In this document: positions 1 to 35,085 of the stretch, in pieces | Position numbering within the stretch: position 1 is the first letter of the stretch | How the letters are laid out: the number at the start of each line of letters is the position of its first letter | Virus record (IMG/VR): IMGVR_UViG_3300029245_000035 | Coordinates: 1-35,085 of that record | Reading direction: 5' to 3' (one strand) | DNA length: 35,085 bases | Source of the DNA: a virus | The notes under the pieces: model-generated | Database searches by the model: none | Told to the model about the DNA's origin: nothing | What the model saw: only the letters and a program-made list of their open reading frames with translations | Translations under genes and position numbers: made by a program

Positions 1-87
1 GTTGCCGTAGATCATGGTCTGGATCGCGGCGCTCGCGCTCGCGGTCGAGCCGGAAAGGCTCGTGAGGTCGGGGCAGAGGGTATAGGG
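1..87. repeat. Terminal duplication, copy 1 (identical to 34999-35085)
   Basis: Direct comparison of the two window ends: gttgccgtagatcatggtctgg...gcagagggtataggg in both. Confidence 0.97.
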
Positions 88-1050
88 GATCACCACGCCG
101 CCGTCGCGGATCACGCCGACGTTGGGGTTGGCCATGTCCGGCTCGATGGTGAACAGGCGGCGCTTCTCGTTCGTGCCGCGCAGCTGACCGATGGCCTTGA
201 GGTCTTCCTTGGTGAGCAGCAGGCGGGCGCTGCCGCCGACCTCGGTGTCCGCGCCGTAGGCAAAATAGAGGGTGTCGAGCAGGTCGACGTCCACCGCGGT
301 CACGTCCACGCTCGCGAAAATGTTCGCGCCCGCCTTGTTCTTGGCGTTCTTCATGCCGTAGAACACATGGCTGGTCTCGCCGTCGCCGTTGACGATCAGC
401 TCGGAGCCCTTGCGGCGCATGGCGCGCAGCGCCATGCCGAAGATCTTGGCGTAATAGTCCGCGGGCGTCAGGTTGCCGATGTTGCGGTCGACGAAGCTCG
501 TCACGCTCATGTCGTAGGGCTTGATCTGCGCCACACCGAAGGTGGGGTCGGTGCTCGCCGTGCGGGCCTTGCCGGCGGTGGACGCCACCGTGCCGACCTT
601 CGCGTCCAGCTCGGTGATGACATAGGGCTCCTGATACTCGCCCATGCCGGAGAGGTTGACGACCTGCACCTGGTCGATGATCGCGCTGAGGGGCGCGTCG
701 CCGCCGCGGATGTCGCGGTCCACGCCGGTGGGCTCGGCGAGCGAGGTGGTCGCGAGCGTGATGGCCTTGCGGACCTCCGCCGCGCTGAACTTGACCTCGC
801 CGCCCTTGCGCAGGATCTCCGCGCGCTCGAGAGCCTTGTCCCTGGCCTCGCCCGGAGTATCCTGCTTCTGCATGAACTGGCGGTCCTGCTCGTCGATGAG
901 GGTCTTGACCTCGGTGATCTCGCTGTTGAGGTTCTCGATCTCGGTCATCTTGCTCCGATAGTCCTCGCGCTTGCCCTCTTTGAGCAGGCTCGCGGCCTCG
1001 GTGAGCATGCCGGCGCGCTTCGCCAGCAGGTCGTTGTACTTTCTACGCAT
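1..1050 (-). CDS. Major capsid protein, HK97 fold (N-terminal 350 codons; continues at 34831-35085 through the circular junction)
   Basis: ATG at 1050-1048 is preceded by TAAGGAGG. My own translation is MRRKYNDLLAKRAGMLTEAASLLKEGK...GVAQIKPYDMSVTSFVDRNIGNLTPADYYAKIF...TMIYGN. It is open to base 1. It is absent from the ORF track because no stop lies inside this edge. It sits directly after the prohead protease. Confidence 0.85.
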   Translation of the reverse strand, partial: MRRKYNDLLAKRAGMLTEAASLLKEGKREDYRSKMTEIENLNSEITEVKTLIDEQDRQFMQKQDTPGEARDKALERAEILRKGGEVKFSAAEVRKAITLATTSLAEPTGVDRDIRGGDAPLSAIIDQVQVVNLSGMGEYQEPYVITELDAKVGTVASTAGKARTASTDPTFGVAQIKPYDMSVTSFVDRNIGNLTPADYYAKIFGMALRAMRRKGSELIVNGDGETSHVFYGMKNAKNKAGANIFASVDVTAVDVDLLDTLYFAYGADTEVGGSARLLLTKEDLKAIGQLRGTNEKRRLFTIEPDMANPNVGVIRDGGVVIPYTLCPDLTSLSGSTASASAAIQTMIYGN

Positions 1051-1061
1051 TGTGTGCCTCC

Positions 1062-1751
1062 TTAAAATCTCATTTTTTCAAGCTCCAAGGCGGCTTCGTC
1101 CGCCCAGTGCTCGTTGTTATCCGCGCCCTCCGGCGCGTGGGTCTCTTGCATTTCGGCGCCGCCGTAGCGCTTTGCCTTCACAACGCCGGCCTCCGGCTGC
1201 GCGGGCACGGCCACGAGGCTTACCTCGTAGGCGTCCGCCGCGCCGTCCAGCTCGAAGTGGCAGAGCTGCCCGTCGTACTCTCGGCCCGGCCAGTGCTCGC
1301 ACAGCGTCTTGCGCTGGTCCGCGCCGCAGATCGAGCAGTTGACGCGCTCCACCGCGCAGCCCACGCTGCACTCGCGCAGGATGCCGCCCTCGATGGCGGC
1401 GATGGTGTCTGCGGTGCTCGCCGTGCGGACCATGTAGCAGCTGAGCACCAGACGCTTGACCTCGCCCCGCTTTTCCAGATGCGCATCATAGACGCGCGCG
1501 GTCTGCGTTTCCGCACTCCAATTATGGTCGCGCAGCACAGGCTTGCCGATGTACAGTTTACCGAGCTGCTCGAGCGTCGCCTCGGTAAAGCGCTCGCCCT
1601 CGCGGTCGACCTGGTTGTCACAGGCCGTCAGGCGGAAGGTAAACACTTCATCCTCGGTCAGTTCCCGCAGCGTCTGCTCGTTGATCAGCGCGAGCTCCAG
1701 TGCGCCGGCGGTTTCTTTTTCCAGCCGTGCGGCCTTGTAGATCATTTCCAT
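1062..1751 (-). CDS. Prohead (maturation) protease, HK97 family
   Basis: Lies between portal and capsid. Contains ...GKPVLRDHNWS..., ...ECSVGC... and the C-terminal AYEVSLVAVPAQPEAG signature. I chose the start at MEMIYK (ATG 1751), which has GGAGAGGAG upstream; the longer ORF-track N-terminus is Arg-rich junk overlapping the portal gene. Confidence 0.78.
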   Translation of the reverse strand: MEMIYKAARLEKETAGALELALINEQTLRELTEDEVFTFRLTACDNQVDREGERFTEATLEQLGKLYIGKPVLRDHNWSAETQTARVYDAHLEKRGEVKRLVLSCYMVRTASTADTIAAIEGGILRECSVGCAVERVNCSICGADQRKTLCEHWPGREYDGQLCHFELDGAADAYEVSLVAVPAQPEAGVVKAKRYGGAEMQETHAPEGADNNEHWADEAALELEKMRF

Positions 1752-1756
1752 GTGGT

Positions 1757-3046
1757 TTACTCCTCTCCGGCGGCCGCGCCGCCGTTTCTCTGCGCACTCA
1801 GCTCCGGCCACAGGTCAAGCGGCACATAGTTCAGGCTCGCGCGCCTGCGGTTGCCGCCCGGCACGTTCGGCAGATCCTCCAGCGCCGCGATGTCGTCGGG
1901 ACTGAATACGCTCAGCTCGCTCATCGTGCGGTACCAGTTCGCGCGGCTCGCCGTGTCGCCCTTGAGCTCCGCCATCATGTTGATGCGCAGCTCCAGCCCC
2001 GCGGCCAGCTCGCTGTCGGTCAGCAGCTTGTAGCTCTGCTCCTCCTCATACTGGGTCACGATGGGGTGCAGCGTGCCGACGACATACTCGATCGCGTTCT
2101 GCTCATTGCTGCCGTAGGCCTGCTTGCCCTCGTTGAGCTTGTAGAGCGGCACGCCGAAGTAGCGCGCGATGTCCGTGATCGACAGCTGCTTGTTTTCCAC
2201 AAACTGCGCGTCGCGGTTCGTCCCCGCGATGCTCGTGTACTTGAGACCGAGGTCGAGGATCGCCGTCCGGTGCGCCTTGCTCGGCCCCATGTGGACGCGC
2301 TCCCACTCGGAGCGCAGCCGGTCCTTCTTGGTCACGAGCGAGCCGTCCGCCGCCTTGACCGGTTTTCCCTTGGTGTCCAGCACATAGCCGCCGAGGTCGG
2401 TGTCGGTCTCCAGCACGCCGCCCGGCTGCCCGCCGTTGGCATAGTAGCTCAGCTCATACTCCTGCGCGGCCCGCGCCGCGGCGATCACCTCGCTGGCGCG
2501 CGTCACCGTGCCGAGGCCGAGCAGGCCGTTGCGCGTGGCGTTCTTGTAGTGGCACACGTCCTCGTTCGGCAGCCGCATCACCTCGCCGGAGAAGGGATGC
2601 GTCACGTCGTACCACACGCGCCCCGCCATGTCGTGCCAGGGCTGCACCAGATACCACGGCACCGGGATCAGCTCCACCGGTTTGCCCGTGCGCTCGTCGC
2701 GCACGATCCAATCGTAGCCGTTGCCGCCCTCCAGGCGGCTCGTCTCCAGCACCTTCTTGCGAATGAACGGGGTCATAGCCTCGTTCGGCCGGATGTTCAG
2801 CAGCCGCAGCAGCTCGTGGTCCGTGCGCTCACGCGTCCTCGTGTCGATCACATAATTCGGCAGCTTCGCGATGCTGTCGCTCAGCAGCTCAATGCAGCGG
2901 TCGACCGCGCTGAGCTTGCGCGCCGCGCTCTGCGGGTCCTCACCGGCGGCCAGACCGCCGGAAGCCGTCAGGCTGCCGACCGTTACGGACTTGCTCACGG
3001 TGGGCGAGCGTGCGGTCGCCGCGCGCAGGCCCTTGATGATGCTCAT
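1757..3046 (-). CDS. Portal protein (HK97-family type)
   Basis: 429 aa, immediately downstream of terminase. Shows typical portal blocks: ...YDWIV..., ANGGQPGGVL, ITDIARYFGVPLYKL, NAIEYVVGTLHPIV. Confidence 0.9.
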   Translation of the reverse strand: MSIIKGLRAATARSPTVSKSVTVGSLTASGGLAAGEDPQSAARKLSAVDRCIELLSDSIAKLPNYVIDTRTRERTDHELLRLLNIRPNEAMTPFIRKKVLETSRLEGGNGYDWIVRDERTGKPVELIPVPWYLVQPWHDMAGRVWYDVTHPFSGEVMRLPNEDVCHYKNATRNGLLGLGTVTRASEVIAAARAAQEYELSYYANGGQPGGVLETDTDLGGYVLDTKGKPVKAADGSLVTKKDRLRSEWERVHMGPSKAHRTAILDLGLKYTSIAGTNRDAQFVENKQLSITDIARYFGVPLYKLNEGKQAYGSNEQNAIEYVVGTLHPIVTQYEEEQSYKLLTDSELAAGLELRINMMAELKGDTASRANWYRTMSELSVFSPDDIAALEDLPNVPGGNRRRASLNYVPLDLWPELSAQRNGGAAAGEE

Positions 3047-3219
3047 GCTTGACCATCACTCCCTTCGTCGTTTGCATTATCGTCAAAGCCGTCAACAACG
3101 GCCATTGCGATCAAAAGAATGCCGCCCACGATAAAGCCGGCCGGGATATAGATCATGCCCGCGCCTGCCGTAATGAGCAGCACGCCGAGTTTCAGCACGG
3201 CGTCTCGCAGCTTTTCCAC
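3043..3219 (-). CDS. Small membrane protein between terminase and portal
   Basis: GTG at 3219 follows AGGAGGAAAGCT. One hydrophobic stretch (LGVLLITAGAGMIYIPAGFIVGGILLIAMAVV) and an acidic tail. Has a 4-nt ATGA overlap with the portal start. Confidence 0.45.
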   Translation of the reverse strand: MEKLRDAVLKLGVLLITAGAGMIYIPAGFIVGGILLIAMAVVDGFDDNANDEGSDGQA

Positions 3220-3230
3220 AGCTTTCCTCC

Positions 3231-5036
3231 TCACAGCGTGAAGTCCGCCCGTGCCACCGCCGCGGCAAGATCGGGCTTCTGATTCCTGGCAACCATCCAC
3301 ACGGCCATCACGATGATGCTCGCGACCGCCGGGTCGATGCGCCCCGTTGATTTATTCTTGAGCGGCTTGATGTTGCCGTTTCCGTCCGCATGGCAGCGGA
3401 CGTTGCCGAAGGTCCAGCGGAAGCAGGTGTTGTGGACGTGCAGCAGCGTGTGGCGCTGCATCATGTCGTCCGTCTCCTTCATCGCCGGGCTCATGTTCTT
3501 GAGGTCCTGCGGGATCTCGATGATCGGCACGATCGGCGCGAGCCGCTGCGTGATGGTCCGGCTCAGATACGGGTCAAAACCTACCATCTTGAGGTCGTAG
3601 CGCTCCCGCGCCTCGCGGATGCGCTCCTCCACCGCGCCGTAGTCGATGACCTCGCCGGGGCAGAGGTCGAGGAAGCCGGCACGCGCCCAGTCCCGGTAGG
3701 GGACGTGGTCGCGCTTTTCCGCCTCGTCCACCGTCGCCTCGGGCCGCCAGATGCCATAGGGCAGCAGCACCGCCACATCCAGCCCCGGCTGGGGCGGGAA
3801 GAGCAGAACAAAGGCCGTCAGGTCGCGGCTCGTGGAAAGGTCCACGCCGCCGTAGCAGAGCTTCCCGTCCAGCTGCCGCAGCCATTCCTCGCGCTCGCGC
3901 TTTTTGCTCGGCCCCCATTGCGTCTTGTCATAGAGGTTGAGCGAGATCCAGCCGACCGACTTCGTCGTGATCCATTGGTTGAGCCGCAGCCATCGGAATA
4001 CGCGCTCTTCGGCTTCGCTGCGCTTTGCGCTCGCCGCCTCCAGGCGGATATTGCGCAGGCTCAGGTGCTTACCGAGCGATGGGTTACAGAGTTTCCACAG
4101 GCTCTCGTCCCAGATGTCCAGCGCCTCGATGTCCTCGGGATCGTCGCCGAAGGTCGCCGTCAGGCCATAGAGGATCGGCAGCCAGTTGTCCTCGTCGCGC
4201 GATAGCAGCTCGCGCTCGGCGTCGGCAAGGTCCTCGTCGCTGGCATGCCGGAGAGAGAGGACCTTGCGCACGTCGCCGCCCTCAGCGCGGATGCGCCGCA
4301 GCTGCCGCGCGTCGCGGATGGCGACCGCCTTCTCGTGGATCTCCCAGCCGATCGAGTTGCGGTCGGGGTCGTCGCCCGCGGTCGTCAGCACGATCCAAGC
4401 CGGCTGCCGCCGGCTTGCACCCGCCGCTCCGGTCATCAGATCCCACAGTTTTCGGTTTGGCTGAGCATGGAGCTCGTCGAAGATGACGCAGCTCGGTTTC
4501 GGGCCGTGCTTGCCCGCCGTCTCGGCGGAAAGCACCTGCAAGATGCCGAGCGTGATCCACTTGTAGCCGCCGTTCTCGGTTCGCACGCGCCGCCGGTATT
4601 CGATGATCTTCCGGCTTTCCACGATGTTCAACTCGCCGCGGGCGATCATTTTCGCCGTCCACGGCGCGCTCGTTGCCATAAAGACCGCCGCGCGGTAGAC
4701 GATGGAAGCGTTGTTTCGGTCGACAGCGCAGAGGTAAACCTCTGCATTCATTTCGCCGTCGGCAAAAAGGTGGTAGAGCGCAAGCGCCGCAGCCAGCTCG
4801 CTCTTGCCGTTTTTCTTCGGGATCTCGAGGTAGAGGTACCAGTACCGGCGCAGCCGCTCTGCGCTCTCATCCGTGCCCGATTCGGGCACGTCGGCGCACA
4901 TCGTGCCGTAGAACTCCATCAGCGCCTCGCGCTGCCAGTCGTAAAGGCAGAAGGGCTTGCCCGTGTCGGTCGTCGGCAGGCGCTCGACAAAGTCGCACAC
5001 GAACTGCCCCGCCTCGCGGTCGAAAACGTATGCCAT
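3231..5036 (-). CDS. terL: Terminase large subunit
   Basis: Walker A-like EIPKKNGKSELAAALAL, VIFDELHAQ (Walker B) and a C-terminal nuclease domain. ATG at 5036 (MAYVFDREAG) abuts the TerS stop. Confidence 0.92.
   Translation of the reverse strand: MAYVFDREAGQFVCDFVERLPTTDTGKPFCLYDWQREALMEFYGTMCADVPESGTDESAERLRRYWYLYLEIPKKNGKSELAAALALYHLFADGEMNAEVYLCAVDRNNASIVYRAAVFMATSAPWTAKMIARGELNIVESRKIIEYRRRVRTENGGYKWITLGILQVLSAETAGKHGPKPSCVIFDELHAQPNRKLWDLMTGAAGASRRQPAWIVLTTAGDDPDRNSIGWEIHEKAVAIRDARQLRRIRAEGGDVRKVLSLRHASDEDLADAERELLSRDEDNWLPILYGLTATFGDDPEDIEALDIWDESLWKLCNPSLGKHLSLRNIRLEAASAKRSEAEERVFRWLRLNQWITTKSVGWISLNLYDKTQWGPSKKREREEWLRQLDGKLCYGGVDLSTSRDLTAFVLLFPPQPGLDVAVLLPYGIWRPEATVDEAEKRDHVPYRDWARAGFLDLCPGEVIDYGAVEERIREARERYDLKMVGFDPYLSRTITQRLAPIVPIIEIPQDLKNMSPAMKETDDMMQRHTLLHVHNTCFRWTFGNVRCHADGNGNIKPLKNKSTGRIDPAVASIIVMAVWMVARNQKPDLAAAVARADFTL
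4873..4889. repeat. 17-bp palindrome GTGCCCGATTCGGGCAC (perfect copy)
   Basis: Read directly from the sequence. Lies inside terL, where it encodes VPESGT. Confidence 0.95.
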
Positions 5037-5037
5037 G

Positions 5038-5568
5038 CTACAGGCTCCGCGCCAGCGCGTCCGCCTGCCGCTGCCGCAGCCGCTCCGTAAACTCATCTGT
5101 CCCGCTCTCCGGCGTGAACGCCGCCGCGGGCAGATTGCTCGGCAGCACCAGCCGGCAGCGGCTCGATACCGTCAGGCCCATGTCGTTCGCGCAGTTGCGC
5201 GCCTGCTTGAAGTAGCGCTCCTGCACGCGGCCCCAGCCGTCCGCCGCCTCTAAGTCGCGCGCGTGGCCCGGCGACTGAGTCAAGGCCCGCTGCACCTCCG
5301 CCGTCGCGCTGATATACTCGTGGTGGGCGACCAGATAGCGCCCGAGGTTGTCCGCGTCGAGGTCGGTGTAGAGCCCCACGTCAATGAGCTGCTTGCCGAT
5401 CGCGCGAAACTCGCGATGCAGTTCCTTGGGCAGCCATTTGGGCGGCTTCGCCCGCTGCGGCGCCGGCACCACCACCTCACGGTCGCGCCGCGCGTCCTCC
5501 TCGGCGCGCGTCATGTGCTTGCGCCCGTTCCTCACGACCAGATCGGTCGGTTGTCTTGCTCCTGCCAT
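5038..5568 (-). CDS. terS: Terminase small subunit, P27-family type
   Basis: 176 aa directly upstream of terL. The basic N-terminus and ...LYTDLDADNLGRYLVAHHEY...ANDMGLTVSSRCRL are typical of P27-like small terminases. AAAGGAG lies upstream of ATG 5568. Confidence 0.78.
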   Translation of the reverse strand: MAGARQPTDLVVRNGRKHMTRAEEDARRDREVVVPAPQRAKPPKWLPKELHREFRAIGKQLIDVGLYTDLDADNLGRYLVAHHEYISATAEVQRALTQSPGHARDLEAADGWGRVQERYFKQARNCANDMGLTVSSRCRLVLPSNLPAAAFTPESGTDEFTERLRQRQADALARSL

Positions 5569-5660
5569 CTCCGCGCTCCTTTCTGCGCTGCCGCCGAATA
5601 TACCGCTCCATGTCCCGCTTGAGATACGGGCTTGCTGTCGTGGACATGATCCGCTCAGCT

Positions 5661-6962
5661 TCAGCGATCGTCATGCTTCCCCAGCGCGGCGACAATTGAC
5701 CTCTCACGGGCACTCAGCTCCCAAACATGTGCCGCCGCCTTCTCCGCCGCCGCCTTCTCCGCCGCCGCCTTCTCCGCCGCCGCCTTCTCCGCCGCCGCCT
5801 TCTCCGAAAGAAGAAACGCCGCGCCGTAGATGGCTTTTTTCTGTGCGCGCTGCTCGTCCAGCGCCCGTGTAAAAGCGGCGTCCTCCGCACGCACACGCAG
5901 CGCCTGCCACTTGGCGGTCGGCGCAATACGGATCGGCGTCATCACGCAGTCCGGGTAGGTGTAGCCGGGCAACTCCGCCGCACCCTCACAGGTGTTTTGC
6001 GTGTTCAGCTCATCCACCCTGCGCCACAGCTCCGGCACCGTTTCAATTTTCCAGTTTCCAAGGTTGGTCACAAAGCTTGTGCGCACATCCGCGCCGTTTT
6101 CATAGGTGATGCGGCAAGACATCGGCAAATAGTTGCATGTCCCGGCCGCGATGCTAAAAAGCGTCAGTGCCGGCGCAAAAAGGAAAAATCGGATGCCGCG
6201 CTCCGTGTAAAATCGGCAGATCTGCGAGAGGATAGAAAACGGCGGGTTGTCAATCACCACGCAGCCGTCCGGGTAGGTCTCGTGCTCATAGTCGCCTCCG
6301 GGGTAAAATGGCCGAATCACCGGCGCGCCCTGCAAGCCGTAGTGCGCCAAAGCCCAGTCGCGAATCACCTCGTAGATGTTCTGCGGCGTGTAGCAGTCGT
6401 CGGTGGTGAGTTTCGGCTTGAATTTATCCACAAATTTCTCATAATCCTCGCTGCTTTCGCTCTCGACATCTCCCCAGAAGTGGTTTCTTTCTGCCGCTGG
6501 TTTCGCCCGCTCGTGGGCGCTGACATGGATCGTCTCGATCTCGTCCATCGTGAAACCGGTCAGCGCGGTGTCGAAAGAAAGGCTGCTTAGCTCTTCCATC
6601 TCAAACTTGAGCCGCGCCGCGTCCCACTCGCCCGTCTCGGCAAGTCGGTTGTCGGCGATGATGTAGGCGCGCCGCTGCGCCTCGCTCAGGTCGCTCACCG
6701 TCACATACGGGACCTCGGTCATACCCTCGGCCCGCGCCGCCTCGACGCGCCCATGTCCGGCGATCAGGTGCTTGTCCTTGTCGATCAGCACCGGCGAGAC
6801 GAAGCCGAACTCGCGCAGGCTGCGCCGCAGCTGCTCGATCTGCTCCGGCCCGTGGATCTTTGCGTTGTTTGCATAGGGGACCAGCTCGTCGATGCGTATT
6901 GTCGGCAGGTCCTTGACCACCACGCGCACCGGCGTCTGCACTGCTGTCTGCTTATTTCCCAT
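5661..6962 (-). CDS. ParB-like nuclease domain fused to N6-adenine DNA methyltransferase
   Basis: N-terminal ParB/Srx block: IRIDELVPYANNAKIH...LIAGHGRVEAA. C-terminal half carries DDCYTP and the VVIDNPPFS catalytic motif. ATG 6962 follows ACAGGAGGCAAGGC. The C-terminal tail contains (EKAAA)x5. Confidence 0.8.
   Translation of the reverse strand: MGNKQTAVQTPVRVVVKDLPTIRIDELVPYANNAKIHGPEQIEQLRRSLREFGFVSPVLIDKDKHLIAGHGRVEAARAEGMTEVPYVTVSDLSEAQRRAYIIADNRLAETGEWDAARLKFEMEELSSLSFDTALTGFTMDEIETIHVSAHERAKPAAERNHFWGDVESESSEDYEKFVDKFKPKLTTDDCYTPQNIYEVIRDWALAHYGLQGAPVIRPFYPGGDYEHETYPDGCVVIDNPPFSILSQICRFYTERGIRFFLFAPALTLFSIAAGTCNYLPMSCRITYENGADVRTSFVTNLGNWKIETVPELWRRVDELNTQNTCEGAAELPGYTYPDCVMTPIRIAPTAKWQALRVRAEDAAFTRALDEQRAQKKAIYGAAFLLSEKAAAEKAAAEKAAAEKAAAEKAAAHVWELSARERSIVAALGKHDDR
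5731..5805. repeat. Perfect tandem repeat, 5 x 15 bp (gccgccgccttctcc)
   Basis: Read directly. Encodes AEKAA x5 in the methyltransferase C-terminal tail. Confidence 0.95.
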
Positions 6963-6992
6963 GCCTTGCCTCCTGTCGATATCTCCGATGCA

Positions 6993-7081
6993 GTCCCCGG
7001 CCCTCAACGCTGAGGGCACGGGGGACAGATCCGTGAAGGCTATGGCCGGCTTCAAGAGCCGGGGACCACACCGGACGCTTT
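6993..7081. repeat. Degenerate ~90-bp unit A (large hairpin + small hairpin)
   Basis: By-eye alignment to 7181-7267: tccccgGccctc..gagggc.cgggg ... caagagcCggggaCcacAccGgaCgcttt versus tccccgCccctc..gagggc.cgggg ... caaagagcggggaAcacGcaGgaGcttt. Confidence 0.6.
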
Positions 7082-7180
7082 AGTATCTGCCCCACCGGGC
7101 CTACGTCAATACACCACGCATCAAGCGCAGTCCTTCGGCCCAGGCAGGGCGGCGTTTTGCTTTTCTTTACTCCTGCGCAT

Positions 7181-7267
7181 TCCCCGCCCCTCGCAATTCG
7201 AGGGCCGCGGGGTAGGAGGAAATTCATGACCGCCCCGGTCAAAGAGCGGGGAACACGCAGGAGCTTT
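7181..7267. repeat. Degenerate ~90-bp unit B
   Basis: See unit A. Roughly two-thirds identity by eye, with the same hairpin order. Confidence 0.6.
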
Positions 7268-7411
7268 CCCGAAAATTCCCCGTGGGGAAAAAATCTCGCA
7301 CGAGGGAGGGCAGGCGGTTTGCAAGGGCAGCGCCCAAACTTTCTGACCCCGGGGAGGGGTCTGCAAGGAAGTCCCGCGCGACGCTCTCGCGACGCGCCCG
7401 AGCGCCCAAGC

Positions 7412-7804
7412 CTACTGCCGCGCCGCCGCGCTGCGGCGCTTTGATTTGCTGCGATTCTCGTGCATTTCTCGCGCCGTCTTGCGGCTGTGGCAGCTGTGGC
7501 AGAGGCTCTCGAGGTTGCTACGGTCGCAGAACTTTGACCAGTCGCCCTTGTGGTCGACGATGTGGTCCACGTCCGTCGCGCGGACCCGCCGTCCGTGCCG
7601 GGCGCACTCGCGGCAGAACGGCTCGCGCAAAAGCTGCGCCGGCCGCAGGTCGAGCTTCCACTCGTCGGTCTGGTACATCCAGCGCCAGGACTGCGCTTCT
7701 TCACTGCGCCGGTCGCCGCGCGGCCGATGGGCGTCGCAGTATCCATCGCTCACCAGCACGCAGCAGCCGGGATGCCGGCAGGGTCGGAGCGGCTTCAAGG
7801 CCAT
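7412..7804 (-). CDS. HNH endonuclease (packaging-associated type)
   Basis: MALKPLRPCRHPGC...GYCDAH... followed by DVDHIVDHKGDWSKFCDRSNLESLCHSCHSRKT. ATG 7804 follows GGAGGTGA. Confidence 0.85.
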   Translation of the reverse strand: MALKPLRPCRHPGCCVLVSDGYCDAHRPRGDRRSEEAQSWRWMYQTDEWKLDLRPAQLLREPFCRECARHGRRVRATDVDHIVDHKGDWSKFCDRSNLESLCHSCHSRKTAREMHENRSKSKRRSAAARQ

Positions 7805-7822
7805 CGGGCTATCACCTCCGGG

Positions 7823-7879
7823 CAAAACAAAAAGCCTGCACCGACACAAACCGCATACAGCGGATCATGTGGCGCAGGC
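7823..7879 (-). terminator. Possible Rho-independent terminator upstream of the HNH gene
   Basis: On the minus strand, GCCTGCGCCACA...TGTCGGTGCAGGC forms an imperfect long stem followed by TTTTTGTTTTG. Confidence 0.4.
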
Positions 7880-8065
7880 GCTAAGGCACAGGCACTCGTC
7901 GATATTCACGATGGACTCCATCCGGCAGCACTTGCAGTAGACCGGCAAGTCTTTTGCTCTGGTTCCGGGATCGAGCCGAAGGACTTTGCCGCGCCCGCAT
8001 CTCGGGCACATCAGCCATCCGTCCTTTGTGACCAGTTTACCATCATTTCGTTTTGATTGCAACAC
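7865..8065 (-). CDS. Cysteine-rich KTR-type small zinc-ribbon protein
   Basis: CPRCGRGKVLRL...DLPVYCKCC matches the CxxC...(N/D)xP(L/V)YCxxC layout of the Cys-rich KTR family. The start is GTG 8065 or TTG 8062, after AGAGGGTGA. Confidence 0.55.
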   Translation of the reverse strand: MLQSKRNDGKLVTKDGWLMCPRCGRGKVLRLDPGTRAKDLPVYCKCCRMESIVNIDECLCLSACAT

Positions 8066-8148
8066 TTTTCACCCTCTTTTCTGCGTTTGTCACTAAAAAG
8101 CCAATAAGTTACAAGTAATGTCGTGCGCGCGCACGCGCGCGATTCCTT

Positions 8149-8871
8149 TCAGGCTTCCAGCCAAGACGCGCAGTTGTACGAGCCGAACTGCGTGCCCTTG
8201 CTGTTGATCCGCGGCGGCATGAGCGTGTGCTCCGGTATCGCGATCTTGTCGCTCTCGTCGAGCCACACCTCCGGCGCAGGCAGCTTGGCGCGCAGGCTGC
8301 GCGAGCAGCTCCACGGATGCCGCCCGACCGGGATGATGATCCCGTCGCTGCGTTCCTTAGTCAGATAGCGCGCAAGGTATCGGTAGCCCGCTACCTTGCC
8401 ATGCCGCCGGAGCACAGGCCAGTCCGTCACGCCGCCGCAACGCCAGAGGAACTGCGCCTCTGCCGGCGAGAGCTGCCGGTAGTCCGCCACCATGTGTATA
8501 TGATAGCGAGCCTGCCCGTGCAGCCCCTCGATGGCAGTGATCCAGTCAAGCGGCGCACCATCGCGGAAGCGCTCCACACGCCGCAGGAAAGCACGCTGCG
8601 CCTTGCGCACATCCGCAAAGCGCTCGGGCGTATGGTCTGCATCAAACTCAAGCACATAGTGCGTCGCGCTCTTGCCGAGCAGCGCGAGCATCAGCTCCAG
8701 CCGGTCTGTGCTGTCGCGGTTAAGCACCGTCCGCCGCGCCCGCTTGAGCTCACTCTTGGCGCGGCGGTCCTCGTCGGTGTCGAGCGGAGAGTACCGCGGC
8801 GGGATCGTGCCGCGATACTCCTTGACGAGCTTGCCCGCGCGCTGCCGCACGCAGTAGAACCGCTCAGCCAT
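8149..8871 (-). CDS. HUH-superfamily rolling-circle Rep-like protein
   Basis: Ordered motifs THYVLEFD, ARYHIHMV (HUH) and GYRYLARYLTKE (YxxxY/K tyrosine motif). Confidence 0.5.
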   Translation of the reverse strand: MAERFYCVRQRAGKLVKEYRGTIPPRYSPLDTDEDRRAKSELKRARRTVLNRDSTDRLELMLALLGKSATHYVLEFDADHTPERFADVRKAQRAFLRRVERFRDGAPLDWITAIEGLHGQARYHIHMVADYRQLSPAEAQFLWRCGGVTDWPVLRRHGKVAGYRYLARYLTKERSDGIIIPVGRHPWSCSRSLRAKLPAPEVWLDESDKIAIPEHTLMPPRINSKGTQFGSYNCASWLEA

Positions 8872-9088
8872 ACATGCTCCCGACTATGCCGGCGGGCTCG
8901 CCGGAATGGTCGCCCTCAATGATGAACCTTCTTTGCAGCTCATAAAACGCTTGTAGAAACTCCTCACACAGGTTGTAATACAGAACATCATAGGACAGGC
9001 TGCCGTCGGCCAGTGTTGCTGCATACGCCGCATCATTTCGGTCGCAGCCGACGCTCATCAACAGCTTGATCATCCGTTTTCTTGTCAT
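8864..9088 (-). CDS. Hypothetical protein (74 aa)
   Basis: ATG start with an ATGA overlap to the upstream gene. Its end overlaps the next gene by 8 nt. Confidence 0.5.
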   Translation of the reverse strand: MTRKRMIKLLMSVGCDRNDAAYAATLADGSLSYDVLYYNLCEEFLQAFYELQRRFIIEGDHSGEPAGIVGSMYG

Positions 9089-9768
9089 TTCGCCCCTCCG
9101 TATCCGAGCTTGTCCAGCCCCGCGTTGACCGCGCGCCAGTGCTCAATGTCAAACTTCCCGTCGTTGCGCTGCATCAGGTAGAGCTTCGAGGCGTCCAGCC
9201 CGCAGGCCTCGGAGAGCTTGATCATCGAGCCCGGCCCCTTTTCCGACCAGTACCGGTTCAGCCGGGCGTGGATGTCCGCTTTCTCGCTCGACGCCCTCCC
9301 GGCAAACCGCGGCGTTGCCTGACCGACCGCCAACGGCAGCTTGATCTCCGTCGGCTTCGGCACGTCGGGCTTCTCCTCGGGCGGTCTCTCCGGCGGCTCG
9401 ACCGGCTTCGGCTCCGGTCGGCTCACGCCCTCCGCCGCGGGGATGTCGGGCAGCTCCTTCTTGGGAGGGCCCTTTTCCGTGCCCGAATCGGGCACCGAGC
9501 GGACGACGCGCCCGCCAACGACCAGCCCGCCGCCTCCGCCCGCAGGCGTCGGCTTCGGCCCGCCGATCACGACAGGTACGGCGTTCCCCGCGCCCACCTC
9601 CACCGCGCCGAGCGCGGGGAACTCCTCGACCGCGTAGGTCGTGCCAAGCGGCAGCACCAGCGTGCCCGCGCCGAGCGCGTCGCACACATAGGCGCGGAAC
9701 GCCTCGAGCTGCTTGACATCGGCGTGCAGCTCCGGCAGCTTGACGATCAACACCTTACTCCCCGTCAT
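9085..9768 (-). CDS. Hypothetical protein with Pro-rich linker and C-terminal HTH-like domain
   Basis: Start at MTGSKVLIVKLPEL (ATG 9768, ATGA overlap with the upstream stop). PEPKPVEPPERPPEEKPDVPKP linker. Contains a palindrome copy. Confidence 0.6.
   Translation of the reverse strand: MTGSKVLIVKLPELHADVKQLEAFRAYVCDALGAGTLVLPLGTTYAVEEFPALGAVEVGAGNAVPVVIGGPKPTPAGGGGGLVVGGRVVRSVPDSGTEKGPPKKELPDIPAAEGVSRPEPKPVEPPERPPEEKPDVPKPTEIKLPLAVGQATPRFAGRASSEKADIHARLNRYWSEKGPGSMIKLSEACGLDASKLYLMQRNDGKFDIEHWRAVNAGLDKLGYGGAK
9479..9495. repeat. 17-bp palindrome GTGCCCGAATCGGGCAC (perfect copy)
   Basis: Read directly. Encodes VPDSGT in the linker of the 9085-9768 protein. Confidence 0.95.
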
Positions 9769-10019
9769 AGCTCCACCCCTTCCAGCGCCTTGCGCAGGTC
9801 GATAAAGCGTCCGCCGAGGCCCTTGTCCACCAGCTCCTGCAGCGCGTCGAGCGTCAGCTCGGCGTCCTTGGCGCGGTAGACGTCCTCGCACAGACTCTCC
9901 ATGTCGCACAGCTTCACGGCCGCGCCGTAGAGCCGCGCCGGGCAGGAGAGCAGGCTCACGCCCTCGATGCCCCACGCCCCGTCCGGCGTCTTGTAGGTCA
10001 AGCGTCTAAATTCAGGCAT
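9765..10019 (-). CDS. Hypothetical protein (84 aa)
   Basis: ATG 10019 (MPEFRRLTYK) follows GGAGGTG. The ORF-track GTG at 10073 is less likely. Confidence 0.55.
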   Translation of the reverse strand: MPEFRRLTYKTPDGAWGIEGVSLLSCPARLYGAAVKLCDMESLCEDVYRAKDAELTLDALQELVDKGLGGRFIDLRKALEGVEL

Positions 10020-10305
10020 TGTCCGCACCTCCGTCCATCTTTGCCCCGCAGTACCTGCAATAGTAGCTATCACTGCTCTCTGCGTTTCCGCATTCGCTGC
10101 AAGTGATTACGCCGTCATCATGGTAAATCCACCGACCATGCACCACCGGCGCAACGTCGGCGGCTGGGAAGCGGGCGATCATCGCTACAAAGTGTGCGTG
10201 CTCACAGTCATGAATAATATGAGCCATACCACGTGGATGGGGGTTGTCGTGCTGGCTTTCCAGCACCGCTTGACGCAGCGCATCACGGTCGATGTATTCA
10301 TTCAT
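10012..10305 (-). CDS. Hypothetical protein with C-terminal zinc ribbon (97 aa)
   Basis: Start at MNEYIDRDAL (ATG 10305). C-terminus has CSECG...CRYCG. Confidence 0.6.
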   Translation of the reverse strand: MNEYIDRDALRQAVLESQHDNPHPRGMAHIIHDCEHAHFVAMIARFPAADVAPVVHGRWIYHDDGVITCSECGNAESSDSYYCRYCGAKMDGGADNA

Positions 10306-10585
10306 CGTTCTCAATCCTTTCCCACAGCCGCCGGACCTTGTGTGCCCGCTGCTCCGCCACCGCGTCCTCGACCTCAAACTCGATCGCCATTTGATCGAGC
10401 ATGATCCCGACGTCGGCGATCTCCTCGGCGATGTTGGCGAGCGTGTCACCGTCCACACGCCCGCGCAGAAATTTGCACAGCACGTCCTGCAGCTCGGCCA
10501 TCTCCTCAAAGGCCATCGTGATCTGCGCCTGCGCGCCGTAGCGGCTGAGCGCCGCGCAGAAGGTCTTGCGTTCCATGTCAGTCAT
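10298..10585 (-). CDS. MazG-like nucleotide pyrophosphohydrolase (small all-alpha type)
   Basis: EEMAELQDVLCKFLRG and EEIADVGIMLDQ EExx(E/D) motifs. AAAGGAG lies upstream of the ATG. Confidence 0.7.
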   Translation of the reverse strand: MTDMERKTFCAALSRYGAQAQITMAFEEMAELQDVLCKFLRGRVDGDTLANIAEEIADVGIMLDQMAIEFEVEDAVAEQRAHKVRRLWERIENDE

Positions 10586-10601
10586 TTGTCAGCTCCTTTA
10601 A

Positions 10602-11786
10602 TCACTTGAAATGCGGTAAAGGATCGTCCGTCAGACCGCAAAGGTAGTCCATCGTCGTGCCGAGCGTCAGCGCCAGCTTGGGCAGCGAGCCCGCACCGGC
10701 AAGGCTGTTGTTTTCCCACGCGCTGTAGGTGCCGGGATACTCGCCGATACTCTCGGCGAACTCCTTGCGCGTCAGGCCGGTCGCCTCGCGCAGAGCCTTG
10801 ACGCGCTCGCAGAATTTCGGCGTCATGTTCTTGAGCCGAGGATCGTCGGCTGCCGGATTTCGGGGCACGGAAGGCTCCTGCTCCTTCGGCGGCCGCTCTG
10901 CGACAACAAAGCGGCACGCAGAAAAGCAGGTGTCACGGTTGCGGCATTCGCGGCAGCAGCCGGCACAGCGCCACTCGCCATAGCGATAACGGTCAGCGTA
11001 CATCCGTGCGGCATTCGGGCAGAAGCCGCCGGTATCAGGGCATTTGTGCTTGCAGCAGGTCCAGCAGGTCGAAAACTCGCGCACATTGTTGATCGTCCAT
11101 GTGCGGTGATTGTCGATCACCCAATCCAGCAGCCTGTACTGCGTCTCGTCGTCCATGCGGGCGATCTCAAGCGCGGCGGCCTCGGGCAGCTCGCCCTTCT
11201 CCCACCGGGCGATGATGCCCGGCACCTTGAGGCCCTTTTTGATGACCTGCAGGTTGCCGACCTTCGTCGCGTTGATCTGCATCTCCTTGGCGATCCAGTC
11301 GCGAAGCCCGACCGGGAACGCCTCGCCGGCCTTTTTGCGCCGAATATAAGTCTCTTTAAGCTTCTCGGCCTCCTGCGCGAGCAGCGCGTTGGACTTCACG
11401 CGCTGGCGGTTTGCCTCGATCACGGCACAGAGCTCCTGCTCCTCCGTCATCGCGGGAAGCACCCGGCAGAGCACGGTGGAGAACTGCTTCGCGACGGCCT
11501 CGTCCCGATTCGCCGCGAGCAGCCGCAGCGCCGCCATGCGGCTGTGTCCAGAGATCAGGCGATACTTGCCGTCCTCCGCCGGCACGACGGTCGGCGGCTC
11601 GAGCAATCCGTTGGCCTGGATGGACTCCATCAGCGCGCCGAGCGCGTTGTTGTCGGGGCGCGGGTAGAAGTTGCGCGGATTGTCGAGGATGTCACCGACC
11701 GGGATCTCGCGCGTCATGCCCGAATCGGGCAAATCCGCGCGGTCGGGCAGAGCCTCGGCAAATTTCGTGATGTCAAACTTCGCCAT
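10602..11786 (-). CDS. ParB-like N-terminal domain protein with Cys-rich centre and C-terminal XRE HTH
   Basis: ParB/Srx block: GLLEPPTVVPAEDGKYRLISGHSRMAAL. Cys cluster: CWTCCKHKCPDTGGFCP...CAGCCRECRNRDTCFSAC. C-terminal HTH: GLTRKEFAESIG...YSAWEN. The ATG is at 11786. Confidence 0.8.
   Translation of the reverse strand: MAKFDITKFAEALPDRADLPDSGMTREIPVGDILDNPRNFYPRPDNNALGALMESIQANGLLEPPTVVPAEDGKYRLISGHSRMAALRLLAANRDEAVAKQFSTVLCRVLPAMTEEQELCAVIEANRQRVKSNALLAQEAEKLKETYIRRKKAGEAFPVGLRDWIAKEMQINATKVGNLQVIKKGLKVPGIIARWEKGELPEAAALEIARMDDETQYRLLDWVIDNHRTWTINNVREFSTCWTCCKHKCPDTGGFCPNAARMYADRYRYGEWRCAGCCRECRNRDTCFSACRFVVAERPPKEQEPSVPRNPAADDPRLKNMTPKFCERVKALREATGLTRKEFAESIGEYPGTYSAWENNSLAGAGSLPKLALTLGTTMDYLCGLTDDPLPHFK
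11716..11732. repeat. Palindrome near-copy ATGCCCGAATCGGGCAA (15/17, both outer bases differ)
   Basis: Read directly. Lies in the N-terminus of the ParB-like gene, near the parA/parB junction. Confidence 0.8.
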
Positions 11787-12558
11787 GACCAAGCTCCTCT
11801 CCGAGATATTCTGCCACCCAGCGGCGGTAGTCCTGCGTCGCCACGCTCCGCGGGCAGTAGTCGATCAACGGTTTTTTCTCAAACGTGGTCTCCACGACCT
11901 TATCCGTGCGCCGAATGACCTGCTCAAAGACCGGGATCCCGCGTTGGCGCAGCAAGGTCTCGCCCTCGCGCACAACCTCGCTGCTGTTCCGCATTGTGAC
12001 GAGCACACCGGCAATCCGCACGTCGGGACGCGCACGACGCAGGCTGCGGATCTGAGCGCGCACGCTCTCGAGGCCGTCAAAGACAAAACCGTCGATCTTC
12101 GCGGGGACAATCACCTCGTCACAGGCAAACAGCGCGTTGACACTCGCCACGGTGTACCCAGGGGGACAATCGAGGATGCAGTAGTCCGCGCCGTTGTCAT
12201 CCTCTGCCGCGCGGACGAAATCATACAGAACACGCGTGCGCCGCATACCCTCGTGCAGCGCGTTGCAGTCGATGTCATAGAGCTCCGAGGATGCGGGTAC
12301 AAGCAGCATCGACGGCGAGAGCGTGATGGCGGAATCGCTCCAGAGCGGCTCCGCCATGCCAAGCAAAAGCGTTGCAACGTTGCTGTCCGAGTCGGGGTCG
12401 TAGCCCGGCTTGTAAAAGTTCGTCAGATTGCATTGTCCGTCGCAGTCGATCAGCAGCACGCGCTTTCCGTAGTCATGTACGAGGATCTCTGCGAGGTTGA
12501 TGGCGGTGACGGTCTTGCCGACGCCGCCTTTGTTGTTCATGATCGCAATGGTTTTCAT
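11773..12558 (-). CDS. parA: ParA/Soj-type partition ATPase
   Basis: MKTIAIMNNKGGVGKT (deviant Walker A), LLIDCDGQCN and ILDCPPG. ATG 12558 follows ACAGGAGAA. The longer ORF-track N-terminus is Arg-rich junk. Confidence 0.9.
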   Translation of the reverse strand: MKTIAIMNNKGGVGKTVTAINLAEILVHDYGKRVLLIDCDGQCNLTNFYKPGYDPDSDSNVATLLLGMAEPLWSDSAITLSPSMLLVPASSELYDIDCNALHEGMRRTRVLYDFVRAAEDDNGADYCILDCPPGYTVASVNALFACDEVIVPAKIDGFVFDGLESVRAQIRSLRRARPDVRIAGVLVTMRNSSEVVREGETLLRQRGIPVFEQVIRRTDKVVETTFEKKPLIDYCPRSVATQDYRRWVAEYLGEELGHGEV

Positions 12559-12581
12559 GTCGTTCTCCTGTTTTTTCTCTG

Positions 12582-12767
12582 TCAGAATTTGAAGCCCTCG
12601 CGGACCTTTACGCCGTCGCCGAGGTCGGCCTCGACGAGGAACCAGCGGTGCGCGCGGTTGATGTACACGATGCGCCCGGGCAGCAGCCGCGGAAGCTCCC
12701 GATGTCCGGGGCCGATGGCCGCGCCGATGTCCGCCAAAATGGCGTGGGGATCTCCGATTCTTGGCAT
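12582..12767 (-). CDS. Hypothetical protein (61 aa)
   Basis: ATG start. Fills the gap between dnaB and parA on the same strand. Only a weak purine-rich Shine-Dalgarno (SD) sequence. Confidence 0.4.
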   Translation of the reverse strand: MPRIGDPHAILADIGAAIGPGHRELPRLLPGRIVYINRAHRWFLVEADLGDGVKVREGFKF

Positions 12768-12796
12768 GTCGTTTCTCTCTTTCTCTCAATTTTTTT

Positions 12797-14158
12797 TCAG
12801 AACGGCGCCTCTGTATCCGGCGGCAGCTCCTCCAGCCGGAGCTGGCCGTCGCTGTGCGCCCGGCGCTGCTGCTTGACAAAGTTGCCCTTATCCACAAAGC
12901 CACGCATCGCCTTGGAGCCCTCGGTGTGCTGGAAGTCGATCATGGCAAACTTCTGATGCGCACCGTCAAAGCTCGCGACCAGCGTAGTGCGCGGGCCGTT
13001 CTTCTGCTTGGCGATTTTGATGTACCGGTTGTCGTTGACGTCAAAGCGCTTGTCATTCTCCGACGGGCGGAAAATGAACATGACCGTGTCGGCGTCCTGC
13101 TCGATCTGGCCGCTCTCGCGCAGGTCCGGGAGATCCGGCTGCCGCCAACCGCCCTTTTCCTGTCGGCTGAGCTGCGAGAGCTCAAAGACCAGCGTTTTAG
13201 ACCGCTGCGCAAAGGCGTGCAGCGCGCGGGAGATCTGCGCGATCTCCTCCTGCCGGTTTGGGTTCGAGCGCTCCGGCTGGATAAGCTGCAGGTAGTCCAC
13301 GAAAATGACCTCGAACTGGCAGGCCTCCGCCTCCGCGATGATCTCTGCAGCCGTCGCGGTGGGGCAGTGGACCAGCTTGAACATACGCTCCGCGAGCTGC
13401 TCGTGATGCGCGGCGATCGCGTCATAGTCCTTTTGCTTGAGCCGATAGTTGACCGAATCGTCCATGCCGATGCCGAAGGTCTCGGCAATGAGGCGGTCCT
13501 CAACATCGGGATGGTCTGTCTCCAGCGAGAAGAAGCCGACGCGGCGCGTCTTGGCGATCTCGCGGGCGATCTGCAGCGCGAAGGCCGTCTTGCCGTGACC
13601 GGGACGGGCCGCGACAACCACGACGTGCCCGAGGCGCGTATGCACCGCGTCGTCCAGCTCGCGCAGGCCGTAGCGGACATAGTTTTTGTCCTCGCCCTTG
13701 GACTGGCGCTCCATGTAGTTCGCGAGCAGCTGCGCGGCGTCGTAAATCTCAAAGCGGCGCTTGCCGGCGGAGAGCTTGCGGATGTCCTCAAGCAGCGGGC
13801 CGTATTGGTCCGTATCCGGTGCGTCCAGCAGTTTCTGCGCCAGATCCCGCACGCGGCGCTTGGTCGCCTCGTCCTGCATGATCGCGGCGTAGGCTTCCCA
13901 GTTGGCAGCGGTCGGCGTGACCTCAAGCAGCTGCAGCAGATAGTCGCTGTAGTCCTGCCCGATTCGGGCGCGGACCGTCACGCCGTCGATGGGCTTGCCG
14001 TGGATGTACATATCGCGCATGGCGGCGAAGATCATCCGATCCGCGTCGAGAGCAAAATCATCCTCGCGCACCGTGTGGATCACGTCGGGCAAGATGCGCT
14101 CGTCCTGCAGCATCGAGCCGAGCAGTGCCTGCTCGGCGCTCAAGCCTCGCTCGCTCAT
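12797..14158 (-). CDS. dnaB: Replicative DNA helicase, DnaB family
   Basis: N-terminal EQALLGSMLQD. Walker A VVVAARPGHGKTAFALQIA. Walker B FEVIFVDYLQLI. Also ELSQLSRQ. Confidence 0.92.
   Translation of the reverse strand: MSERGLSAEQALLGSMLQDERILPDVIHTVREDDFALDADRMIFAAMRDMYIHGKPIDGVTVRARIGQDYSDYLLQLLEVTPTAANWEAYAAIMQDEATKRRVRDLAQKLLDAPDTDQYGPLLEDIRKLSAGKRRFEIYDAAQLLANYMERQSKGEDKNYVRYGLRELDDAVHTRLGHVVVVAARPGHGKTAFALQIAREIAKTRRVGFFSLETDHPDVEDRLIAETFGIGMDDSVNYRLKQKDYDAIAAHHEQLAERMFKLVHCPTATAAEIIAEAEACQFEVIFVDYLQLIQPERSNPNRQEEIAQISRALHAFAQRSKTLVFELSQLSRQEKGGWRQPDLPDLRESGQIEQDADTVMFIFRPSENDKRFDVNDNRYIKIAKQKNGPRTTLVASFDGAHQKFAMIDFQHTEGSKAMRGFVDKGNFVKQQRRAHSDGQLRLEELPPDTEAPF
13955..13971. repeat. 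Palindrome near-copy CTGCCCGATTCGGGCGC (15/17, 13-bp core intact)
   Basis: Read directly. Lies inside dnaB, in a different reading frame (RARIGQ). Confidence 0.75.
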
Positions 14159-14913
14159 CAGTACACCCCCAGCTTGACCTCATCGCAGGCGGGCGCGTCA
14201 CGCTGCGCCGGGCGCTTGGCCTTGGCGTCCTCCCAGCGCCGGCCGTTGAGGAAGGTCGAGGCATACGGAATGCCGACGCCGTCCCGCCACGCGGGCGAAG
14301 CCTTGAGTATCTGCAGCGCTCGGCCTATCGTCTCGATCAGCGCGTCGTCCGGCTTGAGCTTGTCCCAGGCGCGGACCGCGCCCATGCGGTTCTCCCCGCG
14401 GGGGTAGTAGGCCCAGAAGCCCTCAAAGCGCTCCGGCTTCCACTCAGGCGTCGTCTTGCTGCGCCGATTTCTCGGCTCCTCGCCGTCCCCCTTGGGGGGA
14501 CTATAGGGGGGTATAATATAATCTTTAGTCTCTACGTTCTTACTTTGGGTCGGAAACTCCGTTGACGGTGTTTCCCGACGACGGTTTTCACCGTTGTCGG
14601 TGTTTTCCGACAACGGTGGCTTTTCCTGCAAAACGTAGGTGTTCGCGGAAAAGCGCCCGCTGCCGTCATGCGATTGCTCGCGCATCAGATAACCGACCTC
14701 CTCAAGCCGTCCCACGAGGCGGCGCACCGTGTCCTTGCCGACGCCGCGCTCCTTCGCCATGCCGGAGATCGTGAACTCCCAGTCAGGCGGCTTGTCGAGC
14801 ATGTAGGTCAGAAATCCGAGCATCTCAAAGCTCAGGCGCGTGTCTCGGATCGCGGACTTATACAGGACGGTAAACGGCTCACGATGGCCGGACTTTATTA
14901 CGCCCTCGCTCAT
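14158..14913 (-). CDS. Replication initiator / replisome organizer (winged-helix N-domain)
   Basis: FTVLYKSAIRD...LGFLTYMLDKPPDWEF...GVGKDTVRRLVGRLEEVGYL. C-terminal ...FWAYYPRGENRMGAVRAW...TFLNGRRWED. Directly upstream of dnaB. ATG 14913 follows GGAGGAAAGT (the alternative is 14925). Confidence 0.7.
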   Translation of the reverse strand: MSEGVIKSGHREPFTVLYKSAIRDTRLSFEMLGFLTYMLDKPPDWEFTISGMAKERGVGKDTVRRLVGRLEEVGYLMREQSHDGSGRFSANTYVLQEKPPLSENTDNGENRRRETPSTEFPTQSKNVETKDYIIPPYSPPKGDGEEPRNRRSKTTPEWKPERFEGFWAYYPRGENRMGAVRAWDKLKPDDALIETIGRALQILKASPAWRDGVGIPYASTFLNGRRWEDAKAKRPAQRDAPACDEVKLGVY

Positions 14914-15007
14914 ACTTTCCTCCATCCAAATAAACGATGATCTTCATCAGCCGCTCCGTGAGAGACGTGACGCCGACGAGGATCAGGAAGGTGTCCAGCC
15001 CCGTCAT
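14879..15007 (-). CDS. Possible small hydrophobic protein (42 aa)
   Basis: ATG 15007 forms an ATGA overlap with the upstream stop. However, it overlaps the next gene start by about 35 nt. Confidence 0.25.
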   Translation of the reverse strand: MTGLDTFLILVGVTSLTERLMKIIVYLDGGKYERGRNKVRPS

Positions 15008-15567
15008 GCGCGCGCCTCCCCTCGGAAGGTGTTGACATTCGTCTGTTTCTGCGATATACTGTGCTTGCAATGGTTTTCAGAGCTCCTGCTCTGGGGACGG
15101 GAACGCTTCGAGGTGCCAGCCTCGGGGCGTTCTTTTTTTGCGTCCGCGTAGATCACCTGATAGGCCGCGGCGATGGTCTCGCGCAGGTCCTGCACGATGT
15201 CGTCAAACTCGGGGCGCTCCGCGTCGTCGATCACGCCGTCCTCGGCGATGCGCAGCAGTCCGGCCAGCCGGTCCGCTGCGTCGCGCAGGCGGTTGGTCAG
15301 CGAGATGGTCGCCATCGGCAGGGGCTTGGGCTCCAGCTCCGGCAGGATGCCGAGCCGGTCGGTTGCCTTCGCGTGCTCCAGCGCCAGCCAGCTCACGCCG
15401 TAGACCGCGCACATCCGCGCTACGGTCTCGTCCGGCGGTGTGAGCCGTCCGCCCTCGTAGCGCTTGAGCGTTTCGGGCGAGATGTGCAGCCGCTCCGCCG
15501 CCTCCTCCTGCGTCAAAAGTGTCGTTTTTCTCCCTCTTTGGTAGAGATTCGGGTACAGTGCCGACAT
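15004..15567 (-). CDS. XRE-family HTH protein (187 aa)
   Basis: LTQEEAAERLHISPETLKRYEGG HTH. AAAGGAGG lies upstream. Confidence 0.75.
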   Translation of the reverse strand: MSALYPNLYQRGRKTTLLTQEEAAERLHISPETLKRYEGGRLTPPDETVARMCAVYGVSWLALEHAKATDRLGILPELEPKPLPMATISLTNRLRDAADRLAGLLRIAEDGVIDDAERPEFDDIVQDLRETIAAAYQVIYADAKKERPEAGTSKRSRPQSRSSENHCKHSISQKQTNVNTFRGEARA

Positions 15568-15596
15568 GGTAAAATGTCCTCCTTTGTGTTATGATT

Positions 15597-15836
15597 TTAA
15601 TAGCGGATGGCCTCGCGCAGCTCCTCGATCGGGATGCCGAGCGCACGGCCCAGCCGCCGCAGCTCGCCGAGCGTAAGGTCCTCGGGCTTCGCCTTCCGTC
15701 GGGCAACCGTCGTGCGCGAGATGTTCGCCTTGTCGCCTAACTGCTCGTTCGTCAGGCCCCGAACATCCGCCATGCCCCAGATCAGGGCGACGAGCTTCTC
15801 GTTGCTCGTGTTGCGGCCTAAATTTACGCGCGGCAT
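15597..15836 (-). CDS. Small HTH DNA-binding protein (79 aa)
   Basis: LTNEQLGDKANISRTTVARRK. Strong GTGAGGAGG SD sequence. Confidence 0.7.
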   Translation of the reverse strand: MPRVNLGRNTSNEKLVALIWGMADVRGLTNEQLGDKANISRTTVARRKAKPEDLTLGELRRLGRALGIPIEELREAIRY

Positions 15837-15848
15837 GTCATCGCCTCC

Positions 15849-16127
15849 TCACTTTCCTGCGGCCAGCGCTCTCGCGTCTGCCGCGCCCTTGGCCGCCACC
15901 GCGGCCCTCGCCGTCTCGCTCGCCGCGCGCAGCGCCTCGTCGTCGTAGAGATCACCGACCTCGCAGTCGAGCATCGCCGCCAAAACAGGCAGCTTGTCCG
16001 CGGACGGTGCCACCACGCCGTTCTCCCATTGAGCGATGGCCTGATAGCTGACCGCCGCCGCCTCCGCCAGCTCGTAGCGCGTCATGCCGCGCGCCTCGCG
16101 CAGTGCGCGGATTCGGAATCTTGTCAA
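15849..16127 (-). CDS. XRE-family HTH protein, Cro-like candidate
   Basis: IRALREARGMTRYELAEAAAVSYQAIAQWENG. TTG start at 16127 after AAAGGGTG. The first ATG would truncate helix 1. Confidence 0.7.
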   Translation of the reverse strand: MTRFRIRALREARGMTRYELAEAAAVSYQAIAQWENGVVAPSADKLPVLAAMLDCEVGDLYDDEALRAASETARAAVAAKGAADARALAAGK

Positions 16128-16145
16128 TTCTTCACACCCTTTCTA

Positions 16146-16174
16146 TTGATTTCGTCAAAAATGTGTGGTATAAG
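16146..16174 (+). promoter_or_regulatory. Near-consensus sigma-70-type promoter facing the repressor gene, antisense to early genes
   Basis: TTGATT (16146-16151), a 17-nt spacer ending in TGG (extended -10), then TATAAG (16169-16174). Confidence 0.5.
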
Positions 16175-16191
16175 TTAAAGCGTGCCTTTAA
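16175..16191. promoter_or_regulatory. Operator-like palindrome TTAAAG-N5-CTTTAA (O2)
   Basis: Read directly. Immediately downstream of the -10 at 16169-16174. Same half-sites as 16654-16670. Confidence 0.55.
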
Positions 16192-16436
16192 TCCTTCTCG
16201 CCGCGTGCGCGGTCGATCGCGCCCTGATCGACGCAGACGCTGCCGTATGAGATCTCTCTCTGCAGTTCCGCGCCCTTCATGACCGCCATCGCCAGCAACT
16301 CGCGCGGGATGCCGCACCGCTCGCTAATGGAGTTTGCAAGGATGCCAAACTGGATAATAATGGTCGGGGATCTCCCCTGCACGGTGACGACCGAGCCGTG
16401 GGGCGCGGACTTAATGCTGATCTCAAACTTGTCCAT
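16188..16436 (-). CDS. Hypothetical early protein (82 aa)
   Basis: ATG 16436 (MDKFEISIK) follows GAGAGGAGCGGGG. Confidence 0.55.
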   Translation of the reverse strand: MDKFEISIKSAPHGSVVTVQGRSPTIIIQFGILANSISERCGIPRELLAMAVMKGAELQREISYGSVCVDQGAIDRARGEKD

Positions 16437-16632
16437 GTTCCCCGCTCCTCTCGTACGATGTATGCTGCGCGGCAATGATCTGATTCAGCGCGGCGCTGAG
16501 CTCGCGGAGCCGCTGGACCTTTGCGTGGTCCGTCATCTCCTGTGCGCTGACGACGCTCTGGACCATCCCGGCAAACGCCGGATAAAGCCCGCCGTAATCG
16601 GCTGCATCCCGCAGAAACTCAAACTCTTTCAT
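16423..16632 (-). CDS. Hypothetical early protein (69 aa), first gene of the early operon
   Basis: ATG 16632 follows GAAAGGA. Lies downstream of the TTGACA/TATGAT promoter. Confidence 0.55.
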   Translation of the reverse strand: MKEFEFLRDAADYGGLYPAFAGMVQSVVSAQEMTDHAKVQRLRELSAALNQIIAAQHTSYERSGEHGQV

Positions 16633-16653
16633 GTTTCTTATCCTTTCGCTCGG

Positions 16654-16670
16654 TTAAAGTCTCGCTTTAA
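16654..16670. promoter_or_regulatory. Operator-like palindrome TTAAAG-N5-CTTTAA (O1)
   Basis: Read directly. Lies between the early promoter -10 and the first early gene. Confidence 0.6.
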
Positions 16671-16682
16671 CCTTGTACGCCT

Positions 16683-16711
16683 ATCATAAATCGCCTTTTA
16701 ACGATTGTCAA
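16683..16711 (-). promoter_or_regulatory. Early (lytic) promoter
   Basis: On the minus strand: TTGACA (16711-16706), a 17-nt spacer, then TATGAT (16688-16683). Confidence 0.65.
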
Positions 16712-16726
16712 TAGGAAAATCGTTAA
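16698..16726. promoter_or_regulatory. Inverted repeat TTAACGATT-N11-AATCGTTAA spanning both -35 boxes
   Basis: Read directly. A further AATCGTTAA half-site lies at 17379-17387. Confidence 0.55.
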
Positions 16727-16733
16727 TTATAGA
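16705..16733 (+). promoter_or_regulatory. Repressor-gene promoter, back-to-back with the early promoter
   Basis: TTGTCA (16705-16710), a 17-nt spacer, then TATAGA (16728-16733). Its -35 overlaps the -35 of the minus-strand promoter. Confidence 0.55.
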
Positions 16734-16775
16734 TATTTGTCGCTTATTAACAACTCCAAGCGAGGATTTAAAGCA

Positions 16776-17102
16776 TTGGATACATCTCTGTTTGTTCAAA
16801 ATGTTAAAAAGTATTGCGAGCTAAAGGGCGTTGCGCCAACTATTGCTTGCAAAGAGAGTGGCGCAGGCAAGGACTTGCTTCCCAATGTGAAAAAGGGGCA
16901 AACTCCGTCCGTCGCCAAGGTGCAGCTGCTCGCGCAGTATCTCGGCGTCACCACCTCCGACCTGCTCGGCGAGGCGCAGAAAAGCAGCCCGCCCTCGGAG
17001 GAGGACAGGCTGCTGGCCGGGTATGACGCGCTCAGCGCGCGGAATCGGGAAAAGCTGGAGGAATATCTGGACCTGCTGTTATCGTCTCAAGATAGGCCAT
17101 GA
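16776..17102 (+). CDS. CI-like repressor (XRE HTH)
   Basis: FVQNVKKYCELKGVAPTIACKESGAGKDLLPNVKKGQTPSVAKVQLLAQYLGVTTSDLLGE. Divergent from the early operon. I prefer the TTG at 16776 (GAGGA 9 nt upstream). The ORF-track TTG at 16737 sits only 4 nt after the -10. Confidence 0.72.
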   Translation: MDTSLFVQNVKKYCELKGVAPTIACKESGAGKDLLPNVKKGQTPSVAKVQLLAQYLGVTTSDLLGEAQKSSPPSEEDRLLAGYDALSARNREKLEEYLDLLLSSQDRP

Positions 17103-17199
17103 GACGCCCACGGTTTTCCGGCGTAAGCCGCCGGTATTTCTCGATGAGGCGTTGGTGTAACTCGGTCAAGTCCTGCGGCGCGCGGTGCTGATCTGACAT
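17032..17199 (-). CDS. Possible 55-aa protein, convergent with and overlapping the repressor 3' end
   Basis: My own translation is MSDQHRAPQDLTELHQRLIEKYRRLTPENRGRLMAYLETITAGPDIPPAFPDSAR. The ATG follows AAAGAGAGG. It falls below the ORF-track length cut-off and overlaps the repressor gene by 71 nt. Confidence 0.3.
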   Translation of the reverse strand: MSDQHRAPQDLTELHQRLIEKYRRLTPENRGRLMAYLETITAGPDIPPAFPDSAR

Positions 17200-17421
17200 G
17201 TCTATGTACCTCTCTTTGCTCGTATTTTAGACCGGCCAGATATTCCATTTTAGAGCGGCCCCGCCGCCCCTGCAACTGACGACGGGGCCTGCGCAGGCGA
17301 GCTGACACCTCCGGAGCACCTGCGTGTACTTTTACCATAGCACCTTTTTCGGCAAGATGCTGTCGAAAAAGGGAGAGAAATCGTTAAATTCCCGCTAACC
17401 TGCGGGAAAATATAAAAAATT

Positions 17422-17438
17422 GTGCCCGATTCGGGCAC
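17422..17438. repeat. 17-bp palindrome GTGCCCGATTCGGGCAC (perfect copy, intergenic)
   Basis: Read directly. Lies between a TATAAA box (17411-17416) and the GGGAGGAA SD sequence of the Ltp-like gene. Confidence 0.95.
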
Positions 17439-17454
17439 GAGGGAGGAAGCGCAA

Positions 17455-18087
17455 ATGAAAAAGAGCAATTTTAGAAGTTTCCTGAGCGGAGTTGTCGTTA
17501 CCCTTTTGATCGTGTGCCTTTTTGGCACGGCTATGGCAAAGTCCGGTTCCCAGTCCGGCACCCTCACATTCCGCGACATTAAGGTCACTCTTGACGGCTC
17601 CCAAGTCTCGCTGACAGATGCGACCGGCGCTGCGGTTGAGCCGTTTATCATTGACGGCACGACCTATCTTCCTGTCCGTGCGGTTGCGACTGCGCTCGGC
17701 CTGACGGTTGGTTGGGACAATGCCACCAACACCGTCGTGCTGACTTCTCCGGGCAAAACGCCCACGCAGCCCACAACGCCGGCACAGACCGGCGAGCCGA
17801 CAATGGGGCAGAAAAACGCTTTGGCAAAGGCCAAGTCTTACTTAAACTACTCGGCATTTTCTTACAAGGGCTTGATCAAGCAACTCGAATATGAAAAGTT
17901 CTCGACTGCGGATGCCACTTATGCCGTGGACAACTGCGGTGCAGACTGGTTTGAGCAAGCTGCGAAGAAAGCCAAGTCCTATCTTAGTTTCACATCGTTC
18001 TCCCGCGATGGCTTGATCGAACAGCTCGAGTACGACGGCTTCACGCATGAGCAGGCCGTTTACGGCGTTGAGCAGAATGGATATTAA
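17455..18087 (+). CDS. ltp: Secreted/membrane-anchored protein with a copper-amine-oxidase-N-like domain and two Ltp-type repeats (superinfection-exclusion candidate)
   Basis: N-terminal hydrophobic segment FLSGVVVTLLIVCLFGTAMA. Then IIDGTTYLPVRAVATALGLTVGWD. Two repeats: QKNALAKAKSYLNYSAFSYKGLIKQLEYEKFSTADATYAVDNCGADW and EQAAKKAKSYLSFTSFSRDGLIEQLEYDGFTHEQAVYGVEQ. Sits between the repressor and the integrase. Confidence 0.75.
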   Translation: MKKSNFRSFLSGVVVTLLIVCLFGTAMAKSGSQSGTLTFRDIKVTLDGSQVSLTDATGAAVEPFIIDGTTYLPVRAVATALGLTVGWDNATNTVVLTSPGKTPTQPTTPAQTGEPTMGQKNALAKAKSYLNYSAFSYKGLIKQLEYEKFSTADATYAVDNCGADWFEQAAKKAKSYLSFTSFSRDGLIEQLEYDGFTHEQAVYGVEQNGY

Positions 18088-18098
18088 GTGACGCAAAA

Positions 18099-18124
18099 GG
18101 CCGCCGCCCGGCATGGCGGCGGCC
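18099..18124. terminator. Bidirectional hairpin terminator
   Basis: GGCCGCCGCC-cggcat-GGCGGCGGCC. Followed by TTTTGCG on the minus strand and a weaker GTTCCATT on the plus strand. Confidence 0.55.
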
Positions 18125-18137
18125 GTTCCATTAAAAA

Positions 18138-18154
18138 GTAAAGCGCGACTTTAA
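18138..18154. promoter_or_regulatory. Operator-like site GTAAAG-N5-CTTTAA (O3, one mismatch)
   Basis: aGTAAAGcgcgaCTTTAAtc closely resembles O2, agTTAAAGcgtgcCTTTAAtc. Lies 8 nt upstream of the -35 at 18162. Confidence 0.45.
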
Positions 18155-18161
18155 TCTATGC

Positions 18162-18190
18162 TTGACAATTTCACATCCGGCGGCTATACT
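18162..18190 (+). promoter_or_regulatory. Consensus-like promoter for a short plus-strand RNA
   Basis: TTGACA (18162-18167), a 17-nt spacer, then TATACT (18185-18190). Confidence 0.6.
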
Positions 18191-18196
18191 GAAAGT

Positions 18197-18290
18197 ACAA
18201 ACGAAGGGCGCTGCCGGAACGGTCAGCCCCCTAAGAGTTCTTTGAAGTGATCGCCGTACTTGTTAGGGTGCCGGCGGTCACTTCTTTTTA
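18197..18290 (+). ncRNA. Candidate ~95-nt antisense sRNA (type I antitoxin-like)
   Basis: Bounded by the promoter at 18162-18190 and an intrinsic terminator at 18244-18290 (GAAGTGATCGCCG...CGGCGGTCACTTC + TTTTTA). No ORF. Complementary to the toxin stop codon, last codons and 3' UTR. Confidence 0.4.
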
Positions 18291-18364
18291 TGCGCCTGGA
18301 TAAACAGGCTGCAGATACCAACGATGAGAATACAAAACTGGAACAGATCCGAGTATGTAACCAT
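18278..18364 (-). CDS. 28-aa holin-like toxin family peptide (type I toxin candidate)
   Basis: MVTYSDLFQFCILIVGICSLFIQAHKKK: a single TM helix plus a Lys tail, and an M-x-T-Y-x-x-L start typical of the Hol-Tox peptides of Firmicutes. The ATG follows AAAGGGGGG. Confidence 0.55.
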   Translation of the reverse strand: MVTYSDLFQFCILIVGICSLFIQAHKKK

Positions 18365-18453
18365 TGGGCAGCCCCCCTTTCGTGAGATCAGAGGGCAAAA
18401 GAAGCTGCCCTCTGTCGAGGGCTGACCGCTGCTATTTCGGCAGCGCCACGGAC

Positions 18454-18482
18454 AGCATAGCAAAGCCGCGTCGAAAAAGCAA
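18454..18482 (-). promoter_or_regulatory. Promoter for the toxin mRNA
   Basis: On the minus strand: TTGCTT (18482-18477), a 17-nt spacer, then TATGCT (18459-18454). The ~80-nt leader contains hairpins (CGCTGC..GCAGCG, GCCCTC..GAGGGC). Confidence 0.45.
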
Positions 18483-18511
18483 GAATATTTTTCGCGAAGG
18501 GAGGCGGCGCG

Positions 18512-19648
18512 ATGAACTGCAAGGCCTGCGGCAGAGAGATCCCCGAAAACTCGATCTATTGCAACTGGTGCGGAGTCAGGCAGCTGCGCGAGCGCCGCAG
18601 CAGGGAAGAGGTCAAGGTGCCGACGCCCAAGCAGCTACCATCCGGCAGCTGGACGGTCTACCTCCGCGCAGAGGGCCAGAGCGTCACTGAGCCGACGCGC
18701 GAGCTGTGCCTCGCCCGCGCCCGCGCCGTCCGCGCGGGGTTCCTCGAGGCGAGGAAAGCGGCCGAGGCCGCGGGTCTGACGCTGGAGCAGGCGATCGACC
18801 ATTTTGTTGACGTCAACAAAATCGCGCTCTCGCCCTCCACCATCCGCGGCTATGAGGCGGTCAAGCTCCACCGATTCCCGCACAAAATGCAGCAGCCGAT
18901 CACCGATCTGACCGGATGGCAGGCGGCGGTCGACGCCGAGGCTCGGACGCTCGCGCCAAAGACTGTGCGCAATGCGTGGGGCCTTGTGGCGGAGGTCATG
19001 CGTGAGAACGACATTACGCCGCCGCGCGTCCGCCTGCCCCAGAAAAACGCACACACCGAGCTGCCGTGGCTGACCTACGACCAGATATTAGAGTTTGTCG
19101 ATGCCGTCAAGGGCTCTCAGTTTGAGACGGGCGCATTGCTCGCGCTGCACAGCCTGCGCCGGTCGGAAATATTCGGCTTGACGTGGGACCGCATCGACCT
19201 CAAACAGAAGACGATTACCGTCTCCGGCTCGCGCGTGATGAACAGCTCAAATCAGTACGTTTACAAGAAAACCAATAAAAATGTGAGCTCACAGCGCACG
19301 ATCCGCATTATGATTCCTGCGCTGTATGCGCGGCTGAAAGAGCTGCACGACGAGGGCAAGCCGATTTTGGCCTGCACAGAAAACTCGCTGCGAGGCGGCA
19401 TCAATACGATCTGCCGGAAAGCCGGACTTCCGGAATGCGGTGTGCATGGTCTGCGCCGCTCGTTCGCCTCGCTCGGGTTTCATGTGGGATTGACTGAGCT
19501 TGAGGTGCAGGAGATCGGCGGCTGGAATGACCACAACACGATCCACAAGTTCTACCTGCGCCTCGCGCAGGCGGACCGACTGCATGCCGAGAATAAGATG
19601 AGCGAGTTCTATCGCACCGGCAAACAGGGCAGGAGAGAGGAAAAATAG
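18512..19648 (+). CDS. int: Tyrosine integrase with N-terminal zinc ribbon
   Basis: CKACG...CNWCG. Catalytic blocks LALHSLRRSEIFGLTWDRIDL, HGLRRSFASL and HNTIHKFYLRL. GGGAGG SD sequence. Confidence 0.92.
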   Translation: MNCKACGREIPENSIYCNWCGVRQLRERRSREEVKVPTPKQLPSGSWTVYLRAEGQSVTEPTRELCLARARAVRAGFLEARKAAEAAGLTLEQAIDHFVDVNKIALSPSTIRGYEAVKLHRFPHKMQQPITDLTGWQAAVDAEARTLAPKTVRNAWGLVAEVMRENDITPPRVRLPQKNAHTELPWLTYDQILEFVDAVKGSQFETGALLALHSLRRSEIFGLTWDRIDLKQKTITVSGSRVMNSSNQYVYKKTNKNVSSQRTIRIMIPALYARLKELHDEGKPILACTENSLRGGINTICRKAGLPECGVHGLRRSFASLGFHVGLTELEVQEIGGWNDHNTIHKFYLRLAQADRLHAENKMSEFYRTGKQGRREEK

Positions 19649-19653
19649 GAGTA

Positions 19654-19675
19654 ATTTTACAGACGGATTTGCAGA
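19654..19675. repeat. 22-bp direct repeat ATTTTACAGACGGATTTGCAGA, copy 1 (att arm site candidate)
   Basis: Identical to 19883-19904. The two copies flank the tRNA-like core. Confidence 0.85.
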
Positions 19676-19716
19676 TGCATAAAAAATACCCTTATAAATC
19701 AAGCACTTTAACATCT

Positions 19717-19749
19717 TTGCCGTGGGTTCAAATCCCGCCACTCGGACCA
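19717..19749 (+). other. tRNA 3'-end fragment (T-arm, acceptor 3' strand, CCA): candidate attP core
   Basis: GTGGG-TTCAAAT-CCCGC T-arm, then CACTCGG-A-CCA. No matching D-arm, anticodon arm or 5' acceptor strand lies upstream (that sequence is AT-rich). Confidence 0.6.
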
Positions 19750-19752
19750 AAC

Positions 19753-19799
19753 AAAGGAAATCCCGCAAACCGTTGAGTTTGCGGGATTTCCTTTATTTT
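19753..19799 (+). terminator. Perfect 18-bp-stem hairpin plus T-tract directly after the tRNA fragment
   Basis: AAAGGAAATCCCGCAAAC-cgttga-GTTTGCGGGATTTCCTTT-ATTTT. Confidence 0.75.
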
Positions 19800-19882
19800 C
19801 AAGGCTTGCGCGCGTTTTTGCGTCTGCACAAATTTGCGCAATATGCGCGTTTCTGTGCGCTTTGCGTCAGATTTAAGACGCC

Positions 19883-19904
19883 ATTTTACAGACGGATTTG
19901 CAGA
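19883..19904. repeat. 22-bp direct repeat, copy 2
   Basis: Identical to 19654-19675. Confidence 0.85.
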
Positions 19905-19909
19905 CGCGG

Positions 19910-20404
19910 TCAGTCCTTGCCCTTGACGATGCCGCAGTAATAAGCCGACATCTTGGGCTTCGGGCCGGGGCCGTCCTCGTCGAGCAGGAAGGCGCGGGCG
20001 AGCTCCGCAAAGAACTCCGGCGTGGCGACGCCAAAGTGAGAGGCGACGCCGTAGTAGTCGGAGTACATCATGTTGACGGCGATCCACCAGCACCAGGGCG
20101 AGACCTCGTCGCGGCTCACGCCGAGGCTCTCGGCGAGCGAGGTGGTCTGCTCCATGCTCCAGTGCGCGCCGGTGCTGCCGTCCGTGTTGCGCATGTGCTG
20201 CGCCCACTTCTCGGCGTCCGCCTGGGTAAAGTCGCCGCAGCCGCACAGGCTCGGCTCCACCTCGTCGAGCAGCATCCAGCCCTCGAGCATGGCGCGGATC
20301 GCGCCGGAGGAGCGCTCGCTGGCGGGCATAGCCATGTACTCAACAAGCGCGCCCTTGATCTTGTCTTTATAGGCTTTAACGTGATCTTTGGTCAGCATCT
20401 CCAT
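19910..20404 (-). CDS. Hypothetical protein (164 aa), last gene of the accessory cassette
   Basis: ATG 20404 follows GAGGTG. The blocks ...NTDGSTGAHWSMEQT... and ...WWIAVNMMYSDYY... recall a recurrent Firmicutes-phage protein of unknown function (from memory only). Confidence 0.6.
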   Translation of the reverse strand: MEMLTKDHVKAYKDKIKGALVEYMAMPASERSSGAIRAMLEGWMLLDEVEPSLCGCGDFTQADAEKWAQHMRNTDGSTGAHWSMEQTTSLAESLGVSRDEVSPWCWWIAVNMMYSDYYGVASHFGVATPEFFAELARAFLLDEDGPGPKPKMSAYYCGIVKGKD

Positions 20405-20412
20405 GCTGCACC

Positions 20413-20811
20413 TCACAGTTTCTCGACCGTGACCGCGAGGTTGTTGACGACCGACTCCACGCCGCCGAGGATCAGCGACAGGAGCGAGCTCTCGCAGCCG
20501 CAGGCGTTGCGCACGATGGCCGTGATGTCAAGGTTGGCGATGCCGCCCGCCGCGACGGTCTGAGACGCAGTCGCGCCGATGATGGCCACGCCGTCCTTCT
20601 GCGCGGTCAGGCTGACTGTGCCGGCCGCTGTGGGAGCGAGCGTCGCGGAGATGTTGACGAGGTAGTAGCCCTGCCCGCAGAGCGTGATAGCGTTGCCATC
20701 CTGACGGATGTTGCAGCCGTAGCGGCGCGTGGTGGTCCCAAACGGCACGATGCCGCCGACCGCGACGGTCGGTGCGCTGACGTTGGTGGTATAGATCGCA
20801 GACTTACTCAT
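20413..20811 (-). CDS. BclA C-terminal-domain-like (TNF/C1q-like jelly-roll) protein without collagen repeats
   Basis: Pattern ...GYYLVNISATLAPTAAGTVSLTAQKDGVAI...ITAIVRNACGC...LAVTVEKL resembles exosporium BclA-CTD-type proteins. Assigned from memory of family features, not from a search. Confidence 0.5.
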   Translation of the reverse strand: MSKSAIYTTNVSAPTVAVGGIVPFGTTTRRYGCNIRQDGNAITLCGQGYYLVNISATLAPTAAGTVSLTAQKDGVAIIGATASQTVAAGGIANLDITAIVRNACGCESSLLSLILGGVESVVNNLAVTVEKL

Positions 20812-20918
20812 ATTGATTCGATCCTTTCATAGAATTTTGAAAGGCGGAGCAGCTGTTGCCGCCCCGCCTTGCCTCGCCAAATAGGGCGTTACCATATTTC
20901 CCTTGCGACGAAAATGGT

Positions 20919-21536
20919 TTAGATGTTGCCGTTGTTGCAGCCGCAGCCACAGCCGACTGCGGCGAACTGCGGCACGATGCCGTAGCCGTAGGGCGTGGTG
21001 CGGGGGATGCCGCACAGCGCTGCCTGCAGCTGGAGCTGGTTGATCTGGTTCTGCATGTCCGCCATGCGGTTGCCCGCGATGGCGTCAAGGATCTTCTGCG
21101 TCTGCGCGGTGGTGTTGGCGTTGATGCTCGCGGTGTTGAGCGCGCCATTGTAGTTGACGCTGTCGATGCCGCGGAGGATGTTGCAGCAGCACTCCTGCTG
21201 ACGCGCAAAGCCCTCGGCCGTGGCAGCCTGCAGATCGCGCAGCTCGCCGAGGATGTTGTAATTGCCGTCCTTGACCGCGGCCTGGTTGTCATAGGCAGCC
21301 TGACGCACGGCAGCGACGGTCTCGTTGTTCTGGCGCTCGAGCGCCGCGAAGTCGGTGGCGCGCTGAACGTCGCCGACCGTGGCGTTGCGGTCGCCGGTAC
21401 CGCGGTTGCCCCAGTTGCCAAAGCCGCCACCCATCAGGGCGAGGATGGCAAAGAGCCAAAGGCCCTCATTGCCGAAGCCTCCGAAGCCGCCGCCCTGAAC
21501 AGCGGCGATGTCGGCAGGGGAAAGACCTTCCGTCAT
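20919..21536 (-). CDS. Gly-rich N-terminal membrane segment / coiled-coil / Cys-rich C-terminus protein
   Basis: GGGFGGFGNEGLWLFAILALMGGGFGNWGN, a central Q/A/N-rich helix with a CCC triplet, and a C-terminal VGCGCGCNNGNI. Confidence 0.6.
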   Translation of the reverse strand: MTEGLSPADIAAVQGGGFGGFGNEGLWLFAILALMGGGFGNWGNRGTGDRNATVGDVQRATDFAALERQNNETVAAVRQAAYDNQAAVKDGNYNILGELRDLQAATAEGFARQQECCCNILRGIDSVNYNGALNTASINANTTAQTQKILDAIAGNRMADMQNQINQLQLQAALCGIPRTTPYGYGIVPQFAAVGCGCGCNNGNI

Positions 21537-21588
21537 TGTTGATTACCTCCGAAAAATATATTTCCGAACGGTGTGCACCCCGTCTGGA

Positions 21589-21873
21589 TCACTGGAACTG
21601 CGCGAGGATCGTCTGCGGGTTGACGCCCTGCTGCTGGCAGAGCGCGTAGAACGCGCCGCGCATATCGGTGCCGCCCTGCTGCGCCTGCCGGAGCTGCGCG
21701 AGTATTGGATTGGACTGTGCCATCTGCTCCAGTGCGGCGATGGGATTGCGCGCGGCCTGATAGGCTTTGTAGAGACCAACGGCCCCGCTGATGTCAGGAC
21801 AGCTCGGCGCTGCTGCTGTCGGTGCGGCGCTTGCCTGCGGGTTTAGCAGGCTCAGCATCGGGTTGGTGGGCAC
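21589..21873 (-). CDS. Hypothetical Q/A-rich protein (94 aa)
   Basis: GTG 21873 follows TTGGAGGAGATGTTAA. Overlaps the upstream gene by 80 nt. Confidence 0.45.
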   Translation of the reverse strand: MPTNPMLSLLNPQASAAPTAAAPSCPDISGAVGLYKAYQAARNPIAALEQMAQSNPILAQLRQAQQGGTDMRGAFYALCQQQGVNPQTILAQFQ

Positions 21874-22192
21874 TTAACATCTCCTCCAATCTGGTCAGTC
21901 TCGCGCTGAGGTCGTCCACGTTCACCGCGGGGGGCTCGGCGTGCTGGGCAATGTCAAAGGGCGTGACGGTGAGGTAGCCGGCTCCGTCGGTCCGGCAGAG
22001 CCAGACGAGGGGCGCGGTGTCGTCGAGGGCGAGCACGGAGCTGTTGGGAGCCATTTGCAGGGCCTCTGCGCCGCGCCTGCCGGTCACATGGATAATTTCA
22101 TACCTCGGGGCCGCAGAAGCGCGCAGGGCGGGCGCTGTGGGCGCGGGATAGGGGTAATAGGGCTGGTAAGGATTGCCTGCGGGATAATTCAT
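21794..22192 (-). CDS. Hypothetical protein with Pro/Tyr-rich N-terminus (132 aa), first gene of the cassette
   Basis: ATG 22192 (MNYPAGNPYQPYYPYP) follows AAGGAGGTG. Confidence 0.55.
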   Translation of the reverse strand: MNYPAGNPYQPYYPYPAPTAPALRASAAPRYEIIHVTGRRGAEALQMAPNSSVLALDDTAPLVWLCRTDGAGYLTVTPFDIAQHAEPPAVNVDDLSARLTRLEEMLSAHQPDAEPAKPAGKRRTDSSSAELS

Positions 22193-22280
22193 GCGCTGCA
22201 CCTCCTTTTGTTCTGCCTCTATCGTACCGCGGTTTTCGGCTTGAGAACTGCCCGCGTTCTGCCCTCAAACTGCCCTGTCC

Positions 22281-22319
22281 ATAAAAAAAACAAGAGCGCC
22301 GACTAATCGTCGGTGCTCT
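22281..22319 (-). terminator. Rho-independent terminator after the sigma-like gene
   Basis: On the minus strand: AGAGCACCGAC-gatta-GTCGGCGCTCT followed by TGTTTTTTTTAT. Confidence 0.7.
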
Positions 22320-22551
22320 CGTTTTGTCCGTCTGCGATTTTGTGATAGGCGCGGCGGCGCAGCTTGGCGAGGCCGTCCACGCTGAGGTGGAGCAGCTCCG
22401 CCGCCTGCACGCAGGACCGCCCGCGCACGTCGCACTCGATGAGGCTCGCGGCCTCGTCGGGCGGCAGGTCGAAGGAACGAATGTAGGAAATGGCTCTGCG
22501 CGGAGCCATCGCGGAAAGTTGAGCGCGGATCTCTCTGTGCTGTGTGTCCAT
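22303..22551 (-). CDS. Small sigma-70 region-4-like HTH protein (82 aa)
   Basis: LPPDEAASLIECDVRGRSCVQAAELLHLSVDGLAKLRRRAYHKI. ATG 22551, with a weak SD sequence. Confidence 0.55.
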   Translation of the reverse strand: MDTQHREIRAQLSAMAPRRAISYIRSFDLPPDEAASLIECDVRGRSCVQAAELLHLSVDGLAKLRRRAYHKIADGQNESTDD

Positions 22552-22621
22552 AGAGGCACCACGGCTTGCAGGCGCCCACGCGAGGGGAAGTGTTGCAGAC
22601 TTCCCACCGGTTTTCCTTTCC

Positions 22622-22638
22622 GTGCCCGAATCGGGCAC
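22622..22638. repeat. 17-bp palindrome GTGCCCGAATCGGGCAC (perfect copy, intergenic)
   Basis: Read directly. Lies 4 nt beyond the endolysin stop. Confidence 0.95.
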
Positions 22639-22641
22639 AAA

Positions 22642-23304
22642 TCATTTTAGGGCCTTGAGGATGTACGCGGCGAGATATTCCCCCCACGCCCTTTGCGTCG
22701 CGGGGCCGAACGAGTTATCCACATCTATCGCATAGCCGCAGGCGGTGAGGAGCTCTTGCAGCTTCCCGACCGCCGCGCCCTTGTCGCCGCGCGTGAGCAC
22801 GGTCTTGTCCGCAGGGTATTTCGGCACGCCGAAGCCGCGGATATACCGCCCGTTCACGGGGAGGACGCGATAAGCGCACTCGTGGGTTTTGCCCTTGTTC
22901 CCCTCGAACACCGTAAAGCTCTGCCCGTCGCAGGCGGTCACAATGCCCGTGTGGTTGGGCGCGCCCGCGCAGTCCGTGAAGGCGTAGTCCTTGCGGTCGT
23001 TCCAGCAGTAGAATACCTGCTCGCCGATTTGGGGGACGTGCGCGTCGTCCTCGATCCATTGGCCGCGCGATTGATACCAGCGCATTTGCTCGCCGCAGCT
23101 GCACTCAATGGGAATGAACTCCGTCAGGCCGCAGAGGATCGCCGCCGCGGACACCATCGCCGCGCAGTAGTCGTCGGTGTAGGTCAGCTTGTGGCCGCGC
23201 GGGTGCGGGAGATAGCTGTTGTAGGCGTCTACAATGCTTTTATGCACCGCGTCGCCGCGCACAGCGCCTTCCCACGCGGTCAGGGTCTCAAGAAACCTCT
23301 TCAT
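22642..23304 (-). CDS. Endolysin: CHAP/NlpC-P60-like cysteine peptidase plus peptidoglycan-binding domain
   Basis: DDYCAAMVSAAA (Cys), NHTGIVTACDGQSFTVFEGN (His / EGN). C-terminal LTRGDKGAAVGKLQELLTACGYAIDVDNSFGPATQRA. Confidence 0.8.
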   Translation of the reverse strand: MKRFLETLTAWEGAVRGDAVHKSIVDAYNSYLPHPRGHKLTYTDDYCAAMVSAAAILCGLTEFIPIECSCGEQMRWYQSRGQWIEDDAHVPQIGEQVFYCWNDRKDYAFTDCAGAPNHTGIVTACDGQSFTVFEGNKGKTHECAYRVLPVNGRYIRGFGVPKYPADKTVLTRGDKGAAVGKLQELLTACGYAIDVDNSFGPATQRAWGEYLAAYILKALK

Positions 23305-23476
23305 TTTTGCGCTTCTCGGTCTGCGTGCCGAAGTAGAAGGCGATGATGGTCGTGAATATCGTCAGAAACTCCGTCCCGCTGATGCTGCCGCGCAGGGCAA
23401 GCACCGAGAAAACCGCCGTGAGCACGATGGTCACAATGCTCTTGACTGTGAGCAGATTGGCAAGTCGATTTTGCAT
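23288..23476 (-). CDS. Holin (two TM segments, charged C-terminus)
   Basis: IVTIVLTAVFSVLAL and FLTIFTTIIAFYFG, then the tail TQTEKRKNEEVS. AAAGGAGG SD sequence. Overlaps the endolysin start. Confidence 0.75.
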   Translation of the reverse strand: MQNRLANLLTVKSIVTIVLTAVFSVLALRGSISGTEFLTIFTTIIAFYFGTQTEKRKNEEVS

Positions 23477-23487
23477 TTTTGCCTCCT

Positions 23488-24195
23488 TTACAAAAACCGC
23501 ACGGCATAAAATTGCCGCGTCTGTGTGTTGATCTTGTTACACGCACCGTTGATGGCGGCGACGTGCCCGCCGTCGAGCATGACGGCGCTGGTGAGCTTGA
23601 GCTTGTCCCGGCACAGTGCGTTGACCTGCTGCGCGGTCATGCTGCGGCAGTAGACGCCGTAGAGCATCCCGCCCTTGTAGCCGAGGACGGTGTGGTTGGT
23701 CTTGCGCAGCACGTCGGAGTATGCCCCCGTGAAGCCCTCTGCGGCAGGGTTATAATTGCCGAGCAATCCCATACCCCCGACCGCCCAAACGGCATCTCCC
23801 AGCGCCGCCGCCGAGGAGACGCGGGCAATGCGCACCGCGCCGTCCCGCGTCTTATAAAGCACGCTCTCGGGGCGAGGATAGTGACAGCTCCAGTCGCGCA
23901 CGACCTTGCCGCCGCGCACGAGGATGGAGCAGGGCTGACCCTGCCAAGAAAAGCTCCCCGAGATCGCATTCTCCGGCAGCCGTCCGCTTAGGTTGAGCGG
24001 GTCAATGTCTCGCGCGAGGATGCAGGGCTGTCCGTACAGCTCGACGTTGAGCGGAAAGCAGTCCGCGCCGAGCTTGGCCGCGATGTCGCTCAGTGTCTGG
24101 TTGCCGATCCAGCCGTTGTCCAGCGCCCCGACGGAGCGCTGGATGGCCTTTATCATGCGCACCTCCTCCGAGGTGGAGCCTTTGATGTCCCTCAT
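23488..24195 (-). CDS. Phosphodiester-glycosidase-like (NAGPA/DUF2233-type) protein with N-terminal PG-binding-like segment
   Basis: ...VWAVGGMGLLGNY...RKTNHTVLGYKGGMLYGVY...AVMLDGGHVAAIN. ATG 24195 forms an ATGA overlap with the upstream stop. Confidence 0.5.
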   Translation of the reverse strand: MRDIKGSTSEEVRMIKAIQRSVGALDNGWIGNQTLSDIAAKLGADCFPLNVELYGQPCILARDIDPLNLSGRLPENAISGSFSWQGQPCSILVRGGKVVRDWSCHYPRPESVLYKTRDGAVRIARVSSAAALGDAVWAVGGMGLLGNYNPAAEGFTGAYSDVLRKTNHTVLGYKGGMLYGVYCRSMTAQQVNALCRDKLKLTSAVMLDGGHVAAINGACNKINTQTRQFYAVRFL

Positions 24196-24482
24196 ACCGC
24201 GCCCCCTGTCAAAAGCCACGCCATGAACGCGCCCACGACGGTCGCGATCATCAGCTCCACGACCTTCTCCCAGCGTTTGGACGGCACGGCAGTCAGGCTC
24301 CGCACATTGGCCTTGATCTCGCCGATGTCCTCCTTCATGTTCGTCTGGTCGGTCGCCAGCTCTTTGACCGACAGCGCCAATTCATTCAGCGCCCGCTGAT
24401 CTACCTCTAACTGCTTGATGCGCCCCTCGTTGCGGAGCGAGCGGTCCTTGACCTCCTGCAGCTTCACAGCCAAATCTTCCAT
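24192..24482 (-). CDS. xhlA: XhlA-like (haemolysin XhlA family) lysis-associated membrane protein
   Basis: N-terminal coiled coil (LQEVKDRSLRNEGRIKQLEVDQ...) and a C-terminal TM segment, VVELMIATVVGAFMAWLLTGG. Confidence 0.68.
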   Translation of the reverse strand: MEDLAVKLQEVKDRSLRNEGRIKQLEVDQRALNELALSVKELATDQTNMKEDIGEIKANVRSLTAVPSKRWEKVVELMIATVVGAFMAWLLTGGAV

Positions 24483-24534
24483 AGGCGTTGTCTCTCTTTC
24501 CTTAGGATAGAGCGGGGGATATTCCCCGCTCTGT

Positions 24535-24792
24535 TTACTTGTTCAGCTCCGCGAGCTTTTCCGCGACGTCCTCGGGGATGGCGCAGGTCGTCATCTTGAC
24601 GCAGTAGCCGTCCTCGTCGTAGGTGAGCTTATAGCACGGGGCGACATAGATCTCCGTGCCGGCGCGGGAAAGGTCGCGTGCCATGACGGGCTGCACGATG
24701 CTGTTCTTGATACCCGAGTTTTCGCTCAGGCCCGCGGGGATGTCCGTGACCTTGATGGGCTTGCCGTCAGAGGCGATACGAGTAGTAGTCAT
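24535..24792 (-). CDS. Hypothetical protein (85 aa)
   Basis: The ATG follows AAAAGGAGAAC. Confidence 0.55.
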   Translation of the reverse strand: MTTTRIASDGKPIKVTDIPAGLSENSGIKNSIVQPVMARDLSRAGTEIYVAPCYKLTYDEDGYCVKMTTCAIPEDVAEKLAELNK

Positions 24793-24818
24793 AGTTTTGT
24801 TCTCCTTTTGTTTGAAAT

Positions 24819-24956
24819 TTATTTGTCATCGGCGTATTTTTTGCCGGTGATCTCTTCATAGTCCTGCGCGCTGAGGATGCCCTTTTTCACGGCGCTGCAC
24901 ACCATGCCGGCTGTCCACAGTCCTTGCGCGTACCATCTTGCGATTTTCTCCTTCAT
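24819..24956 (-). CDS. xkdX: XkdX-family small phage protein (45 aa)
   Basis: My own translation is MKEKIARWYAQGLWTAGMVCSAVKKGILSAQDYEEITGKKYADDK (the YxxGLWT...KG.I...Y.EITG pattern). Below the ORF-track cut-off. Confidence 0.65.
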   Translation of the reverse strand: MKEKIARWYAQGLWTAGMVCSAVKKGILSAQDYEEITGKKYADDK

Positions 24957-24957
24957 C

Positions 24958-25227
24958 TCAGCCCTCCATCAGCGTGTCGGTCATCATGGCCGTGTAGGTC
25001 GCCTGCGCGTCGAGGCGGTCGTTTTGTTTCTCCAGCGCCGCGATGCGTTCGTCCGTGGTGGGGGGCTCCGGCTCTGGCTTTGGTTCAGGCTCCGGCATGG
25101 TTCCGGGTGTCCAGCTTGTCACGGTCATAACGCCGTTGAATTCCTCTGTGGTCACTTCGCCAAACGGGAAATTGGGCGTTTCCATCGTTTCAGGAATGAC
25201 CGCCCAGCCGTCAGGAATAATAGGCAT
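24958..25227 (-). CDS. Hypothetical protein in the XkdW position (89 aa)
   Basis: PEPEPKPEPEPP linker and a C-terminal ERIAALEKQNDRLDAQATYTAMMTDTL. The first ATG lacks an SD sequence. An AAGGAG lies 70 nt upstream, in frame and after a TGA (see findings). Confidence 0.55.
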   Translation of the reverse strand: MPIIPDGWAVIPETMETPNFPFGEVTTEEFNGVMTVTSWTPGTMPEPEPKPEPEPPTTDERIAALEKQNDRLDAQATYTAMMTDTLMEG

Positions 25228-25302
25228 GTTGCTTGTCTGGTTTCTGTGCGCTCCGTTTTCCAGAGCAGCGATTTCAATGATTTTCGTAGTATGTCACTCC
25301 TT

Positions 25303-26322
25303 TCAGCCGATGACAAAATATCTGTAGGTTACACCGGATTCATTCAGCTGTCCACCCGCAGTATTAGAGGACGTGTACCAAAAAAAGGTGTTGCCGCTTA
25401 CGGACACTTCTTGCACGTAATCTGTATTGCCACTACGCGTAGAGCATTTATTTTGCCCTTTTACATAGAAGATAGAGTCATCCCATGCAGCAGAGCTAGC
25501 GGACGGCCTTAAACCATAGCTACTGGAAGGACTAGAGGTGCGCCAGATTATAACCATTTTAGGCTCAAAATCAAATGTCAAACTGTTCGGATTGCTGCTT
25601 CCATAGGTGCCTGTGCCTGTGTAGCGGCCAGTTGCAATCTGCGTCGTTATGCCTACCTGTCCCTGTGCTATGTAGGTATATCCGTCGGATACAGCAGGAG
25701 GATATGCATTAGGGTCTGGGCTATTTACGTAGCCATAGGATGTTGCAACAGTTTCAATGTATGCATCCGTATATGTAACGCGAGCGGACAAGCCCCAGCC
25801 GTACGGAGTTTCAACAACAGAAGCAGTAACCGGCATTTTACTTAATATTGTCCCCGATGTGGCTTTGACAATAAAGTATTTGCCTTTAAGGACATCTAGC
25901 GATGTTATATTTCTGGGGGGCGGCGTTACCGTACTTGGATTTGTCAGCACAAAATCAGAACCCGATACTGTGAAAGAATCAGAGTAATAGACAGGCGTAT
26001 TAAACTGACCAAGCGTTTGATTAGGAGCCGCTTGGTCTTGTTCTGTGTAACGCGGCACATCTTCTGGTGTCGTTTTCTCCCACAAATACTCATTGCCCAG
26101 TCCCTTTTGGAAGCGGCTCAACAGGGAGAATGCATCGTCCGGCACGGCATCAGCGCTGAGTCCGTACAGCGCCGCGGTGGTGTCCTTGAGCAGCGTTGCC
26201 TTATTCAGCGGCGTGCCCTCCTGCAAGGGCCGGTCGGCTCGCTCCATGTCATAAGTGTTTGCCAGCCCATATACGGGTGTCAGTGTTACCCGCCCAGGGT
26301 AAGTAGGCTCTCTGTCATGCAT
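25303..26322 (-). CDS. Tail fibre / receptor-binding protein
   Basis: Conserved-looking N-terminus: TYPGRVTLTPV...RADRPLQEGTPLNKATLL. Ser/Thr/Gly/Tyr-rich distal part. Last structural gene before the xkdW/X-like genes. Confidence 0.7.
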   Translation of the reverse strand: MHDREPTYPGRVTLTPVYGLANTYDMERADRPLQEGTPLNKATLLKDTTAALYGLSADAVPDDAFSLLSRFQKGLGNEYLWEKTTPEDVPRYTEQDQAAPNQTLGQFNTPVYYSDSFTVSGSDFVLTNPSTVTPPPRNITSLDVLKGKYFIVKATSGTILSKMPVTASVVETPYGWGLSARVTYTDAYIETVATSYGYVNSPDPNAYPPAVSDGYTYIAQGQVGITTQIATGRYTGTGTYGSSNPNSLTFDFEPKMVIIWRTSSPSSSYGLRPSASSAAWDDSIFYVKGQNKCSTRSGNTDYVQEVSVSGNTFFWYTSSNTAGGQLNESGVTYRYFVIG

Positions 26323-26337
26323 TGTATTGCTCTCCTT

Positions 26338-26952
26338 TCATACCTCGCCGGCGTACAGCTCGCCGGAGAAGTACCACGATTTGGTGATGTTGTCAATGAG
26401 CGCATTGAGGTCGAGCAAAATCTGCTCGATGTCGTTTGCCTTGACGTAGTTCAGCCCCGCCATGCTCGCCGGGGCCTCCGGTGTGGACTGCATGACCGCG
26501 ATCTGGCTCCGCAGCGTGACGATGTTCTGTCGGTATGCTTCCATCTGCGAGGCGGTCGGCGCGTCGCTCGTCAGCCAGTCCTTTTTAACCGTCACGGGGC
26601 AGTCGTAGCCGAGCGCCGCGAAGCGGCCCGCGATGTACTCCACCGCCGCGCCCACGCGGTTGAGGTCAGAGGCATTGTAAAAGCCCTTGTCGGTCTGATT
26701 CGCCACGTCCGCGCGCGTGCGGTCAGTGATGAGGCTCAAAAGGCCGTAGTAGAGCGTGAGCGCGTAGTTGGTGCTGACGCCCGCCGCGGTGACGGCGGTG
26801 AGGGCGACGGCGTAGGTGTCGTCCGCCGCCCGCTCGACCGTAGCCGTCCACGCGCCCTTGATGAGCGTCCAGGTGTAGGCCGTGCCGTTGACCGTGCCGC
26901 TCACATAGATGATCTCGCTCGGCAGCGAGACGCTCAGGACCTGCGCGCTCAT
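26338..26952 (-). CDS. Tail/baseplate-associated protein (204 aa)
   Basis: Assigned by position. Ends ...SWYFSGELYAGEV, a motif shared with the 27855-28025 product. Confidence 0.55.
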   Translation of the reverse strand: MSAQVLSVSLPSEIIYVSGTVNGTAYTWTLIKGAWTATVERAADDTYAVALTAVTAAGVSTNYALTLYYGLLSLITDRTRADVANQTDKGFYNASDLNRVGAAVEYIAGRFAALGYDCPVTVKKDWLTSDAPTASQMEAYRQNIVTLRSQIAVMQSTPEAPASMAGLNYVKANDIEQILLDLNALIDNITKSWYFSGELYAGEV

Positions 26953-27851
26953 TCGATCTCCACCGCGATGACCATTGTCGCGCCCGCGTCGACCGGGTTG
27001 GGCGTGATGGTCGCCGACTTGATGACCGGCACCGAGGTGTCAAGCGTCACATTGCGCGTGACCGTGGAGACCTTTCCCGCCGCGTCGGTCGCCGTAATGA
27101 CGATGGTATTCGCGCCCTCCGCCAGCGTGACGGCCTTGCTGAACGCGCCGCCCGCGCCGACCGTGACGCCGCCCTGATCCGCGCCGTTGAGCGTGATCTT
27201 GATCTCCACGGGAGAGGAGGTCGCGTCGTTGGTGATGCCGGCCACCGTGAGGCTCTGCGAGGCCGTAATGAGGTTGTCCGTCGGCGAGGTGATGTTGAGC
27301 GTCGGGGGCACGGTGTCGACCGTGTAGGTGGTGGACTTCTGCGCCGCGGCGTTGCCGTCGTGGTCCTTGCAGTCGATGGTGACGGTGTGGCTGCCGTCGT
27401 CGAGGGCCGAGGCGGGCGTGTAAGTCACCTGGTAGCCGTTGGCGATGGCTGTGCTCGCGAGGGCCGAGGATGCGACGGCTGCGCCGTCCTGTTTGACCAC
27501 GAGCGTCGAGAGATCGACGCCGGAGCCGTCCGTCTCGTCCACAACGGTAAAAACTACCGGCTGCTTGCTGTTGCTGACATACGCCCCGGAGGATGGCGAT
27601 AGGATGGTGATGATCGGCGCGACCTTCTCCTTGACGTAGAGCTTTAATCCGTCAAGCGTCGAGGCGTCTGCCGAGCCGACGGTACCCGCGTCGTTGGTCG
27701 CATTGATTTGCACGTTGTAGTAGCCGCCGGACTGGTTGTAGGATGTTTTGCCCGGCGCGGTGATGGTGGCCTCATACTTGCCCGTCGCGCTGTTGAGCGC
27801 AAGGGTGTAGCTCTGACCGTTGATGATCGCTTGGACTGTTTGGATCGCCAT
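26949..27851 (-). CDS. Ig-like (Big-type) repeat tail protein
   Basis: Repeated beta-rich modules: ...PIITILSPSSGAYVSN..., DTVPPTLNITSPTDNLI..., DTSVPVIKSATITPNPVDAG. Confidence 0.65.
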   Translation of the reverse strand: MAIQTVQAIINGQSYTLALNSATGKYEATITAPGKTSYNQSGGYYNVQINATNDAGTVGSADASTLDGLKLYVKEKVAPIITILSPSSGAYVSNSKQPVVFTVVDETDGSGVDLSTLVVKQDGAAVASSALASTAIANGYQVTYTPASALDDGSHTVTIDCKDHDGNAAAQKSTTYTVDTVPPTLNITSPTDNLITASQSLTVAGITNDATSSPVEIKITLNGADQGGVTVGAGGAFSKAVTLAEGANTIVITATDAAGKVSTVTRNVTLDTSVPVIKSATITPNPVDAGATMVIAVEIE

Positions 27852-27854
27852 AGT

Positions 27855-28025
27855 TTAGACCTCCCCGGCGAATATTTCGCCGCTGTAGTATTTTGTCGGC
27901 TCGAGGTAGACGGTCTCCTCCGTCACGGTGACGGTAAGCCGGGTTTTGGTGTTTATGTCGGCGGGATTTGGAGCAAACGCTGCGGCAAGGATCCTCGGAA
28001 TCAATACTGGATAAGTCTCGCTCAT
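27855..28025 (-). CDS. Small tail-associated protein (56 aa)
   Basis: ATG 28025 forms an ATGA overlap with the Tal stop. Ends KYYSGEIFAGEV. Confidence 0.5.
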   Translation of the reverse strand: MSETYPVLIPRILAAAFAPNPADINTKTRLTVTVTEETVYLEPTKYYSGEIFAGEV

Positions 28026-30136
28026 GCGCTCTCCTCCTTGTCCCAGTACACCACCACGCAGCCGCTTGCGCCAATCGCGCCGGACGTACCCTTGCCAGGC
28101 TCCACGTCCACGATCCACCGGCTCCCTGCGGGGCTTCCGTCCGGGTGGTACTGTTTTTCCTTGTGCCGCTCGCCCTTATTTCCACCCCTGCCGCCCTTGC
28201 CGCCGTCGCCTGTGCCCGATTTGGGCACGGCCACGCCTGTGCGGGCGAAGCTGTCGCCGCTTTGGATGTCGGTGAACCCGTTCGGATAGCGTTTGCCGTT
28301 GGCGGAGGAGTATGCGCCAAAGGCGGAAGCCTCGCCGATGGTGATGGCAAAGGTCTGCTGCTCGTTGATCTGAATGGTATCCGCCCAAACAAGGCCGCCG
28401 AGACCGTCCGTGCCGTCCGCGCCCGCCGCGTCAAAGTCGCCGTCCGCGCCAGCCGTGCCGTCTCCGCCGTGCCCGACGCAGATGACGCGCAGCCGCGTTT
28501 TGCCCGCCGGGGCCGTCCACGATCCGCTCTCGGTAAAGACCGCGCGCTCGGTGTAGAGATACGAGCCGTCCGCCTGCAAGAGCTTGCTTTGGCAGCCCTG
28601 CAGCACGCCGTCCGAGAATTGAAACGTCTGGTAGATGCGCCGCGCCGTGGTCGCGCTGCTCTCGTCGAGCCACACGGTGTCCACGTCGCCGATCTCACTT
28701 GCGGGGTCGCCGCGCCCGGTCAGCTCCAGCTGATTGCCGCCGTAGCACGAGAGGATCAGCCGCGCCGCCGTGAGCACCTGCGCCTGCGTGTGCAGAAACG
28801 GGTTCTCGATGGTCACGGTCTTCTCGCTGCTCGTGGAGTTGCCCGAGACGACGTACTCCGTCCCGTCCGAGAGGTGGAAAATGAGCGACGCAAGGGACTG
28901 GTTGGCCTTCATGGTCGGGTAATTGACGAGGTTTTCCAGCGTGATCTTGCTGCCTTGATTCCACAGCGGTTCCACCGCAAGTTTGCCCGTCTCCGCGTCC
29001 GCGCGCGGCCATGTGCCGGTCGCCATGCAGGCCCAGCGCAGGATGTCGCCGCACTTCTTCCCGCTCACCGCGGCGCGGCTTGAGGCCGTGACCGCGAGGT
29101 CGGCATAGTCCGCGTCCACCGTGTAGCGGCTTGCAAAATTGGTGCCGAGCTGCGCGACGAGTGAGGCGATCCAGCCGGAGAGCGTGATAGGCAGCACCGT
29201 CGGCGCGAGGTACGCGCGGTCGGCGAGCAGCCCAATGATATCCACAAGGTCCCACTGCATCGTCAGGCCGTTGTCGCCGGTCTTCCAGCCGTCGGAGTAT
29301 TGATAGAAGACGCCCACGCGCTTATACTCCACCGTACCGTCCGCAAGCCGCACGCCGATGTAGGTCTCCACGCCCTGCCGCTCCTCGATGCTCTGGAACA
29401 GGCCCGACTTGCTCCGCGGCTCGAAGCGCCGCGAGAGGTTGTCCATCTTGAGCGTGCAGGTGCCGTAAGGCGGCGACAGGCAGCTCACGTCGCCCTGCTG
29501 TTTGCAGTCAAAGGCCGCGACGATGTCCTCCGTCCACTCCTCGTACACGCCCGGCAGGATCTCCACCACACGCATCCGGCGCGAGGGCAGGCTCCATTTG
29601 GTCACGGTCACGCGGATGGTGTCGGGCGTCTGCACGGTAAATCCCTCAAAGGCGACCGCGCTCGCCGTGTTGCCGGTGACGGTCTTGCTGTAAAAGGTCT
29701 GCCCGGCGCTCAGGACCTCCACCGTGAAGTCCTCGGCCACACCCTCCAGCGGGTCGGACGGGAAATAAACCGAGAATGCCTGCAGCACGCTGACGTCGGA
29801 GAACGTGATCGCCGCCCAGGCGGGGGAAGCAAAGCTTCCGTCCGCGCCGGAGAGCTGCGCGTCCGCGACGCCCATGTGCTCGCTCACCTGATAGTCGTCC
29901 GGGAAAATGTCGAAGGAGCCGTCCAGCAGCCAGCGGTCCTGCTCCAGCGTCGCGTAGCGGGCCGTCGTGAAGCGGTAGTCGTAGAGCTCCGCGGTCTTCG
30001 CCCAGGGCGCGAGGCTGTCCGCGCTGCCGCCGGTAAGCTGCATGTCCGGGTCGATGATGTGGATAACGGCCTTGAGCAGCACGCGCCGCGTGTCGCCGGT
30101 GATGGCGGCGAGATACGCCGCCGAGGACTCAATCAT
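28022..30136 (-). CDS. Tail-associated (Tal / prophage-tail-endopeptidase-like) protein with Gly-rich C-terminal domain
   Basis: 704 aa, downstream of TMP and Dit. C-terminus: GHGGDGTAGADGDFDAAGADGTDGLGG...GTGDGGKGGRGGNKG...GASGCVVVYW. Confidence 0.78.
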   Translation of the reverse strand: MIESSAAYLAAITGDTRRVLLKAVIHIIDPDMQLTGGSADSLAPWAKTAELYDYRFTTARYATLEQDRWLLDGSFDIFPDDYQVSEHMGVADAQLSGADGSFASPAWAAITFSDVSVLQAFSVYFPSDPLEGVAEDFTVEVLSAGQTFYSKTVTGNTASAVAFEGFTVQTPDTIRVTVTKWSLPSRRMRVVEILPGVYEEWTEDIVAAFDCKQQGDVSCLSPPYGTCTLKMDNLSRRFEPRSKSGLFQSIEERQGVETYIGVRLADGTVEYKRVGVFYQYSDGWKTGDNGLTMQWDLVDIIGLLADRAYLAPTVLPITLSGWIASLVAQLGTNFASRYTVDADYADLAVTASSRAAVSGKKCGDILRWACMATGTWPRADAETGKLAVEPLWNQGSKITLENLVNYPTMKANQSLASLIFHLSDGTEYVVSGNSTSSEKTVTIENPFLHTQAQVLTAARLILSCYGGNQLELTGRGDPASEIGDVDTVWLDESSATTARRIYQTFQFSDGVLQGCQSKLLQADGSYLYTERAVFTESGSWTAPAGKTRLRVICVGHGGDGTAGADGDFDAAGADGTDGLGGLVWADTIQINEQQTFAITIGEASAFGAYSSANGKRYPNGFTDIQSGDSFARTGVAVPKSGTGDGGKGGRGGNKGERHKEKQYHPDGSPAGSRWIVDVEPGKGTSGAIGASGCVVVYWDKEESA
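28212..28228. repeat. Palindrome near-copy GTGCCCGATTTGGGCAC (16/17)
   Basis: Read directly. Encodes VPKSGT in the Gly-rich tail of Tal. Confidence 0.85.
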
Positions 30137-30518
30137 GCGGCCTCACCTCCCGCAGCGTGAACCCCACGTTGTGCCAGCGCGGCACGCCGTGGGAGGTAAA
30201 CGCGAAAGTCGGGTCGGTCAGACTCTCGACGAGCACCTCCGCGCTGACGAGCTCGTCTCCGTTGTCGGGCAGGAAGGCTGCCGTGAACGGCGTGCCGGCG
30301 CGGAGGACCGCGAGCGCCGCGCGGCAGGTCGTGTCGTCGATGTAGTCGGCGCTGTAAGTGATGCGCCAGACCTTGCCGCGCTCCTCGCTCACGACGCGGC
30401 CGGAGATCATCTCGACCTGCCGGCTGAGCGTCGCCGGATGCGCGCTGTAGCGGTCGCCGGAGACGTAGGGCAGCGCCACGCCGTCCAGGATAAGCTGTGT
30501 CGTCCGTACTTTCTTCAT
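30129..30518 (-). CDS. Distal-tail-protein-position protein (129 aa)
   Basis: Lies between TMP and Tal, with overlapping starts and stops. Assigned by synteny only. Confidence 0.5.
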   Translation of the reverse strand: MKKVRTTQLILDGVALPYVSGDRYSAHPATLSRQVEMISGRVVSEERGKVWRITYSADYIDDTTCRAALAVLRAGTPFTAAFLPDNGDELVSAEVLVESLTDPTFAFTSHGVPRWHNVGFTLREVRPHD

Positions 30519-32170
30519 GCCGTCTCACCTACCTCCGGCGTCGAGCGGTTCACGGTGCGCAGGTCTTCGATCGTCTCGCGGTAGAACTCCTTTCCGTTGA
30601 CATTCATGGTGCTCACGACGGTGACCTTCATGTCGCGATTCATCGCCGCCATCGCATTGACCGCCTGCGCGAGCGAGGCGCGGAAGTCCTGCGCGGTCAT
30701 GGTGCGGCCGGTGCCGCCGTAGCGCTCGAGGGCGTTGTAGGCGTCCGCCTCGCCGCTCGTGAGCACGCGCTCGCCGCGGTGCAGCTCGGCGACGTAACCG
30801 TCGTAGGGCACGCGGTAAAGGCCCTCGGCGTGGCTGCCGTCGATCTTGTAGCTGTCGAGCAGCGCCTGGTAGTCGCTCGAGGGCGTGTGCTCGCCCGTGG
30901 TGAAATCCTTCCACTCCTTGCTGTTGGAAATGCGGTCGTTGAGATCTTTGAGCCAGTTGATAGCCGTCTCGATTTTTTCGATCAGCCACGCGACCGCGTC
31001 CGCCGCCGCGTAGACGCCCTCGGCAAAGACGTTCTTCAAGCCCGCTGCGACCGGCGCGAGCGTTTCGCCGAGCTCACCCATCGCCTCGTCGAGCTTCATC
31101 TGGGACTCGTTGTAAGCCACGACGTCCTCGTTGGCGTCGCGCCATGCCTTGGCGGTTTCCGGCAGCCCCTGATTGGCGAGCTGGTTGAGCACGATTTGCG
31201 CGCGCTCGGTGGAATCGTTCGCCGCGGCGAGCTTCGCGTTGAACTCGTCCTCGCTCACGCCCGCCCAGTTGAGCACGTCGGCAAAGGTGCCTGTGACCTT
31301 CCCCGCCTGGATCGTCTCGTTGACCGACTCGGCGAGGCCGTCGATGGGGATGGAGTCGCCGTAGGTCGCCCACGCGCCGATGACCGAGTCGATCATGTCG
31401 CGCAAGTCGTCCTGCGCGAGACCAATGGCCTGCAGGTTTGCGACCGTCGTCGCCGCGGTCTGCGTGTCGCCGAGCACGCCGTAGAGATACTCGTAGGACT
31501 CCGCCGTCTGCTCGGCCGTGTAGCCCGCCGCCTGCGAGCTGGCCTCCAGCGTGCCCATGATCTTGCGGTACTCCTCGGTCTCGTCCACAATGCCGATGAT
31601 GGCGTCGCTCGCCGCCTTGAGTCCGGCGACAACCGCGCCGCCGACGAGCATTTTCTTGAGGCTGCCGAGCTGCCCGATCAGATCGCCGATGCCGCCCTTG
31701 CCGCCGCCTGCGCCGTTGAAGTCGTCGGTGGCTTTTGCCGCGTCCTTGACCTGCTTGCCGTACTCGTCGATGCTCTTCGCGCACTTGTCGGCGCTCGTGC
31801 GGGCCTCGTCGAGGTAGCGCTCGTTGGAGCTCAGCTCGTCGTTGAGGTCAATGAGGTCGGTTTCCGCCTTTTCCAGCTGCCGCTTGAAGCGCATGACGGC
31901 CTCATCGTTTTCGCCATAGGCTTCGCCGCAGTCCTCAATGGCGGTCTGCAGCTTGGCGATCTTGTCGATCTGCTTCTGCTGCGCCTCGCGCAGCAGATCG
32001 TTTTTTGTGGTCAGAGCCTCGATGCTGTTCGCCTGCCCGCGGAACTCCGCGTCGGCGCGCTTCATCTTGTCGCTCAGCAGCCCGATCTCCTGGTTGACCT
32101 CGCCGAGCTCCTTTTTGTATTCCTTCTCGCCCTCCAGCGTCAGCCGCGTGGCGATGGTGCGTGTGGCCAC
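30515..32170 (-). CDS. Tape measure protein
   Basis: 551 aa. N-terminal coiled coil, a Gly-rich/hydrophobic centre (GAGGGKGGIGDLIGQLGSL...GGAVVAGL), and ...TFADVLNWAGVSEDEFN.... GTG start at 32170 after AAAGGAG. Confidence 0.88.
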   Translation of the reverse strand: MATRTIATRLTLEGEKEYKKELGEVNQEIGLLSDKMKRADAEFRGQANSIEALTTKNDLLREAQQKQIDKIAKLQTAIEDCGEAYGENDEAVMRFKRQLEKAETDLIDLNDELSSNERYLDEARTSADKCAKSIDEYGKQVKDAAKATDDFNGAGGGKGGIGDLIGQLGSLKKMLVGGAVVAGLKAASDAIIGIVDETEEYRKIMGTLEASSQAAGYTAEQTAESYEYLYGVLGDTQTAATTVANLQAIGLAQDDLRDMIDSVIGAWATYGDSIPIDGLAESVNETIQAGKVTGTFADVLNWAGVSEDEFNAKLAAANDSTERAQIVLNQLANQGLPETAKAWRDANEDVVAYNESQMKLDEAMGELGETLAPVAAGLKNVFAEGVYAAADAVAWLIEKIETAINWLKDLNDRISNSKEWKDFTTGEHTPSSDYQALLDSYKIDGSHAEGLYRVPYDGYVAELHRGERVLTSGEADAYNALERYGGTGRTMTAQDFRASLAQAVNAMAAMNRDMKVTVVSTMNVNGKEFYRETIEDLRTVNRSTPEVGETA

Positions 32171-32704
32171 TTACTCCCAGCTCCTTTCCCGGGGGACTCT
32201 GCGCGCCTCCAGCGCGAGGAGATCAACGAGCTCTCCCGGCGTCAGGATCATCGTTTCGCGCAGGCTCAGATGCAATCGCTGCGTGCCTACCTGGCGCAGC
32301 AGCAGCGCTAAATTCTCGTTTTTTTTTTGAAGCTCCTGCAAAATGAGGTCGACTTCCTCTTCCTCGTCGTCCTCGTCGCGCTCGCGCCGGAAGGCCTGCT
32401 CATAGACCGCGCTGAGCGCGCGCCTCGCGTCCAGCGCGTCGAACGGGGCCATATTCGCGCGGAAATAGCTCTCCGGCACGATGGGCCGCCGATCAAGCCC
32501 TTCCCAGCGCCGCACGAGCTCGCCCTGCTCGCTCAGCTTCCACAAAAGCCAGCACAGCGCGTCGAAGCTCGCCTTGTCGCTGCCGCGGTAGAGGTCGGGG
32601 ATCTCCTTTTCCGTGCCGAAGCGGTCATAGATGTCCGTGAGCGCCGCGGCGTTCAGGCACAGCGTGAAGGTGTGCCCCTTGAGTTTCCATTCGGTCTTTC
32701 GCAT
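32171..32704 (-). CDS. Tail assembly chaperone (single 177-codon ORF containing an A10 slippery run)
   Basis: Lies between the major tail protein and TMP. Acidic stretch RERDEDDEEEEVDL, then CAA AAA AAA AAC at 32328-32319. Confidence 0.65.
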   Translation of the reverse strand: MRKTEWKLKGHTFTLCLNAAALTDIYDRFGTEKEIPDLYRGSDKASFDALCWLLWKLSEQGELVRRWEGLDRRPIVPESYFRANMAPFDALDARRALSAVYEQAFRRERDEDDEEEEVDLILQELQKKNENLALLLRQVGTQRLHLSLRETMILTPGELVDLLALEARRVPRERSWE

Positions 32705-32755
32705 ATTTGTCTCCTATGCCGGAAACGGGCGGAGAAAGGTCCCCGCCCGTTTGTC

Positions 32756-33334
32756 TCAGCTCGCGCTTTCTGTGAATTTGCCGTCGATCCAGGCCTGCGC
32801 CGCGGCCTCGGTGTCAAGGGCCTTGGACTCGATCTTGCTCTTGCGGCAGGCAGGCACCGTGCCGTGGAAGCTCAGGTCGTCGCCCGTCAGCTGGATCGAT
32901 GTGCCCTTGGTGTTGTAGGTCACGCCCTGCCGCACGGCCTGCACCTTGGGATAGAAAATGCCCTTGTAGAACACCTTGCCCTTGTACTTTCGCTTCGAGA
33001 TCAATCCGAGGCCGCCCTGCGGGGACTCGTCGTCGAAGCTGTAGCTCAGATCGCCGTCCGAGCTCAGATTGGAGCCGAACACCGCGGCTGCAACCGCGTT
33101 TTCCAGCTCCGTCACGGAGGTGGAAACGTCGTAATCCGCGACCTCGTCCACGCGGTCCTCGACCGCGTTGTCGCCGCTGATCTCCGCCGACTGCACGTTC
33201 ACCGTGTCCGCCACGGTAATGAGCGAGCCAAGGTGGACCTTTGTGCCGTATTTCGGCAGCTTCGCCGCGTTCGTGTCGGGGTCGGTCTCCGCGAACGGCG
33301 CGAAATAGAGATAGGATGCGCCATATTTTGCCAT
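32756..33334 (-). CDS. Major tail protein (phi13/TP901-1-like)
   Basis: MAKYGASYLYFAPF... and KGKVFYKGIFYPKV. The ATG follows GTAAGGAGGG. Confidence 0.8.
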   Translation of the reverse strand: MAKYGASYLYFAPFAETDPDTNAAKLPKYGTKVHLGSLITVADTVNVQSAEISGDNAVEDRVDEVADYDVSTSVTELENAVAAAVFGSNLSSDGDLSYSFDDESPQGGLGLISKRKYKGKVFYKGIFYPKVQAVRQGVTYNTKGTSIQLTGDDLSFHGTVPACRKSKIESKALDTEAAAQAWIDGKFTESAS

Positions 33335-33346
33335 TGTGTGCCCTCC

Positions 33347-33817
33347 TTACAGGTCTTTTGATTTGAGCCAGTCGTCATAGACGCTGAACTCCGCCGCGGT
33401 CACGGCGTCGGCGCACTCGGCGTTCGCCTGGGCCATCCACTGCTTGCCGGGGATGTTGCGCCGCGGCGCGCCGAACTCCTGAATGAAACCGACGTCATTG
33501 TTGGTCGAGCGGCGGCGTGCGCCTTTTTTGCGCGGCTTGCGGACGACCGGCTTGCCGCGTGAGCCGCTCGGCAGCACAAGCACTGCCGGCGCGTTATTTT
33601 TGCGGCTGTCGACGTAGAGCTTCTGTTTGACCGTGATGCTGCCGGCGAGTTTGCCGGTGTCGACCAGCCCCAGCGCTCGGATCTTCCGCCGCTGTGCTTC
33701 GGCTGCCACCTCGCCGCCCGCGGTCAGCATCTGCCGCTTGACGTCCTCGGGGATCTTTGCGATCTCCTGCACCGTCAGCGCGAGACCGTCGATGCCATCC
33801 GCCTTAAACTGCGCCAT
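33347..33817 (-). CDS. HK97 gp10-family tail-completion/neck protein
   Basis: ...DVKRQMLTAGGEVAAEAQRRKIRALGLVDTGKLAGSI... and FIQEFGAPRRNIPGKQWM. Confidence 0.78.
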   Translation of the reverse strand: MAQFKADGIDGLALTVQEIAKIPEDVKRQMLTAGGEVAAEAQRRKIRALGLVDTGKLAGSITVKQKLYVDSRKNNAPAVLVLPSGSRGKPVVRKPRKKGARRRSTNNDVGFIQEFGAPRRNIPGKQWMAQANAECADAVTAAEFSVYDDWLKSKDL

Positions 33818-34166
33818 CGTCCTCGTCCCCGGTCAGCGCGTCGAACTCGAACACATAGTGCTGCCCGAGCTCGTCCGTCGCCGGCGAAATAGTCGGGAGG
33901 GAGAACTCGTCCGTTTCCTCGATGGCCGCGGTCAGCGCCCGCCGCTTGGCGACGGTCGACGCCTTGAGCGGCGCAAGGTAGTGCAGCTGCACCCGCGCGA
34001 GCCCGACGTCGGTCCCGTCGTCGCCGGCAAGACCGGCGGTCTGCGTGTAGTCAAACGTGCAGTATTCCTCCGGCGGTGTCTCGCCCGACTCTGTGACCAG
34101 CAGATCCGGCACGCACACCGGCACGATCGGCGTCACGACTGCGATGATTCTTTCATTCAGCGTCAT
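33804..34166 (-). CDS. Neck/tail-completion protein (120 aa)
   Basis: ATG 34166 forms an ATGA overlap with the upstream stop. Position between the head-closure and gp10-like genes. Confidence 0.55.
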   Translation of the reverse strand: MTLNERIIAVVTPIVPVCVPDLLVTESGETPPEEYCTFDYTQTAGLAGDDGTDVGLARVQLHYLAPLKASTVAKRRALTAAIEETDEFSLPTISPATDELGQHYVFEFDALTGDEDDGAV

Positions 34167-34507
34167 ACCTTGCCCTCCTGCGTGATGCGCTCGCACCAGA
34201 ACTCCATGTACTTTCCCTCGTCGCCGTAGGTGTTGACGTAGAGGATGTTGTAGTCGCGCCCGTCGTAGCGGATCAGGAGCCGCCGGTCAAGCAGCTCCGG
34301 GTTCGCGCGCGTGAGAAAGCGCACCTTTGCCTCGCCGAACTCCGCATTTGCCCGGATCAGCTCCGTGCCGCTCGTCTGCGAGAACTGCGCCCAGGTCTCG
34401 CGCACGGGCTCCGGCTCGCCGGGTACGTCGTAGCCGTCGGCGTCCTTTGCCGTCGTTTTCCGCAAAAGCTGGATGCGCTTTGAGAGCTTTCCTGCGTCAA
34501 CGTGCAT
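34163..34507 (-). CDS. Head-closure / head-tail joining protein (SPP1 gp16-like)
   Basis: ...LSKRIQLLRKT...DGYDVP...WAQF....GTE...A......KVRFLTR.....D.RLLIRYDGRDYNILYV. Confidence 0.72.
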   Translation of the reverse strand: MHVDAGKLSKRIQLLRKTTAKDADGYDVPGEPEPVRETWAQFSQTSGTELIRANAEFGEAKVRFLTRANPELLDRRLLIRYDGRDYNILYVNTYGDEGKYMEFWCERITQEGKV

Positions 34508-34827
34508 CACACGCCTCCCTCCGTTCCCTCGCCCGTGCCCGAATCGGGCACAGGCTCGCTGAGCTTGAGCTGGTTGATCATGAGCCGAACGACGCGGTTC
34601 TCGCTGGCGGCCTGGTCGATGGAAATGCCGCGCCGGTCGTACTGCTCAAGCGTCAGAGCCTTGACGCAGAGGAGATACATCGCGAAGCGCGGCGTCCCGT
34701 CTTCCGGCTTGCTGCACACGCCGGAGAGAATATAGCCCTCCGCCGCGTCAATATAGCCAGGCAGCTCCGCGTCGTCCGCGTCGACCTTGCAGTAAACGGC
34801 GATCTCGCTCAGCCTCTCGGGCAGCAT
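34507..34827 (-). CDS. Head-tail connector (gp6-like)
   Basis: First gene after the capsid gene. ...YCKVDADDAELPGYIDAAEGYI... pattern. The C-terminal tail carries a palindrome copy. Confidence 0.72.
   Translation of the reverse strand: MLPERLSEIAVYCKVDADDAELPGYIDAAEGYILSGVCSKPEDGTPRFAMYLLCVKALTLEQYDRRGISIDQAASENRVVRLMINQLKLSEPVPDSGTGEGTEGGV
34535..34551. repeat. 17-bp palindrome GTGCCCGAATCGGGCAC (perfect copy)
   Basis: Read directly. Encodes VPDSGT in the C-terminal tail of the connector protein. Confidence 0.95.
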
Positions 34828-34830
34828 CGC

Positions 34831-35085
34831 TTAGCCCCCGCTCTTAGGCAGCGTTGCAACGACGACGCCCTTGTCGACCACGAGGTTGCCGCCCACCATC
34901 ACGTCGCCGAGGATGGTCAGCAGGCGCTCCTGCGCCTTGTAGCTCTCGTCCACGCGCACGGTGAAATCGGAGAAGAGACCGAGCTCATAGTTGAGCGGGT
35001 TGCCGTAGATCATGGTCTGGATCGCGGCGCTCGCGCTCGCGGTCGAGCCGGAAAGGCTCGTGAGGTCGGGGCAGAGGGTATAGGG
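34831..35085 (-). CDS. Major capsid protein, C-terminal part (continuation of 1-1050)
   Basis: ...TMIYGNPLNYELGLFSDFTVRVDESYKAQERLLTILGDVMVGGNLVVDKGVVVATLPKSGG*. Open to the window end and in frame with 1-1050 through the 87-bp overlap, giving about 405 aa in total. Confidence 0.85.
   Translation of the reverse strand, partial: PYTLCPDLTSLSGSTASASAAIQTMIYGNPLNYELGLFSDFTVRVDESYKAQERLLTILGDVMVGGNLVVDKGVVVATLPKSGG
34999..35085. repeat. Terminal duplication, copy 2 (identical to 1-87)
   Basis: Direct comparison. Confidence 0.97.

Follow-up and report, generated by a model that had tools for sequence, protein, structure and literature searches.

What reads a 17-bp palindrome that recurs around a phage genome, and to what end? 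The window analysed here, a stretch of 35,085 nucleotides, begins and ends with the same 87 bp and therefore represents a circle of 34,998 bp, the complete genome of a temperate siphophage of gut bacteria whose host is probably a member of the Oscillospiraceae rather than an alphaproteobacterium. Our recount agreed with the five perfect and three near copies reported in the initial annotation: GTGCCCGAWTCGGGCAC occurs exactly at starts 4873, 9479, 17422, 22622 and 34535, with one mismatch at 28212, and with two mismatches at each of 11716 and 13955. None of 100 dinucleotide-preserving shuffles contained a perfect copy, sites with up to three mismatches numbered eight against 0.26 expected, and CCGAWTCGG was found seven times where a third-order Markov model predicted 0.15, so the over-representation also held against a Markov background. 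The 13-bp core GCCCGAWTCGGGC occurs seven times, in every case within one of the eight palindrome sites, and a search of the window for other repeated palindromes found none. The inter-site gaps (4606, 2237, 2239, 3467, 5200, 5590, 6323 and approximately 5340-5420 bp) show that the sites are spaced around the circle more evenly than chance (P = 0.007 for the minimum gap, 0.002 for the maximum gap and 0.003 for the coefficient of variation), in keeping with the quasi-regular spread described earlier.

Most of the sites lie within genes. The copy in the N-terminal region of terL (4873..4889, GTGCCCGATTCGGGCAC) reads VPESGT on the minus strand and retains its position in TerL relatives of 76-96% identity; that at 9479..9495, inside an ORF with no assigned function (9085-9975), reads VPDSGT, and 18 relatives have it in their homologous ORF, at position +480 or +393. 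In the ParB-like gene, codons 21-26 carry a near copy (11716..11732) with two outer mismatches and an intact 15-bp core, reading LPDSGM, and ParB relatives of 26-91% identity have the perfect 17-mer at the same place. The near copy in the C-terminal part of the tail-associated lysin (Tal) gene (28212..28228, GTGCCCGATTTGGGCAC) reads VPKSGT, and relatives also have this same imperfect variant. The head-tail adaptor gene has a perfect copy in its last codons (34535..34551), 25 nt upstream of the start of the head-completion gene, and adaptor homologues with no more than 35-59% identity carry it at +246 to +276. These five copies thus share the reading V/L-P-(D/E/K)-S-G-T/M, as first proposed, and the exception is likewise the one named there: a near copy in the 5' region of dnaB (13955..13971), with two mismatches and an intact 13-bp core, is read in another frame as RARIGQ. 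Two perfect copies are intergenic. One (17422..17438) lies between a -10-like box and the Shine-Dalgarno (SD) sequence of ltp, abutting the latter 16 nt upstream of the ATG; it is followed directly on the ltp side by GAGGGAGG and on the minus strand by the terminator-like AATTTTTTAT, and this site by the lysogeny module is retained in both C-type and T-type relatives, as defined below. The other (22622..22638) was correctly placed after the endolysin stop codon, at a distance of 3 nt rather than the 4 nt originally given, and lies 70 nt upstream of the ATG of a small gene for a sigma-70 region-4-like helix-turn-helix (HTH) protein, homologues of which are the commonest neighbours in loci picked by the motif alone.

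The palindrome is real and is conserved as DNA in hundreds of related phages, and selection acts on the DNA motif rather than on the peptide, as the initial annotation had suggested. Besides the existence of intergenic copies, the 17-mer is perfect at syntenic positions where the surrounding proteins are only 25-60% identical. In 11 divergent parB genes, selected by protein rather than by motif, four of the five examined motif codons had a third-position identity of 0.82 and the central W codon one of 0.56, against mostly 0.24-0.56, with a few values of 0.8-1.0, at neighbouring codons. The frame giving VP(D/E)SGT is used by 71 of 87 coding copies (82%).

Among related phages the core is either of C type, GCCCGAWTCGGGC, or of T type, GTCCGAWTCGGAC, the latter altered in both half-sites, with 61 C-type loci, 67 T-type loci and none mixed; in two further sister types the centre is replaced by CCAAWTTGG or CCAAGTCTG. 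At position pair 4/14, 186 sites have C:G and 64 have T:A, a symmetric exchange and the sole double change, and all other deviations affect one half only and are uncompensated. This pattern bears on whether the palindrome acts as an RNA or single-stranded DNA hairpin, for example as a terminator, attenuator, mRNA end-stabiliser, inter-cistron processing signal or target of an RNA-binding regulator. The 7-bp-stem triloop noted earlier can indeed form, with a predicted RNA stability of about -14 kcal/mol or stronger depending on the flanks (z -2.4 to -4.3), the C:G to T:A change preserves pairing, many copies lie exactly between a stop codon and the following SD sequence, and T-runs follow a few copies, namely that at 17422 on the minus strand and one in the T-type phage L403 that forms the core of a canonical terminator. 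However, it is the sequence and not pairing alone that is conserved, copies within one genome are all identical, one-sided deviations go without compensation, T-type sites do not retain the outer pairs, and most copies lack a U-tract. Hybrid half-sites, whose transcripts would contain a G.U wobble or a C.A mismatch according to strand, occur equally often in the two orientations (6:6), and the central base relative to transcription is A in 85 and T in 53 cases, without bias. Conservation of structure only is illustrated by a neighbouring hairpin upstream of g22306, whose stems vary in sequence with compensation, and no Rfam family matched at the palindrome sites. We therefore consider a hairpin function improbable, and the lack of strand bias points instead to a double-stranded site for a dimeric phage-specific protein; that the 17-mer is such a site, specific to this phage family, is a prediction in which we have considerable confidence.

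A conserved host protein might instead be the reader, the sites recruiting a nucleoid-associated or regulatory factor of the Oscillospiraceae and the C and T types mirroring different host species. Such a factor would more easily account for the identical 17-mer in phages with only 25-27% identity in TerL and ParB, and for the strict exclusivity of motif types within each phage. Nevertheless, among the Clostridia genome matches listed, at least 18 of approximately 29 were placed in prophages with homology to this phage, and none of those placed was clearly chromosomal, which agrees with the motif not being a generic host repeat and makes a host reader rather unlikely, although a small host regulon would be compatible with the matches listed. 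We know of no Firmicutes site that matches the 17-mer, whether parS (TGTTNCACGTGAAACA), the Noc-binding site (NBS), the LexA box or the Spo0A box.

The GAWTC at the centre of the motif had also raised a methylation- or restriction-related role centred on GANTC, and ParB_N domains of phages are often fused to methyltransferases (PMC12704722). This role fared poorly: GANTC is not enriched outside the motif (53 occurrences in the window against 69 expected, and 32 against 32 for GAWTC), the window genes scanned yielded no methyltransferase domain, and the sister motif types do not contain GANTC. Phages, moreover, usually avoid rather than enrich palindromic restriction targets, and we regard this explanation as very unlikely. 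Still less credible is a selfish mini-palindrome of the REP or MITE kind spread by insertion. The copies are dispersed, palindromic and often at gene junctions or in linkers, and a G2P/Rep-like gene is present by a weak Pfam match, but site positions are syntenic and stable over deep divergence, the copies are evenly spaced and not clustered, and 17 bp, which is not a multiple of three, is nonetheless embedded in frame; neither a RAYT nor a transposase was found.

Which phage protein binds the site? A ParB-like protein (10602..11792, minus strand) is the best candidate. It comprises, by Pfam, a ParB_N domain, a ParB/KorB-type HTH domain, a Cys-rich block and a C-terminal XRE HTH, and matches PDB profiles of Spo0J, Noc, ParB and KorB, Spo0J and Noc best. 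A low-confidence structure model, poor outside residues 130-245, gave fold matches to the DNA-binding domains of ParB, Noc, KorB and SopB. Immediately upstream lies a genuine ParA/Soj-type ATPase (11773..12558, minus strand) with a deviant Walker A motif (KGGVGKT), and the two genes, both present throughout the phage family, adjoin in all 67 loci spanning the slot. Furthermore, a type-specific palindrome occupies parB codons ~12-25 in every lineage and in all four motif types, where it encodes VPESGT, VSESDT, VSNLD or VSKSDT, and the window offers no other repeated palindrome to serve as parS. These observations support the suggestion that a dimeric phage protein, ParB-like in the first instance, is the likeliest ligand. 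The L010-type lineage has a second copy close to the parB 3' end, and motif coordinates suggest an equivalent one in the L311-type lineage, approximately 1.2 kb downstream of the parB start.

Covariation between protein and motif type is compatible with this assignment. At ParB position M171, which closes the first HTH helix, 29 of 30 C-type proteins have M or C and 18 of 19 T-type proteins have L, with at least two to three independent switches on the tree and with L251 and L294 as exceptions. No protein family tested exceeds 76% identity between pure C-type and pure T-type phages, however, and such covariation therefore cannot single out ParB. The recognition helix is only moderately conserved across C-type lineages with the identical 17-mer, the GERR box reads GHSR or GHRR, the canonical LG(R/K)GL ParA-interaction motif is missing, and some ParB clades (L291, L293) have lost nearly all sites save a degenerate one in parB.

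Among other phage regulators, the most plausible ligand is the XRE-family protein HTH187 (187 aa, phrog_6499; 15004..15567, minus strand), for which the sites would be operators in a stoperator-like network of global repression or activation at gene boundaries. Of the 81 loci spanning its slot, 78 carry HTH187. Nine columns of the protein separate C-type from T-type phages, two of them in the first HTH helix, and phages with hybrid sites are mixed at this pair of columns; dimeric binding to palindromes is typical of XRE proteins. An operator function would also suit the position of the 17422 copy and the enrichment near gene starts, where an SD sequence and start codon follow within about 40 nt downstream of 34% of unique sites against 11% of random positions, and 41% of coding copies lie close to gene 5' ends against 21% of controls. 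Yet no site lies inside or adjoining the HTH187 gene, whereas parB always has one, some C-type and T-type phages share an identical HTH187 recognition helix (LSVESLKQYEGG), shared ancestry may suffice to explain the separating columns, and the sites are mostly away from predicted promoters, which leaves this network a possible but doubtful alternative. CI-like and Cro-like proteins were excluded because they are only 13-16% identical among C-type phages. The small sigma-70 region-4-like HTH protein encoded beyond the 22622 copy (22303..22551, minus strand) is disfavoured as well, its recognition helix differing by only one conservative L/I exchange between this C-type phage and the T-type L403.

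The reading we put forward, with confidence evenly divided for and against it as a whole, is that the palindrome would be the site of the ParB-family dimer encoded beside the Soj-type ParA. The eight sites would then be parS- or operator-like loading sites, 2-6 kb apart around the 35-kb genome, at each of which the ParB-like dimer could nucleate and, with ParA, organise the entire phage DNA. This could serve the partition or positioning of an extrachromosomal form, KorB-style long-range repression, or both. Because the genome is almost entirely coding, the sites would be confined to the places where they do least harm and persist there, at junctions between stop codon and SD sequence, in protein tails and in linkers, with coding sites in the single frame that would yield the harmless peptide VP(D/E)SGT. 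The phage encodes a tyrosine integrase and its relatives are found inside bacterial contigs of 105-335 kb, which makes the need for partition less than obvious; the function may lie among centromere, silencing and condensation.

The closest analogues are the SopB sites of N15, the KorB operators of RK2 and the 17-bp repeats of Cluster O mycobacteriophages. The centromere sites of N15 are found in separate parts of its genome and affect gene expression as well. They are single palindromes of ~16-18 bp (e.g., GTGCGACCACGGTCGCAC) at four natural sites, IR1-IR4, each with its own flanks, unlike the tandem array of F sopC (PMC7205306). As proposed here for the candidate ligand, they are bound by a ParB-family protein working with a ParA-type ATPase. 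N15, however, is an obligate linear plasmid prophage, whereas this phage has an integrase and relatives in chromosomal contigs; its sites number eight rather than four and lie mostly inside ORFs in a fixed frame, and its ParB, the candidate binder, has the Cys-rich block and extra XRE HTH. The KorB operators of RK2 are 13-bp palindromes dispersed across the entire replicon, in some cases remote from promoters, and KorB is a CTP-dependent sliding clamp that acts in partition and in global, long-range repression. In the RK2 system (KorB, 12 OB operators, IncC and KorA), as here, the ParB-family protein adjoins a ParA homologue, and the fold matches include the DNA-binding domain of KorB (1R71, 8QA8/9). 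RK2 is nonetheless a conjugative plasmid and not a phage, the sequence similarity of our ParB to KorB is marginal (E = 0.005), and no promoter classes are defined in this phage. One source names a homologue of the small HTH protein beside one site TrfB/KorA-like, but the recognition helix of the small HTH protein does not follow motif type, which leaves a KorA-like role unsupported. Firmicutes parS sites, bound by Spo0J/ParB, are 16-bp palindromes in approximately 8-10 copies, mostly coding and with one inside parB (spo0J) itself; Spo0J and Noc are the best matches of the phage protein, although the site sequence differs, the sites here span the whole 35-kb replicon and not an origin domain, and the phage ParB lacks the N-terminal ParA-interaction motif.

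Among phages, the stoperators of Cluster A mycobacteriophages are a single repressor site repeated many times throughout the genome, mainly in short gaps between genes, and they silence transcription (PMC9283540). They are asymmetric, transcription-oriented and bound by a monomeric immunity repressor, whereas the sites here are palindromic and unoriented, and the CI-like repressors here are far too diverse for one common site. Cluster O mycobacteriophages carry dispersed 17-bp dyad repeats (TGTTCGGNNNCCGAACA) with invariant arms and central bases unoriented relative to transcription, approximately equal thirds of which lie between genes, close to gene 5' ends and inside genes. These phages encode a protein with a ParB-like domain, and the authors predict a dimeric binder (PMC4351075). 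Cluster O differs in sequence and host phylum, in copy number (~34 in 70 kb against eight in 35 kb), in lacking the parA and integrase genes that this phage has, and in that no motif-type switching such as that seen here has been described, but its 7-3-7 architecture is identical to that of the palindrome in this phage.

Our analysis recovered five exact copies of the 17-bp palindrome GTGCCCGAWTCGGGCAC, at window positions 4873, 9479, 17422, 22622 and 34535, together with near copies at 28212 (one mismatch) and at 11716 and 13955 (two mismatches each), all at the positions listed in the initial annotation. The over-representation that it claimed was confirmed: perfect copies occurred in none of 100 dinucleotide-preserving shuffles of the window, eight sites were present with mismatches allowed versus 0.26 expected, and a count against a Markov background, proposed as a check at that time, gave seven occurrences of CCGAWTCGG versus 0.15 expected under a third-order model of the window. 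The 13-bp core was not found in the window outside these eight sites, nor was any other repeated palindrome or long word. Positions 1–87 are identical to positions 34999–35085 over 87 bp, and the window is therefore a complete circular genome of 34,998 bp. The quasi-regularly spread sites also proved to be spaced around this circle more evenly than random placement would predict (P ~0.007, 0.002 and 0.003 for the minimum gap, the maximum gap and the coefficient of variation, respectively). Domain searches revealed the gene layout of a temperate siphovirus, nearly all on the minus strand, with structural, packaging and lysis genes (portal, TerL, TerS, HNH, head-tail adaptor, head-completion protein, tape measure, Tal and CHAP endolysin), a plus-strand lysogeny module (Ltp lipoprotein, tyrosine integrase and CI-like gene) and an early block composed of a Cro-like HTH, a 187-aa XRE-family regulator (HTH187), a DnaD-like initiator, DnaB, ParA and a ParB-family protein.

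The motif is a real and strongly selected element, and the selection acts on DNA rather than on the encoded peptide. Mapping of the sites onto homologous genes showed that the same places are reused despite diverged proteins: the motif is kept at the 5' end of parB in relatives with 26–91% protein identity, at the 3' end of the adaptor gene (35–59%), before the small HTH gene that follows the lysin (40–99%) and in the TerL N-terminal region (76–96%). Syntenic places are thus conserved in relatives whose proteins are down to 26% identical, the outcome of another check proposed in the initial annotation. In 11 divergent parB genes, picked by protein pattern and not by motif, four of the five examined motif codons showed a third-codon-position identity of 0.82, and the central W codon one of 0.56; values in the flanking codons were mostly 0.24–0.56, with a few at 0.8–1.0. 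Furthermore, 71 of the 87 copies within sense ORFs, against an expectation of one third, are read in the frame GTG-CCC-GAW-TCG-GGC-ACx, and this preferred frame yields a small polar peptide, VP(D/E)SGT. Syntenic reuse, third-position conservation and frame bias together support the view, suggested earlier from the window alone, that the proteins merely tolerate the selected DNA motif. The motif also exemplifies the embedding of a binding site in coding sequence by use of a single tolerated frame. Copies are also found near gene 5' ends more often than controls (41% versus 21%), and many fill exactly the gap between a stop codon and the next Shine-Dalgarno (SD) sequence.

Loci centred on ParB homologues contained a second form of the motif, GTCCGAWTCGGAC, altered at positions 4 and 14, which are symmetric to each other, and the cores could be divided into C-type and T-type, which differ in both half-sites. 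Over 398 viral loci, 61 were C-type only (at least two cores, no T-type), 67 showed the reverse, and none carried both; half-site hybrids were restricted to a few phages (loci L294, L299 and L305). Two more types, GTGTCCAAWTTGGACAC (locus L316) and the asymmetric GTGTCCAAGTCTGACAC (loci L311–L319), each recur within their own phages and also occur in the 5' end of parB. Among 285 unique sites, the 4/14 change was the sole two-sided deviation, all others being one-sided, and the central base was divided between A and T (85:53) without regard to the direction of transcription, and the two hybrid orientations were equal in number (6:6). This dimer-type symmetry, with one type per phage, fits a symmetric dimer reading double-stranded DNA, and the general nature of the element is well supported. 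One ParB clade with a different C-terminal half (L291, L293, L295 and L301) has lost almost all of its dispersed sites, the remaining one being a degenerate copy inside parB, GTACCCGAATCGGACAC; this near-total loss suggests that the system is able to decay.

The hairpin potential ascribed to the motif in the initial annotation is real (~-14 kcal/mol) and occasionally put to use: the 17422 copy is terminator-like on the minus strand, and at 9747–9790 in L403, a T-type locus, the small HTH gene is followed by a canonical terminator that has the motif as its core (AGAGCC-motif-GGCTCT-TTTTATTTTT). However, selection for a hairpin would favor G.U over C.A pairs, yet the two hybrid orientations are equal in number, and any stable stem would do, yet deviations other than that at 4/14 are one-sided. 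Structure-only conservation looks different, as seen in a neighboring hairpin upstream of the small HTH gene, where the stem sequences differ with compensation. A function of the motif as RNA hairpin therefore does not fit. Intrinsic terminators, defined by a GC-rich hairpin followed by a U-tract, were likewise rejected as an explanation: within 15800–18600 only the 17422 copy (minus strand) qualifies, and no T-run was found in the flanks of the remaining window copies. The neighboring hairpin (~22584–22604, minus strand) lies between the 22622 copy and the ATG at 22551, has the stems GGGAAGT/ACTTCCC, GGGAGAC/GTCTCCC and GGGAGGC/GCCTCCC in relatives, and probably serves the small HTH gene as an RNA leader element. 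At another place in L403 (5091–5122), the motif exactly fills a TAG-motif-GGAGG-ATG junction.

The GANTC at the center of the palindrome had also raised the possibility of a methylation or restriction-related site. This proposal was not upheld, since GANTC is not enriched in the window (53 observed versus 69 expected), no methyltransferase domain was found in the window genes scanned, and the GANTC center is replaced in sister motif types. The GenBank phages offered nothing beyond short unannotated fragments derived from human faeces. In a species-level genome collection, the matches listed were mostly single chance occurrences of the motif in high-GC soil taxa; those sharing genes with the window are prophages within MAGs of Dysosmobacter, Oscillibacter, Oscillospiraceae and "Clostridiales". 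A high-GC member of the Oscillospiraceae is therefore the very probable host. An alphaproteobacterial host and CcrM were rejected on the basis of these Dysosmobacter, Oscillibacter and Oscillospiraceae prophages and of the flat GANTC statistics. A scan of viral contigs identified at least 119 motif-bearing stretches, many of them on 30–45 kb gut contigs with three to five copies each, and a literature search for the motif strings returned no relevant match. Comparison of the related locus L036 with window 9000–15600 revealed a mosaic, in which the flanking genes are 90–98% identical and the DnaB-ParA-ParB cassette is swapped for a version of 28–51% identity, with the same motif type as the window.

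The ParA protein (11773–12558, minus strand) contains AAA_31/CbiA/ParA domains and the deviant Walker A motif KGGVGKT, has Thermus Soj as its best PDB match (E = 5.5e-25), and is a genuine Soj-type ATPase. As in ParABS systems, it adjoins ParB in all 67 loci that span this slot. The ParB-like protein (10602–11792, minus strand) is composed of ParB_N (PF02195), a central HTH domain, a conserved Cys-rich block (CWTCCKHKCP...CAGCCRECRNRDTCFSAC) and, beyond this block, a C-terminal XRE HTH. All profile and fold matches of the central domain were to Spo0J, ParB, Noc, KorB or SopB, with KorB structures among them, and the N-terminal ParB/Srx (CTPase-fold) domain and ParB-type HTH are those of ParABS proteins. 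The AlphaFold model was poor overall (pLDDT 51) and is confident and usable only at central residues 130–245. The ParA-interaction motif LG(R/K)GL is absent from the ParB N-terminus, which reads M(A)KFDITKF..., and in place of the CTP-binding box GERRxRA, box II reads SGHSRMAA or SGHRR, making CTP binding uncertain. At 396 aa, versus 473–485 aa in most homologues, the window protein is missing a C-terminal domain, and ORF 10298–10585 was ruled out as the missing part. More than 1,300 homologues were detected in gut metagenomes, mostly on contigs of ~35 kb, adding the ParB_N-HTH-Cys-rich-XRE HTH architecture to the ParB-like proteins of mobile elements, with a role that may be regulation and not segregation.

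A motif site lies inside parB itself in every lineage, and each of the four motif types is present at codons ~12–25 of parB in its own lineage. The L010-type lineage carries an additional copy close to the 3' end of parB, and the coordinates would place the second L311-type copy ~1.2 kb downstream of the parB start. The ParB-family protein is a plausible predicted ligand of the motif, favored indirectly by these sites in parB, by its constant pairing with ParA and by one partly covarying HTH residue, and we infer both its binding and the consequence of that binding. The residue is M171, which closes the first HTH helix: M or C is found here in 29 of 30 C-type ParBs, and L in 18 of 19 T-type ParBs, with switches at two or three separate places on the tree. 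Such covariation has little power as a test because pure C-type and pure T-type phages, under strict typing, share at most 76% identity (a difference of 24% or more) in every protein family. Columns that separate the two types are also present in HTH187 (15004–15567, minus strand). Columns of ParB and of the replication initiator that segregated perfectly were discounted, their residues being encoded by the motif itself, as was an apparent exclusion of ParA, DnaB and Rep that rested on the single hybrid locus L294.

Among the other DNA-binding candidates, the CI-like (16737–17102) and Cro-like (15849–16127) proteins were excluded because they are too diverse within one motif type (only 13–16% identical), and the second ParB_N protein, which is nuclease-like (5661–6962), was disfavored by the lack of a tblastn homologue in the L010-type loci, which keep the motif. 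The product of the small HTH gene (22303–22551, minus strand; 82 aa) resembles sigma-70 region 4; PF08281 is present in its homologues, one of which is called TrfB/KorA-like in one source, and the gene follows the endolysin in C-type and T-type phages alike. This protein is disfavored as ligand because its recognition helix does not follow motif type: the helix hardly differs between a C-type and a T-type phage (one conservative L/I difference), yet it is variable among homologues, one or more of which have a C-type motif upstream.

Dispersed dyad repeats have already been reported in phages. Closest in form are the 7-3-7 17-bp repeats of Cluster O mycobacteriophages, the purpose of which is unexplained and which their authors assigned to an unknown dimeric binder (PMC4351075). 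They share with the present motif the 7-bp inverted arms, 3-bp spacer, invariant arms, dispersed copies without orientation to transcription and the same positional distribution, although the likeness is one of architecture only, with no relation in sequence. Cluster A stoperators, in contrast, are asymmetric sites that follow the direction of transcription and are recognized by the immunity repressor, whereas our motif is palindromic and unoriented. The start-associated sequences of Cluster K lie a few bp before the start codon and overlap the SD; here, only 34% of sites (versus 11% of random positions) have an SD and start codon within ~40 nt downstream, and the majority of window copies fall within ORFs. 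Stoperators and start-associated sequences were thus rejected, as were intrinsic terminators, REP-like elements and GANTC methylation sites, the motif lacking a defining feature of each.

KorB of plasmid RK2 has dispersed OB operators. By analogy, the closest mechanistic counterparts of the motif would be these operators and the palindromes of SopB; of the traits of a KorB-type regulon, we observed here the dispersal of single palindromes over the replicon. In prophage N15, SopB binds four separate IR palindromes (PMC7205306). The motif sites are proposed to act as parS- or operator-like loading sites for a ParB-family dimer, and their spread would cover the whole 35-kb genome; ParB together with ParA could position or partition an episomal form. 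Alternatively, the bound protein could act on transcription at long range, as KorB on RK2 or BisD on ICEclc. The genome is circular, yet a tyrosine integrase is present and relatives occur inside MAG contigs of 105–335 kb; this integrase, the relatives in large bacterial contigs and the lack of canonical ParA-interaction and GERR motifs weigh against a simple centromere role. A tentative possibility, to which we give rather less than even weight, is that a large family of integrating gut phages runs a KorB/IncC-like circuit, in which a ParB-family clamp on regularly spaced coding palindromes would control or compact the whole genome, beyond the mere partition of a plasmid, and the four or more exclusive specificities would be incompatibility or immunity-like groups. 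If so, the Cluster O repeats, long without explanation, may likewise serve as ParB-like loading sites. The present case offers what those repeats lacked: hundreds of natural variants, at least four exclusive types, a site fixed in parB and a co-encoded ParA.

Two further features were observed around the second ParB_N gene. A match to the DUF3800-VIII RNA of Rfam (45.8 bits, above the gathering score) is located at 7086–7153 (minus strand), between this gene and the HNH gene. In the 3' end of the same ParB_N gene, the 15-bp unit GAAGGCGGCGGCGGA is repeated five times in tandem (~5731–5805), presumably encoding a short peptide repeat.

Follow-up and report, generated by a model that had tools for sequence, protein, structure and literature searches.

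The window considered here is the whole stretch of 35,085 nucleotides of viral DNA that was analysed. Within it, a gap of 449 nt (positions 6963-7411) lies between the stop codon of an HNH endonuclease gene and the ATG of a ParB-methyltransferase gene, and the gene order is HNH, gap, (ParB-methyltransferase), terS, TerL, portal. The Pfam matches across the packaging module follow one another as HNH, Terminase_4, TerL_ATPase/nuclease and Phage_portal, and tblastn alignments of relatives open at residue 1 of the ParB-methyltransferase. The features of the locus are collected in Table 1.

Table 1. Features in and around the gap, in window coordinates and in the order of the minus strand.
Feature	Position	Strand	Description
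Rep-like gene	8149-8871		240 aa; ~1 kb upstream; PHROG replication initiation protein 1.2e-25; weakly REP_ORF2-G2P
HNH endonuclease gene	7412-7849	-	terminase-associated, HK97 gp74-like position; Pfam HNH 5.8e-08; PHROG HNH endonuclease 2.8e-30
HNH stop codon	7414-7412	-	TAG
Right-end side of predicted cos	7317-7411	-	conserved GCTTGGGCGC box; GCGTCGCG x2 repeat (7378-7396); GACCCC..GGGGTC palindrome (7345-7361)
Predicted cosN single-stranded extension	7307-7316	-	10 nt; minus-strand CGCCTGCCCT; consensus CGCNNGCCCT in relatives
Left-end core of predicted cos	7273-7306	-	CCCTCC box; TTTTCCCCACGGGGAAT palindrome (7277-7290)
Y-unit A	7169-7265	-	outer stem of 18 bp around a multiloop that has two hairpins and unpaired UUUCCUCC
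DUF3800-VIII RNA motif (Rfam RF03075)	7086-7153	-	45.8 bits vs gathering score 40.2; model 1-64 of 64
Y-unit B	6982-7077	-	homologue of unit A; ends 7 nt before the ParB-methylase SD
ParB-N/methyltransferase gene	5661-6962	-	ATG 6962-6960; SD AGGAGG 6974-6969

An earlier note on this DNA had described the gap as non-coding and dense in hairpins, and both descriptions are borne out. The open reading frames that overlap it (6952-7746, 7121-7366 and 7239-7409 on the minus strand, 7157-7444 and 6892-7083 on the plus strand) have no match among the PHROGs, and the first of them, which was also compared with Pfam, has none there, whereas the flanking HNH, ParB-methyltransferase and Rep-like genes do match families. 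In addition, the gaps of relatives differ from one another by block insertions and deletions of 90-190 nt. Folded as the minus strand, the gap reaches -230.9 kcal/mol (z = -3.5), and none of 100 shuffled sequences folds as well; the plus strand, at -205.4 (z = -2.45), is both less stable and less unusual. The word TCCCCG/CGGGGA is enriched about 15-fold within the gap. A similarity search of its DNA against 50,697 phage records found nothing.

No minus-strand terminator is present in the gap, and its sole promoter-like match sits within the conserved loop of the DUF3800-VIII motif, is not retained in other copies of that motif, and was discarded. The modules are thus not delimited here by a promoter or a terminator. 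Also discarded were matches to miRNA precursors at relaxed Rfam thresholds, which merely reflect long hairpins. A plus-strand SD with an ATG, AGGAGGAAATTCATG (7214-7228), was rejected as well; it merely complements the CU-rich loop that is conserved in unit A, and its ATG is not retained in other Y-units.

We now consider the part of the gap next to the HNH gene; for the gap as a whole, the earlier note had suspected cos with cosB-like elements. Six termini from five independent linear contigs of related phages coincide at one homologous site, some 95-105 nt past the HNH stop, where the gap is widely conserved, and upstream of both units. The right ends of G025, G206 and G207 fall exactly at the homologous ...AAC, and the left ends lie 10, 10 and 13 nt past the right-end ...AAAC, with G210 beginning exactly 10 nt and G211 13 nt after it. 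Joined end to end and compared with the continuous relative L211, G025 is short of exactly the 10 cosN nucleotides. Transferring this position from the relatives' assembly ends to the present phage, whose own record is circularly assembled, we predict cosN at about 7307-7316, with the virion DNA ending after 7317 (...GCAAAC). These termini support the first half of the suspicion, that cos lies inside the gap; the second half, in which the repeat units are terminase-binding elements, is not supported, as discussed below.

The ends of HK97 cos carry 10-nt 3' overhangs (PMC9410871), and the 10-nt distance between right and left ends is as expected for an overhang of this type. The cohesive end would be 10 nt long, probably with 3' polarity, the polarity being deduced only from the 10 nt that are absent at both ends. 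Conservation of the right-end side extends to distant relatives, with identity falling to about 72%, and a 17-mer of the left-end core is retained where its surroundings have diverged (for example in L197, L198 and L211). The CCCC/GGGG palindromes pointed out earlier at 7277-7290 and 7345-7361 are present, as is the direct duplication, an 8-mer CGCGACGC at 7378-7385 and again at 7389-7396. The arrangement resembles HK97 cos and gp74 in that an HNH gene stands directly upstream and terS with an HK97-type TerL downstream, and also in the 10-nt extension that can be read from the relatives' termini, where it is absent from both ends of the assemblies. It differs in that there is no sequence similarity between the two cos sites, in that the ends here are taken from contigs of relatives, and in that a ParB-methylase gene and RNA modules separate cos from terS.

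Immediately beyond the predicted cos, three modules follow, and the central one can be named. Whereas the earlier note had been able to match the region to no RNA family, the Rfam search gives a match above the gathering score between the two repeat units, and the central hairpin belongs to RF03075, DUF3800-VIII. Like the family as described by Weinberg et al. in 2017 (PMC5737381), it is a two-stem hairpin that keeps the internal-loop blocks CGAAG and GUAUUGAyGUAG and the conserved wobble pairs. An alignment of 15 phage and host copies displays compensatory changes in 14 of 23 pairs, with conserved U·G/G·U pairs; several CGAAG positions and the whole of GUAG are invariant. Unlike the host copies, the phage copy comes with neither a promoter nor a U-tract and forms part of a longer leader, flanked by a module on each side; the apical loop of the window's copy is unlike that of the host consensus. 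A DUF3800 (PF12686) gene is absent from all 51 phage records of the lineage, this phage and 50 related ones. That the motif is the relic of a lost DUF3800 cassette is unlikely, since it covaries between phage lineages and all the phage contexts checked have it on the gene-sense strand; a DUF3800 gene was sought in the phages and not found.

The modules on either side of this hairpin are the two homologous units of the earlier note, here called Y-units, and their homology is real: they form direct repeats that keep register exactly 187 nt apart, and a covariance model of the unit finds diverged copies in distant relatives (E 1e-6 to 1e-9). Their extent had been put slightly too small, the outer arms lying at 6984-7004/7055-7075 and 7170-7187/7246-7263. 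The nested hairpins at 6993-7026 and 7182-7212 are found in the sequence as described, and so is the element AGAGC(C)GGGGA(A/C)CAC, at 7055-7069 and 7243-7256. The covariance model R2 scores unit A with 90.5 bits in the sense direction against 26.9 antisense, and unit B with 97.7 bits; the sense-strand match is the stronger one at every site. Nine further distinct related loci (HNH 67-84% identical) contain homologues, with one or two copies in each, and in 10 of the 11 loci checked the Y-units or RNA modules lie after a word resembling the cos anchor (the word was found in 10). The comparison with Rfam gave no family match for the Y-unit. A family-wide genome scan for Y-units, in which few candidates were scored and a known positive was missed, returned no copies, which is uninformative.

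In the Y-unit alignment, which was fitted to the model and for that reason favours the structure, 96.4% of the cells are paired, a value that none of 500 shuffles reaches and that compares with about 45% in slid controls. The outer stem has double changes in 19 of its 23 pairs. Its cells comprise 414 Watson-Crick pairs, 99 G·U and only 6 A·C, a G·U:A·C ratio of 16:1. The stems covary, whereas the loop UUUCCUCC and the tandem wobble pairs are kept. An equal asymmetry between G·U and A·C would also arise from G·T-tolerant hairpins of single-stranded DNA on this strand. Judged by this strong covariation, the Y-unit is a structured RNA family that has so far gone uncatalogued. Covariation is strong in DUF3800-VIII and in the Y-units alike.

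It is important to ask whether the units might instead act as double-stranded DNA, as an array of cosB-like binding sites for the small terminase beside cosN. Their placement between cosN and the first left-end gene is that of lambda cosB, the TCCCCG/CGGGGA half-sites recur in the palindrome of the cos core and in both units, and some relatives, such as L044, have 31-nt tandem hairpin repeats at the equivalent place. In lambda-type cosB, however, the repeats are required by, and specific to, the cognate TerS, and here unit content is tied to neither the type nor the identity of terS. There are phages with 96-98% identical terS that do without unit A; it is also absent in close relatives, L018, L020, L022 and L023 among them, and L032-type relatives have no unit at all. 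Unit B, on the other hand, is found by BLAST in 34 relatives, five of them with a terS only 51-53% identical, and the two terS types that the units accompany share only about 52% identity. The family also appears in two other prophages, directly before a small gene that precedes an unrelated TerL gene of the GpA (lambda) type. A prophage with a Y-unit is carried by O. ruminantium GH1. Finally, a 16:1 excess of G·U over A·C in covarying stems would be meaningless for duplex DNA; together with the covariation, it indicates that the modules take up their folds as RNA and do not serve as double-stranded sites for terminase. We consider the array very unlikely, and the structured, repeat-built RNA transcribed with the late operon, which the earlier note had offered as its alternative, is the better supported reading; the segment between the units matches an Rfam RNA family.

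A further possibility is that the units are selfish elements of the MITE or Correia type that have settled in a permissive intergenic site. They are about 95 nt long with terminal inverted repeats of 18-23 nt, they are polymorphic in presence and absence between near-identical phages, and the extra module of L002 is bracketed by a direct repeat, ATGCGCAGGAG. Elements of this type would be expected in many dispersed copies, in either orientation and with target-site duplications. We regard this reading as highly improbable: the units were found only in the gap from cos to the first gene, always with the stronger match in sense, and there are just two copies in this 35-kb phage. Whole-genome searches, which were of low sensitivity, showed only single further copies, in two host genomes, again before small genes preceding large terminase genes. 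The conservation of the loop and of the tandem wobble pairs in spite of covarying stems also speaks against it.

Another option considered was that the Rep-like protein recognises the units as hairpins of single-stranded DNA, which would then serve as an origin or nick site for rolling-circle replication. The Rep-like gene does match a PHROG for replication initiation, it co-occurs with a Y-unit in the GpA-type prophages too, and DNA hairpins tolerate G·T pairs. Yet nearly all relatives keep this gene, even where no unit is present; the DUF3800-VIII module in other settings is demonstrably a gene for an RNA, and the units abut ribosome-binding sites. This explanation is the one to which we attach the least credence of all.

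We therefore return to the RNA reading of the cassette. The explanation that we find most likely is that the gap is a composite, in which a cos site (7411-7273) is laid end to end with a cassette of three RNA domains (7265-6982). The phage would be an HK97-like, HNH-assisted cos phage of Oscillospiraceae, in which terminase and HNH cut at about 7307-7316, and the modules would act in cis as leader elements. To this explanation as a whole, which is built on sequence comparison, we assign a probability of roughly two in three. After circularisation, the late transcript would cross the re-joined cos on its way from HNH to the packaging genes. Unit A, the DUF3800-VIII hairpin and unit B would fold independently on the sense strand as it is made, and the last long stem ends just before the ribosome-binding site of the ParB-methylase. 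The 18-23-bp stems may define or protect RNA ends, in the manner of RNase III-type processing sites or 5'-stabiliser hairpins, and the modules may set the translation level of the first gene after cos. The unpaired conserved UUUCCUCC loop is a candidate anti-Shine-Dalgarno element. A specific pairing of this loop in unit A with the SD/AUG of the ParB-methyltransferase (12 of 15) was considered and set aside, as it is inseparable from generic CCUCC/GGAGG complementarity.

In 11 of the 14 loci listed, no more than about 9 nt separate the end of the last Y or Y-like unit from an SD; the next gene varies and may be the ParB-methyltransferase gene, a small Cys-rich ORF or terS. Hairpins processed by RNase III and stems that stabilise 5' ends are known from polycistronic phage mRNAs, for instance the R sites of T7 and those of the B. 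subtilis phage SP82. The Y-units share with these a long, near-perfect stem (18-23 bp) between cistrons beside a ribosome-binding site, being repeated intercistronic stems of about 20 bp that have internal loops and end just before it; they differ in their conserved CU-rich loop and in an alternative inner helix. A second parallel is provided by the late-leader RNAs ROOL, GOLLD and skipping-rope of Gram-positive phages, which are likewise non-coding, highly structured, optional and placed before packaging or structural genes; the modules here are instead small (65-100 nt), repeated and shuffled. In some relatives only about 39 nt separate the cos anchor word from the terS ATG. The modules, being present or absent among near-identical phages, are dispensable, so that any function in cis must be accessory.

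The occurrence of DUF3800-VIII in bacteria suggests a different function for the same anatomy. In Oscillospiraceae genomes the motif lies directly past the stop codon of a DUF3800 gene, on the opposite strand, so that the two are convergent; the host copies L161, L163 and L165 all adjoin such a gene. They have a sigma-70-like -10 box of the TATAAT type 8-10 nt upstream, L165 has a full TTGACA-17-TATAAT promoter, and a clear U-tract follows the motif in two of the three loci. Going by these promoter and terminator signals, the host motif is a stand-alone sRNA gene. The host DUF3800 protein matches the PADLOC defence candidate PDC-M04A (1.4e-22), and its genes lie in or beside defence-type genes (BREX, a patatin-like phospholipase) or an integrase. 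The DUF3800 domain of Adt1, an auxiliary protein of Cas12a3, is an RNA nuclease with an RNase H fold. DUF3800 nucleases of defence islands could be controlled by a dedicated, strongly expressed sRNA, and the phage copy could neutralise or mis-trigger them by titration or mis-regulation, the flanking Y-stems perhaps aiding the release or stability of the RNA. The converse model would make the host sRNA the bait: by copying the phage leader, it would sense a late protein of the phage.

Taken together, we regard the mimic and bait models as rather unlikely, though worth weighing. In their favour, the host motif is a promoter-bearing sRNA convergent with defence-candidate genes, the covariation of the motif between phage lineages implies that it is under selection in phages, and one genome (G055) combines a DUF3800 and sRNA locus with a prophage in which the motif precedes terS. 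There is a precedent in the RNA anti-CRISPRs, Racrs (PMC10651486), where similarly a phage has an RNA copy without the cognate protein gene and the bacterial version stands beside a defence-type nuclease gene. Phage DUF3800-VIII, too, resembles a defence-associated RNA of the host and is unaccompanied by the gene for the partner protein. A further parallel for counter-defence by RNA is offered by the pseudo-ToxI repeats of phages. What sets the present case apart from both is that DUF3800 and its sRNA are only a candidate defence pair.

Against these models, the leader of a late operon is ill-suited to an inhibitor that has to act early, and the apical loop of the window's copy departs from the host consensus. 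The motif is also found in the late or packaging leaders of unrelated phages, namely prophages with lambda-type terminases and SPbeta-like Bacillus phages, with no DUF3800 gene where this was tested; the annotation of the SPbeta-like phage Goe14 has DUF3800-VIII together with skipping-rope between yonO RNA polymerase/hup and the late genes. It heads late or packaging genes in every phage context with identifiable flanking genes, and this position suggests a native phage role.

The eleven DUF3800-associated RNA motifs have been without a functional hypothesis since 2017. DUF3800-VIII is now known in two contrasting settings, as an sRNA linked to a defence candidate and as a leader without the protein in three unrelated phage types, which makes the mimic, decoy or bait model testable, for example in B. 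subtilis with SPbeta. Should that model be true, an immune module made of nuclease and RNA would have the orphan DUF3800 RNA motifs as its RNA part, and the phage copies would be a new class of RNA-based anti-defence. The predicted cos, with its 10-nt extension and the consensus CGCNNGCCCT, would be applicable to a large group of Oscillospiraceae phages of the gut that have not been cultured, and the stretch from cosN to the first gene would be an accessory hot spot for shuffled non-coding cassettes, beyond the protein-coding morons.

The 449-nt gap is best read as a composite: a cos site comes first, and a cassette of accessory RNA leader modules, all on the sense strand, follows it. The phage is a complete 35,085-bp IMG/VR record with terminal repeats of the assembly type, and the relatives found via its HNH protein are gut Oscillospiraceae prophages and viral contigs (Oscillibacter, Dysosmobacter and others). 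All features that the earlier note listed in the gap are present in the sequence, and its two homologous repeat units (A and B, here called Y-units) are real, with direct-repeat blocks spaced exactly 187 nt. The gap folds at -230.9 kcal/mol (z = -3.5) on the gene-sense (minus) strand and at -205.4 (z = -2.45) on the plus strand, C4/G4 words are enriched 6-15-fold, no Pfam or PHROG family matches the overlapping ORFs, and in relatives the gap varies by insertion or deletion of whole blocks; it is thus non-coding and more structured than chance would explain. In the global minimum-energy fold, a CCCTCC box pairs with the Shine-Dalgarno (SD) region of the ParB-methyltransferase gene, enclosing all three modules. 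This box, directly after the predicted cut site cosN, is conserved in distant relatives; cos recognition and anti-SD are candidate roles.

Features of the gap and its neighbouring genes
Feature	Position	Strand	Remark
Rep-like gene	8149-8871	minus	240 aa
HNH	7412-7849	minus
Gap	6963-7411	minus-strand gene order	449 nt, HNH to ParB-N/methyltransferase
Right genome end (predicted)	after 7317		...GCAAAC
10-nt extension (predicted)	7316-7307		CGCCTGCCCT
Left genome end (predicted)	starts 7306
CCCTCC box	7306-7297
Unit A	7169-7265	minus	outer arms 7170-7187/7246-7263
DUF3800-VIII hairpin	7086-7153	minus
Unit B	6982-7077	minus	outer arms 6984-7004/7055-7075
ParB-methyltransferase SD region	6974-6969
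ParB-N/methyltransferase	5661-6962	minus
terS	5038-5568	minus
HK97-type TerL	3231-5096	minus
Portal	1757-3046	minus

No part of the gap is as widely conserved as the 140 nt next to HNH, which keep ~72% identity in relatives with 67-84% identical HNH; minimal-gap relatives have little beyond them. Five related linear contigs terminate within this stretch. Three have their right end at ...AAC (G025, 37,757 nt, 100% complete; G206, 33,743 nt; G207, 8,620 nt, 24% complete), 19-21 nt beyond a conserved (A/G)AAGTTT. The left end of G025 comes 10 nt later, G210 (35,946 nt, 100% complete) starts exactly 10 nt after the right-end point, and for G211 (26,892 nt, 74% complete) this offset is 13 nt. Joining the two ends of G025 gives the continuous sequence of the relative L211 minus exactly 10 nt. 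These 10 nt are absent from both assembled ends, as expected from end-polishing of a 3' extension; in HK97, the 3' overhangs at cos are 10 nt long (PMC9410871), and the assembled ends here are separated by a gap of the same length. Transferred to the window, the termini predict the genome ends and the extension in the table. The comparative evidence for the position of cos is strong, and the earlier proposal of a cos site between HNH and terS is supported, with the contig termini pointing to the HNH-proximal part.

BLAST finds the units in the closest relatives only (B in 34, A in 24). R2, a covariance model built from A and B, adds one or two copies in each of nine further distinct related loci (L033, L051, L108, L057, L088, L109, L099, L103 and L038/L089) and two weaker matches in L046/L047 (E about 1e-3 and 0.02), the sense strand being stronger at every site. 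In the alignment fitted to the model, on which the pairing statistics were taken, 96.4% of cells are paired, and both partners have changed in 19 of 23 outer-stem pairs; none of 500 shuffles came up to these values, and in slid registers pairing is 42-49%. Of the outer-stem cells, 414 are Watson-Crick, 99 are G·U and 6 are A·C. Two single features are conserved: the stem has a tandem U·G/G·U, and the multiloop has an unpaired UUUCCUCC. The inner segment can pair with the 3' arm if the 5' arm is unavailable, which gives the nested hairpin described earlier. The units thus form a conserved RNA family, which has no Rfam match apart from generic long-hairpin models.

In all loci where an anchor-like word was found (10 of 11), the units follow the cos core. 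The last Y or Y-like unit is at most about 9 nt from an SD in 11 of the 14 loci listed (7 nt in the window), and the gene that follows varies: ParB-methyltransferase, terS or a small Cys-rich ORF. Similarly, a ~100-nt long-stem unit stands between DUF3800-VIII and the next RBS in the L044 and L047 groups. The Cys-rich ORFs (zinc-ribbon-like, about 60 aa, strong SDs) stand between cos and terS, from about 3721 in L051, likewise in L108 and L057, and at about 4005-4200 in L044. Compared with window 7166-7180, a relative with 99% identical HNH (L002) has one more structured module, 100 nt long (3681-3780) and flanked by the direct repeat ATGCGCAGGAG; L018-type deletions retain this boundary sequence. 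Recombination at shared boundary repeats appears to add and remove modules.

The Rfam search suggested in the earlier note yielded DUF3800-VIII (RF03075), the sole match in the whole phage at the gathering threshold (45.8 bits vs 40.2), covering the full model and lying exactly between the two units. The window copy, aligned with five related-phage and nine Oscillospiraceae genome copies, forms a 23-pair hairpin with compensatory changes in 14 pairs; several CGAAG positions and the entire GUAG never vary, and U·G or G·U is kept at four positions. Since these wobbles would be C·A mismatches on the opposite strand, the structure belongs to the sense strand. The hairpin occurs in 12 of the 50 related phage records tested, and a DUF3800 gene in none of the 50. 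It lies ~430 nt after HNH in the two cases worked out (L044, L045), and all Rfam matches in HNH-oriented loci are on the HNH strand.

That the units are terminase-binding (cosB-like) repeats, as first suggested, is less likely: some phages with terS and HNH 96-98% identical lack unit A and the hairpin, L032-type phages are without any unit, unit B persists alongside two terS types that share only ~52% identity, and the family also stands before a large terminase module of the unrelated GpA type; in two prophages whose GpA terminases are lambda-type, copies lie immediately ahead of the small gene preceding TerL. This distribution and the strand-specific wobble pairs argue for a single-strand function, most simply in the late transcript; covariation and the same wobbles favour the structured late-operon RNA that had been offered as the alternative. 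MITE-like elements and an HUH-origin are likewise less likely than RNA leaders. For the 240-aa gene preceding HNH, the PHROG match is a replication initiation protein (1.2e-25), and there is a weak match to REP_ORF2-G2P; in the GpA-type prophages (L219, L220) a homologue lies ahead of the Y-unit and of the small gene that comes before TerL. Between the cos core, which they follow directly, and DUF3800-VIII, L044 has seven tandem 31-nt repeats (3545-3766), each with a GCUGC..GCAGC hairpin, and L001 has a related insert with three hairpins (2153-2242); as cosB or TerS sites, these phased repeats are stronger candidates than the units of the window.

Three of the nine Oscillospiraceae copies of DUF3800-VIII lie directly past a DUF3800 stop codon on the opposite strand, each preceded, 8 nt away, by a sigma-70-like -10 box (in L165 the promoter is complete, TTGACA-17-TATAAT) and two with a clear downstream U-tract, which indicates a small stand-alone RNA. 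The neighbouring DUF3800 protein matches the PADLOC candidate PDC-M04A. In L171 (4578-9147; G089, Oscillospiraceae), the DUF3800 gene and convergent VIII sRNA (~1.07 kb, own promoter, terminator) lie just past brxC and separate an 853-aa N-terminal from a 311-aa C-terminal part of the BREX PglX methyltransferase; this cassette may be a mobile insertion splitting pglX. Two more copies (L168, L169; G066) have TATAAT boxes and U-rich tails and no DUF3800 gene upstream, their upstream neighbours being a 289-aa protein without assignment and a WYL/HTH regulator, respectively. Phage contexts are regulator - VIII - HNH - TerL (L173), VIII - terS-like - GpA TerL (L174) and VIII - SD - ParB-methylase fusion (L167). 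In the GenBank record of the SPbeta-like Bacillus phage Goe14 (OL580764.1), skipping-rope and DUF3800-VIII are annotated between yonO RNA polymerase/hup and the late genes, with the large terminase about 4 kb downstream; ~1.2 kb without annotated genes separates the two RNAs (L227, 3790-4985), upstream of the SPbeta-type late genes. Recent work shows that skipping-rope RNA mimics tRNA, and the DUF3800 domain of Adt1, a tRNA-tail-triggered auxiliary protein of Cas12a3, is an RNase H-fold RNA nuclease. Our literature search found no mention of DUF3800-VIII by name.

From position and shape only, we infer cis action on the late mRNA as the most economical functional model: the long stems of the Y-units would define or protect mRNA ends, and the leader modules would control the adjacent RBS. 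It is also conceivable, if rather unlikely, that the VIII hairpin mimics the sRNA that accompanies DUF3800 nucleases, or that the mimicry runs the other way. Such mimicry would fit phage copies that are under selection without a DUF3800 gene, and by analogy has precedents in Racrs. While we prefer the cis leader, a mimic of the DUF3800 sRNA would be the more interesting alternative.
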